Positions 1-64,000 of a stretch of 64,000 bases of DNA are shown here, piece after piece. Made by a program: the position numbers and the translations under genes. This DNA is from Chiloscyllium plagiosum (lineage: Eukaryota). Every line of letters starts with the position of its first letter. Positions within the stretch are counted from its first letter, which is position 1. Under the pieces are notes generated by a model. That model was not told the DNA's origin. It saw nothing but the letters and a program-made list of their open reading frames with translations, and searched no databases. The stretch spans positions 10,845,974 through 10,909,973 of the forward strand of contig NC_057719.1 of NCBI RefSeq assembly GCF_004010195.1. Reading direction: 5' to 3'.

Positions 1-221
1 AGAGATGTTAGGGGTAGGTTCTTTACTCAGTGAGTCGTGAGTTCATGGAATGCCCTGCCAGTAGCAGTGGTGGACTCTCCCTCATTATGGGCATTTAAGC
101 GGGCATTGGATAGGCATATGGAGGATAGTGGGCTAGTGTAGGTTAGGTGGGCTTGGATCGGCGCAACATCGAGGGCCGAAGGGCCTGTACTGCGCTGTAT
201 TCTTCTATGTTCTATGTTCTA
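1..221 (+). mobile_element. CR1 LINE 3' end
   Basis: gggccgaagggcctgtactgcgctgta followed by (TTCTATG)n tail. Confidence 0.85.
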
Positions 222-224
222 AAT

Positions 225-460
225 GGATTCAAGAACAGCTTCTTCCCCACTGTCATCAGACGTTAGAACAGATCTCTCAAATGTTAATGTTGATCTCTCT
301 TTCTCTCTGCACCTTCTCTGCAACTGTAACACTGTATACTGCTTTCTGTTTGCCACCCTGATGGACTTTGTTTTGGTATGATCTGCCTATAGAGCACGCA
401 AAGCAACACTTTACACTGTACCTCAGTACGTGTGACAACAATAAATCAATCAACCAATCA
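225..460 (+). mobile_element. Rex1/Babar LINE 3' end
   Basis: ttcaagaacagcttcttcccc (FKNSFFP) and tail gtgacaacaataaatcaatcaa; same family as 34765-35388. Confidence 0.7.
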
Positions 461-719
461 CATGAAGGCCAGACTAGGCAAGGATGACAGATTTCCCTCC
501 CTGAAGGACTTGAATGGTTTTTTACAACAATTGACAGTGGTTATGTGGTCACCATTAGACTAGCTTGTTAATTCCAGATGTTTCTTTTTCTTGACTTTGA
601 ATTTCACCATCTGATTTGAATCCATATCCCCAGGACTTTAACCTGGGATTCTGGATAACTGGGTCATGGGACATTACTACTCTGATGCACAACCAGCCTG
701 ATTCAAACTTTCACTGGAA

Positions 720-1230
720 TCACGGTGTGGCGCAAGCTTCAGGTCTGGAACCACTTCTGTTCACAGCCTCGATCAATGATTTCAGTGTCAGCCCCGGGCT
801 GGGTTGGTGTTAAAATATGCAAAGGATACCAAAACTGCACATACAGTTAAGTTCAGAGGAAATGGCAAATGGATATTGATAAGCTGGAAGCAAAATTGTC
901 CTTTGGAATGCAATCCCACTAAGTGTGTTGCACTCAGATTGAAAGAAATGTAACAATAATCATTTTCTGACTGGAAGCAGGTTGGTGTTGTGTAAAAGTA
1001 GAGGGCTTTGGAATTGTAATGGCATAGGATATTGAAGGCAGAATCTCAGGATGAAAAGGCTATAAAGAAAAGCAATGGAATTTGTTTTATTTCAAAAGCT
1101 GTACAATATTAAAACCAACATGTAACAATGAATCTAGATAAATCCTCAATAAGTCTTCAGTTAGAACTCCCTGTGCAGTATTGTGCTCCACGTGATATGA
1201 AAGATATTGCAGTGTGTACTGATTGACAAG
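720..1230 (+). mobile_element. Ancient degraded CR1 RT fragment
   Basis: GVAQASGLEPLLF..IND resembles GVPQGSVLGPLLF..IND; a KYAKDTK-like motif follows. Confidence 0.6.
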
Positions 1231-1829
1231 AAAACCAGATGATGTTAACTTCTTCTTTCATGGGACACGGACCTTAGGAACAAGTATTACCAATCCCTCT
1301 TGTGATTGAATTGATCGACTTGAGTGGCAGAACTGACCATATTGCTGTGGAGTTGGAGTCACATGGAGGCCCAGAGCAGGTGAGAATGGCAGATTTCCTT
1401 TCTTGTTGGACATTGGTGAATCAGATGGGCTTCTACAATAGTTGACATGGTCACCATCACTGATACCAGCTTTATATTTTAGATTTATTAATTGAACTTA
1501 AATTCCAAAAACTAATATGGTGGGATTTGAACCCCCAATTCCAGAGGAATAGCCTAGGTGTCTACATTACAGGTTTAGTGGCAAAATTACTACCAAATTC
1601 AGCCATGAAGAAAGATTTGGAAAAAAGTGGAATATCTTTCAGTGAACAATGAAGGTTATCATGCAATTTTGTAAATGGTGAAAGGATGGGTTGAAGTAAC
1701 CAGGAACGAAAGACTAATTCTACATGATTTTAAATAGAAGGCAGGAGAAGGCAGACAGACTGTGGAACCCAGTGGTTAAGGCAAAACTATATCAACATTG
1801 AAGATCGATAAAGGTAGAAGTTAAACATA

Positions 1830-2034
1830 CAATCATTCTTCTACAATGTGATGGTTGTGTTCTTGTGCAACCAAGCATTATAGAAAAGTCGTGCTTTAGG
1901 AATAGCTTAAAGTATTGGCATGTAATCGCATTACAGCCAACAGAAGTTTTAAAAGTTCACGCTTTACACACAGTCTGTCAATCGTGTTACAGCAAATCTG
2001 CGTTGGGGAAAGTGCGTTATAGCAGAATGACCTG
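1830..2034. mobile_element. Probable Tc1/mariner-pogo-type MITE
   Basis: Imperfect terminal inverted repeats (caatcattcttctacaatgtg / tgcgttatagcagaatgacctg) with TA on the left flank. Confidence 0.45.
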
Positions 2035-2634
2035 TGCATGCCAACAGTGTTCAAACTTTTTGTTTCCATGAAGGTCAGATATATTAGGGATATTTAAGCG
2101 ACTCTTGGATAGGCACATGGATGATAGTACAATGAAGAGCATGTAGGTAAAAGGCTGGCACAACAACGAGGGCCGAAGGGCCTGTACTGTATTGTGCTAT
2201 ACTTTTCTATGTAAGGTAAGTGCTAACGTGGACCAAGTTTTGAAAATATTGGTTCGTGCAATGTGGGTATCACTGACTTTATTACCATTCCTAACTGCCC
2301 TTGAGAAGGTGGTGGTGAGATGCCTTCTTGAACTGTTGCAGTGTATGGTGAGTAAATAGACTCACAGCGCAGTCAGGAAGGGAGTTCCAGGATTTTGATT
2401 CAATTGCTTCAGATGTGCTTTGCTCCATTTACTGCTATGGATCAATGTCACCACAATGTTTGATCGTAACTGCAATTGTAGTAAGGCCTATTCCTGTTCT
2501 GATCTGATATTTTAGTAGGTTTCACTAGATAGCTGCCGAAAGTAAGAACATTGGCAGGTTGCTACACTCAAAAGTACTGTTCTTATCTCTGTGGTAGCTC
2601 TGAGATACTTCAGTTGCAGCAGGTAATGAATCTG

Positions 2635-2775
2635 GTATAAATGCAAAATACTGCAGATACTGGAGATCTGAAACAAACACAGAGAACACTGGAGAAACTC
2701 AGCAGGTCTGGCAGCGTCTGCGGAGAGAGATACAGAGTTCATTTTTCAAGTCTGACAAGACTTGTCTTCAGAAGA
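2635..2775 (-). mobile_element. PLE-derived short element with hammerhead core
   Basis: Minus strand CUGAAGA-C-AAGUC-UUGUCA-GACUU-GAAA (2771-2744), followed by the family tail gacctgctgagtttctccag...atctgcagt. Confidence 0.65.
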
Positions 2776-3064
2776 AGAATGATTCTGGGTCACACCCTGA
2801 ACTTGAGGTTTGGTACTGCACTGGACACACTGGTTACAAAGTAAGGTAGTGAAGGAGAATAACAAAATTCAGGGGAGGGGGATGGGACATTGGATGTGCT
2901 GAGTGTAATCGACAGAGAAAAACTGAGACAGGGAGAACCTGCACTGTAAAAAGGCTCGATATTTCTCCAATCATAGTATCAAAATACAGTCAAATCTGTC
3001 CCTTCTCTTTGGCCTTAAAGCACTGAAGGGCGATACTCTCTGGGTACCAGGCACTTTAACCTAC

Positions 3065-3258
3065 CTGGACAAAGCTCTGACACAGCAACGTGACATGTTG
3101 ATAAAGGAGGTAGCATTGGCTCGTGTCTGGAGTGATGTTTCAATCCCTCGAAGCAGGTCATTAGTCTTTAGGAGCAGGAGCATTTGGCGAGGGACCTTGT
3201 TCAGCAGTTCATTGATGCGCGGCAGATATTTAGCTGCTTTTACTCTAATCTCCACGTC
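3065..3258 (-). CDS. ADCK1: Internal coding exon of aarF domain-containing kinase 1 (C-terminal region, probably the penultimate exon), 194 bp
   Basis: Translates DVEIRVKAAKYLPRINELLNKVPRQMLLLLKTNDLLRGIETSLQTRANATSFINMSRCCVRALS, matching recalled vertebrate ADCK1 (human DLEIRNNAANYLPQISHLLNHVPRQMLLILKTNDLLRGIE...SSFLNMSRCCIRAL). Acceptor ttgtcttacag|GAC (AG at 3260-3259), donor CCAG|GTAGGT (GT at 3064-3063); phase 0 start, phase 2 end. Confidence 0.93.
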
Positions 3259-3959
3259 CTGTAAGACAATTGGAACACTTGATTACTCTCGATACAAATG
3301 ACACATTTGGAGATAAATGGTAGATGAGATTGAATGCAGCAAGAAACTATAAGGTGATACATTGTGGGAGTATGAATAAGTACAGGTCAGGCACACTGAA
3401 CAGCAATACTTCGAAGGGAATATAAAAGAACAGATTTCAAGTGATACAGACAAATATCTTTAAAGGTCAGAGGATAGGCTGAACAGGATGTACAAAAAGG
3501 GTACGCATAACAGTAGGTTATATAAGTATAGGTATGATGCCAAAATGCAAAGAGATCATGCTAAGCTTAAAGAAATAATCTTAAAGACCATAATTACAAT
3601 AATCTGTCTGATTTTTAAAGGTTGTCTTTGGGATATGAATGTTGCTGGTTAGGCTAGCATTTATATCCCACTCTTAAATGCCCTAGAAAATGTGGTGGTG
3701 AGCTGCCATCTTGAACTGCTGCAGTTATGTGGCTGCAGAGATACTAACAGTGCTGTGGGGAAGCATTTTCCAAGATTCTGACACAGTGGCATTAAAGGAC
3801 CGGCAATGTATTTCCAAGTGATGGTGGTGCATGGCTTGCAGGAGAGCTTCTAGATGGTGGTTTTACAATGCATCTGCTGCACTTGTCTTTCTAGATGGTA
3901 CTGATCATGTGTTCAGAAATTACTGTCTTAGGAGAATTTCTGTAGTGCATCTTGTAGAT

Positions 3960-6900
3960 AGAGTCATTCAGCCCAACTAATCCATGCAGACCATGCTCCC
4001 AAACTAAACCACTCTCTCCAATTTAATAATATCCTTCCTATAGCAGGGCGATCAGAACTGTACACTGTACCCTAGCAAAGGGAGTTTAGAAGATTAAGGG
4101 GAGATCTAATAGAAACTTACAAGATAATACATGGCTTGGAGAGGGTGGACGTGAGGAATTTGTTTCCGTTAGGCGAGGAGACTAGGACCAGTGGACATAG
4201 CCTTAGAATTAGAGGGGGTAAATTCAGAACAGAAATGCGGAGATATTTCTTCAGCCAGAGAGTGGTGGGCCTGTGGAATTCATTGCCACAGAGTGCAGTG
4301 GAGGCTGGGATGCTAAATGTCTTCAAGGCAGAAATTGATAAATTCTTGATGTCACAAGGAATTAAGGGCTACGGGGAGAATGCGGGTAAGTGGAGTTGAA
4401 ATGCCCATCAGCCATGAGTGAATGGCGGAGTGGACTCGATGGGCCGAATGGCCTTACTTCCGCTCCTATGTCTTATGTTCTAACATCCTGTATAACCTCA
4501 ACATGATGTCCCAACTCCTATACTCAGAGGTATGAGCAACAAAGGCAAATGTGCTAAGTGCCTTCTTAACCACTCTATCTACCTGTAACACAACTTTCAA
4601 AGAAATAAGTACCTGCAACCCTAGGTCTCTCTGCTCTACAATACGTTTAAAAGACATTTGGGTAGGTATATGAATAAGAAAGGCTGAGAGAGATATGGGC
4701 CAGGAGCAGGCAGGTGGGACTCGTTTAGTTTGGGATTGTGTTCAGTGTGGACGGGTTGGATCAAAGGATCTGTTTCTCTGCTGTATGACCCTATGGCCAC
4801 CCAAAGCCTATCATTAATTATATAAGTCCTGCCCATGTTTGTTTTACCAAAATGCAATACCTCACATTTATCCAAATTAAACTCCATGTGCCACTCCTCA
4901 GCCCATTGACCTAATTGATCAAGATCTCTTTGCAATCTTAGATAACTTTCTTCGCTGTCCCTTGTACCAATAATTTTGGTGTCTTCCGCAAACTTACTAA
5001 TCATGTGTCCTAAATTCTCATCCAAATCATTTACAATGGACCCAATACCAATCCCTGCTGGTCACATGCTTCCAGTTCGGAAAACAACCTTCTATAACCA
5101 CCCTGTTTCCTGCTGTCAAGCCAATTTTGTGTCCAATTGACAAGTTCCACCCTGAATCCCATGTGATCTAACTTTACTAATTAGTCTACCGTGCAGAACC
5201 TTATCAAAAACTTTACTAAAGTCGATGCAAACAACATCTACCACTTAGTTGTAATCAATCTTTTTGGTCACTTCCTCAAAAAGCTGAATCAAGTTTGTAA
5301 GAAACGATTTCCCTCACACAAAACCATGCTGACTATCCTTAATCAATACTTTTCTCTCCAAATGCACTTAAAGCCTATGCTTCAGAATCATCTCCAACAA
5401 CTTATCCACCACCAATGTCAGGCTCACACATCTATAGATCCCAGGCTTCTCCTTAGAGCTGTTCTGCGATAAAGGCACAACATCAGTCACCCTCCAGTCC
5501 TCTGGCACCTCACCTGTGTCTGCAGATGATACAAATATTTCTGCTAGGGCGCCTGCAATTTCCACCCTAATCTCCCACAATGTCTTGGGATACACTTGAT
5601 CAGGTCATAGAGTCATAGAGATGTACAGCATGGAAACAGACCTTCCGGTCCAACCCGTCCATGCCGACCAGATATCCCAACCCAATCTAGTCCCACCTGC
5701 CAGCACCCAGCCCATATCTCTCCAAACCCTTCCTATTCATATTCCTATCCAAATGCCTCTTAAATGTTGCAATTGTACCAGCCTCCACTCCTTCCTCTGG
5801 CAACTCATTCCATACCCATACTACCCTCTGTGTGAAAAAGATGCCCCTTAGTCTCTTTTATATCTTTCCCCTTTCACCCTAAACCTATGACCTCTAGTTC
5901 TGGACTCCCCGGCCCCAGGGAAAAGACTTTGCTTATTTACCCTATCCATGCCCCTCATAATTTTATAAACCTCTATAAGGTCACCCCTCAGCCTCCAACA
6001 CTCCAGGGAAAACAGCCCCAGCCTGTTCAGCCTCTCCCAATAGCTCAAATCCTCCAACCCTGGCAACATGCTTGTAAATCTTTTCTGAACCCTTTCAAGT
6101 TTCACAGCATCTTTCCGATAGGAAGGAGACCAGAATTGGAGGCAATATTCCAACAGTGGCAATTTATCCGCCCTTATGTTTCCTAACGCCTCCAGCACTT
6201 CCTCTCCGTAATGGGAAGCGTTTTCAAAACATCAATATTTATTTCCCCAATTTCTCATGTCTCCATTTCCTTCTCTGTAGTAAAAACTGACATGAAATAT
6301 TCATTTAGCATCTCTGAGGTTCAACACATTGATCTTTCAGGGGCCCTATTCTCTCTTTAGTTGCTCTTTTGCTCTTAATGTACTTATAGAATATCTTCGG
6401 ATTATCTTTAACGTTATCTGTCAAGATTATCTCATATCCCCTCTCTTTGTCCTCCTGATTTCCCTCTAAGAATGCCCCTACATTCTTTATACTCTTCAAA
6501 ATATTCATTTGATCCTAGTTGTCTATATTTAATAAATGATTCCTTCTCATTCTTGACTAGAACCTCAACATATTTATCCATCCATTGTACCCAACTCTTC
6601 CAGCCTTACTCTTCACTCTAACAGGAACATAATGCCTCTGAACGCTCATTATCACACCTTTGAAAGCCAGAGTTGAGGGGGTTGGCTTATGAGCAGAGAC
6701 TGAGTAGCAAATCCTGAGTAGGATTATATTCATTGGAATTTAGAAGAATGAGGGGGCATCTTATAGAAACATATAAAATTATGAAGGGACTAGATAAGAT
6801 AGACATAGAGAGAATATTTCCACTGGCAGGTGAAACTAGGGCAAAAAGGCACAGCCTCAAAAGTAGGGAGAGCAGATTTAGGACTGAATGCACCCAGAGG

Positions 6901-7710
6901 GTTGTGAATCAGTAATTCCCTGCCCCGTGAAGTAGTTAACGCTACTTCAGTAAATGTTTTTAAAGCTGAGATAAATTTTTTTTGAACAGTGAAGAAATTA
7001 AGGGTTATGGTGAGAGGGTATGTAAGTAGAGCTGAGGCCATGGAAAGATCAGTCATGATCTTATTGAATGGCAGAGTGGTCTTGAAGGGCCATGAGGCCT
7101 ACTCCTGCTCCTAATTCTTATGTTCCTATGTGCTTATTTATGTTCTCCCACTTATCAGTCATCCCTTTACCGCAAACAGTCTACTCCAATCAACTTTTGA
7201 AAGTTCTTTCCTCATGCTATTAAAATTTGCCTTACTCCAATTAAGAACTTTAAACTTTTATGGAAGGCTTATCCTTTTCCATAACTATTTTAAAACGAAT
7301 AGAATTATGATCCCTAGTCCCAAAGTGTTCCCCTACTCACACTTCAGTCACTTGTCCCGCCTTATTTCCCAAGAGAAGGTCAACTTTTGCTCTTTCTCTA
7401 GTAGGTACATGTACATACTGATAAAGAAAGTTTTCTTGAACACATTTAACAAATTCCTTACCATCCAAGCTTTTAACACTATGGCTGTCCCAGTCAACAT
7501 TTGGAAAATTAAGATTCCGTACTATTACAATTCTATTCTTCTTACATATATCTGAGATCTCTCTATGTAATTTTTCCCTCATTTCCCCTTTAACTATTTA
7601 GGGGATCCTATCATACAACCTCATCTCTTTCTTATCACTGATTTCTACTCATACTGTTTCACTGAACAATCCCTCAGAAAAATCCTCTCTAATTACGGTA
7701 GTAATATTTT
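3960..7710 (-). mobile_element. Nested CR1 cluster: long minus-strand CR1 (EN and RT fragments) interrupted by younger CR1 3' fragments
   Basis: ORF fragments SKFAEDTKI, MEFNLDKCEVLHFG, YPKTLWE...GEVPEDWR, FNFPNVDW-like; inserts at ~4078-4480 (+), ~4640-4790 (+), ~5605-6155 (-), ~6670-7128 (+). Confidence 0.85.
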
Positions 7711-8024
7711 GCTACTAAACTTGGTGGAAGAAGTGGATGTGGTTCCAGTCAAGAGGTCTGCTTTGTCCTCGATAGTGTCAAGCTTCATAAAGTGTTGTTA
7801 AAGCTGCACTCATCTGGGCAAGTGTGAAGTATCCCATCACAATCCTGACTTGTGCTAAGTAGAGATGGTGGACAGGCACTGGGGAGTCAGGAGGTGAGTT
7901 ATTCATCACAGAATCCCTAGCCTTGGATCTGCTCTTGTAGCTACAGTATTGGGTGCAATACTTTAGGAAATGTATTAGCCTTCCATAGTGGCTATTAGAA
8001 GATGATAGGAATAAATTAATGGCA

Positions 8025-8239
8025 AGATTAGAGTGGTGCTGGAAATGCATAGCAGGTCAGGCAGCATCCAAGGAGCAGGAAAATCGATGTTTTGTGCAAA
8101 AGCCCTTCATCAGGAAAGGGTTTCTGCCCAAAACGTCAATTTTCCTGCTCCTCGGATGCTGCCTGACCTGCTGTGCATTTCCAGCACCACTCTAATCTTG
8201 CCTCTAATCTCTATCATCTGCAGTCCTCACTTTAGCCTT
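8025..8239 (+). mobile_element. PLE-derived hairpin element with 13-bp TSD
   Basis: ~85-bp inverted arms (8021-8107 / 8116-8202); TSD taaattaatggca at 8012-8024 and 8240-8252; degenerate hammerhead on the minus strand. Confidence 0.8.
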
Positions 8240-8317
8240 TAAATTAATGGCAGACTCCCTAAAAGTGTTTAAAGTTTTACTTAATTCAAAAGAATATAAG
8301 AAACAGGAGAATAATTA

Positions 8318-8670
8318 GGGGAGGCAATGGCCTAGTGGTATTATCGCTGGACTATTAACCCAGATTCCCAGATAATGTTCTGGGCACCTGGGTTTAATCC
8401 CACCATGGCAGAGGGTGGAATTTGAATTCAAGCAATGTCTGGGATTAAGACTATAATGTTGACCATGGATCCATGGCTGATTGTTGGAAAAAAACATCTA
8501 GTTCATTAAGGTCCTTTAGGGAAGGAAACTGCCATCCTTACCTGTTCTGGCCTATCTGTGACTCCAGACCCCCAGCAGTGTAGTTGACTCTTGGCTGCAG
8601 TCTGGGCAGTTAGGGGTGGGCAATAAATGCTGCCTAGTCAGAAATGCCCTCATCCCGTGAAAGAATAAAT
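8318..8670 (+). mobile_element. tRNA-derived SINE with LINE-shared tail (family copies also ~15392-15770 +, ~43090-43365 +, ~48695-48990 +, ~461-680 -, ~1335-1595 -, ~27565-27815 -)
   Basis: A-box-like tggcctagtgg, B-box-like ggtttaatccc, core gggaaggaaactgcc...gactccagacc, tail gggcaataaatgctg...catcccgtgaaagaataa shared with LINE fragments in the window. Confidence 0.75.
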
Positions 8671-9259
8671 TAGAATTACACCATTAAGCCCTTGAAATTG
8701 TTCACTATTTAATCTGATCATGACTTTGGTCTGAAATCCATTTTCCCACATGTTCTCTTATTCATTGATCACAGAAAAGATCAAAGGTCTCGCTATTCCA
8801 GCCTTCAATGTATTCAATGATAGAGCATCTGCACCCTCTGAATGCCAAATATTCACAACTCCCCGAGTGAAGAGAATACTCCTTAACTTAGCCCTGAATA
8901 ATTGACTCCTTATCCTGAGGCCAAACTCTTGCAAAAGTTGGAGTTTTGCAAGACTTCTCTGGATTCTAGGCGATGACAGAAAGACTTGTGGTGGGATGTT
9001 AATTCCTGAGCTCCCATATGCTATTATAGCAGCTTCAATGTGTGTGATGGAGCTTTCACTGGGAATAGACTGCAAACAAGCCAGTGGGAAAACTGGGCTT
9101 CAATGACTTAGAATAACGTTCTTAGGATTTTATCCTTTGAACCACTCAATTATGCTCCAACTGTACATGGCTGGAAGATACAGCCTGGGTTTCCCTTATG
9201 CATTGATGCTGAGCACAGTCACTCTTCGGGAAAGACATCTAATCGGTTTTTCTCCTTTA

Positions 9260-9670
9260 AAGAAGGAAACGAAAAAGGATTGCGTTTATATAGTCCCTAT
9301 CATGAACTAGGGTGTCCAAATGTACAAGTGTCCATCAAAACACCTCTGCTTGGATATCTCGCAAATCTAAGAAGCACAGCAGCCAATGAGCACAAAGCAA
9401 TCTCCAACAAGCAACTCTGGGGTTGTTGGTTGAAACTTAAATTTTAAGTAGATTAATCCCACTCTCTTGTTTGAAACAGTGCCGTGGGGTCTTTTACACC
9501 CACTTGAAAGGGAAGACCTAACCTAAGTTTAACACCTTATCCAGAAGGCAGCACCACAGAGAACTGTGTTGCAAATATCAACTTAGATTATGTGCTAAAG
9601 ATTCTGGAGGAAAAGCCCACGACTATCAGAATTCGAGGCAAGAAGGCAACCCACTCAGCCACAACTGGCA
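9260..9670 (-). mobile_element. Old Deu-domain SINE (SacSINE1/AmnSINE1-like), near full length
   Basis: Reverse complement shows tRNA-like head gtggctgagtgggttgc, aaagaccccacggcactg, ttggctgctgtg and ctatataaacgcaa tail. Confidence 0.6.
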
Positions 9671-10419
9671 AGAAAAACCACACAGAAACGTCCACATCTG
9701 CCTTTTGCAAGCTTTCCCTTTGAAATGCAGTGCTTCACAGAAAATGTTAAAAACTGTGTCAGAAATACAAGGAGGAGGGGTGAAATATCCTAGCGAGGCA
9801 TTTTACGCAAGCTGCAAAGCTAAAATTTAGTTGTAAACAATTTACTTTGTGTCCCTGTAAAAAAAATCTAGTAACTCACAGCCTGCAAAAGAACTGTCCT
9901 TATTACTATAGCTTGCACGTATTTGTGCAGTCAAATCCACTTAAAGGACAGCTCTGCTCCAGCAGATAAGCTGTGTAGTCACTTACCATTATCGTTTGTT
10001 TTTGTCTGTGCTGAATTGAGCTGCGGCATCAGAAATGGTGTGTAACTCTCTGAAGATTCATGGAGATTAAGGCAAACCCATTTACCTTTTCTCACCAGCC
10101 CCTGATAACAGCCTGGGAAATGTCGTCCGCACCCAGCCATAATTTGGGAAGGGTTATGTTAGGAAGAGGGAGGAAACTGGTGCCAATCCCTGCTGCTCCT
10201 CACCATTTTCTGGTTTCGATGGCCCCTAACAAACCAAGCCACTCAAAACACTGGGGACCACTCAGCTCCTCATGCCTATACTAGCATTCAATCAGATCAA
10301 GGGTATTCTGTATCTCAACTCCAAATTTGTTTTGTATTTACTCATAGGGATCACTAGCTGCACCAGTGTTTATTGCCCATTCCAAGTTGCCCTTGAGAAA
10401 GTGATGGTGAGCTGCCTTC

Positions 10420-10765
10420 CTGAATTGAGATTTGCAAGGTTTTGAGGAGCATAGACATGGTAGATAGAGAGCCTTTCCCTTAGTAGAGGGTCAATAACCA
10501 GGGGGCACAATGTTATGGTAAGGAGCAGGAGGTTTATGGAGATTTGAGGAAAATGCTTTTCATGTAGAGGGTGGTAGGTATCTGGAAGTCATTGCCTGAA
10601 AGGGTGGTTGAGACGGGAAACGTGAAGAAGTAATTCAATGAGCACTTGAAACACCATTGCATATAAGTGCTGAAAAATGAGATTGGAATTGACGGATGTT
10701 TGATGATTGGCACGGACAGGATGGGCCAAAGGCCTCATTCCATGCTGTTAAAAAATTTGACTCTA
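10420..10765 (+). mobile_element. CR1 3' fragment
   Basis: Typical CR1 ORF2 end/3'UTR with gggccaaaggcc. Confidence 0.7.
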
Positions 10766-11026
10766 AGAACAGAAATTGCAGGAGAAACCCAGCAAGTTTG
10801 ACAGCCTCATTGGAGAGAGAAACAAAATTGGCATTTCAAGTCCAGTATGTTTCTTCTGCAGGTCAGTATTTCCAGTCTCCAGTAATGCGGAGGGAGAATC
10901 GCGGAATCACAGAGTATTTGCAGCACAGAAAGGAGGTCATTCACCCATCTTGCCTCTACCGGTTCATTTCCTAGTACCAGTCTTCTGACTTTTCTCCATG
11001 GACCTGCATACCACTTCTATCGAAGT

Positions 11027-11333
11027 GATTAGATTAGATTACTTACAGTGTGGAAACAGGCCCTTCGGCCCAACAAGTCCACACCGACCCGCCGAAGTGC
11101 AACGCACCCATACCCCTACATTTACCCCTTCACCTAACACTACGAGCAATTTAGCATGGCCAATTCACCTACCTTTGGACTGTGGGAGGAAACCGGAGCA
11201 CCCGGAAAAAAACCCACGCAGACATGGGGAGAATGTGCAAACTCCACACAGTCAGTCGCCTGAGGTGGGAATTAAACCTGGGTCTCTGGCGCTGTGAGGC
11301 AGCAGTGCTAACCACTGTGCCACCGTGCCGCCC
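11027..11333 (-). mobile_element. V-SINE (HE1-like)
   Basis: tRNA head ggcacggtggcacagtggttagcactgctgcctcacagc, V-domain tgtgtggagtttgcacattctcccc...ggtttcctcccacagtcc, CR1-derived tail and (TAATC)n end. Confidence 0.9.
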
Positions 11334-12079
11334 ATCTTGAATGCCCCAATTGTACCTGCTTCCATCACATTTACAGGCAGTGCATTCAGAGATTGGGAGA
11401 TAATTTCATTCCTTGTTTTGGAATGAGAGCAGTACTGTTAAGGCAACAGCTTTCACTCCCATCCATAGTTATGTTTCAAAGGCAGTGGTGGGTCTATCTC
11501 TTGATTTAGCGAGTTAGGAGGAGCCAGGCTACTACAATGGGTCAGACTGGGGCAGGGTAGCAGAATGGATTCAGGAAATCATGAAATCATTCATTTCAGT
11601 AGAAGAAATGAAAAAGAAATATATTATCTGAACAGTAAAGGAATGCCAGAGTTCTGAGATGCAAAGGATCCTCACGCATGAATTGCAAAAGGCTTAGATG
11701 CAGCTGCAGCAAGTAATTTGAAAAGCTTATATTTTATTGCAAGAGGATTTGAATGCAAAAGTAGAGAGTTTATGTTTCAGTTACACAGGGCACTGGAATA
11801 CTACACGGTATCAATTTGAATATTTAAGGAACAATGTAAATGGATGCAGTTTAGTTCAGTTTACTTGACTAATACCTGGAATGAGTTGTCTTATGAGGAA
11901 AGGTTTAACAGGCCAGGTTTCTATCCACAGGTAACTTGAGCGAAACTTCGAAGGACTTTGACAGGATAGTTGGGGGAGAGATTTCCTCTTGTGGGAGAAT
12001 CTAGAACTCAGTGTCACTTTTTAAAAGTAAGAGCTGGCCGTTTTAGATTGAAGTGAAGAGCATTTTTTCTCTTAGAAAG

Positions 12080-12468
12080 ATCATAGTATCATAGAATCCC
12101 CACAGTGTGGAAACTGGCCATTCAGCCCAACAAATCCATACCGGCCCTCCGAAGAGCACGCCACTCAGACCAATCCCCCTACCCTATCCTTGTAACGCTG
12201 CAATTCCTGTGGCTCCTGCACCTAACCTATACACTCCTGAACATTATGGTGTAATTTAGTATTGCCAATCCACCTAACCTGCAGATCTTTGGACTGTGGG
12301 AGGAAACCAGAGCACCCAGAGGAAACCCACACAGGCACAGGGAGAATGTGCAAACTCCATACAGACAGTAGCCTGAGGCTGGAATCAAACTGGGGTCTCT
12401 GGTGCTGTGAGGCAGCAGTGTTAACCACTGAGCCACCGTGCCACCCCCACTGAGCCACTGTGCCATCC
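12080..12468 (-). mobile_element. V-SINE (HE1-like) with duplicated 5' end
   Basis: Same motifs; ccactgagccac(c/t)gtgcca repeated at 12426-12466. Confidence 0.85.
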
Positions 12469-13009
12469 TTTTGAGTCTTTGGTACACTTTTCCTGAAAAG
12501 GCATGGTAGCAGAGTCTTTAAGGCAGAGGTATATAGATTCTTGGTGAACAAGAGGATGAAAGGTTATAGGAGGTAGGTGGGAATGTGGATTTGAGATTAT
12601 AATCAGATCAGCCACAATCTTACTGAACGCCTGTCTAGAGTCAAGGGGTTGAATGGCCTACTCCTACTGTATGCTCAACTCTTTCAGGGAAGAAGCTGTT
12701 TCAAGGATCTGTTTCTATGCAGAAATTACCAGGTTTGGTTTTATAAAGGTGTCACATGTTAATTGTAGATTAATTGTGTATGAAGGTGATGGCCATTAAT
12801 CAGAAATTCTTCTGTTTCCCAACACAGAGAGATGTTTTGAATGTTGGGTTGGAACTTGGAATGTGAATACCTTTCATGTGCAAATAAATATAAAACTGTG
12901 TAGAGGTTGGTTCCAGCTCCAACCTTCACCAACTGGTCAGGAATGGAACACCAAAGCATGATTAGATTTACATTACAGCACCATACCCTCCAAGGCAGAG
13001 TCTGTGACA

Positions 13010-13870
13010 GTACCATTTGGATGTGAAATATTGGAGACGTGGTTAGTCAGCTTGTAGAACACATCAAAATAGGTGGTGTAGTGGACAGTGAATAGGATTT
13101 TCTCAGAGCACAATGGGATCTTGATTAGATGGGCCAATGGGCTAAAGAGTAGCAGATGGAGTTTAATTTAGATAAATATGAGGTGCTGCATTTTGCCAAG
13201 GCAAACTAGGGCAGAACTTATATGGTTAATGGTAGGGCCTAGGGAGTATTTCCGAATAAAGAGATTTGGAAGTGGAGTTACAGATAGACAGGGTGGTGAA
13301 GAAGGCATTTGGCACGCTTACCTTCATTGGTCAGAACAGTGAATATAAGAGCTGGGACATCATGTTGTGGCCGTAAAGGACATTGGTGAGGACACTTTAA
13401 AATATTGTGTACAATTCTGGCCGCCCTTTTATAGGAAGGACGTTGTTAAACCAGAGGGGGTGAATAGACTGGGGCTTTTTCCCCTGGAGCATCAGAGGCT
13501 GAAGGGTAACATTGTAGACCTTTATGAAATTATGAGAGACATGGTTCGGGTGAATAGTCAAGGTCTTTTTCCTGGGGTAGAGGAGTCCAAAACTAGAGAA
13601 TATAGGTTTAAGGGGAGAGAGGAAAGATTTAAAAAGGATGTCAAGGATAACTAATTCATGCAGAGGATGGTGCGCGTATGGGATGAACTGCCAGAGGAAG
13701 TGGTGGAGGCTGGTACATTCATTTAAAAGGCATTGGGATGGGTATATAAATAGGAAGGATTTAGATGGCTATCTGCCAAATGTTGGCAAATGAAACAAGA
13801 TCAAATTGGGATGTCTGGTCAGTGCAGATGACTTGGACTGAGTTTTCATGCTGTATAATTCTATGACCTC
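13010..13870 (+). mobile_element. CR1 RT/3' fragment
   Basis: LKYCVQFWPPFYRKDVVK...GLFPLEHQRLKGN peptide and CR1 3'UTR. Confidence 0.85.
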
Positions 13871-13967
13871 CTGCCATTTTTTTATAACCTTGAATATAGA
13901 AATGAGACCCCCAATTCTTAAACCAGAAAGCATTCATTTCTCAGCAATAACATTAATCATTTTAACA

Positions 13968-14240
13968 AAGAAGATCCCACGGCACAAAAGATGATTGTTC
14001 ACAATGTTGTCCTGGCCAATATTTAGCTTTCAACCAATGTGACTAAAAAAAAACTCAGATTTTTAATTTTGTCATTACAGTCTCACATTGCTGTTTGTGG
14101 GAGTTTGCATTGTGCAAATTTCCTGCCGTATTTCCCAGTTCACAAAAGCGACTGCACTTCCAGTGCACTTTTATCATGTTTCAAAACTCATTTGGGCAGT
14201 CTGCAGTCAAGGCAGGTGCTATATAAACGCAAGTTCTTTC
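13968..14240 (+). mobile_element. Deu-domain SINE (SacSINE1/AmnSINE1-like) fragment
   Basis: aagatcccacggcac...tgtcctggccaatattta...tcacattgctgtttgtgggag...gtgctatataaacgcaagttctttc matches the recalled Deu core and tail. Confidence 0.7.
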
Positions 14241-16539
14241 ACTTGTCCTTTCGTGGTGGGTAGAAGTTCATGGAAGTTGGGAAAGAAAGAAGTTCAGGAA
14301 GAAACGGTTTCACTCCTGTTAATTGCTTTTTAACAGTTTGACTTTGTAACAGTTAGTGAATTTCGACTGCCAAACTGAGCCACGAGCTGCATTACAGATA
14401 ATGAAAATGAACTGCAATAATTCAGGATCACAAGATAGAGGTGAGAAAGGACATTCAGCCTATTTTAGCTCATTGATCTGGAAAAATCTACAACATCACT
14501 GTAAAGCATCCAACTGTCACTTAAATGACAGCAAGGTTCGTAACCTTAGCACCCAACCCAGAGGTCCCTTTCTTATGTTTATTATTCTTTGGGAGACACC
14601 AGCAATAAATAGTGCTCCACTTTTACATTTTCAACACTGTTTACTACCACACAAATCAGTCATACATTATAGAATTGCACAATGACAGAGGACAGAAAGT
14701 CCACTGCCCTTTCCTTTTAGTCCTGCTGTTGTTTATCATTCAAGTATTTATCGAATTCCCTATTATGACCTGCTATCAAAACTGCTTGCACCACTCCATC
14801 AGGTAGCACATTCCTGAGTGTAACAACCCAATGCATTGGAAGGAATTCTCATATTCTTTTGCCAATGACCTTATATCTATGCCCTATGATTAACAACTCT
14901 TCTGCCACTGGAAACATCTTCACTTAATCAAAACCCCTCGACACAGGATTGAACATCTCTATTAAACCTCCTATTAATAACTCCCTTAAGTACAAAGTTC
15001 TGGCGTTTTCACCATCTTCAATTTTGATCACCCCACCATTGTTGCACACACTTTCACCTGTCTCAGCTCCAAGCTTTGTACTTGAGGGTATGGACAACAG
15101 AGGCTCCAAAGGTAGATCACCTCCATCCTCAAGGCCAGTTTGGGATGGGCAATAAATACTAGGCCAGACGGGGAAGCCCACATCCCATGAATAGATTAAA
15201 CAAAATCCTTCCCTCCTTCCATTTCTCTCCCTGTCTGCCTTTCTTTTCTCCTTTATGGCATTTTGTAAAATCTACTTTTCCCAAGATTTTTGCTCACCTA
15301 GCCTAATGTCTTGTCATGTTGACCAGTACATTACTGTGTTTTATAATGGCATTGTAAACACCTTGGGATGTTTTATTATCTGATAAAAAGTAGACAGTGG
15401 TGGAGTGGTAATGTCACTGGATTAGTAATCCAGTTAGCTGATGGACTCGGAACACGTATGGAACTAATCATGTATGACAGAGGTTCAAATCCCACCATTG
15501 CAGTTGGTAGAATTTAACTTAAGAAAATCTGGAATGAAAGCTGGTGTCAGTATTGGTGGCCATGAAACTAAAAACCCATCTGGTTTACTAAATGTCCTCT
15601 AGGGAAGGAAATCTGCCGTGCTTACCTGGTCTGGCTTACATGTGACTCTAGATCTAAAGTGTAGTAGTTAACACTGAATTGGCCCCAGTTAGCCACTCAG
15701 TTCATGGGCAATTAGGAATGGACAACAAATGCTGGCCTTGCCAGTGATGCCCAAACTCCATGAAAGAATCAAGGAAGAACAAGGTGTTAATGAAATATAA
15801 GCAGTTGTTACTGTCAACATTCTGTGCTCTAAGGGATAATATGCTACCAATTGTTGATAAGTCCCGTCTGCTCATTCTCCCGAAATCAGGCTGGTGAATC
15901 TTATCTAAAATGCCTTTGGGACAAGAATGTATACTTCTGACAGAGAAAGTGTCATGGAATTAAAGGTGCGGACTGAATCTAGTGTCAGATATTTTCAATG
16001 TGACACGCCCTCCACTTCATGCCTTTCATGCAAGCCCATGGTTTGGTTTCATTCCCTATCAATTAATACTGACTATCAGCGAATTAATCCAAATCTAAAA
16101 TTTGCCAGCGCTTGCAAATTCTACAAATTCCTACATCCACCTTCTCAAAAGTTAACTGTCAGATGCTGGTAACCAAGGCAACACAACAGTCGCAAATCAG
16201 CTGCACCTTAGCTGTCACCAACTGAATAATTACTTACTGTGAAAGAAATGCCCACTGTAGGACTGCTGACCCAAAAAGAAAATTACTTTGCTACCACAGT
16301 GTGGTTCAGGGTCAGCCAAGAGCTCTTTTGCTGTCAGTGTGCTGTTCCTTACAAGCTGCAATAACTTTGATAATTCTGCAAAGCCTAATCAATACCGCCT
16401 CGATGGTTTGGCAAAGAAAACACATTATAGGATCTTATTGGGATTTGCAAAGATTGTTGTCTGAGACTGAATTTGTTTTAAAGTGACTTTCACTTTTTAA
16501 TACATCAAAACATGGATGCTTGGAAAAGTATTAAAGTCA

Positions 16540-17286
16540 AGAATCTAATCAAGGGGTTCAGATGGTTTATACATAGAATAACGGATATCCAGGGGCAAGT
16601 TATAGACTAGAATCTAATATTGGGGCCTTAGATAGTTCATATACAGAATAGTGGATACCTGAAATGAGTTACAAACTAGAATCTAATTGAAAGAAAAATA
16701 TGGTTTATATTTCGAATAATGGATAACCAGGAGTGAGTTACAGACAGGAAACTACTCAAGGGGTTCAGATGGTTTATATATAGAATAATGAAAACTCAGG
16801 AGTGAGTTACAGACTGGAATCTAATTGAGAAGTCCAGATGCTTTATATATAGGATTATGGATAACCAGGAGTGAGTAGCAGACAGAAACCCAACTGAGAG
16901 CTTCAGATGGTTTATATATAGAATGGATACCTGGCAGTGAGTTACAGACAGAAATCTAATTGAGAGTTTCAGATGGTTTAAACATATGATGGATAACTAG
17001 GAGTGAGTTACAGACTGGAAGCTAATCAAAGGGTACAGATGGTTTATATATAGAATAATGGATACCTAGGAATGAGTTATAGATTGGAATCTAACTGAGA
17101 GCTTCAATGGTTTTTATGTATAGAATAATGGATACCCTGGAGTGAGTGACAGACTGGAATATAATTGAGAGAATCAAATTATTTACATTTAGAATAATGG
17201 ATTCCTGGGAATGCATTATAGACTGGAAGCTAACTGAGATGTTCAGATGACTTATATTTAGAATAATGGATACCTGAGAGTGAGTC
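16540..17286 (+). repeat. Tandem array, ~69-bp unit, ~11 diverged copies
   Basis: gagtgagtta-like anchor recurs at 16731, 16800, 16869, 16935, 17001, 17070, 17140, 17209, 17278. Confidence 0.95.
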
Positions 17287-18321
17287 ATGGCTGAGTCAAT
17301 GGACTTGACAACCAGAACCTTGTGGAGATGATGGGGACCTCAGCTGCTAACTGGACATCCAACGGGAATTCCATGTCACCTTTTATCAAAAGCTATTACA
17401 TTTTGTTCAACTCAGGCACTTGACAGGCCACCAATGCGGTCTTTCCCTGTGACAAAGGATCTTGGGATGGAAATCATGCCTGTCAGCTGATCAGAGAGCA
17501 GCAGCCTTACTGAACAGCTGTGCCACAGAAAAGATGGTGGCAGCTGTCAATCCAATACCCACCTGAGGCCTAGCATTGTTGCTGGATCCCAGGCCACAAG
17601 TCAGAGCGGCAGGTTGGGAAGGGTTGGTGGATGAGCAACAAATGGTATCTGCTAGCAGTTCCCCCTTTCCAATACTGGGCCCTTTGGTCAGGCACAGGTT
17701 GTCTTTGAACAAGGACCTTTCCTCCCACACTGTCCTTACCCTCAACTCTAGCAACTTCAAGACAATTGCTCAGAGAGTCTGGCAGGAATCTCCCAAGTAT
17801 GAGGAATTGACATTTTTAGATTTTTGTACTGATAAAGGAAATGATTCCTAAGAAAATAGCTTTGAGATTGAAACTCTGGTTATTACACAGTGAAGCAGCA
17901 TTCGTTCACTGTGCCTGTCTTGAAAAGAGCTCCCCAATTATTCACATCCCCGACACTATTCCTGTAATTCTTTCTCTTTCAACTATTTATCCAAGTCCCC
18001 TTTGGAAATTACTAATATATCTGCTTCAACAGTGCATGCAAGGTCATAATAACTCACTGCATTAAAAACAAATTCCTTTAATTTCACCTTGATTCTTTTG
18101 TCAATTATCTTCAATCTACGTCTGTTGGTGATCAACCCTCCGACCACGAGAACCAGTTTCTTCTCACTTATTTTAACCAAACCAATCATGATTTTGGACA
18201 CCAATATTAACGTTCCTCATAATCTTATCTCCTCTAAGAAGGATAGTCGTCACATCGGTGATAAATAAAACAGGAAATGTTTGAAATACTCAGCTAGTCT
18301 GGCAGTGTCCATGGAGAGAGA

Positions 18322-18680
18322 TGATGTGGAGGTGCTGGTGTTGGACTGGGGTGGACAAGGTCAGAAGCCAAATGACACCAGGCTATGGTCCAACAGGTTT
18401 ATTTGAAATCACTGCTCGTCGGGTGAAGTGAGAGATAAGCACACAGGCACCAAATTTATAGGCAGAGGGATCAATGGGCAGAGAGGTCAAAAGATCATAC
18501 AAATGGCATAACTGAAGTGTTGACAGGCTGAAGAATAAGTCTCCACAGGTTATCAAAACAGTCAGATGGTGTGAGTGAAATGTCAACAACTGAACAGCAA
18601 ATGAAGGGGTGACTTATAATCCAATTAATTGAGACAGACAGATAATTACAAAAGATTAAAAATAAGGTGGTGCTGGAGAC
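18322..18680 (-). mobile_element. PLE-derived element of the AGCU family; hammerhead partly deleted
   Basis: Shares gtccaccccagtccaacacc...tccacatca and ttcaaataaacctgttggac with 19665-19769 and 47690-47880. Confidence 0.55.
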
Positions 18681-18735
18681 TCTCTCAGCCAAATCTCATC
18701 ATGTGTACTTGACTGACAGCACGAGAGCCCCATTA

Positions 18736-18896
18736 CAGAACAACCTCGGTTATCCGAACATCGATTATCCAAATTTCTGATTATCCGAACAAGATCTCAA
18801 GGTCCTGAGTTATCTGAACATTCAATTATCCAAACATTCGATTATCCGAATATAATACTCCCTGCCTGTGTCGTTTGGATAATTGAGAGTGCCCTG
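18736..18896. mobile_element. pogo/Tigger-like MITE with internal ttatccgaac repeats
   Basis: TA|cagaacaacctcggttatccgaac ... gtttggataattgagagtgccctg; about 6 direct copies of ttatcc(g/a)aa. Confidence 0.65.
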
Positions 18897-19177
18897 CACT
18901 CGGTTGAAACATCTGAGTCCAGGGAAAATGCTGCTTGATTTCCAGCCCTGGGTCTCCAATCTCTGCTGTCATTTTTTTTGTATAACCCAAGACCAAATCA
19001 CCTGTGCAACTAATTAAAATACCAATTAACAAGCACTACCCACCAGGGGCAAAGCAGCAATAACAATATCGGGGAGGGTAGAAAGAGTAGGAATGAATTA
19101 AATTAAAATGGAGTTGGGGGGGGTGGGGGGGAACTGCTGTCAATACTTTTCTATTCTTCTAATCAACTTGTTCAGAC

Positions 19178-19496
19178 ATTAGATTAGATTCCCTACAATG
19201 CGGAAATAGGCCCTTCAGCCCAACCAGTCCACACCGACCCTCTGAAGAGTAACCCACCCAGATCCATTTCATTTCCCTCTGACTAATGCATCTAACACTA
19301 TGGGCAATTTAGCATGGCCAATTCACCTGACCTGCATATCTTTGGACTGTGGGAGGAAACCGAAGCACCTGCCGGAAACCCACACGGACACGGGGAGAAT
19401 GTGCAAACTTCACACAGACAGTTGCCTGAGGCTGGAATCGAACCTGGGACCCTGGTGCTGTGAGGCAGCAGTGCTAACCACTGAGCCACCGTGCCA
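19178..19496 (-). mobile_element. V-SINE (HE1-like)
   Basis: Full head, V-domain and tail. Confidence 0.9.
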
Positions 19497-19504
19497 TCAT
19501 AATA

Positions 19505-19593
19505 TTATTACACACACCTGGAGAAGGTGGGACCTGAACCCTGGCCTCCCAGTCCAGGGGTAGATACACTACCACTGCACCACACAAGGCCCC
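19505..19593 (-). mobile_element. Short tRNA-derived SINE, third family (similar copies ~50315-50392 -, ~58548-58642 +)
   Basis: Reverse complement gtggtgcagtggtagtgt...gggttcaggtcccacc gives A/B-box-like motifs. Confidence 0.5.
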
Positions 19594-19664
19594 AACCTAT
19601 TTTTATGAACTTTTTGTTATTCATCTATTTTTCTAATCAATCTGCTCGGAGTTTTTATTACACA

Positions 19665-19769
19665 CTGGGCGAAGGGGCAACACTCCGAAAGCTTGTGATT
19701 TCAAATAACCTGGTATTGTGTGACATCTGACGTTGTCCACCCCAGTCCAACACCAGCATATCCACATCA
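19665..19769 (+). mobile_element. PLE-derived element (AGCU family) with degenerate hammerhead
   Basis: ctgggcgaaggggcaacactccgaaagctt followed by the family tail. Confidence 0.6.
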
Positions 19770-21114
19770 AGTCTTTGTATTTTTACACAGGAATTTGGCA
19801 CTCTTGCATTTGGCCTGATGTGCCCAAGAAGAAATGCTTCAACAACATATCTCTCTTTTTAGCAACAGCCTCAGGTTCTTCCTCAGAGTGCATGATATTA
19901 GAGAGCCCCTTCCACCATTACTCACACCGTGCACACAGTGGAGTATGAAGTATTTGGTATATCAAATCTTGGGACTGAGATTCAGAATACAGCAAGCTCC
20001 TACAGCACACTGAAAGCACTGATTTTATACAGCAACAGCTTGTGCCTTAAATGTTTACAATTGATCCAACTGCTACTAATGGTAATTTCTTATCAATACT
20101 GATTCCTCAATGACAGTCTTATTATTAAAGGTTGGGAGAAAATTGGCCTTGTTAACCCTGAAAGGACTGAATGATGAGGATTATTTCAGCAGAACAGCAA
20201 AAAAAATTAGACTGTCGACAGAGCTGTGGAATAAAATGCAACATTGACAGCAGGGCTGAGAAAAAAACACAGGTTGATGCTGGAAAGGGAGAAAAACACA
20301 GGATTGATATCAGGAAATCATCATCAGACCTCAGGCAGAATAGTGAAGGGATTTTTGTTTTTAACTCATTCAAGGGATGTGGGTGTCGCTGGCTGCGTCA
20401 GCATTTATTGTCCATCTCTAGTTGCCCTTGAGAAGGTGCTGCCATGTGGAAGGGTCACTCAACCAGAAACGGTTAACTCTGATTTCTCCACACAGATGCT
20501 GCTCAGACCTGCTGAGCTTTTCCAGTTTTTGCTTGTGGTTCAGAAGGCAGGCGGTCTATTTGCTGGAGGTGCACCCACAATGGTGTTAGGGAAGGAGTTC
20601 CAGAATTTTGTCCCAATGACGAATAAAAACGTGAAGAAAGATGGAAGCCTAAGCAGGTCAGGCAGCATCTTTCGGAGGGAAATGTCTTTCATTCTCCAGT
20701 TCCAATGTGATTTCTACAGATGCAGCCTGGTCTTTTGACCTGCTGAGTGAGATTTGCCTTCCAGCTTTTTGTCTTTGTTTTAAGATTTCCAGCATCCTCA
20801 GTTCTTCATTTGGGGGAAATACTTTGAAATCATTTCTGAGACGGCAGGGTGTTGTTAATGGGACACTTGGAAGTTTCTCCAGTTAGCTCAGCTTCATCTA
20901 ACTCGTGAACCATGATATTCACCAGTTTGGCCGAGTGACTGTTGACAAACCAATCGACTTGTGAAAGTGCACAGCAGCTGCCCATATTGATCCAGACTAA
21001 CAGACAGATAAGCAATGCTGTACTTAGATTCACTCAAGCATGTACCAAGAGAGCAGATTCTGTGGAATCATTCGTTCTTGCCTCTGGAATGAAGGCAAAC
21101 CAAACAGAATTGAG

Positions 21115-21307
21115 ACTGAAAACAAAAAATATGGAAATCACAGCAGGTCAGACGGCATCCATGGAGGGAGAGCAAGAGCTCTAATGAAGAGTCATCTAGA
21201 CTCGAAATGTTTGCTGGCTGTCTCTCCATGGATGCTGCCTGACCCACTGCGATCTCCAGCATTTTTTGTTTTCAGTACAGATTCCAGCACCTGCAGTAAT
21301 TTGCTCC
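21115..21307 (+). mobile_element. PLE-derived hairpin element with hammerhead-like core
   Basis: Inverted arms; CUAAUGA-A-GAGUC-AUCUA-GACUC-GAAA at 21181-21207. Confidence 0.7.
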
Positions 21308-21389
21308 TGCAAAGAGATTTGATATTTGGTTTAAGCTGGCATTGTCACCTTGCAAGCTGCAGCACTATTCCCCAACTTGTGCTCCCACT

Positions 21390-21852
21390 TAAAGAAAGAA
21401 CATGCATTGTTATAGCGTCATTCATGAACTCAAGACGTCCCCAAGCACCTGCTGTAGTCAATGGAGCACTTTCACAGTGTGGTCACTATTGTAATTTAGT
21501 AAACACAGCAGCCAATTTCTGAACAGCAAACTCTGAGAGCAAAGCTCCCCCAAAGAGCAATGCGATAACTGGTTTTTGTGAGGCTTATTAGCAGATAATC
21601 GCCAGGAATAATTTTCCTCCTCCTCCTTCAGATAGTGTTATACAACCTATTCCGTCCAAATCAGAGGGAAGGTGGAACCTCTTATTAATTTCTCATTCGG
21701 AAAGACATCTCCCAAATTGCAACCATCTTCTCAGTCCTGTAAGAGTGTCAATCGGGAGTTGGTGAAATAAGCAAGTGAAACACTCAAACCTTTGGCGAGG
21801 GACTTCAATGCACAATCCTCACTGATGGCATTGCTACCCATTGAGCCACAGC
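21390..21852 (-). mobile_element. Old Deu-domain SINE (SacSINE1-like)
   Basis: Reverse complement has gctgtggctcaatgggtagc head, aaattggctgctgtgttt core and cgctataacaatgca tail. Confidence 0.6.
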
Positions 21853-23144
21853 ATAGAGCTCCTTCCCAAGGGAGTGAGAGATCCCTTCAATTGTCGCCAC
21901 TCAATGAAGTGAATGAATTGAGTTTGAGTTTGAGTTTGTTCAGCACTATTGCTTATCCAAGTTGAACTGCATGCAAAAACTCTCGGATTGCTGGACATTG
22001 ATAAAAATGTTCCTTCTCCCTGGGTGGTTTAGATTGATAATTGAACTAAAAATCTACTGGCATTGTAACAAAGACTAAATTGTACTCAGAATTTTAAATC
22101 AAGTATTGGCAGTACCTTTATAACTGTCACAGTCAACAAAATTATTGAAATATGCATGATATTTATTAATTTTAAAAAACACTAAACACTTCAAAGTTTA
22201 CTTGCCCTTTCCTCTATTTTAAATATTGTTGTTGTTACTGTATGATCAAATTTTCTTTTCCAAAAGTGCTTTTTTTCCCAAGCTGTTGTTTTCCTGGCAA
22301 CATACTCTTTTACCCTCCCTCATTTCCATCATCTGTTTGCAGAGATTGAACCGACTTGCAGAACAGTTTGCTCTTGAAAATCAGCTGAAGGGACCGTATT
22401 CTCAGCTAATCTTGAGCTCACTATTTGATCAGATTGGTGACAGATCACAGAAACATACTGCACCATAACAGAATCTCTTCAAATGATGCCATGAGATGGA
22501 CTCTTGTAACCACCCAGAGGTGCACGTTTAGTGGAGGGAGCATTTAATTGATGGGTGAGGATCCCATCATCTTACTTCCTTCACTCTGATTAGGTCAAGG
22601 GTGGGAGGGTTCATTAACACCCCCTCAAGGGACACATTCTGTTGCTGCTGGTATTAACCCTAGCATGATATCTTGCAGGTTCCCACGAGGAGTTATTTGC
22701 TCAAGAGTATGCTTAAACGTGAGCCCTCATATTGAGAAGGCATGGCTCACTGGGAGCCAGCACCCTGCTGACAGCACATCTTCTGTGGCCCCCTCCCAGA
22801 CATTGCTGTGGCCTGACTTCCATTTCGATCTGAGACCTCAGGTGGATGTTTTACGAGTGGCAGCCACCACCTCTCTGGTGGCACTGTTGAGCACAGAAGA
22901 GTTGTTGGCCTCCTTGGCCAACAGCTTATGTTGCGCAGGACCATGGTCCCAGGGACAGATCCATTACTGGCCTGTCCAGGAGCTCAGTGCAACATGATGT
23001 ACTCGGCCTTTTAAAACATGGGGTCCTGATGGGCATTTCATAGAATCTTTACAGTGCAAATAGAGGCCATTCAGCCCACTGAGTCTGCACCAACCTGTCA
23101 AAGAATACTCACCCTTATTCCCATAACCCTGCATTTCCCATATG

Positions 23145-24492
23145 ACCATAAGGCAGAGGAGCCATTTGGCCCATTGTGTCTACCCTACCATTCAATCATA
23201 GCTGATAGGTTTTTCAATCCCATTTTCCTGCTTTTCCCCTATAACCTTTGATTCCTGTGGTAATCAAGAACTTATCTATCTCTGCTTTAAATACACACAA
23301 TGACTTGGCCTCCACTGCCTTCTGTGGCAACAAATTCCAGATTCCCCACTCTCTGGCTGAAGAAGTTTCTCTTTATCTCCGTTCTAAAAGGTCTTCACTT
23401 TACTCTAAGGATGTGGTCCCAGGTCCTCATTTCTCCTATCAATGGAAACATCTTAACATCCACTCTGACCAGGCCGTTCAGTATTCTGCAAGTTTCAGTT
23501 AGATCCCCCTCATCCTTGAAGGAAGGGCCTGTGCCCGAAATGTCGAATCTCCTGTTCCCTGGATGCTGCCTGACCTGCTGTGCTGTTCCAGCAATAAAGT
23601 TTCAACTTTGATCTCCAGCATCTGCAGACCTCACTTTCTCCCCCTCATCCTTCTAAACTCCATCGAGTACAAACCCAGAAACCTCAAACGTTCCTCGTAT
23701 GTTAAGCCTTTCGTTCCTGGAACTATTCTCGTGAACCTCCTCTGGACGCACTCAGGGCTAATACATTCTTCCTGAGGTACAGGGCCTAAAATTGCTCACA
23801 ATACTCTTAAACATCCTATAAAGCCTCAGAAGTACCATCCCTGTTTCTAAATTACAGTCCTCTCAAGGTGAATGACAACATTGTATTTGCCTTCTTAACT
23901 ACCAACTCAACCCGCAAGTTTACACGAAGAGAAACCTGGACGAGTCCCTTTGAACATGAGATTTCTGAATTTTTTTCCCATTTAGAAAATACTCCATGCC
24001 TCTATTCTTCCAATCAAAACGCATGACCTCACACTTTCTCACATTGTATTTCTTTTGCCACTTCTTTGCCCACTCTCCTAGCATGTCTACATCTTTCTGC
24101 AGCCTCCCTACTTCCTCAATACTACCTGTCCCTCTGCATATCTTTGTATCATTTGCTAATTTAGCCAGAATGCCCTCAGTTCCTTCATCTCGATTGTTAA
24201 TGTATAAAGTGAAAAGTTGTGGTCCCAACACTGACCCTTGTGGAATACCACTTGTCACCGGCTGCCATCCTGAGTAAAACCCTTTCATCCTCACCCTCTG
24301 CCAGACAGCCAATTTTCTACCCATGCTAACACCTTGTCTCTAACACCATGGACCCTTATCTTACTCCGCAGCCTCCCATGCAGCACCTTATCAAAGGCCT
24401 TCTGGAAGTCCAGATAGATAACGTCCATTGGCTCTGTTGGACTAACCTACACGTTTCCTCCTCAAAGAATTCTAACAGGTTTGTCAGGCATG
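23145..24492 (-). mobile_element. CR1 RT fragment through 3' end
   Basis: SGIPQGSVLGPQLFTLYINN...AKLANDTKI...YNVRKCEVM. Confidence 0.9.
23518..23638 (+). mobile_element. PLE-derived solo element nested in CR1, 14-bp TSD
   Basis: TSD tccccctcatcctt at 23504-23517 and 23639-23652; begins in the hammerhead core (gaagggcctgtgcccgaaatgtcgaat). Confidence 0.8.
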
Positions 24493-24499
24493 ATACAAT

Positions 24500-24727
24500 C
24501 ATGACTAACCCACCGAGCTTGCACATCTCTGGACACAATGGGCAATTTAGCATGGCTAACCCACCTAACCTCCACAGCTTTAAACTGCGGGTGGGAACTG
24601 GAGCACCCAGAAGGAACCCACGCAGACATGAAGACAATGTGCAAAGTCCCCTCAGATAGTTGTGTTAGGCTGGAATGGAGTGGAACCTGAGTCCTTGGAG
24701 CTGTGAAGCATCAGTGAGCCATCATGT
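24500..24727 (-). mobile_element. V-SINE fragment
   Basis: gggcaatttagcatggc and V-domain. Confidence 0.8.
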
Positions 24728-26220
24728 GAGACAGCGAGAGAGCAAGAGAGAGAGAGGATGGAATAGGGAGAAGGAGAAAGGGGTCTTTCAATGGCTGCAC
24801 AAATTTACCCCAGTAATAGCTGGCAGAGTGAGGTGTAAAAGGAAAGGGACATGGATGATAAGGTTAGGAGAACACAAAAAAAAATGACAATTTCAGTGTC
24901 AAAGTACTGCTTGTGAAATGATCCGCAGGAGAAAGCACAGATGGGAGACAAGTCTGAATGATGATTACCATCATACGCAGGAACAGCTCTTCCTTCATGG
25001 TGCAAGTATAGCAAATGTTGTCTTTTTGCAAAGCAAGCAGTAAAGTATCTGACAGAGGTCAAGCTGAACTTGTCAGAACCAAGTAAAAACTGGGAGCAGG
25101 TGCCTCCACTGAACTTTTACTTCCTTCCACACTGAGCAAACAGGCACTACACTATTTGCAAGATGAGATTCACTCTGAGTGGCGACCCAATTTATTTCTC
25201 TTGAAGAACACGCTATCAAAACTATTAATTCAAAGCAGTTGGCTGCCAGATGTGGCATTATTTTGATCTTGATAACTGTATTCCTGTTGCTGAACCAGTA
25301 ACAGGCCTCTGTTAAAAATAATAGAGAACTGAAAGACCATTATCTCAAGTGTGTAATTGTACAATGGGCTGCCACTCATTAATATTCATGGAGTTCCAAA
25401 CAAGGCTTCTATGGAGAGCAGCTTTAGATGAATTACAGTTTAAATTAATCAAAAGTAACTGGATACTCTTAGGGTTATTTTCTTTTTGTTCAAAGTTCAC
25501 AGTATTTGTGACAGTGATCTCAAATTAGCGTTGCAATGGTAAAATTTGGATATGCGCCATCAGGTTTACCATTTTCAGTTATTGTTCGATCAATTAATTA
25601 CATTTCTATTCAGACATATACTTGTAGAGAAACCACCTCAAAATAAATTAAAATGAAACCGATTATTTTACACAGGTGAAGGAAGATATTTCAGGTGTTC
25701 TGATCCAGATTGGAAACATCAGGAATGGGACCAAGCTGTAAAGGTGGTTTTGTATTCTGCAAGGTGAAAAAGGTCTTTAGGGTCTTTAGATCAGCGGCTT
25801 TTATTAGCGTTTTCTCTGTCAAAGCAGTCTTCTTTGGTGACCACACATCCACCCCAGATCCCATCCCATCATCAATTGCATTGGGTCAGTTCAACACATA
25901 TCAGGAAGGAAGACAGCACAGAGGAGATTTACCAGAATGGGTTCCAGGGATGAACTGTTTTAGTGATAAGGTTCGGTTGGAGAAGCTAGGATTTTCTATC
26001 CTGAAGGGTTTTGCATTTCTGAAGTACTGGATTTCATGGACTGAGTATTCTTCTTTTGTGCCATAATGACCAATCTTTTAATCACAATGGCTGCAAGCGC
26101 TGGAACTTTCTCTCTCTCTGTAAATTCCTCTTCTTCTCTTTATCTTCTGAAAGAAATTTCCCAAAAACCCAAAATCTCTTTGGCCATATACATGGCCACT
26201 TCCTCAATCTTTCTCTCCAT

Positions 26221-26532
26221 ATAGGCGAAAGTGAGTACTGCAGATGCTGGAGGTCGGAGTCAAGATTAGAGTGGGGCTGGAAAAGCACAGCAGGTCAGGC
26301 AGCATCTGAGGAGCAGAAAAATCGACTTTTCGGACAGGAGCCCTTCATCAGGAATGAGGCTGGGGGCCTCCGGGGTGGAGAGATAAATGGGAGGGAGGTG
26401 GGGCTGGGGAGAAGGTAGCTAAGAGGTGGATGATTCTCTCCCAGCCCCACCCCCCCCCTCCCATTTATCTCTCCAACCCGGAGGCTCCCAGCCTCATTCC
26501 TGATGAAGGGCTCCTGCCCGAAACGTCAATTG
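26221..26532. mobile_element. PLE-derived hairpin element with two opposed hammerhead cores
   Basis: Inverted arms ~26320-26412 / ~26435-26530; near-perfect 13-bp TSD tctttctctc(c/t)at at 26208-26220 and 26533-26545. Confidence 0.8.
26496..26531 (+). ncRNA. Minimal type I hammerhead ribozyme motif
   Basis: AUUC-CUGAUGA-A-GGGC-UCCU-GCCC-GAAA-CGUC; first stem I pair lost (G>A after the cleavage site). Confidence 0.7.
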
Positions 26533-26669
26533 TCTTTCTCTCTATTAAATGACTCAGTCCATCTTCTTGTAAAGCGCTTCATTTATTTGCATAAAAGGCA
26601 GACTGATTTTTAAAAAAAAATTCCAGGGGCATGGGCACCGCTGGCAGTATCAGCATTTATATAGAACAT

Positions 26670-27570
26670 AGAAGATAGCAGCAGAATGTTCATGGCTGAA
26701 GATTGAGCTCAATACTCTAATCCCGCCCTCCCCAATACCTTCTTTTTGAAAACACAATGTTTTGGCTTCAACTGCTTCCTGTGCTACTGATTTCCACAAG
26801 TTCACTCTGGGTGAACATTTCTCATCTCAGTCTTATATCCTTAAACTATGACCCTGGTTTGGGATTCCCCCACCATCAGGAAATCCTTCCTGCATCTAAC
26901 CTGTCTAGTCCTGTTAGAATTTCATAGGTTTCTATGAGACGCTCCTTCATTTTTCTTAACTCCACTGAATACAATCCTAACCAACTCAATCGCTCCTTGT
27001 ACATCCCAGAAATTAATGTGGTAAACCTTTGCTGCAAAAATCTTTGGGGAGCACACAACATTCCAGGTTCACCAATGTCCTATATTATTGCAGTAAGACA
27101 TCCCTGTTCCGGTACTTTTGGAATATTGCATGCAAATCTAGTCTCCTTCCTATTGGAAAAATCTTGTGAAATTTGAAAGGGTTCAGAAAAGATTTACAAA
27201 GGATGTTGCCAGGGTTGGACGATTTGAGCTATAGGGAGAGGTTGAACAGGCTGGGGCTGTTTTCCCTGGCGCGTCGGAGGCTGAGGGGTGACTTTATAGA
27301 GGTTTACAAAATTATGAGGGGCATGGATAGGATAAATAAACAAAGTCTCTTCCCTGGGGTGGGGGAGTCCAGAACTAGAGGGCATAGGTGGTTGGACCGA
27401 AGAGTCTGTTTCCGTCCTGTACATCTCTATGACTCTATTCAAATCCTCTCAGTATAAAGGCCAACATACAGTTTGTCTTCTTTACTGCCTGCTGCATCTG
27501 TACCTTTACTTCCAGTGACTGGTGCACCAGGTCTCGTTGAACATTTCCTTCTCTCAATTTGTTGCCAATC
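26670..27570 (-). mobile_element. CR1 fragment with nested plus-strand CR1 (~27170-27437)
   Basis: KERLSWLGLYSVELRKMK on minus; MLPGLDDLSYRERLNRLGLFSL on plus. Confidence 0.8.
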
Positions 27571-27844
27571 TCTAATTGCCTTTGAACTGATGGCTTGCTG
27601 AGTCATTTCAGAGGTAGTTGACAGTTTACCACATTACTGTGGGTCTAGAGTGGCATATAGGCCAGATCAGATAATGACAGCAGGTTTCCTCGCTAAAGCA
27701 CATGAGTGAACAAAATGGGTTTTTACAGCAATCGATGATTCATGGGTACGCATGCACTTTTTATTATGCAAGACTATTGGCATGCATTTTAGATGACTAG
27801 CCCAGTGATATCATTACTCTTTCACTGTTCCTCCCCCAGTGCGT

Positions 27845-28337
27845 AGAAAGCTGAGAGCTGACATTATAGAGGTTTATAAAATCATGAGGGGCATATAAAA
27901 GATAAATAGCCAAGGTCTTTTCTCCAGGGTCAGGGATCCGAAACTAGAGGGCATAGGTTTAAAGTGAGAGGGGAAAGATTTAAAAGGGCCCTGAGAGGGC
28001 AACTTGTTGCAGGTAGTGCATGTACAAAATGAGCTACTAGAGGAAGTGGTGGAGGCAGGTACAATGACAACTTTTGAAAGGTACATGAATAAGAAAGGTT
28101 GAGAGGAATTTGGAAAAAGTGAGGACTGCAGATGCCGGAGGTCAGAGTCAGAGAGTGTGGTGCTGGAAAAGCACAGCAGGCCAGGCAGCATCCAAGGAGC
28201 AGGAGGGTCGACATTCCGGGCGTAAGCCCTTAATCGGAAATATGGGCCAAACTCAGGAAAATGGGAGTAGTTCAGTTTCAGAAACCTTTTTGCACATGTT
28301 GGGCTGAAGGGCCTGTTTTCATGCTGTATGACTCTCT
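27845..28337 (+). mobile_element. CR1 3' fragment interrupted by a minus-strand PLE-derived element (~28112-28236)
   Basis: gaggtttataaaatcatgagggg; insert gtgaggactgcagatg...gacattccgggcgtaagccct. Confidence 0.8.
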
Positions 28338-29169
28338 GCCTCGATGTTGAGCAGGTTGCTTCTCTTTGTATTTAAAAGGGAACCGAGCAGCCACAGTCCT
28401 GTTTCTGTATAGGACAATTTGGTTCCTTGAGTATTTGCAATAGATCCCAATTGTTCAGTGGAACATATGACAATTTTTGTTCCATGTTTTTATGCATAAT
28501 AAATCCTAGCATTGTAGCAGCTCGACCGTAAGGGAAGAATTAAACTGACCAACTTAAAATGTGCTGTTGCGAACAGTTTCTCTACATCTTGCAGAGATGA
28601 CAGCTTTTAGTGTTCATTAAGTAGGGTTCTTAAAGTTATAATATCTGAAAAACAATAAGAAGTCTACAGATTGGGAAATGTTACCAGGCGATAACGGGGA
28701 GGAAAGGGTCACTACCTGCAGAATAGGACAGCTGGAAGAACTCCATCTGTACCAAAGAAAATGAGAATGATTGAATTTATTAGAAGGAATAGCTTATTTA
28801 AGATAAGCAGCGCAGCCTGTGGGGTTAGAGAGTGTGGTATTTGTAGTCAAGCAATGACTGTTGAAACCAGGTATTTTCAGTTGCTGTTCTGATCCATTCC
28901 ACTCACCCCGTGTCACGGCAGGGACAGATCATCATTAAATCAATGTTGAAGGATAGCAATGCAATTCTAACATAGGAACAGCAGCACCATTCAATCGCCT
29001 GGCCTGTTCTGCCATTCAATAAGCTCATGGTTGATCTGTATCTCATCTCTGTCCATCTGCCTTAGCTCTATATCTCTTAATACCCTCGTCTAGCAAAAAT
29101 CTATCCATCTCAGAGATAAAATTTAGTCAGCATCTATTTCCTATTTGTGGGAGGATATTCCACACATCC

Positions 29170-29516
29170 ATCATAGAATCATAGAATCCCTACATTGTGA
29201 AAACAGGCCATTCAGCCCATTGAGTCTACACTGACCCTCCAAAGAGCATCCCATCCAGACCCACCCATCCCATCCCCCCTTACTCCATTCTTCAAATTAC
29301 ATTGGTTAATCCACCTAGCCTGGACACTAAGGGCAATTTAGCATGGCCAATCCACCTAACCTGCACATCTTTGGACTGTGGCAGAAAACTAGAGCACCCG
29401 GAGGAAACCTACACAGACAGAAGGAGAATGTGAAAACTGCACATGAGGCTGGAATTGTACCCGGGTACCTGGTGCAGTGGGGCAACAATGCTAACCACTG
29501 AGCCACTGTGCTGCCC
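29170..29516 (-). mobile_element. V-SINE (HE1-like)
   Basis: Head, V-domain and tail. Confidence 0.85.
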
Positions 29517-32500
29517 TTTTGAATGAAATTGTGTTTCCTATACAGTGTCCTAAAGACCTAAATTAGATCACTCCTTTGTGTTCCAAATTCCAGGAATTAC
29601 GGCCTAGTTTGTGTAATCTTCCCTCGTGATCTAACCCTTATAGCCCTGGTAAACTTCAGGTAAATCTGCCCTACATTCCCTCGAGGCTGAATTCTCACTG
29701 TCTCCAGCTTCAACTCAGCCCTCATGGATTCCAACTGAATTCCATCCTTCATATTCTGGATCCACCCAAGATGACAAATTTCTTCCAGAAATTCCATAAG
29801 CTACTGGAATATTGGGTTGGGATATCAGCATGGACAGGTTGGACCAAAGGGTCTGTTTCTATGCTCCATATCTCCATGACTTTGTGATTCTGTAAGAATA
29901 TTAGAGCAGAATAGGCCAGTTGGTCCATGGAGTTTGCTCCACCATTCAAACAAGGTTGATAAGTCTCTTAACCCCATCCTCCTGGCTTCTCCCCATAACC
30001 CTTGAGCCAGTTACCTATCTATCTCGTCTTAAATACCCTCAATGACTCAGCCTCCACAGGCCTCTGCAGCAAAGCATCCCACAGATTCACCATCCTCTGG
30101 CTGAAGAAATTCCTCCTAAAGTTTCTTCACTCTGAGGCTGTGCCCTTGGGTCCTAGTCTCTCCCACTAGTGGAAATACGTCCACTCTATTCAGGCCTCTC
30201 AGTATTCTGGAAGTTTCAATTAGATCCCCCCTCATCCTTCAAGATTCCATCAAGTACAGGCCCAGACTGCTCAACTGCTCCTCATATGACAAGCCCTTCA
30301 TCCCTCAACTCATTCTCATAAACCTCCTCTCAATCCCCTTCCACCAAGGCCAGCATATCCTTCCTTAGATACGGGCCAAAACTGTTTATAATGTTAGGAA
30401 AAGATAGGAATAGGAATAGATGCACAATTAAGCCTTCCTTGAACCATTGTTTTTCGGGATTCTGATGAAAAATCCTTTCAAATGAAAGTGTTTAACGGGG
30501 GGAGGGAGAAGGGTAGGTTTGATAAAATAGCGCAGGGATTAACTGACATCGCATGATAAACTTGGCATATCAGGGACTGGGATGGTCTAACTAGAGTGAG
30601 TAAGAAGCCTTTAAGCTGTTTAGTGGTCTCGAGGTTGTGTTTCAGAATGTTTCAGGAACAGTAATGTCTCTTACATTGATCCTGACATCTCACAAGGCAA
30701 TATCATGTATCTTTGAAGCAACGCAATTAGCAACAAGTACGATCTAATAAATATTTATCATTTATTAACAATGAGTTCATTTTCTGCTAAAGACACATCC
30801 TCACAAACTTGATATCAGTAGCTTAGATGAATGGTAATAAGAAAGATTAGTGGCACAAATTTACCCAAAGGCATCCCAGATGCTGTAGCCTCTCCTGAGG
30901 ATTTTGCCAATTAGCATTGAAGGAATCTTCTGGAGGTGGTGGGATTATCGCCTGTTGGCTAGAAAGCTGGTGGGAGACCAGCTAATCAGCGGCTGACAGC
31001 ACCAATGCTCAATGGCACCACCCGGGAGGCAGTGGTTGCTGGTGGGGTGATAACCACTGGAGGCCCAGGATCGAAGACCGACCCAGGTCTGATGCGAGTA
31101 ATCGCAGCATCAGTGCTACCTGGATTGGAGTGTATTAGCTGTGAGGAGAGGCTGGACAAACTTGACTTGTTTTTGCCGAGTGTTGGTGACAGAGGACAAC
31201 CTGATAGAGTCACAGAATCATAGAGATGTGCAGCACAGAAACCGATCCTTTGGTCCAACCCGTCCATGCCGACCAGATATCCTAAACTAATCTAGTCCCA
31301 TTTGCCAGCACTTGGCCCATATCCCTCTAAACTCTTCCTATTCAGATAGCCACCTAGACTCCTTTTAAATATTGCAATTGTCCCAGCCTCCATCACTTCC
31401 TCTGGCAGCTCTTTTCATACACGCACCACCCTCTGAGTGAAAAGTTGCCCCTTAGGTCCCTTTTAAATCTTTCCCCTCTCACCTTAAGACTATGCCCTCT
31501 CATTCTGGACTCCCACATCCCAGGGAAAAGACCTTGTCTATTTACCCTGTCCATGTCCCTCATGATTTTATTAAACTCTAAAAGGTTACCCCTCAGCCTC
31601 CGACGCTCCAGGGAAAACAGCCCCAGCCTGTTCAGCCTCTCCCTACAGCTCAAACCCTCCAATCCTGGCAACATTCTTGTTAATCTTTTCTGAACCCTTT
31701 CAAGTTTCACAACATCTTTCCGATAGGAGGGAAACTAGAATTGCACACAATATTCCAAAAGTGGCCTAACCAACGTCCTGTACAGCTACAACATGACCTC
31801 CAAACTCTTCTACTCAGTGCTCTGACCAATAAAGGAAAGCATACCAACTGCCTTCTTCACTATCTTATCTACCTGTGACTCCACTTCCAAGGAACTATGA
31901 ACCTGCACTACAAGATCTCTTTGTTCAGCAACACTCCCCAGGACTTTATCATTAAATGTATAAGACCTGCCCAGATTTGCAGCACCTCATATCTATTTAA
32001 ATTAAACTCCATCTGCCACTCCTCAGCCTATTGGCCCATCTGATCAAGATCCCGTTGTAATCTGAGGTAACCTTCTTTGCTGTCCACTACACCTCCAATT
32101 TTGGTGCGATCTGCAAACTCACTAACTATGTCTCCTATGTTCACAGTGAAATCACTTATATAAATGATGAAAAGTAGTGGACCCAGCACCGATCCTTGTG
32201 GCACTCCACAAGCCTCCGACACCACCCTCTGTGTTCTACCTTCGAGCCAGTTCTGTTTCCAAATGGCTGATTTTCCATGTATTCCACGTGATCTCATCCT
32301 GCCAACTAGCCTACCATGAGGAACCTTATTGAAAGCCTTAATGAAGTCCATATAGATCGCGTCCACCACTCTACTCTTATCAATCGTCTTTGTTACTTCT
32401 TCAAAAAACTCAATCACGTTAGTGAGACACGATTTCCCACACACAAAACAATATTGACTATTCCTAATCAGTCCTTGTCTTTCCAGATACATATAAATCC

Positions 32501-33099
32501 TGTCCCTCAGGATTCCCTTTAACAACTTGCCCACTATCGATGTCAGGCTCACTGGTCTATTATTCCTGGCTTTTCCTTACCACCTTTCTAAAATAGTGAC
32601 ACCACGTTGGCCAAACTCCAGTTTGCACTTCACCTGTGACTATTGATGATACAAATATCTCAGCAAGGGGCCCAGCAATCACTTTGCTAGCTTCCCACAG
32701 AGTTCTAGGATACACTTGGATGCCCCTTAGGTCCCTTTTAAATCTTTCCCCTGGGGACTTTTCCAGCTGTATACATTTTAAGAAATCCAGCACCACCTCC
32801 TCTGTAATATGAACATTTTTCAAGATGGCATCATCTATTTCCCTACATTCTATATCTTCTGTGTCCTTCTCCACAGTAAACACTGATGCAAAATATTCGT
32901 TTAGTATCTCCCCTATTCCCTGTGGTTCCACACATAGGCTGCCTTGCTGATCTTTGAGGGGCCCTATTGTCTCCCGAGCTACCCTTTTGTCTTTAATGTA
33001 TTATAAAATCCCTTTGGATTCTCCTTAATCCTAATTGCTAAAGCTATCTCATGTTCCCTTCTGATTTCCCTCTTGAGTGTACTCCTTCTGCCTTTCTAC

Positions 33100-33240
33100 T
33101 GTTGATGGAGTTTGTGGATGAGTGCCATGCTTCTAGGAATTCCCTGGCTGTTCTTTGTTTGGCTTGCCCTATAATGGTAGTGTTGTCCCAGTCGAATTCA
33201 TGTTGCTTGTCATCTGCGTGTGTGGCTACTAAGGATAGCT
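33100..33240 (-). mobile_element. Penelope-like element, GIY-YIG endonuclease C-terminal fragment
   Basis: LSLVATHADDKQHEFDWDNTTIIGQAKQRTAREFLEAWHSSTNSIN fits the PLE EN pattern S..A.H....H.FDW....I......R...EA.......N. Confidence 0.8.
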
Positions 33241-33282
33241 TAGTAGCCACACATGTAGAAGCGCTTCACAGGAGGCTCCCAA

Positions 33283-33322
33283 GCACTGAGGATGTCACCT
33301 AGACAGGGGACGAAACGTTTGC
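33283..33322 (+). ncRNA. Minimal hammerhead ribozyme in an inverted Penelope pLTR
   Basis: GCA-CUGAGGA-U-GUCaCCU-AGAC-AGGgGAC-GAAA-CGUU-UGC; stem I GCA/UGC, predicted cleavage after 33319. Confidence 0.8.
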
Positions 33323-34227
33323 AACAGAAATTTGCAGCTCGGCGAACAGAACCACAACAACGAGCACCCGAGCTACAAATCTTCACCCAAACTTTATCAG
33401 TCCTTCCTTGTTCTCTGCTTTGTCTCTGCCTGCCCTGACTGTTTGACTCACTTCTTTTCTCGACTGTACCAGTCTCAGTTTGATTTCTTTCCTCACTATC
33501 TTGCTGGGCCCCACCCCACTCCACCCCCATCCCCCACCTTACTAGTTTCAAATCCTCTCAAGCAGCTCTAGCAAATCTCCCTGCCAGTATATTAGTCCCA
33601 CTCTAATTCAGGTGGCAATCTATCCTTATTATTATTATTACTTCTACCCTAGAAGAGATTCCAATAATCCAAAAATGTGAACCCTTCTTCGCTGTACCAG
33701 CTCCTCAGCCACACATTGATCTACTCTATTCTATTCCTACGCTCACTAGCTTGTAGCACCAGGAGTAATCTAGGTATTACTACCCTCGAAGATGTCCTTT
33801 TAAAATTCTGGCCTACCTTTCTATATTCGCCCTTCAGAATCTCATCCTTTCCCCTTCCTTTGTTGTTATTTCTAATGTGCACAATGACCTATGCAGAGAG
33901 AGGAATATTCTCTCCCCTTTGAGAATATTCTGCACTATCTCCAAGATATCCCTGATCCTGGCCCAGGGAGACAACTCACCATTCTGATTTCTCACTGCCG
34001 GCCACAGAAAAGTCTGTCTGTGCCTCTAACTAGAGAGTCCCCTATCACAATCGATCGCTTGGAACCTGACATACCCTCGCTACATTACAACCGGTCTCAG
34101 TACCAGAAACTTGGCTGTTTGTGCTACATAATTATAATATATTATTACGGATAGGGTGGATAGTTGGAGTCTTTTTCCCACAATGGAAAATCAAATAACT
34201 AGGGGTATGGATTTAAGGTGAGTGGAG

Positions 34228-34743
34228 TGTCACAAAGTTAATCCCTTTTTTTCTAAAAGCTGTTCCTTGGCTCAAGGAGACTCTGTCCTTGATTTTTTTC
34301 AGACGGACAATAAACAGGGCCAGGCTCCAATCAGTCTGGTTTGGTACAGAGATGAAAAGGATTTTGAGAGGCCTTTTGTTTATATGTAAACAGATGAGAC
34401 TTCAGGCCAAAGTGGTCATGTTTTAGAAGTGACATGTATAATGAAAGGCAAGTGGTCAGCTGAGCAATTTTAGTTCAGTCTTGAACTGGGAAGTTCAACA
34501 GGGAGCTGTGTGGAAACTCTCGCTCTCGTTTCTGCCTTTCAACTTCAACCTGTAAGCATGTGTTCCATTTTTACTAGTCTTTAAAGGAAGTTTGCTAATT
34601 GGGACTGTTGTGTATATTTGGAACAGCATAATTAGGTCTAGTTGGATAAGCTGAGTTCTGCGTACAGTGAAACAAATTGCAAATTTATGGTCTGGGGCTG
34701 CCTGCTAAAGAATGTTTTGAGTGGTTTGGCCTAGTCCATAACA
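34228..34743. mobile_element. Probable solo LTR (516 bp) inserted in a CR1
   Basis: Starts TGTCAC, ends CATAACA; splits the CR1 sequence tttaaggtgagtggag|gcgggaaaggttaaagg; TSD not exact. Confidence 0.6.
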
Positions 34744-34764
34744 GCGGGAAAGGTTAAAGGGTGA

Positions 34765-35388
34765 GATCGTCAAGTTCCTGGGAGTGACGATAACCGACAA
34801 TCTGTCCTGGACTTCCTTGTAGATGTGATGGTCAAGAAGGCACAACAATGACTCTTCTTCCTCAGGCAGCTTGTGAAATTTGGCATGACCATAACGTCAC
34901 TCACCAACTTTTACAGATGCACCACAGAAAGCATACTGCCTGGGTGCATAATGGCCTGGTAAGGCAACTGCTCTGCCCAAGTCCATAAGAAACTACAGAA
35001 GGTGGTGTTCACACCATGAACGCCATCCATGAACTCCATTTTCTCATCTCATTGCCGGGGAAAGGCTGCCAATATCATCAAAGACCCCTCCCACTCTGGT
35101 AATGCTCCCCTATAACCTCTTCTGTCAGGCAGAACATACAAAGCCTGAACACACACAAATGCAGGTTCAAAAACAGCTTCCCTGCTGTTATTAGACTGAA
35201 GAATGGACTCCCTAACTTCAAATAATGCTGATCTTGCTTCACGTGCCCGCTGTGCAGCTGTAATCTTGTATGCCTCACTCTGTGTAAACACCCTATGCTC
35301 TGTATATTCTTGGTTACTGTGATCTGCCTGTACTGCTCACAAACAAAGTTTTTCACTGTACTTAGGTTCACGTGACCACAATAAATCA
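34765..35388 (+). mobile_element. Rex1/Babar LINE 3' fragment
   Basis: KFLGVTITDNLSW...KKAQQ.LFFLRQLVKFG...TNFYRCTTESIL...KKLQKVV. Confidence 0.85.
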
Positions 35389-35779
35389 GGAGGAACAGTT
35401 CTTACACAGATGGTGATAGGCGCCTGGAATGCACTGTCAGGGTAGATGGTAAATAGCAATGTTTAGCAGGTAGTTAGGGAGCCACATGAACAGGTAGGGA
35501 ATAGAGGGATATAGACCATGTGCAGGCAAATAGAGTTAGTTTAGAATGGCATCATGGTTGGCACAGACATGGTGGACTGAAGGGCCCGTTCACATGTTCT
35601 TACACTTTCTGCATCTACCCTGTCAAGTCCTCTAAGAATCTTGTACATTTCAATATGGTCATCACTCAGTCTTCTAAATTCCAGTAAGTATGTGTCCAAC
35701 CTACTTAACCTCTCTTCATAAGACAGACCTGGTATCTGCCAAGTGAACCTTCTCTGGATTGCCTCCAAGCTGCTGTGCA

Positions 35780-36310
35780 GAGTCACAGAGATGTACAGCA
35801 AGGAAACAGACGCTTTGGTCCAACTCATCCATGCCAACCAGATATCCTAAAGTAATTTAGTCCCATTTGCCAGCATTTGGCCCATATCCCTCTAAACCCT
35901 TGCTATTCATATACCCAACCAAATGTCTTTTGAATGTTGTAATTGTACCAGCCTCCATCACTGGCAGCTCATTCCATACAAACACACACCCTCTGTGTGA
36001 AAAGGTTGCCCCTTATGTCCCTTTTAAATTTTTCCATTTTCGCCTTAAACCTATGTTCTCTAGTTTTGGATTCCCATACCCTAGGAAAAAGACCTTGCCT
36101 ATTTACTCTACCTATGCCCCTCATGATTTTATAAACCTCTATAAAGTCAGCCATAAGCCTCTGACACTCCAGGGAATACAGCCCCAGCCTATTCAACCTC
36201 TCCTTATAGCCCAAACCCTCCAACCCTGGCAACCTCCTTGTAAATCTTTCAAGTCTCACAACATCCTTCCTATAGTAGGAAGACCAGAATTGAACGTAGT
36301 ATTCCAAAAT
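35780..36310 (-). mobile_element. CR1 3' fragment
   Basis: LEYYVQFWSSYYRKDVVRLER...GLYSLE. Confidence 0.85.
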
Positions 36311-38044
36311 CTTCATTACAACACACCCTTTAGTTGTAATGTCTGCGCTGTGAACATCATTCATAATTTTCTTTTGTTCCAAATCATGCTGAGATCAATA
36401 AAATACAGTAATGTCAAATTATGCAAATTGTCCCAGATGGAGTTAAGAAAATGTTATAAAAGATGAATGTTGCAATTGGTAGTTTGGAACTTGATTAAGA
36501 TCCATCTGTTCAGGACTTCCACAACACTGAATTCTGCAGCTAAAGCTTGCAAGGTTTTGTCTGAAATGTTACTATTAGAAGTATATTTAATTAGTTTACA
36601 TTTAATAAACCTATGACAAATGGCATTCAATGTTGCAATTGATTAGCAGAGTAAATTACAAATGAGAACACACATACTTAGCCTTCCTCCAACAATGTTG
36701 TACTGTAATCCTCAAATAAACTTGCCTCATACTTTTTATTTACATATTCACAATTCTTAATAGCAATTATCAAGTATATTTTCTCTGGAAATAAAACATG
36801 ATGGGAGCATCTAATTAACTATTGCAAGGTGTTTGTCTCTGATAACGCACATTTAAAGGGTACCGATTTGTCCTACTTGATGCAGATCATGGACATTCAA
36901 CAATAATAACAACTTACATTAATATGGTGCCTTTAATTTACAGAAATATCCCAAGAGAGTGTGCTATCAGACAAAATCTGACACCAAAGAAGGAAAGAAG
37001 ATATTAGGACCTATTCGGGCCTAATGCGTGATTGTAGGCTTTAAAGAGGGAGGTAAGGGATAAAATCTAGACATCAGGCCCTCAGCAGCTAGGGATTAGA
37101 TTAGAGTCCCTATAGTATGGAAACAGGCCATCGGACCAACCAGTCCACACTGACCCTCTGAAGAGTAATCCACCCAGACCCATTCCCCAACCCTATACTT
37201 ACCCCTGACTAATGCACTTAACACTATGGGCAATTTAGCATAGCCGATTCACCTGATATGAATGTAAATGGTGGAGTGATGGAAATCGGGAATGAGGCAA
37301 GCTGCTCAATGGCATAAAATTATCAGCTTCGTCTTCTTTGCAGGATCTAAGTGACTATAGGCTTCTCAGCTATTTATCAGAATAAACATGGAAAGAAAGG
37401 AAAGCTTCTGTGATTCTTTATTATTGTAATTATCGAGAACTAATTGTTTGAATTTGCCTTGATGTCAAAAGGCATCTTTTGGGCCTAAACTATTTCAACT
37501 TGACCCTATTGTTCCTACTATTGAACACATGACAGGCCCCTTTGTAATGGCTTCCTGCTTCTCTAATAACATACTGCTCTGCAGCTGGCAATCCTAGTGA
37601 GATGATCAAAAGTGCAATCCTTCGATTTTCAAAAGATTAATGTTGGGACTTTAGGCTCATCTGTCGGAGGGTAAGTAACTGAAAGTGGTTTTGAGAGGCA
37701 GGATTATAGCTCTGACAACTAAGTGCATTCTTAAAGACAATGACAGAATCAGAAGTCAGGCAACGTCGAGGGATCATATTCTGTTCCGTAGTGAGGTGCA
37801 ATAAAATATTTCACAAAGATGTAAAGCGCAAGTGTGTTTATCAAGCTGAGTGGCAGAATGGCCGCACACCCAATGATTTCAGAAAGCAAGAGTCACTGGG
37901 ATGTTCAACAAATGGTGAAATGCACTTCTCCTACCCTCACCCTCAACACTGCACCACTGGCTCCATGCCACCCCGTGCTAGTCCCCTATCCTCCCCCACT
38001 CCTGCTCTCACACAAAGATCATGTACATGAATATTGGAAAGAGA

Positions 38045-38845
38045 CATAAGCATTGGAAGGAGGAGTGCTCCCTCACAGACAAGGATGACTCTCTCCCACT
38101 CCCATGGTGAATCTCTAGGTGGCTGTACAGACTGATGAGGCTACCACAGGCTCTGTTACACTTGGAGCAGAAGGTGGTCATGGGAAAGGGGTGGGTGGGG
38201 GCATTGGTGTGGCAGCGTGTTCCTTTCGCTGTTTCTGCTGACTTCCACGTTTTCCCAACAGCAAGTCCCAAGGTGCTCAACACTTTCCCAGATGCTCCTC
38301 CTCCACTTTGGACGGTCTTGGGCCAGTGATATTCCTGAAGAAGGGCTTATGCCCGAAACGTCGATTCTCCTGTTCCCTGGATGCTGCCTGACCTGCTGCG
38401 CTTTTCCAGCAACTCATTTTCAGCAGTGATATTCCCAGGTGTCCGTGGGAATGTCGCATTTTGCCAGTGAGGCCTTGAGGATATTCCTGAGGCACCTGGG
38501 GCTCACCTGCTGTTTCAGAGCTGGGAGTAAAGCACCTGCTTGGGAAGTCTCATGTCGGTCACGGTGACAACGTGCTCAGCCCATCACAGCCGATCAAGGA
38601 AGAGTCAGTGCCTCGATGCTGGGGATGTTGGCCTGGTCGAGAACGCTGGTGTTGGTCTGTCTGTCTTCCCAGTGGATTCGCAGAATTTTGCGCAGGTTGC
38701 ATTGGTGGGACTGCTCCAAGGCCTTAAGGTGCCTGCTGTTTCGGAGCCATGTGGGAGGGTGGGAACCACCACAGCTCTGTGTACTAAGAGCTTGCTGTAA
38801 AACACCTTTTTCCTCAGGCAGCTGAAGGCAGCGCTGCACACTGGA
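38045..38845 (-). mobile_element. RTE-clade LINE 3' fragment
   Basis: RHLKALEQSHQCNLRKILRIHWEDRQTNTSVLDQANIPSIE and C-terminal zinc finger CSKCNRACGSLISLYSHLEIH. Confidence 0.8.
38331..38366 (+). ncRNA. Minimal hammerhead ribozyme, intact core, in a 100-bp PLE-derived insertion
   Basis: AUUC-CUGAAGA-A-GGGC-UUAU-GCCC-GAAA-CGUC-GAUU; TSD cagtgatattcc at 38324-38335 and 38424-38435. Confidence 0.8.
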
Positions 38846-38879
38846 GGTGGTACTGGATCTTTTATTAAATCATTTTAAA

Positions 38880-39210
38880 AATTCATTTGTGGGACTTGAG
38901 CATCGCTGGCTGGCCAGCATTGATAGCCCATTTCTATTTGCCCTTGAGAAGATGATGGTGGGCTGCCTTCTTGAATCACTGCAGTCCACTTGCTGTGGGT
39001 TGACCCACAATGCTGGTAGGGAGGGAATTCCAGGATTTTGACCCAACAACTGTGAAGGAACAGAGGTCTTTTTTCAAGTCAGAGGGGTGAGTGGCTTGGA
39101 GGAACTTGCAGGTGGTGGCATTCCTAAGCACCTACCACCCTTATCCTTCTAGTTGGAAGTGGTTGTGGGTTTGGAAGGTGCTGTCTAAGGACCTTTGATG
39201 AATTTCTCTT
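38880..39210 (-). mobile_element. CR1/L2-type LINE 3' end (similar pieces ~2255-2400, ~3630-3960, ~7710-7945, ~45510-46610, ~58020-58205 +)
   Basis: ttgcccttgagaag tail; associated peptide LSTIYKVLVQSVVEYSPLVCLGAAP. Confidence 0.65.
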
Positions 39211-39819
39211 CATCGATAGCTACTTTGGCTGACAGGACACTGCTATTTAGGAAGATCATGATTGATTTTCTATCGCAACCTCACTTTCTAACTGTCCCCA
39301 TATCCCCCAATTTCTTGGGAGCCCAGCAATCTTTTGACTTCAACATAGAATTTACTCAACAATGAAGCATCCACAGTCCACCGGTGTAAAGAATTCCAAA
39401 GAATTGTATCCCACTGAATGAAGCAGTCTATCCTCATCTCAGTTCTAAATGCTGATCCCCTATCCTGAGAAACAGGAACGTGCTGAATGCTGTGCCCTAG
39501 TTGTGTGCTTAAACGCTCTATGAATGAATAAAATCAAAACAATAACTTAGAAGTTTTTACAACTTCAGGGTCATTGGCCATCATGTGTGCAAACCTGCTC
39601 ACCCTACAGGTGCTTTGATTTGCTTGAGTACCATTACCAAATTGATATCACTGCCAGAGATTGACCAGGATGATGCATCACTTTGCGTTTGTCACATGTC
39701 TTCATGGCATTTTACTTTACATTGGCTGGAATGAAGCAACCTAACATCACACTAGATCAGAGTCACACTTGAGTCAGTCATTCAGCCCCTCAAGCCTGTC
39801 CTGCCAATCCATGTCATGC

Positions 39820-40372
39820 AGCCATAGAGATGTACAGCACAGAAACAGACCCTTCGGTCCAACCCGTCCATACCGACCAGATATCTCAATCTAGTCCCAC
39901 CTGCCAGCACCTGGCCCATATCCCTCCAAACCTTCCTATTCATATACCCATCCAGATGCCTTTTAAATGTTACAATTGTACCAGCCTCCACCACTTCCTC
40001 TGGCAGCTCAATCCATGCACGTACCACCTACTGCATGAGTGGTCTCTTTTATATCTTTCCCCTCTCACCTTAAACCTAGGCCCTCTAGTTCTGGACTCCC
40101 CGACTCCAGGAAAAAGGTTTTGTCTATTTATCCTATCCATGCCCCTCATGATTTTATAAACCTCTATAAGGTTATCCCTCAGCCTCCAACGCTCCAGGGA
40201 AAACAGGCCCAGCCTATTCAACCTCTCCCTATAGCCCAAATCCTCCAACCCTGGCAACCTCCTTGTAAATCTTTTCTGAACCCTTTCAAGTTTCACAACA
40301 TCTTTCCGATAGAAAGGAGACCAGAATTGCATGCAATATTCCAACAGTGGCCTAACCAATGTCCAGTACAAT
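39820..40372 (-). mobile_element. Young CR1 3' fragment
   Basis: LYWTLVRPLLEYCMQFWSPFYRKDVVKLERVQKRFTR. Confidence 0.9.
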
Positions 40373-40765
40373 GTGATCAAGGCTGATCTGTGGCCTAACA
40401 CCCAATGCCCTCCTTTGGCTCATATCTCTTAATACCTTTCCTTTAACAAAAATTATCTATTTCAGATTTCAAATGAACAATTGATCCAGCTTCCATGAAC
40501 ATTTATGGAAGAGGATTCCAAACATCTACCAGCCTTTCTATGTAGAAGTGTTTACTGACATCTCTCCTGAACAGTCTGGCCCTAATTCTCAGACTATTTT
40601 TTTAAAAATGTATTCATTTTCTCTCCTCTCACCATAAAAATGTGTCCCCTAGTCTTGAAATCCCTTATCCTAGGAAAAAGACAACTACCATTAACTTTAT
40701 ACTGGTTTCCTCAAGTGACTAACAAGTAACAAGAGCTCATGAATTGCTATGATAAACCTGTGATA

Positions 40766-40858
40766 ATTCCTGAAGAAGGGCTTTTGCCCGAAATGTCGAT
40801 TTTCCTGCTTCTGGGATGCTACCTGACCTTGTGCTTTTCCAGCGCCACTCTAACCTTG
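40766..40858 (+). mobile_element. PLE-derived solo element with hammerhead core
   Basis: AUUC-CUGAAGA-A-GGGC-UUUU-GCCC-GAAA-UGUC-GAUU; flanking ctgtgata at 40758-40765 and 40859-40866. Confidence 0.75.
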
Positions 40859-41911
40859 CTGTGATAGACTACAACCTGTATGTGCACCCACTTTTCAAGC
40901 CTTCACTGCAGTGATCAATTTATTCCCAAGATGTGGATGTTGCTGGGTAGGCCAGCATTTATTGCCCATCCCTAATTGCTCTTGAGAAGGTGGTGGTTAG
41001 TTGCTTTCTTGAACCAGTGGGTACAATTTTGACCAAGCCAGCTGGGAGATACTTGCATAAACAAATACAGCAGATGGCACCAAACTGTGAATTCTAGTGA
41101 ACACTGATGAATTGAAATTGGGAGGAGATACATACTGGTAAGGACTGAGATGAAGAGAAGTTTCTTCTCCCAGAGAGTGGTGAGCCTGTAAAGTGCCACA
41201 GAAAGTGGTTAAAGGCAAAACTTTGAGTATTTGCAAGTTGGAGTTCGATAACTTTAGGTCTAAAGAGTTAAAAAGGATAAAGGGAGAAAGCGGTAACAAG
41301 ACATTGAGTTGGATGATCAGGCATGGCCCACTCCTGCTCCATTTTATGACGTTTCCATGAATAAGGAAAAACAATGCATTTTGAATAACGCAACTTTAAA
41401 TAAAAGAGAGTAGTGCACGAATGCTTGTACTCAAGGCAGTACAAAAAAAGCATCTTGGATCCTGGGCTTTATAAACAGAAGCAGAGTATGAAAAAAAGGA
41501 CATTATGCTGAAAAGAAATAAAACAGGCCTCAGTTGTTTTCTTTCGTGGGATATGGACTTAGCCAGAAAGATTTCTCTTAACCACAAACTATTACAAATC
41601 ATAAAATCACTAGCCATGCAATCTATCATTGGCCACCAGGAATCTCAATTCTTTACCAGAAATCTTTGAAAGCCCCACAACAGCTGAGTTCTTACTGTCA
41701 TTCTGACCTGTGCCAACTTCTACTGGTTCCTTCAGTTTAGGTTCCTCCTGCTGTCTACTTCTACCCAAAATTGCCACATATTCTGTTGCAGTTGTGTGTG
41801 GTTCCTGCCTGTAATAATTGAGGCATTACCAAGCCAAATATGGACGCTGCATGGCTACATTTCAAAGCTGTTACCTCTACATTCTTAGCCCTGCTTCTTT
41901 GATCACCTCAT

Positions 41912-42230
41912 GATTAGATTAGATTAGATTACTTACAGTATGGAAACAGGCCCTTCAGCCCAACAAGTCCACACCGACCTGCCAAAGCGCAACCCATCCA
42001 TTCCCCTACATTTATCCCTTTACCTAACACAACGGGCAATTTAGCATGGCCAATTCACCTGACCTGCACATCTTCGGACTGTGGGAGGAAACCAGAGCAC
42101 CCGGAGAAAACCCACACAGACACGGGAAGAATGTGCAAACTCCACACAGACAGTCGCCTGAGTCGGGAATTGAATCGTGTCACTGGTGCTGTGAGGCAGC
42201 ACTGCTAACCACTGCGCCACCGTGCCACCC
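41912..42230 (-). mobile_element. V-SINE (HE1-like)
   Basis: (TAATC)n tail, V-domain, head. Confidence 0.9.
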
Positions 42231-42445
42231 ACAAGCCGTGACACCACTGCGCCACCGTGCCACCCACAAGCCGTGACTTCAACAAGCATTGCCTGGGCCA
42301 AGAAGACGAGAAGCAACTAAAACAAAAATATAAAATCTGTTTCTAGTCCAATGGACCAGGAGAAGAATTGATCTAATGAGCTTTACAAGAGTAGCAGGGT
42401 CAGGATGTGTTGGAAAGGTGGGGTGGGGTGGAGGGACAAGGTGGT

Positions 42446-42607
42446 AAAAACAATGACTGCAGATGCTGGAAACCAGATTCTGGATTAGTGGTGCTGGAAG
42501 AGCACAGCAATTCAGGCAGCATCCGAGGACAGGCAAAATCGACGTTTCGGGCAGAAGGGCTTTTGCCCGAAACGTCGATTTTGCCTGTCCTCGGATGCTG
42601 CCTGAAT
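42446..42607. mobile_element. Young PLE-derived hairpin element, 17-bp TSD
   Basis: TSD tggagggacaaggtggt at 42429-42445 and 42608-42624; perfect 46-bp inverted arms 42508-42553 / 42564-42609. Confidence 0.88.
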
Positions 42608-43369
42608 TGGAGGGACAAGGTGGTTGAGTGGGTGAAGATTTCTTGATGATTGCACAGTAACAATAGGAAATCTAAGGACCAATGAAAGTCACAGAATCTG
42701 GTCCTCAGACGTCAAGGAGAATTCAAAATACAGACTCAAAGACCAAAGAAAATCCCAGAATTAGTCCAAAAGACGTATGCGATAGGGGCAGGAAGAGGGT
42801 GCACGGCTCTTGAGCCTATTCTGCTGAATAAACAAAAGATGGCTGACCATCATCTTTAACTCCACTTTCCCACCCAATCAACATATCTCTCCATTCCTTT
42901 GAAGTCCAAATCTATCTGTCTTAGAACAAAAAAAACAAAGAACTGTGGATGCTGAAAATCAGAAACAAATTGCTGGAGAAACCCAGCAGGTCTGGTAGCA
43001 TCTGTGGAGAGAAAGCAGAGTGCAGAGTTGGGACCTCCTCTGATTAATTTCAAGCCATTAATAGACATGGAAACTAGTTAAACAGAGAGAGGCAGTGTCT
43101 TCGTGGTTATGTCACTGGAATCCAGACACACAGACTAATGATTGACATGGGCTTAAATCCCGCTATGACAGATGGTAAAATTTGAATTCAATAAAAATCT
43201 GGAATTAAACCTAAACTAACGGCAATCACATAACCGTTGTTACTTGTTGCAAAAAAAATTTGGCTCACTAAGGTCCTTTAGAGAAATCTGATATTCTTAT
43301 CTGGTCTTTCTCCATGCGATTCCACAACAATGGGGTTGACTCTTTACTACCCTCTGGGCAATTACACCA

Positions 43370-43801
43370 CTCTGCGCCTGGAGGACCATCAGCTCACTGA
43401 AAAACGCTCCTTGGTATGTCCGAATCTTGTTGGTCTTCCAGAGTAAGGAGTTGACCCTGACCGAGTGTTACAGACTTGCACAATACAAGGTCTGGGACTA
43501 CGTGCTGAGGGACGGACTAAAGCCTGCGGCAGCTGCCGCCAAGGCAGAGTGAGGAAAGACCGTTCTGCCAAAGTTAAGTGGGGGTCCGTTCAGTTATTGG
43601 ACGCTTGAACCACCGGGTGTCTCAAACATATGAACATGTAGTCTTGTACAAGCGAGAAATATCTTTGATTTGTTTGTTGTATAGAGTCAAACTCCAATGT
43701 TTGTTTGTTTCTTCATAGCTTATCGTAGAGAACCTTTAGTAGTTATGAAGGCATATACAGATTTTTGTTATGAATAAAGTATATTTTTGAAATAATGAAA
43801 A
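43370..43801 (+). mobile_element. L1/Tx1-clade LINE 3' end
   Basis: Frame from 43373: CAWRTISSLKNAPWYVRILLVFQSKELTLTECYRLAQYKVWDYVLRDGLKPAAAAAKAE; AATAAA near 43773 and an A-rich end. Confidence 0.65.
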
Positions 43802-46800
43802 ACCCTCTGGAATACATAGGACTTGAATCCAGGTATCCTAGTTCAGAGGTAGAGACACTAACGATGCCCCATCAATTAGAGATGGACAATAATCACAAAT
43901 GAAATGTCCAGCAGACAGGCTGTTGAAGCTTGTGGGCAAATTAGAAATCTTCCAGATTAACAATTTGGCTGCAATGCACAATAAGTAATCCATACTCTAA
44001 CAGTGACAAGAAGGTGCTCTTTCAGATATTTAAAAAAACCCGTAATAATCCCAGATCCAGTTGGAGGTTTAAACTTCCTCCTACAAATTGTGTGCAACCA
44101 AAACATCGAACATGTCAGAAATGAGGTACACCAGCTAGTCTCCATTACTGATGCTGTCAGAGCCTGAAAATTTACCCGCGAGTGTCTATCCTGTCAAGTT
44201 TTCTCTGGTTAATTTTTCTCTTATTTCATATTTCCAGCCCCCAACTGTGTTGCCTTACCTCAGCATCAAATGGAAGTCCTGAGCTTGATTTCAACTGAGA
44301 CATTGTCTAAGTTCTCAGTGTTTGCGGACCAACTGAGGAAGCCTTGACTGAATGCTAGGTCGAATGGCCTGTGTGAGCTCATAATCACTTAGTTACTGTA
44401 AGGCATTTAATTTCAAACACATGTGAAAATGCAACTGAATGAGCAAAGTATTTTTTTTAATTTTTAAGAAGGATGAGCTCATACTGTAAATCAATAATTT
44501 AAAGCTTCCTTAATCACTTATATTAATAATTGTTAAATAATTTACTGGGAGTTGTACATTATTTATGATTGATATTAATACAAACCTCATTCGCTGGGTA
44601 TTATCTGATGGAAGTCTACTTCAATCAAATTAGAAGTCTGGGGATTATCATGGTGTGAGGAGCCATATTGCTGAGTAGACTGTCATTGAGAATTCTCCTC
44701 TCAGTGAGATGTAACTTTGTCAAGAACAGCAGTCCACGGTTGAGCATTAGCAAGCCCACTGCTCCATGAGAGAGAACAGGGTAATGCAAGGCTTTTTTGC
44801 AATTTTTGCACCAATCACATCATGACTTTCAAACACAATACCTGAAAGTGTTGTCCTTGAGGGCATCACACCTCAAAAGAATCACATTCTAGGTTTGCAC
44901 ACATCAACGTGTCTTGCAGTTGTCATGGAGAAATTAATGAGGTTATTAATCACGTATCTGATCGACTAAATGCAAAAGACAAATGCGATTCATTGGACAG
45001 GTGCCAATAAGGAATGACTAAGCAGCAAAAAGCGAAGCAATCAAGTGTCTCAATTTTTTTCCCAAAGCTCCCAATCTTGAAATGGCAAGTAGTGGAAAAT
45101 GTTTAATGAAACCATTCTATTACATGGGTGAATTTAGTTGTGATCGCTGCTGTGAGTTCAGCTGTATGAAATTAGACTCATGGAGCTAACATTCGTAATG
45201 GAGTGGACACGCTAACAGATAATTCAGATGCATATTCTTTCAAGCAGCGCTATGTGTACAGTATTTTAAGCGCGAGGAAAACATTTTTCTGCAGAGACAC
45301 ACTCTTGTACCTGCTATCTGCAACTCAATTTAATGTACATGACCCAGAGCGTCAATCACTGAGTTGGGCTTCCTTGCCATTTTTAAATTCTGCAGATGTC
45401 ATCCAAAGAGTGTTACAGTCATAAATGTCTACAGGACAGAAAAAGGCCCTTCAGTCCATCGATCTGCACCAGTCAAAATAACCACTTAACTATTCCAGTA
45501 CTTTTCTTTTATTCATTTGCAGTATATGGGTGTCCTGGCTGGACCAGTATTTATTGCCCATTCCTAATTGCCCTTGAGAAGGTGGTGGTCAGCTGCCTTC
45601 TGAATTCTTTGCAGTCCATCTGCTATAGGCTGACCCACATTGCCCTTAGGAAGGGAATTCCAGGAATTGAAGGGGAACTTGCAGGTTGTGGTGTTCCCAA
45701 ATATCTACTGCCCTTGTCCTTCTGGATAGAAGTAGTTTGGAAGGTGTTATCTAAGGATACTGGGCAAATTTCTGCAGTGCATCTTGTAGATAGTACACAT
45801 GGTTGCTGCTGGATATTGCTGAGAGATGGATGTGGTGCCAATCAAGCAGGCTGTTTCGGAAAAAAATGAAAGAACTGCAGATGCCGAAAATCAGAAACAG
45901 ACCAGAAATTGCTGGAAGACCTCAACAGGTCTGACAGCATTTGTAGACAGAAATCAGAGTTAACAATTCAGTCCAGTGACCCTTCCTCAAATCTGATGGC
46001 AGCTGGGAAGCAGGCGCTTTGCCTGGGATAGTGACAAGTTTCTTGAGGATTGCTGGTGCTGCGCCTAGGCAAACAAGTGGGGAGTATTCCACCACACTCT
46101 GAACTAGTACCTTGTAGATGGTGGACAGGATTTGGGGAATCATGAGGTGAGTTATTTTCTGCAGTTTTCCTAGTCTTGGCCGCTGTGTTTGTGTTGAATA
46201 CAGTTGAAATTCTGATCAATGGTAACTCCAAGGAATTTGGATAGTGGAGGATTCAGTGATGGTAACACTACTGAATGTCAAGGAGCAGTGATTCGATTGT
46301 CTGCTATTGGAGATGTTCATTACCTGCCTTTGTGTAATGTGGATGTTCCTTGCTACTGGTCAACCCAAGCATGGGTGCTATTCAGATGTTGTTGCATTTG
46401 ACTGCTTCAGGAATTGAGGAGTCGCAAATGCTTTTATACATTGTACGATCATCAGCAAACCACACTTCTGACCTTATGGTGGAGCAAAGTCATTGCTGAA
46501 GCAGCTGAAAATGGTTAGGCCCAGGACACTATCCTGAAGAACTCCTGTCGAGATGTCCTGGAGTTGAGCTGACTGACCTCCAACAATCACAACCATCTTC
46601 CTACGTGCCAGTTACTTTCAGCATTTGGCCCATTGTTTTGTATGCCTTGGTATCACAAGTGCACATCTGATTAATTCTTAAACATTATGAGTGTCTTTGC
46701 CATACCACCCTTACAGGTAGTGAGTGAGAGATTCCCGACCATCCTCTGATTGAACATCCCCCTAAATCCCACATTCCTTACCTTAAATCTATGTTTGCTG

Positions 46801-47689
46801 GTTATTGATCCCTCCATCAAGTGGAATAGTTCCTTCCTGTCTAGCCTATCTCTGCCACTCATAATTTTAACCTCAATCAGTCTCTTCTGCTCCAAGGAAA
46901 ATAGCCAAAGTCCATCCAATCTCTCTCCATAACTGAAACTCTCCAACTCCTTACCTCCTAAACCACTCGTAGGGAAGTGACAAAGCCATTGTGTCTTGCT
47001 AGCAGTGGACAGAATGGGAACTTTGGTGTCATTAGAATCACTAGTATAATCACATCGTTTTGTTGATTTACCTTTGGTTTTGCATTCGTTCGACCATGTG
47101 CTAGCATTCATGGCTCATTTTCAGTTGCCCACATTTACGAGGCCAAGGTATACAGGTTATGGGTCAAGTGATGGAAAATGGGATTAGAATAGTGAGGTGC
47201 TTGGTGAAGACTCTGTGGGCAGAAGGCTCTTTTTCTGTGTTGCAGACCTCCATGACTCTAATTATGATACAACTCAATGCCTGACTGAACCACTTCAAAT
47301 AGTGAACAGTCAACCATGTCGGTGTGAAACGGGAGTCAAGTTTAGGCCAGATCAATTAAGGATGGCATCATATTTCCCGATAAAGGAACATCGATGAAAG
47401 TTTTCCAAAACAGAATTCAAATTCTCAAACAGTCAGTGTTTCATTTTGCAATCTTTGGATTACTAACCCAGGCCAGGCAGTAGGAAACCCACTGTTTCCA
47501 AATCGTTTTGCATGCATACATCCAGATTAAGGTTCTTCCAGACACCCAACAGTCAGTTTAAAATTTAAACTGTGAAGTGAAAAGCAGTTAAGTCTAAAGC
47601 TGAGAGTCAAGCGTCTTACGAATTGAGGATTCAGAGCTACATCAGAGAAAGGAAAAACGAAGCAGCATTCTCAGCTACTATGCTGTTGA

Positions 47690-47880
47690 AAATCACACAA
47701 CACCAGGTCATAGTCCAGCAGGTTTATTCGGAAGCGCTAGCTTTCGGAGTGCTGCTCCTTCATCACGTAGCTGTGACTTCACTTGGCTAGTGTTTCCAAA
47801 TAAACCTATTGGATTATAACTTGGTGTTGTGTGATTTTTAACTTTGTCCACCCCAGTCCATCACTGGCACCTCCACATCA
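47690..47880. mobile_element. PLE-derived hairpin element (AGCU family)
   Basis: Inverted arms aatcacacaacaccagg.../...tggtgttgtgtgatt; minus strand GUGAUGA-A-GGAG-CAGCA-CUCC-GAAA-GCUA at 47766-47738. Confidence 0.75.
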
Positions 47881-49002
47881 CAGTTTATATACAGTCATTG
47901 GCATATGGTTGAGCTGGACAGACAAGAGAATAGACGCATGAGGAAAAAAAGGATTAGAACTTTATGCTAAGCGGGGGTGAAAAGTAAGGAGGGAAAAAGC
48001 TTCAATACAACGTAAACACCAACACTGACCAGTTAGGCAGGACTGTCTCTTTTTGTGCTGTGAATTTAATGTATTTCAAATCATGGCAGAATTATATTGG
48101 TATCACTAGAGAGCAATCTGCATTGTGTTATCACACAGTACAGAATCAGGCCATTTGGTCCATCATCCCTGTGCTAGCTTTCTGAAAGCCTTTCTTAATT
48201 TCTTCACCAGTGCCCAGCACTTCATTTTTGCCCTTTTCAATTAATACCCAATTCCCTTCTGATCGTTCCAACTGAATCTGCTCCCACAGCCCTCAGTGGA
48301 TTGTAGATCAAGACAACATGCTGCATAAGAACAGTTTTCCTGATTTATCTCTTTTTTAAAAATCAATTATCTTAAATCCATGTCCTCTGATTATTGGAAA
48401 TGGTTTGTCCCTGTCCAGTCTATCAAACCCTCTCCTAATTTTGAACATTTCCAGTAAATCTCTTATTGATCGTCTTTTCTCTTAGCTAAACAACTCCAGA
48501 TTCTCTAATCTCAGCACTAAATACTCGCACATTGAGGAGCTCAAAACTGAACATAATTTTTGCTTGAAGTCTAACAGGTAAAGTGAATGGCACAGTCTAC
48601 CCCTCAAAATACAAAGTAGCAGATTGTGCTGTCAAAATAACAGGGAGGTTAATGATGTTCGCCATTAGTCATAAATAAGGAAATGGTGATGTGGAGGTAG
48701 CTTTACGAGAGTAGTGTTTAGAGGCCCATTCTGATGCTTGTGGGAAGTGGGTTCAAATCCTGCCACAGCAGCCAGTAGAATTTAAATTCAATTAATAAAT
48801 GTTGAATTGAAAACTACTCTCAGTAACAGTGACTGCAAAACCTCTGGTTCACTCATTTCCTTTGGGGACGGAAATTTGCTGCACTTTCCCACGCTAGTCT
48901 ATATGTGGCTCCAGATCAAATGCAATGTGGATTATTCTCAACCACCCTCTGAAACGGCCTAGCGAGCCACTAAGTTCAACAGCAATAAGAACAGCAACAC
49001 TA

Positions 49003-49326
49003 TGACGGAACGGTGGCTCAGTGGTTAGCACCACTGCCTCACAGTGCCAGGGACCCGGGTTCGATTCTTCGCGCGACTGTCTATGTGGAGTTTGCACATT
49101 CTTCCCGTGTCTGCCTGGGTTTCCTCCGGTTGCTCCGGTTTCCTCCACAATTCAAAGATGTGCAGGTTCAGTGAATTGGCCATGCTAAATTGTCCATAGT
49201 GTTCAGGGATGTGCATTAGTCAGGAGTAAATACAGAGGAATGACTCTGGGTGGGTTACTCTTCGGAGGGTCGGTGTGGACTTGTAGGGCCGAAGGATCTG
49301 ATTCCACACTGTATGGATCCTATGAT
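49003..49326 (+). mobile_element. V-SINE (HE1-like)
   Basis: Head, V-domain and tail. Confidence 0.88.
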
Positions 49327-49349
49327 AAGAAATGGGCAGCAAATATTCA

Positions 49350-49737
49350 GATGTGGAGGCTGACAGGAGACCTGATAGAAGTATATAAAATTATGAGGTA
49401 CATAGATGGGGTTGACAGTCAGAATCTTTTTCCCAGAGTTGAAATGTCTAATACGAGGGGGAGATTTAAGGTGAGAGGGCAAAAGTTCACAGGAGATGTA
49501 AGGGGCAAGATTTTTACACAGTAGCAGGAGTCTGGAACACACTGCAAGTGATGATAGTGGAGGCAGATATGATAATGGATTCTAAGGGACTTTTAAATAA
49601 GCACATGAATATATTAGGAATTGAGGGATATGGACCAAGGGCAAAGAGAAGGGATCAGTTTAATTTGGCATCACGTTTTTGGCACAACATTATGGGCTGA
49701 AGGGCTTGTTTCTGTGCTGTACTGTTCTATGTTCTAT
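49350..49737 (+). mobile_element. CR1 3' fragment
   Basis: RLTGDLIEVYKIMR; (TTCTATG)n tail. Confidence 0.85.
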
Positions 49738-50015
49738 CCCATCAATAACATTTCATTTTAAAAACAGTGTGGGTGTTTCAGGTGAAGGCTTGTGTAGTTA
49801 AATGCCAGTATTCAAAAGTTTCTGCGTGTGTTGTGCTGCTCCACTGTTAAGCATCCTGAAAATGGCATTTCGAAATCTGTCACAGAAATGAAATGCAGAG
49901 CTTCGTCTGAAGTCGTAATTACGATGTGGATCTGAGTTAAATTTTCTACATTTCTTGTCATCTTTAATTTTTTTTTTATTTAAGCTACTTTTCTGATCAA
50001 CCTGTTTTCACACAC

Positions 50016-50311
50016 ATGGTGGCTCAGTGGTTAGCACTGTTACATTACAGCGCCAGGGACTCAGGTTCGATTCTAGCCTCAGCTGACTGTCTGTGTGGAG
50101 TTTGCACATTCTCCCCGTGTCGGCATGGGTTTCCTCCGGGTGCTCCAGTTTCCTCCCACAGTCCAAAGATGTGCAGGTCAGGTGAATTGGCCAGGCGAAA
50201 TTGTCCATAGTGTTAAGTGCATTAGTCAGAGGGAAATGGATCTGGATGGGTTACTCTTCGGAGGGTTGGTGTGGACTTGTTGGGCCTGAAGGGAATCTAA
50301 CCTAATCTAAT
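50016..50311 (+). mobile_element. V-SINE (HE1-like)
   Basis: Head, V-domain and tail. Confidence 0.88.
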
Positions 50312-50689
50312 GTACATCTGGAGCAGGTGGGTCTTGAACCCAGGCCTTCCAGCTCACTGATAAGGACACTACCGATGTACCGCACGAGTGCTCTGTTAAG
50401 GAGAAGGGGATAAATATCAAGTATTGCTAATCAACCATGCAGGCATTGAAAAATACTACAAATGTGGCATCACATTCATTTAGGTATCAATTGCTATTGG
50501 AGATTTCAAAGATGCCGAATTGAGAATGCAAGTTTTTTCTGTTCTCTCTTTTTGTCTCTTCCTTCGAGTCCAATCTTTCTTCCTCTTTTTCTTCCCCTTT
50601 CTTAATTGCAATTTGGCAATTAATTCACTCGCTTTAAGTCAGTCTCCTTCAAAATCCCACTGCAGTTAATATTCCACTTCTTCAGCATG

Positions 50690-50775
50690 GAAATGTGTTG
50701 CTGGAAAAGCGCAGCAGGTCAGGCAGCATCCAGGGAACAGGAGAATCGACGTTTCGGGCATAAGCCCTTCTTCAG
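50690..50775 (-). mobile_element. 90-bp PLE-derived solo element with intact hammerhead core
   Basis: Minus strand CUGAAGA-A-GGGC-UUAU-GCCC-GAAA-CGUC-GAUU; TSD cttcttcagcatg at 50677-50689 and 50767-50779. Confidence 0.82.
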
Positions 50776-51679
50776 CATGACTGGGAAGGAAGATACCCAA
50801 TTGGTTGCCCTGTTTACTCTGATCACAGATGCCCTGTTTCTCTCACTGTGCCAGTTCACACTCAGCATTTAACTCAGCAAAAATCTCTGAGATGGGATTG
50901 TAAGGGCAACTCTAATTAATGCTAGATACCCTACTCTGGCAAAACCGAGTCCACAGTTTCTTTAGCTAAATTGTCTAATAACTAGAATTAAGTGACTAAA
51001 TTGTAATGTGAGAATTTATGATTATTAAGAGTTGAATTGCAAGAGCATTTGAAGTGAAGAATTTAAAAAGAATAAATGGCAGTGGTAACTAAGGTTGATG
51101 AGTCCACACTGAACTGTACAGGCTTATAAATATCTTAAAAGCATAAGGTATTTCTATACTCATCACTAATTCATGGGCTCACTTCCAACCAATGAAGACC
51201 GTTCCAAATTAGGCATTTCTTCCTTTGTTGTTTATCGAAAAAGAAGACCTCAGTAACTCATAAACATACTAGTTCACAACACTGCACTCTACCTTTGAAC
51301 CTGCCTCTTTACACTACCAGACAGTACATTTATATAGCACCTTAACAACTATCAAGGGCACTTCACAGGAACACAACATTACGGAAGTTGACTGTGGCCT
51401 CGAAGCAGGAGGAAGAAGCAGAGCTGAAGAGCCTTACAAAGAAAGCTTAGGGACAAGGCAGCTGAAAAATGGCCATTATTGGTAGGGGAATCAGGGATTG
51501 AGAGGAGTTCAGAACGAGAGGAGCACTGAAGATTTGGACAGTTGTAGGGTAAAACGAAGTTGGCTTAACAATGTTCATTTTGAAAAAACTGCCTTGGGAG
51601 TGTAACTGACTGGATCAGAATTCATTGCCCATTCCATATTGCCCTTCAGAAGCTGATGATGGGCTACATTCTTGAACTG

Positions 51680-51878
51680 AGATTAGAGTGGTGCTGGAAA
51701 AGCACAGCAGGTCAGGCAGCATCCGAGGAGCAGGAAAATTGACATTTCGGGCAAAAGCAGGGCTCCTGATCGAAATGTCGATTTTCCTGCTCCTCGGATG
51801 CTGCCTGACCTGCTGTGCTTTTCCAGCACCACACTAATTCTGACTCTGATCACCAGCATTTGCAGTCCTCACTTTCGC
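51680..51878 (+). mobile_element. PLE-derived hairpin element, 16-bp TSD
   Basis: TSD ctacattcttgaactg at 51664-51679 and 51879-51894; ~70-bp inverted arms. Confidence 0.85.
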
Positions 51879-53079
51879 CTACATTCTTGAACTGCTATAG
51901 TGTACAGCACCTTTACCTTAGGGTACACCCACAGTGCTGTTAGGGAAGGTGTTACAGAACTTTGACCCAGTGACAATGAAGGAGTGGTGATATAGTCCCA
52001 AGTCAGAATACTGCATGACTTAAAGGGGAATGTACAGGTGATAGGTATTCTAATACATAAGCCACCCTTGTCCTACCAAGTGGTAATGGTTTACTAGGCT
52101 GGTGTTTAACCATTTAGTAGCTGCATATACTTTTGGTAGACAATTGTTACCTTCCCAGTTCATACACTGAAGCAAAGCAAAAGAGAGACTGAAGTAGACA
52201 GAATGTAAAGTGCCACTTTCCCCGTCCTTCCTAACTTGTCATTACTCATTAAGCAGTACCATCGCATCTGTGCAACACAGATTTGAAACAAAATACATGA
52301 GGTTGGATTCTGGAAACTTGATGGGTGTGGAAATGGATTCTGTCAGGCCACTGTTGGCAGATAGACTGTTTGCCAGCTTGGTTTCCACCCTATACTGTTC
52401 TCAAAAAGCTTTGTGTTGAAGCTGGAATTAGATATCACCACACAGCCTGCCACCAATGGTCGATAACCAATAAAGTAATGGAGTCTTTTAAAGGCCCATG
52501 CTGACAAGCACCTGTGCTGACCAGGATGTGGCCAATGAGAGCAGGCAGTGTGCCACCCACAGTGGCTATACCGTAATGAGCACAGATACAGCAGCAAGAC
52601 CACCTTGTGGAGGGCAGATTGGTAGCTATCGTCTTTCTGTTGTGTTGAGGCACCCACTCTCTTTCTCTCTCCCATGCATAATGCCAGTTGCCAACTCCTA
52701 CCTGCCCTCCAGATTTGAGGGCTCACCCATTGCCTCTTTAATTGGATGGCTGGCATGCCCTCTGGACATCAATTGTTCTGATACTGAAATACCTTTTCCA
52801 GAGTCTCCTTTCAGACTGGTGTGGGGCAGGAAACCAGGCTTACCCCAACATTGGGTTCCCAGCTGGGATAGAAATCCTGGGCCTTAGTACTATTCCTGCC
52901 TGGCCTGGATACAGCAGCCACTCTCTGGTCTTAAGAACAGCAGGTCCCCTAAAGCTCAGGCCCTGGTTATTGGACCCTGATGGAGACCACAATCTTGGTT
53001 TCCAGGTCCAGAAAGAAACTTTCATGTATAATTTCAGAAGCCTAAACAGACAATCATGAACTCTCTATGATGAAATTTT

Positions 53080-53443
53080 AGAATCAGAGAATTTCTACAG
53101 TGCGGAAAGAGGCCATTCGACCCATTGAGTCTGCACTGACCTTCCGAACAGCCTCCCACCCAAACCCACACATCCCCCCCCCCACGCACTCACCCACCCC
53201 AGTCTCGTAATCCCACAGTCCCCCTGGCTAACCCACCTAGCCTGCACATCCCTGGACACTATGGACAATTTGGTATGGTCAATCCACCCTAACCTGCACA
53301 TCTTTGAACAGTGGGAGGAAACCGGAGTAGCCAGCGGAAACCCACAAAAACAGGGAGAGTGTGCTAACTCCATACAGTGATCTGAGACTTGAATCGAACC
53401 CAGGTCTCTGTGAGGCAGTAATGCTAGCCACTGAGCCACCGTG
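53080..53443 (-). mobile_element. V-SINE (HE1-like)
   Basis: Head, V-domain and tail. Confidence 0.8.
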
Positions 53444-55525
53444 CAACCTCTTTCATCAACTTTCTCAACTGTACATAGATGTTTCAAGTAGTACTGTGCT
53501 TTCAGGATGGATCATGTGCCTTCAGAGAATAGCTCGCCAATTCGGGTGTAATGAACCCTGCAGAGCAGAAGGTCATCAGTATGAACCCAGATCCTCTGAA
53601 GTCGTTGATCTCAACCACTGCTGCCACAGTATTATCCTTAATATCTGTAGGTTAGGGAAGGAAAAAGTGAGCCAGGGCTTCTATAGCTGAATGACTATCC
53701 ATTAACTCCTGGATACAGTCAGACAAAATTAGGCTTGTCAATCATTCCCCCTGAGATTCAACAGTCTGTTGCCATTCATTGTCAAGTAAAAGAATGGCAT
53801 TGATCAAAGGTGACAAGAGCTTTCAGTATCTGTGAAAATATTCTCCCAGGAGGAAATGTGGAAAGACAAGAAAGGCAAATAAAGAAAAAGGGGAAGAAAA
53901 AAATTGTTGGTATATTTGACAAAATTATTTTTAAGTCAGATTAAATCAGAAACTGTCCTGAAGGAATTCAAATGGAGCAATAAAAGAGTTAGGGTTAAGG
54001 ATTTGTGAGTGAGCTCAATGTAATGGAAAGTCATGGAGTGGAATGGGAGACTGTTAATGGGGTGGGAGATGGTGACCGCTGACGGAGGAGAGGGGGGTGG
54101 GGTCCAGTATTGAAAATTTATGGATTGGAGAGCAGGCTGGTGGAGAGGAGAAGCCTGTTATGGATTTTCAACAGCGCAGGGCCAATGCTGGAAGAAAGGT
54201 AGCAGTTGATGAGTTTGGCAAGGGAAGCTAGTTGGGATACCGGGAGCTGATTCAGTGGGGTTCAAAAAGGAGTTTCTTCAGTCTGACTGTGCTGTCGAGT
54301 GTGATGGGGGTTTGGAAAGTGAGACTGAACAGGCGAATCAATTGGATGAGAAGCGGCAGATGAGCAGAATATTTTAGTTACAGACTTCAGGAAATCCACA
54401 AATTCCTTATATTGGGGAGTTGGAAGCGGGGGTTTAATTATCCAAACCTTCACATCACTGTGAAGCTGGGGAGGAATTTGTGTGTGAGGCAGAGTGGGGG
54501 GTGATCTTCATATCTCCAGCTGCATTCTGCAGCTCAAACCTTAAACTTGCTCATTTTGGAACAAACTCAATTTCAGATAACACACAGCAATGCTAACAAT
54601 TGGAAAATGATTATAATCCCAGCCAAACCTCCTGAGGCGAGAGCATTTATGAAAAATAAATTTCTTTTCCTCCCCTTAGTTTGTGCCTTTAATTCAAAAT
54701 AGACACCTCTCCAATTGTCAGGCCAAACAATAAATTCTGACATGAGAATGGGTGCCTTCAGGGTAGCCTCATCCTAAACTAGTTTCATTTTACTTTTTTA
54801 AAATCATATGAAATAAAAAAATGTCAATGTCATGCCAAAGACTTGCTGCTTCATGCAACCTTAATCCCCTTTATTTAATTTAAGTCTGTTTATGGCAATT
54901 GGTTGGACACAAGGAAGTAACTGAGCTGGAAGTTTTAAGTTTGAACTTAAGGGCCTTGGTCTACAATCCAGGGTCATGAACCCAATACCCAGGTAACTTC
55001 CAGGTCATGACCCTTGTTGCACTAGAGTTGCTCATACAATGCAAATCTAGATGTCAGATTAGCAGCTCCTCAACCCATACCAGGATGTTGGAGCTGCCTC
55101 CTGAATACACCATCAAAAGCAGATCATAGGATCATACAGTACAGAAGAGGCTCATCGGCCCATTGAGTCTGTACTGCCAAAGCTACACTAGCTCCATGAC
55201 AACACCCATTGACAACCACTGCAATGCAGAAGAGAGGAAACGGAACCTGAAGGGAGCTAGCAGCTTCACCGCACAGAAAAACAACCAAGATAAAGGCTGC
55301 CATTTGAGTATGGTATTACTCTTCCTCAGTGACTTAATGACTAATTTCAAAGAAGAGTCATTCCAGACATGAAACATTACCTGTTTCTCTCTCTCCACAA
55401 ACATTGCCAGACCTGCTCAGCTTCTCCAGCTTTCTCCATGTTCGCTTCAGATTTCCAGCATCCACATCATTATGCTTTTATTCAAGATAAAAGCTACTGC
55501 ACCCTATCCAGAACAAGGTAGCCCT

Positions 55526-55788
55526 CATAGAATTACAGAATCCTTACAGTGTGGGAAGCAGGCCATTCGGCCCATCAGGTCAACACCGATCAGAAAGAGC
55601 ATCCCAACCAGATCCACCCCCCCCGACCTAGTCCCTGCATTTTCCATGGCTAACCTATAGATTCCTGGACGCTATCGGCAATTTTGCATGGCCAATCCAT
55701 CTAACCTTCATATCTTTGGACTGTGGGAGGAAACCGGAGCACCTGGAGGAAACACATGCAGATACAGGGAGAACGTGCAAACTCCACA
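55526..55788 (-). mobile_element. V-SINE, 5'-truncated
   Basis: V-domain and tail. Confidence 0.8.
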
Positions 55789-55842
55789 AAGAGTGGCAAA
55801 ACATTTTCATCACTTAAGCAAAGAAATTTCTTGCACTGAACC

Positions 55843-57265
55843 TTGGGGTCTATGTTCATAGATCTTTGAAAGTTGCCACTCAGGTGGATAGAGCTTATAA
55901 GAAGGCCTATGGTGTATTAGCGTTCATTAGCAGAGGGATTGAATTCAAAAGTCGTGAAGTGATGTTGCAGCTGTACAGGACCTTGGTAAGGCCACATTTG
56001 GAGTACTGTGTGCAGTTCTGGTCACCNNNNNNNNNNNNNNNNNNNNNNNNNNNNNNNNNNNNNNNNNNNNNNNNNNNNNNNNNNNNNNNNNNNNNNNNNN
56101 NNNNNNNNNNNNNNNNNNNNNNNNNNNNNNNNNNNNNNNNNNNNNNNNNNNNNNNNNNNNNNNNNNNNNNNNNNNNNNNNNNNNNNNNNNNNNNNNNNNN
56201 NNNNNNNNNNNNNNNNNNNNNNNNNNNNNNNNNNNNNNNNNNNNNNNNNNNNNNNNNNNNNNNNNNNNNNNNNNNNNNNNNNNNNNNNNNNNNNNNNNNN
56301 NNNNNNNNNNNNNNNNNNNNNNNNNNNNNNNNNNNNNNNNNNNNNNNNNNNNNNNNNNNNNNNNNNNNNNNNNNNNNNNNNNNNNNNNNNNNNNNNNNNN
56401 NNNNNNNNNNNNNNNNNNNNNNNNNNNNNNNNNNNNNNNNNNNNNNNNNNNNNNNNNNNNNNNNNNNNNNNNNNNNNNNNNNNNNNNNNNNNNNNNNNNN
56501 NNNNNNNNNNNNNNNNNNNNNNNNNNNNNNNNNNNNNNNNNNNNNNNNNNNNNNNNNNNNNNNNNNNNNNNNNNNNNNNNNNNNNNNNNNNNNNNNNNNN
56601 NNNNNNNNNNNNNNNNNNNNNNNNNNNNNNNNNNNNNNNNNNNNNNNNNNNNNNNNNNNNNNNNNNNNNNNNNNNNNNNNNNNNNNNNNNNNNNNNNNNN
56701 NNNNNNNNNNNNNNNNNNNNNNNNNNNNNNNNNNNNNNNNNNNNNNNNNNNNNNNNNNNNNNNNNNNNNNNNNNNNNNNNNNNNNNNNNNNNNNNNNNNN
56801 NNNNNNNNNNNNNNNNNNNNNNNNNNNNNNNNNNNNNNNNNNNNNNNNNNNNNNNNNNNNNNNNNNNNNNNNNNNNNNNNNNNNNGGCCTTTTCTCGTTG
56901 GAACGGTGAAGGATGAGGGGTGACTTGATAGAGGTTTATAAGATGATCAGAGGAATAGGTAGAGTAGACAGTCAGAAACTTTTTCCCCGGGCACAACCGA
57001 GTGTTACAAGGGGACATAAATTTATGGTGAAGGGTGGAAGGTATAGGGGAGATGTCAGGGGTGGGTTCTTTACCCAGAGAGTGGTGGGGGCATGGAATGC
57101 GCTGCCTGTGGGAGTGGTAGAGTCAGAATCTTTGGTGACCTTTAAGCGGCAATTGGATAGGTACATGGATGGGTGCTTAAGCTAGGACAAATGTTAGGCA
57201 CAACATCGTGGGCCGAAGGGCCTGTTCTGTGCTGTATTGTTCTATGTTCTATGTCTATGTTCTAT
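55843..57265 (+). mobile_element. Young CR1 3' fragment spanning the assembly gap
   Basis: LKVATQVDRAYKKAYGVLAFISRGIEFKSREVMLQLYRTLVRPHLEYCVQFWS...GLFSLER; (TTCTATG)n tail. Confidence 0.88.
56027..56885. other. Assembly gap (859 N)
   Basis: Run of N. Confidence 1.
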
Positions 57266-58987
57266 GAACCCAATACCTGCGCACTAATTTTCAGGTTTGG
57301 CTTTGTGGATTGAAAATAGTTTCCTCGCATTCCTGGGTGTGTTCAAAAGCTCATCAAGGATTGTATGGGCAGTTGATTGGAGGCAAGTGTGGAGGTGCTG
57401 TTGGTGTCGTAGTCACATGACTGGACTGGTAAACCAGAGATACAGGCTTATGTTTAGGGTCCTGTGATGCAAAGATGACTCCAGGCCAGGAGATCTGGGT
57501 TCTAGTCTGATTTGCTTCAGGGACATGTCATTATGTGTCTGGTTAGATTGATTGAAAATATCTAAAGTGGAAGAGTGCTGGGTCAATAACCCAGGGGTCG
57601 TTGGATCAGCAGATTATTCAGTATTTGCTGAACAGACACAGGCCGAACGAGGAGAGCATCAGGCTTCAATGTGCTTCTTGATACGCTGGTATTGTCAGGA
57701 TGCTGCTGCCTCAGGTCTTGCAGCAGTCATTTACCTGTGGGCTCTTGTGGCATAGCTATAATCCCTATCTCTTAATCAGAAGATCTGGGTTCAAGCCTCA
57801 ACTACAGCGAGAAGTACTAATGGCATACTTGAACAGACTGATTAAAAGTATATCCTGCCTCCGCTTTGCAAGTTAGCACACTGGCAAGGCAGTCAATAGC
57901 ACTATTTTCAAAGTACATTCTCTCTTCCATCTTGCAAGAAAATCCATGAACTCCTCACATTCTAGAGTCATAGATAAAAATCTATTACACAAATCATGGT
58001 CTCACCCTGCCCCCACTTGGAGTATCATTCCTTCATTGTCACTGGGTCAAAATCCTGGACCTCGATCCCAACAGCACTGTGGATGTACCAGCACAACACA
58101 TACACAAACTACAGTGGTTCAAGATAGCGGTCTATCACCACCACCTCTTTGAAGGCAGTTAGAGGTGGGGAATAAATGCTGGCTTTACTAGTGATACCCA
58201 CATCCTCAGCACCATATGTGCTTTGGAAATTATCATGAATGCAAATTATTCCAGAAATAGCACAACAGAAAAATTAAAGGTCCATTTTATAAACGATATT
58301 GTTGATACTTTGCTCATGTTAACAGGACTGGGAGAAGGCTTCCTTTGCTCCTCCTGTGGTCAAACTGGGGCCAGTATGAGATTTGGGACCTTCCCGCCCT
58401 CACACATTGATCAACATGGTCCAGTTCTTTTCTTTTGTCTATCTTTCTCACACATTCAGTTTATCCTACTTGAAATTTGTGACCCTGCAGCCTGTTGGCA
58501 TCCACATTTTATAGAATGTATAGAACAGAAACGGGGCGAGGGGTGCTTGTGGTACAGAGGTTGTGTCTCTATCTTTAAGCTAGGAGGGCTGGGTTCAAGC
58601 CTTTTTTTCAGGATCATAACATCTCTGATCAGGCTGATTAAGGATATTCCAATAGGACGTTCGGGGGAGAAAACACTCTTTAGCAGAGAGTGGTTACAAT
58701 TTGAAACTTGTCACCACCGGAAGTAGTCGAAGTGAACAGCATAAATGCAATGGTGGGCAGCTAGATACACATGAGCGTGAAAGAGATATAAGGATATATT
58801 GATGGGGCTAGCTGCAGGGGAATGGAAGCGGGGATTAATATTGGCATAGGCCCTCTGAGCTGAGGGGCCTGTTTTTGCGCGAGGAGTATTGTGTCACTAT
58901 GTAAATATATATTGACAATTACATGTGTAAAAAAAACACCCAATTTCCACACTTCCACCTTTCCTGCTGAATACCATTGATGTGACT

Positions 58988-59312
58988 ACGGTGGATCAGT
59001 GATTAGCACTGCTGCCTCACAGCACTAGGGACCTGGGTTCGATCCCAGCCTTGGGTGACTGTGTAGAGTTTGCACATTCTCCCTGTGTCTGTGTAGGTTT
59101 CCTCCCACAGTCCAAAGATGTGCAGGTTATGTGGACTGGCCAAAGGAAATTGCCCATTATCAGGGCAAATTGCCATTATCAAAGTAGCCAATTGAAATTC
59201 AAGGTTACAGGGATGTGTGGTGGGGGATGTGTCTGATTGGATGCTCTTCGGAAGGTCGGTGTGGATGCGATGGGCCGAATGGCCTGCTTCCATACTGTAG
59301 GGATTCTATGAT
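58988..59312 (+). mobile_element. V-SINE (HE1-like); partial copies also at ~37094-37256 (-) and ~59816-59976 (+)
   Basis: Head, V-domain and tail. Confidence 0.85.
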
Positions 59313-61089
59313 CCTCTCTAATCCTCAAGTCACAATCAGCGATCAAAGAAAGAAGAATCGGTCAGATATCACCTGCCACTACAGTATTCAGTGGAGCATG
59401 CCAGCAATTTAGAAAGGGACAACAGAGAGGTAACCTCAATCATAAGATAAAGGCAGAAACATTTGTAAATGTCATGTGACCAGACAGGCAACAATCAGAC
59501 ATCATGTGACCAAATGACACGTTAAGAAACCCTCAAGAATTGATAATGGGCAGGTCATTCACCACACCACAATACAGGGCTCGAATCATCCAGGGGAACA
59601 ACTCCACTCCCTCCCCTCCCCTCTCCATTTAAACAGAACTAAACACACAACACAATTTAAAAACCTTCTTCTTCACCCAGCCAAAAAAAAAGGACACGGT
59701 TTGGAGAAAGAACATTGTGTTACTTGGCAGCTATTAACATAATGGAGCCAGCACTGACATGGTAACAACATAACAGATATAGGACGATAGATATCTGCTA
59801 GAAGATTTGTGTAACGATGTGCAGGTCAAGTGAATTGGCTATGCTAAATTGCCTGTAGTGTTAGGTGTATTAGTCAGAGGGAGATGGGTCTGGGTGGGTT
59901 ACTCTTCGGAAAGTCGGTTTGGACTTGTTGGGCCAAAGGGCCTGTTTCCACACCTTAGGGAATCTAATCTAATCTAAATTGGTGGTGAAATTTACATGAC
60001 TAACGCTAGGGGACTCTGAAGTGTCCAGACACAAACCCTGGTCCAGTCTTTGTCACGCACATGTGCCATGAGTCATTCCTAAACTGGGGAATGGAAAACC
60101 AAACATTGTGCTTTCAAGCAGACATTTACTTAGACTATAATGTGTGCCCAGGTCTATCACATTCATACTGGGATCTGCTAAGTGCCAAAACAATGTCACT
60201 GCAAAGCAGAAAATGTGTCAACTCAAATGGGAGCCCTGACACATGAGTAAAAGGTTTAGTTGCATTAGCCACAGGATTCAGAGAAAACAAACTATCCCTC
60301 AATGTGACAGTTCTCATCTCCTCGGCGAGGTGATGGATTTATAAACTGCTGCAGGTTGTTTTTTTCTGGCAAGAGAATTAAATGGGTTAAAAGAAGGGAT
60401 GTTGATCAGATAGGCTCCCCCTGGATACAGGAAGGTGCCTATATATGTCTGATTCCACACACTACATGATCTCTTGGTGCATCTGTTCATAAAATAATAA
60501 ACTGGTATCACTCAGTGGTCACTCACCAAAGGAAAAAGTGCTGAAGAAAATAAAATCCCTCTCTAACTATGGAAAATGTCCTCTTGTAAATCTCACTCAA
60601 TCTAGAATCCAGAAGGGGGACATACACCGACATTACAACAGTGACTAAACCTCTAAAAGATACTGACTGCTGAGTATTTTAGACATTTAAAGATCACACA
60701 AAGAAATATGAAAGCTTGCATCTTTGGTCATATCTCCGTCAGCTGACCACAAGCAGCAAGCCAGGTCTGCTCACCTTACCACAGAACATAGGACTCCATT
60801 TCAATTTGAAATAGATAAAGACGGAATATAATGTCGAGAAATGTGAGATTATGCGCTCTGGCAGGGCAATAAAAGCTCTGTGTTGTTTCCTGGTGTATAT
60901 CATTACCTAGAACAAAGGACAAGAACAAAGAAAATTTACAGCCCAGGAATAGGCCCTTTGGCCCTCCAAGCCTGAGCCAATCCAAATGTACTGTCTAAAC
61001 CTGTCGGTCAATTGCTAAGCATTTGTATCCCTCTGTTCCCCACCTACTCATGCATCTGTCCAGATGCATCTTAAATGAATCCACCATGA

Positions 61090-62577
61090 ATATCCCCTGT
61101 TTTCTCCTCGTATCCCTGTATTTGCATCAAACTGGTCACCCCAGTCACTCTTTGTGCTAGCGGGTTCCATGTTTTAACCACTGTCTGAGTAAAGAGTATT
61201 CTCCCGCATCCCCTGTTGAGTTTACTTGGCCAGGTTAGTAGGGAGGGATTATATGTTTTAGTGGCGTGCAATTCAGGAAGGGTCGAAGTGAGGAGCTGTT
61301 CTAGCATGGTGATTCACACTGAGTAGGAACACATTAATATTTAATTTCTAACCTTTTAAGCAAGGGTTAGCTTGGGCTGAGAGGGGAAAGCAGAAAGTGT
61401 AGGAGCATTATTGACAGACTGCCACACTCGGGTGAACCCGTAAGAGCAGCGGGACAAACATAAGATTCTCATCCTGCTCTTAAGGCTCCGCACAATGTCA
61501 ACCAATACCACTTGTTGCTAATCCCTGAATTGAACAACTCCCTCCACCCTCTCATCACAAGTTCTCTGTTCTCTTGACCTTCTACACACCTCTCCCTCCC
61601 CGTGCCCCCACCACTTTCAACTGAGTCTTCGATCTAGCTCCATGTCTGCAATTTCCCGCCCTGAACCTGCCACCTCCCTGCCATCCCTTCCTTTCTATTG
61701 CCTCGTCTTGATTAGAGAAAGGGACAGAGGACATGTAATACCAGAGAAGAATGAGTGAAAGCCCATTTGTGAGAGACCACACAGAGAACAGGCGACACCG
61801 GGGATGAGTTTCAAAATACTATCCTTTGATCAAGTTTTCAGTCACATTTTTTGACATGTACTGGTATTCACTTCTTTTTAAAAACCCACCTCTGTGATGA
61901 AAGCGCGCTCTGAAAAAGAGTCATCTCGACTTGATGGACGCTGCTGCAATCTTCACCAGTTGTTGTTTTCAGGACAGATTCCAGCATCTGCAGTAATTTG
62001 CTCCTATCTCTGTGATCATTTCTCCATGTTAAAAATCACTGCATGTGAGCAGGTAGGAAGGGCCAAAGCTGACACAGAATTTGCTCATTCAAAAAGTAAC
62101 ATCAAGATCACAATGCTCAACTAAAACATGCACATTATTAGTGAGAAATAGTGATTCTCTTTTGTGTAACATCTCAGAATCATTTCCATTTCCAATGTCT
62201 AGAGAGTTTAAATACAATGCATTCTGCACGAGATGCAGCTTCACCCGAGTGTGACGGCCTGTCAATAATGCTCCTTCACTTTCTGCTTCTCCCCTCAGCC
62301 AAGCTAACCCTTGTTTAAAAGATTAAAAATTAAACATTAACATGTTCCTTCTCAGTGTAAATCACCGTGCTAGAACCAGCTCCTCACTTCGATCCTCCCT
62401 CTAGTGCATGCCACTAAAATATATAATTCCTAACCTGGCCAAGTAAACTCAACAGGGGATTCGGGAGAATGCTCTTCACCCAGACAGTGGTTAGAACTTG
62501 GAACCCTCTCGCACAAAAAGTGACTGGGTGAACAGTTTGATACAAATACAGGGGTATGGGGAGAAAACAGGGGATAT
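61090..62577. repeat. Local inverted duplication: arms 61090-61436 and 62240-62577, spacer ~800 bp
   Basis: Arms align in reverse complement throughout, including an exact 31-mer at 61208-61238 / 62430-62460. Confidence 0.92.
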
Positions 62578-62639
62578 GCACTGGGTAACAAGGCTTGTTT
62601 GAACGCATGACTCCTTCTGCACTGTAACACCTCTGTATC

Positions 62640-63385
62640 ACAGTCTCAAAGTAAGGGGTAAACCGTAGGACTGAGATGAGAAAGAATTTCTTAACTTATA
62701 GGAAAGACGTGGAAGCTTTAGAGAGAGTGCAGAGGAGATTTACCAGGATGCTTATGAAGGGAGCTAGGGCTTTTCTCACTTGAACAAAGAAGGACGAAAG
62801 GTGACTTGTTAGAGGTGGACAAGCTGTTGAGAGGCATAGATAGAGTGGATAATCAGTGACTTTTCCGAAGGGCAGAAATGTCTATCACGAGGGGGCATAG
62901 CTTTAAGGTGATTGGAGGAAGGTTTAAGGGAGATGTCAGAGGGAGGATCTTTCTCAAAGAGAGGTTGATGCGTTGAATACACTGCCAAAAGTGGTAGTAG
63001 AGTCACATATATTAGGGACATTTAAACATTTCTTGGATAGACACATGGAAGATAGTACAATGAAGGGTATGTAGATTAGTCTGATCTTAGAGTAAGATAA
63101 AAGGCTGGCACAACATCAAGGCCGAAGGGCCTGTACTGTGCTGTAATGTTCTATGTTCACTCAGAGAATTGCGAACCTGTTGCATTCTCTATCACAGAAA
63201 GCTGCTGGGGCCAGGTCATTAGATATACTTAAGAGGGAGCTGGGCATGGCCCTTGCAGTCAAAAGAATCAAGGGGTATGGAGAGAGCGTGGGAGTGGGAT
63301 ACTGAAAATGCATGATCAGCCATGATCACATTGAATGGTGGTGCAGGCAGGACGGGCCGAATGGACCTATTGTCTATGTGATTCT
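62640..63385 (+). mobile_element. Nested CR1 3' fragments
   Basis: ataggaaagacgtggaagctttagagagagtgcagaggagatttaccagg and two CR1 3'UTRs. Confidence 0.8.
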
Positions 63386-64000
63386 GTGAATAGTACAGAT
63401 GACTTAAAAGGAAAATGAGACAAACCACATGCGGATAAAAGAAGTAGAACAGAATGCTGCCAATATGAAATGAAGAGAAGGTGGGGGAGGCTCAGTGGAG
63501 ACTAAATCCTCTGTGATAAGACTTGACCGTCGCAGCAACTGTTACCAGCCCCTGAGAAAACGTGCTGATTCAGATTTGTTTGAAACGGGATTTTCTGATT
63601 CTCTTCACCCTCTCGGACATGAGTGGTGCTTTTGTCCTGACAGCCTGCCTGCGCTGTACTCGAAAAAAAATAGGTGCCATCTGTTGTCAAATGAAACCAG
63701 TTTTCACTTCAGTGCCTTCTTCAGCTGAGACACATCTTCCCGAGCAGAGTCACTGATGACCCACGTTTCCACACAACAAAACCACAAAACAAAATGCACT
63801 GCCTCCACACTATAATGTGACAATTGCTTGTGCAGATATTTTTTTTAAGTGAGAAATCGGAAGTAAAACCCAAAGAAACACAGTATCAGGCAATATGAGG
63901 AAGGACATGCAAACTAAAATGGAGTTTAGTGAACAGATGTACTATAGCAGAAGACAAATATTACTCTGTCCTTTCTCCTCCAGGAGAATATGTTACCTTA

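Follow-up and report, generated by a model that had tools for sequence, protein, structure and literature searches.

Hammerhead-bearing insertions in the window

The window is a 64,000-nt stretch of the Chiloscyllium plagiosum genome (contig NC_057719.1, positions 10,845,974 to 10,909,973). We catalogued 29 BLAST segments in it, corresponding to ~22 insertions (7 of them head-to-head pairs) and 2,876 bp (Table 1). A first-pass annotation had listed ten hammerhead cores and six degenerate sites. All of these are present, displaced by ~1 nt at most, but about a dozen arms had been overlooked, and the density is one insertion per ~3 kb rather than one per 4 to 5 kb. Of the ten cores, only those at 26500, 33286, 38335, and 50775 retain the whole core and palindrome.

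Table 1. Hammerhead motifs and associated element ends catalogued in the window (A to D, lineages; A1 to A3, subfamilies; TSD, target site duplication)
Positions	Strand	Feature	Details
2631..2780	-	B-like (old Neptune-type) PLE end, decayed core 2771	H17 = G, broken palindrome; 11-nt TSD-like repeat, 1 mismatch
8024..8239	.	Head-to-head A3 pair	Short-tail arm (-), core 8113 (8112 in the first-pass annotation), G12 to A; long-tail arm (+) from stem II; 14-nt TSD
10769..10842	-	Old B-like end fragment	
18267..18413	-	Old B-like tail (18267-18322) adjoining core-less C-type tail (18321-18413)	
19660..19770	+	C-type variant, degenerate core	AGCU palindrome
20459..20529	+	Degenerate B-like end	Core without 5' half
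21115..21308	.	Head-to-head B pair	Short arm 21115-21176 (-); long arm 21177-21308 (+) from 4 nt upstream of core 21181, G5 to A, palindrome broken
23508..23641	+	A2 stub, long tail, degenerate core	15-nt TSD; subfamily shared with the hammerhead that follows the 893-aa ORF at locus L063
26223..26534	.	Head-to-head A3 pair	Core 26351 (-), palindrome broken; core 26500 (+), first stem I pair gone; ~60 nt of pseudo-LTR including AT-rich box kept in both arms; 13-nt TSD; forms 200-nt hairpin
28112..28241	-	Decayed A3 stub, long tail	Absent from the first-pass list
33100..33238	-	Inverted C-terminal GIY-YIG fragment of Poseidon-type lineage D	Belongs to the 33286 insertion; 48/54 aa identical to the D ORF of locus L111
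33257..33395	+	Lineage D end, long tail	Intact core 33286
38331..38423	+	Young A1 stub, short tail	Intact core 38335; start exactly 4 nt upstream of core; 13-nt TSD
40766..40862	+	A3 stub from -4	Core 40770, palindrome broken; 8-nt TSD
42457..42605	.	Head-to-head A3 pair	Junction within stem II; no complete core
42952..43012	-	Old B-like tail fragment	
45858..45990	-	Degenerate B-like end	Listed at ~45985 in the first-pass annotation
47685..47880	.	Head-to-head C pair	Short arm 47685-47775 (-) from -9, core 47766, C3 to G; long arm 47786-47880 (+)
50688..50775	-	Young A1 stub, short tail	Intact core 50775, start at C3, 5' strand of stem I gone; 15-nt TSD
51678..51880	.	Head-to-head A3 pair	Junction in stem II; no complete core; 18-nt TSD
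55345..55490	+	Old B-like end, degenerate core	
61905..62006	+	B-type end, internal deletion, degenerate core	11-nt TSD-like repeat, 1 mismatch

Strict cores (CUGANGA, a stem II of at least 3 bp, and GAAA) were found seven times, against a mean of 0.7 and a maximum of 4 in 200 dinucleotide shuffles; when the palindromic stem III and NUH were added, four were found, compared to 0.01 in the shuffles. These excesses exclude chance as the source of the motifs. Genome-wide, we estimate ~200,000 intact-core motifs (from 21 in 338.6 kb). No Rfam hammerhead family matched the window at E values up to 5, and sub-threshold Rfam microRNA matches merely mirror the hairpin at 26323-26528. Pfam searches of 101 window frames (100 of the 189 frames of at least 72 aa, plus one 60-aa piece) revealed LINE-type RT/endonuclease fragments only and identified no host exon; two short ORF pieces had no match at all.

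Ribozyme structure

The CUGANGA...GAAA core and NUH are present in all seven lineage representatives, as is an extra nucleotide after A9, a bulged A or U. MAFFT misaligned the D-type motifs, and stem pairs were instead counted by anchoring on the core. In stem II, which the search itself imposed, position 10.1 is G in 7/7 representatives (6 G-C, 1 G-U). Stem I was not imposed and has 18 of 21 Watson-Crick pairs versus 7.3 when permuted (fraction 0.0004, not a true probability, since the lineages are kin); in lineage A it amounts to just 2 contiguous pairs. The stem III palindrome is ACGU in A, B, and D and AGCU in C (14/14 pairs). The stem II covariation reported earlier is thereby borne out, stems I and III covary between lineages as well, and with their short stem I, vestigial palindromic stem III, and extra nucleotide the motifs are minimal type I hammerheads, as had been proposed. 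The claims of a largely fixed core and a selected RNA structure hold across lineage consensuses but not among inserted copies: 6 of the 10 listed motifs are substituted in the core or palindrome, and inserted A and D copies show neutral decay.

Coding parents of the motifs

Judged from their sequence, the motifs are the 3' ends (pseudo-LTR, hammerhead, and tail) of autonomous Penelope-like elements (PLEs) of at least four lineages, of which A, B, and C are assigned to the Neptune type (or Nematis) and D to the Poseidon type. Each lineage could be traced to RT/GIY-YIG coding DNA. The first-pass annotation was right about the Penelope-like link and about several subfamilies with covarying stems. 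In lineage A, an RT-thumb query gave 30 loci, of which 21 have the motif within 1.5 kb, 17 of them sense downstream (hand count; one is the query's own locus). One locus, L063, has an 893-aa ORF 160 nt upstream of the motif, with matches to RVT_1 (E = 6e-8) and, below the cutoff, GIY-YIG (E = 3.5e-4); it found no PDB match at E values up to 1. In lineage C, the motif is sense and downstream of the RT in 24/30 loci. For B, the link to coding DNA stands on 1 of 30 loci, a contiguous ORF remnant in a decayed locus (L174). The D ORF runs into the motif (frames of L111, L123, and L115) and is devoid of a linker zinc finger. A CX2-5CxxC linker, taken from PMC8557442 as the Neptune-side criterion, precedes the endonuclease in L063 (A), L174 (B), and L081, which was placed in C by an adjacent pseudo-LTR piece. 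The nearest named protein relatives are from Chiloscyllium punctatum (77 to 83%), Mobula (73%), and Rhincodon (70%), in keeping with the shark host assumed in the first-pass annotation.

In lineage A, the order is pseudo-LTR, hammerhead, tail, ~35 nt, and ORF start. Locus L274 has pseudo-LTR, motif, tail, and ORF start consecutively, and in L058 the tail is followed by the ORF N terminus, indicating that the pseudo-LTR is also repeated 5' of the ORF; no single complete element was recovered among these loci.

Two 3' ends and head-to-head pairs

Most insertions are decaying stubs of 90 to 130 bases with hammerhead and tail only. Their 3' ends fall into two classes 36 to 38 nt apart: 58 of 100 A arms end at +83 to +98 and 42 at +120 to +131 relative to the core, and D arms end at +74 and +112. 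TSDs measure ~9 to 20 nt. Target-template pairing reaches 3.08 of 7 positions for stubs and 3.14 for extended copies (background, 1.88), and this equality makes it silent on the site copy used for priming. The sampled insertions gave no sign of microsatellite targeting.

In 183 of 199 head-to-head pairs a long-tail arm is joined to a short-tail arm (120/131 A, 38/43 C, and 25/25 D). Such a combination would follow from priming on both strands at two internal starts, as described in vitro for a PLE (PMC11167929): both strands are cut and extended there, and two internal RT starts define the tail. It is also conceivable that pairs arise by self-primed fold-back of one cDNA, as proposed for Penelope inversions of Adineta in the available portion of PMC3846280, rather than by priming off both target ends. 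The arms of a pair do match (5.6% discordance in A versus 34% permuted), and pairs are joined through 1 to 3 nt of microhomology or short palindromes, as fold-back would predict. However, short-tail ends also occur solo (31 of 47 solo arms), so that this site primes by itself; in many pairs one arm is long and could not have been copied from its short partner, and the arm that reaches the 5' peak described below can be either one. In addition, one of 101 TSD-flanked pairs (L014) combines arms from two subfamilies, which requires two RNAs. We therefore consider fold-back unlikely. A two-template origin as the rule was also rejected: L014 is a single case, and other mixed A1/A2 labels were misclassified near-identical arms.

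A common 5' end and an upstream box

Arm 5' ends were scored in the first 100 exact A1 arms on one contig, collected with a tail-only pattern that is unbiased for the 5' end. Forty-six of these end at -6 to -1 relative to the core, and 17 extend more than 40 nt. In C, 27 of 70 end at -13 to -2; for B, the search was swamped by A tails. The D control differs, with 24 of 30 arms extending at least 57 nt and none ending at -27 to +17, and in another D sample 2 of 11 arms end at -23. The peak lies at -4 in A and B and at -8 in C, and an AT-rich box is found at -29 to -32 from the peak A in 30/36 A, 6/10 B, and 19/27 C extended copies, a spacing common to all three lineages. D has a TATAAAT box at -53, yet no 5'-end peak in 30 arms. 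We take the boxes and start motifs of the pseudo-LTR to be TATA-like and Inr-like from their familiar consensus forms; both were picked after the consensus had been seen. As a possible cap-derived base, a G stands directly before the start A in 10 of 19 arms and, by hand count, in 30 of 55 junctions that are not palindromic, but it lies outside the TSD in only 1 of 14 solo TSD-flanked arms. RNA reads contain heterogeneous junctions at -4 (72 reads) and no pile of molecule starts or ends that would mark a transcription start. The sharp common start of stubs likely marks where the element RNA begins.

Alternatively, the peak could reflect processing or stalling, if the endonuclease recuts new DNA within its own pseudo-LTR or the RT drops off after unwinding the hammerhead. 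The Anolis PLE endonuclease prefers ATT near the ORF-pseudo-LTR junction (PMC11167929) and the A peak opens with ATT; in A and B, the peak falls on the 5' strand of stem I; and the D box goes without a peak, all of which would fit. On the other hand, the B and C peaks lack ATT, the three lineages share their spacing to the AT-rich box and not their distance to the core, and a structural block would be expected to halt the RT 3' of the fold. Processing or stalling is, in our judgment, distinctly improbable.

The first-pass annotation regarded the motifs as independent short non-autonomous families, and stubs could in principle be SINE- or retrozyme-like elements that replicate using PLE proteins in trans. 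They have a defined 5' end, their own TSDs, and a very high copy number (24,895 exact matches to one 38-nt tail pattern); a stub might retain promoter activity, given the internal Inr/DPE promoter of Drosophila virilis Penelope in the accessible part of PMC2377424, and retrozymes have been proposed to derive from pseudo-LTRs (bioRxiv 2026.07.22.740005). Stubs nevertheless look identical to the 3' ends of protein-coding PLEs (motif and tail sequence are common to both by inspection), and the conserved AT-rich box lies outside them. Moreover, junctions, 3' ends, and inversion centers vary from copy to copy, as if built at each insertion, and no tandem motif arrays occur within the window. Independent replication thus appears very unlikely; stubs, having lost the upstream TATA-like box, are probably dead ends.

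We also looked for a genomic footprint of self-cleavage, as would be expected if the hammerhead cut element RNA in vivo and the products were the major templates. Conservation between lineages extends to the core, stem I, and palindrome, 5 of 100 A1 arms begin precisely at the cut predicted for +28, and two copies are predicted to pair via the palindrome (-21.9 versus 2 x -8.2 kcal/mol). Nonetheless, arm ends show no pileup at +28. Among arms chosen for ends at +24 to +34, 3 of 30 fall there and 0 of 9 that are host flanked; in a listing of 100 arms, 18 are at +28, of which 11 are joined by microhomology or have small deletions, versus 18 at +33 (hand count). Most stubs keep an uncut core, and the predicted dimer lacks stem I, of which lineage A has so little. 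Cut products as major templates are highly improbable. A MITE or DNA transposon origin is rejected on the unequal arms, variable junctions, TSDs of 9 to 20 nt, and ends that run on into RT-coding DNA.

A model for the short copies

Our results favor a reading, to which we give a probability of roughly two-thirds, in which the motifs are terminal-repeat hammerheads of four protein-coding PLE lineages and in which reverse transcription from internal priming sites to the RNA 5' end likely produced the short Neptune-type copies. RNA polymerase II would start at the Inr-like CA 4 to 8 nt upstream of the core, ~31 nt behind the TATA-like box. After nicking of both strands by the element protein, each DNA end would prime at one of the two internal sites; on the site copy nearest the RNA 5' end, the cDNA would stop after 90 to 130 nt. 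Two such cDNAs would likely be joined by 1 to 3 nt of microhomology into a palindrome, or one cDNA would be joined to the target as a solo stub. The ribozyme would be selected only in source elements, with uncleaved RNA as the main template. It is possible, if rather doubtful, that Neptune-type RNAs start with the hammerhead, the cap sitting on the opening base of stem I in lineages A and B, and that two internal sites serve to prime the two ends of a single staggered cut, now and then on two different RNAs. If so, the stubs, in their hundreds of thousands, would record transcription start and two-ended priming like a fossil map, and the ribozyme, instead of releasing the element from a host transcript, would be a switch that strips the cap from element mRNA.

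According to PMC8557442, it is still open how the PLE transposition cycle proceeds and what PLE hammerheads do. Tens of thousands of young, near-identical insertions here offer countable ends, which supply exact positions for cap mapping and cleavage assays. In vivo, the ends in this genome agree with the sole in vitro PLE study on two internal starts, priming on both strands, and dispensable cleavage; hammerhead mutants still insert in that system (PMC11167929). Annotators should classify these stubs and palindromes as PLE ends rather than as SINEs, MITEs, or microRNA hairpins.

Relation to known systems

PLE hammerheads are already published, and those described here are the ends of ordinary Penelope-type lineages. 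The metazoan pseudo-LTR motifs of Cervera and De la Pena (2014; PMC4209133), as set out in the available text, are likewise type I, with no real helix III, a palindromic 15.2-16.2, an extra nucleotide after A9, G10.1-C11.1, and many consensus families per genome; they are mostly single motifs, put down to truncated PLEs, with opposite-strand pairs 100 to 700 bp apart. The coelacanth count in that text is ~4,000 motifs and the Xenopus count 9,000, compared to our estimate with a different descriptor. Neither the text consulted nor the searchable supplement names a shark, and the shared 5' start of truncated copies is not described in those parts.

Neptune-type units, in the accessible portions of Craig et al. 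(2021; PMC8557442) and Arkhipova et al. (2013; PMC3846280), share one ORF, the DKG motif, RT, the CX2-5CxxC linker, a C-terminal GIY-YIG, TATA and Inr-like motifs in the pseudo-LTR, TSDs, frequent 5' truncation, an inverted 5'-truncated copy, and a one-ended 30- to 40-bp tail. Unlike those units, the copies here are mostly hammerhead and tail only, both arms end at one point, and pair TSDs are 14 to 20 nt. Lineage D has the layout of the Poseidon element PAc of Anolis (Frangieh et al. 2024; PMC11167929), with no linker zinc finger, an ATG at the stem II start with the frame open through the tail, and two 3' ends. PAc primes without homology in vitro, whereas the targets of lineage A are similar to RNA sequence past the start site (3.1/7 versus 1.9); a 5'-end peak occurs in the Neptune-type lineages and not in the PAc-like D. 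Finally, the non-LTR retrozymes (bioRxiv 10.64898/2026.07.22.740005, in the portion available) also carry type I hammerheads from PLE pseudo-LTRs, with one chondrichthyan case reported. Retrozymes are head-to-tail tandem repeats; here, no head-to-tail hammerhead arrays occur in the window, and sampled copies are dispersed solo or head-to-head insertions with TSDs.

Hammerhead motifs at the ends of Penelope-like elements

The window lies at G000:C10:10845974-10909973, and its hammerhead motifs are a real feature; we put the probability that they are the ends of Penelope-like elements (PLEs) at about 0.95. Strict cores (CUGANGA, a stem II of at least 3 bp, and GAAA) occur 7 times, whereas 200 shuffles average 0.7; with a palindromic stem III and NUH demanded in addition, the counts are 4 and 0.01. 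Every hammerhead site listed in the first-pass annotation is present, but all core bases and the palindrome are intact only at 26500, 33286, 38335, and 50775. A BLAST catalogue yielded 29 segments, corresponding to about 22 insertions, with 7 head-to-head pairs (two inverted arms, i.e., copies of the motif/tail end, in one insertion). Repeats of at least 8 nt resembling target-site duplications (TSDs) flank 9 of 16 insertions checked, and 5 have none; two further 7-nt matches were disregarded. Across 36 arbitrarily placed 10-kb stretches of the genome (338,596 called bases), we found 21 intact motifs versus 0.1 in shuffles, which extrapolates to ~200,000 in 3.56 Gb (Poisson range, about 130,000 to 320,000).

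The motifs belong to four lineages, A to C (Neptune type) and D (Poseidon type), each running upstream into Penelope-like coding DNA, and the earlier proposal of a PLE link was thus borne out. In lineage A, one copy (L030) runs on into a reverse transcriptase (RT) with a YIDD motif, and 21 of 30 loci retrieved with an RT-thumb query have a motif within 1.5 kb, 17 of them in sense downstream by hand count. A second A locus, L063, holds an 893-amino-acid open reading frame (ORF) that ends 160 nt before the motif and contains RVT_1, a GIY-YIG match below cut-off, a DKG motif, and a CX4CxxC linker. By the linker criterion of PMC8557442, lineage A is of the Neptune or Nematis type. Among named proteins, those closest to the A protein are uncharacterised ones from Chiloscyllium punctatum, Mobula, and Rhincodon, pointing to a host among sharks or rays. 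The A tail continues for ~35 nt to the ORF start (L058 and L274); therefore, motif and tail stand at both ends of the full unit.

In lineage C, 24/30 loci have the motif downstream, in sense, of a second RT that shares 37% identity with that of A. In 1 of 30 B loci (L174), the decayed end of a Neptune-type ORF directly adjoins the motif, and L184 carries such an end in inverted orientation. In lineage D, a GIY-YIG frame runs into the motif, and the linker finger is absent. Exact genome matches number 24,895 for a 38-mer from the tail of subfamily A1 and 17,057 for a 22-mer from the D tail.

Features of the window and of PLE-related loci sampled from the same genome (window coordinates unless a locus is named)
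Feature	Position	Strand	Remark
Lineage A motifs	8112, 23515, 26351, 26500, 38335, 40770, 50775, and others
Lineage B motifs	21181, 61910		plus older variants
Lineage C motifs	19665, 47766
Lineage D motif	33286		ORF stop codon inside stem II loop (33286-33395; also L115)
Lineage D GIY-YIG coding region	33100-33238		inverted piece
D-related hammerhead variants	L208:364-407; L156:324-367; L024		7-bp stem II; absent from window
L014	1501-2066		head-to-head pair
L274	about 2130-2700	-	composite insertion
L216	about 1488-1640 (G000:C1:1850241 onward)		tandem duplication
Tandem array	16541-17285		69-bp unit, 10.9 copies, 72% matches
LINE-type RT/endonuclease fragments (Pfam RVT_1, Exo_endo_phos_2)	4639-5061, 7340-7597, 23923-24339, 32031-33000	-	presumably CR1/L2-like, as are the repeats of the next row
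Other LINE-type repeats	near 5850, 31455, 36016, 40041
SINE-like repeat (families D3, D5, D7, D8)	11030-11330, 12090-12440, 19180-19500, 29170-29470, 41920-42230, 50015-50238, and others		~300 nt, abundant; presumably like shark HE1-type SINEs
Dispersed repeat (families D14, D16)	2285, 3668, 10377, 20363, 38928, 40966, 45558, 51629		PLE ends at 20459 and 51678 lie inside or directly behind copies
Run of N	56027-56885		859 N, within LINE fragment

Conservation of the ribozyme

Covariation of stem II between subfamilies, claimed from the sequence alone, was upheld, and stems I and III covary as well. In seven hand-chosen lineage representatives, 18 of 21 stem I pairs are Watson-Crick compared to 7.3 in all permutations, a pairing that the motif search did not impose (fraction 0.0004, not a probability because the lineages are related). 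The first two stem I positions each show three different pair types, and the stem III palindrome changes from ACGU to AGCU in lineage C. In C, a mixture of subfamilies, the core is more conserved than its neighbours (non-CpG changes, 46/1,450 in the core versus 674/12,253 in neighbours); within A1 (51/2,156 versus 129/6,021), A3 (40/758 versus 332/6,023), and D (9/833 versus 97/7,130), the core decays like its neighbours. These within-lineage rates are lower bounds, since the samples include loci retrieved by similarity. A core kept between lineages that decays like its neighbours within them means that the ribozyme is selected in the source elements; the inserted copies show no sign of selection. 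In predicted folds, two motif copies pair via the palindrome but do not adopt the active fold.

Ends and pairing of the inserted copies

Arm ends were scored relative to C3 of the core (position 0) in the first 100 exact A1 tail matches on contig C1, a selection blind to the 5' end. Starts fall at -6 to -1 in 46 arms and at 0 to +32 in 37, while 17 arms extend >40 nt; 3' ends fall at +83 to +98 (58 arms) or +120 to +131 (42 arms). Not all arms are independent: for 53, an inverted partner lies no more than 300 nt away. Of the remaining 47, which are solo, 24 begin at -6 to -1. C arms start at -13 to -2 in 27/70 cases and extend >25 nt in 17/70. Of 30 D arms, used as a control, 24 extend at least 57 nt, 3 end at a palindrome at -28, and 3 start downstream; on the 3' side, the D arms stop mostly near +74 and +112.

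Among arms chosen for ends at +24 to +34, a filter passed by about 988 arms genome-wide, the predicted cut site at +28 was no clear hot spot (3/30 arms start there; host-flanked, 0/9).

Head-to-head pairs across all loci combine a long and a short arm in 120/131 (A), 38/43 (C), and 25/25 (D) cases, and 101, 25, and 23 long-plus-short pairs, respectively, have a TSD of at least 10 nt. Discordance between the arms at subfamily sites was 43/762 in A, 29/193 in C, and 6/184 in D, compared to 34%, 35%, and 40% when permuted. In one TSD-flanked pair, L014, a single TSD surrounds arms of different A subfamilies, which directly indicates that two RNA templates can contribute to one insertion. L274 is composite: behind an inverted arm come a pseudo-LTR, motif, tail, and 130 nt from the ORF start, and after these another pseudo-LTR, motif, and tail, an order suggestive of template jumping. 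The 168-bp duplication in L216 has its start precisely at the predicted cut site and takes in 3' host flank; it could be a cut product that was retrotransposed, or else an artefact of assembly.

A proposed mechanism

The peak of 5' ends coincides with a CA step similar to the initiator consensus, and an AT-rich box lies 29 to 32 nt upstream in extended copies (A, 30/36; B, 6/10; C, 19/27); both motifs were picked after viewing the consensus. We infer a polymerase II start at the CA step. Priming at the site copy closest to the RNA 5' end would give a cDNA of 90 to 130 nt, and priming from both target ends would produce a long-plus-short palindrome whose arms are joined by microhomology. Work in vitro (PMC11167929) shows cutting and extension of both strands by a PLE protein, with two internal starts that define the tail and no need for ribozyme cleavage. 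We regard the proposed combination of transcription start and two-ended priming as likely. Three results count against it: D has a TATA box yet no 5' peak; RNA reads only ran through stubs (short motif-plus-tail insertions), on either strand, forming heterogeneous junctions at -4 without any accumulation of starts; and the cap-G signature at junctions was mixed.

Comparison with known elements

Our survey of published literature found neither shark PLE hammerheads (the supplement of bioRxiv 2026.07.22.740005 may list chondrichthyan families) nor a description of truncated PLE copies anchored at the transcription start. PLE hammerheads, solo motifs, and opposite-strand pairs are already known. 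PMC4209133 describes minimal hammerheads in PLE pseudo-LTRs, with many families per genome, as well as opposite-strand pairs and solo motifs ascribed to truncated elements; PMC8557442, PMC3846280, and PMC2377424 cover inverted copies, tails, and pseudo-LTR promoters. The survey also covered the bioRxiv preprint, PMC6155905, PMC6765202, and PMC12910113. Lineage D resembles Anolis PAc, for which the same arrangement is reported: a further frame, opened by an ATG where stem II begins, runs through the tail.
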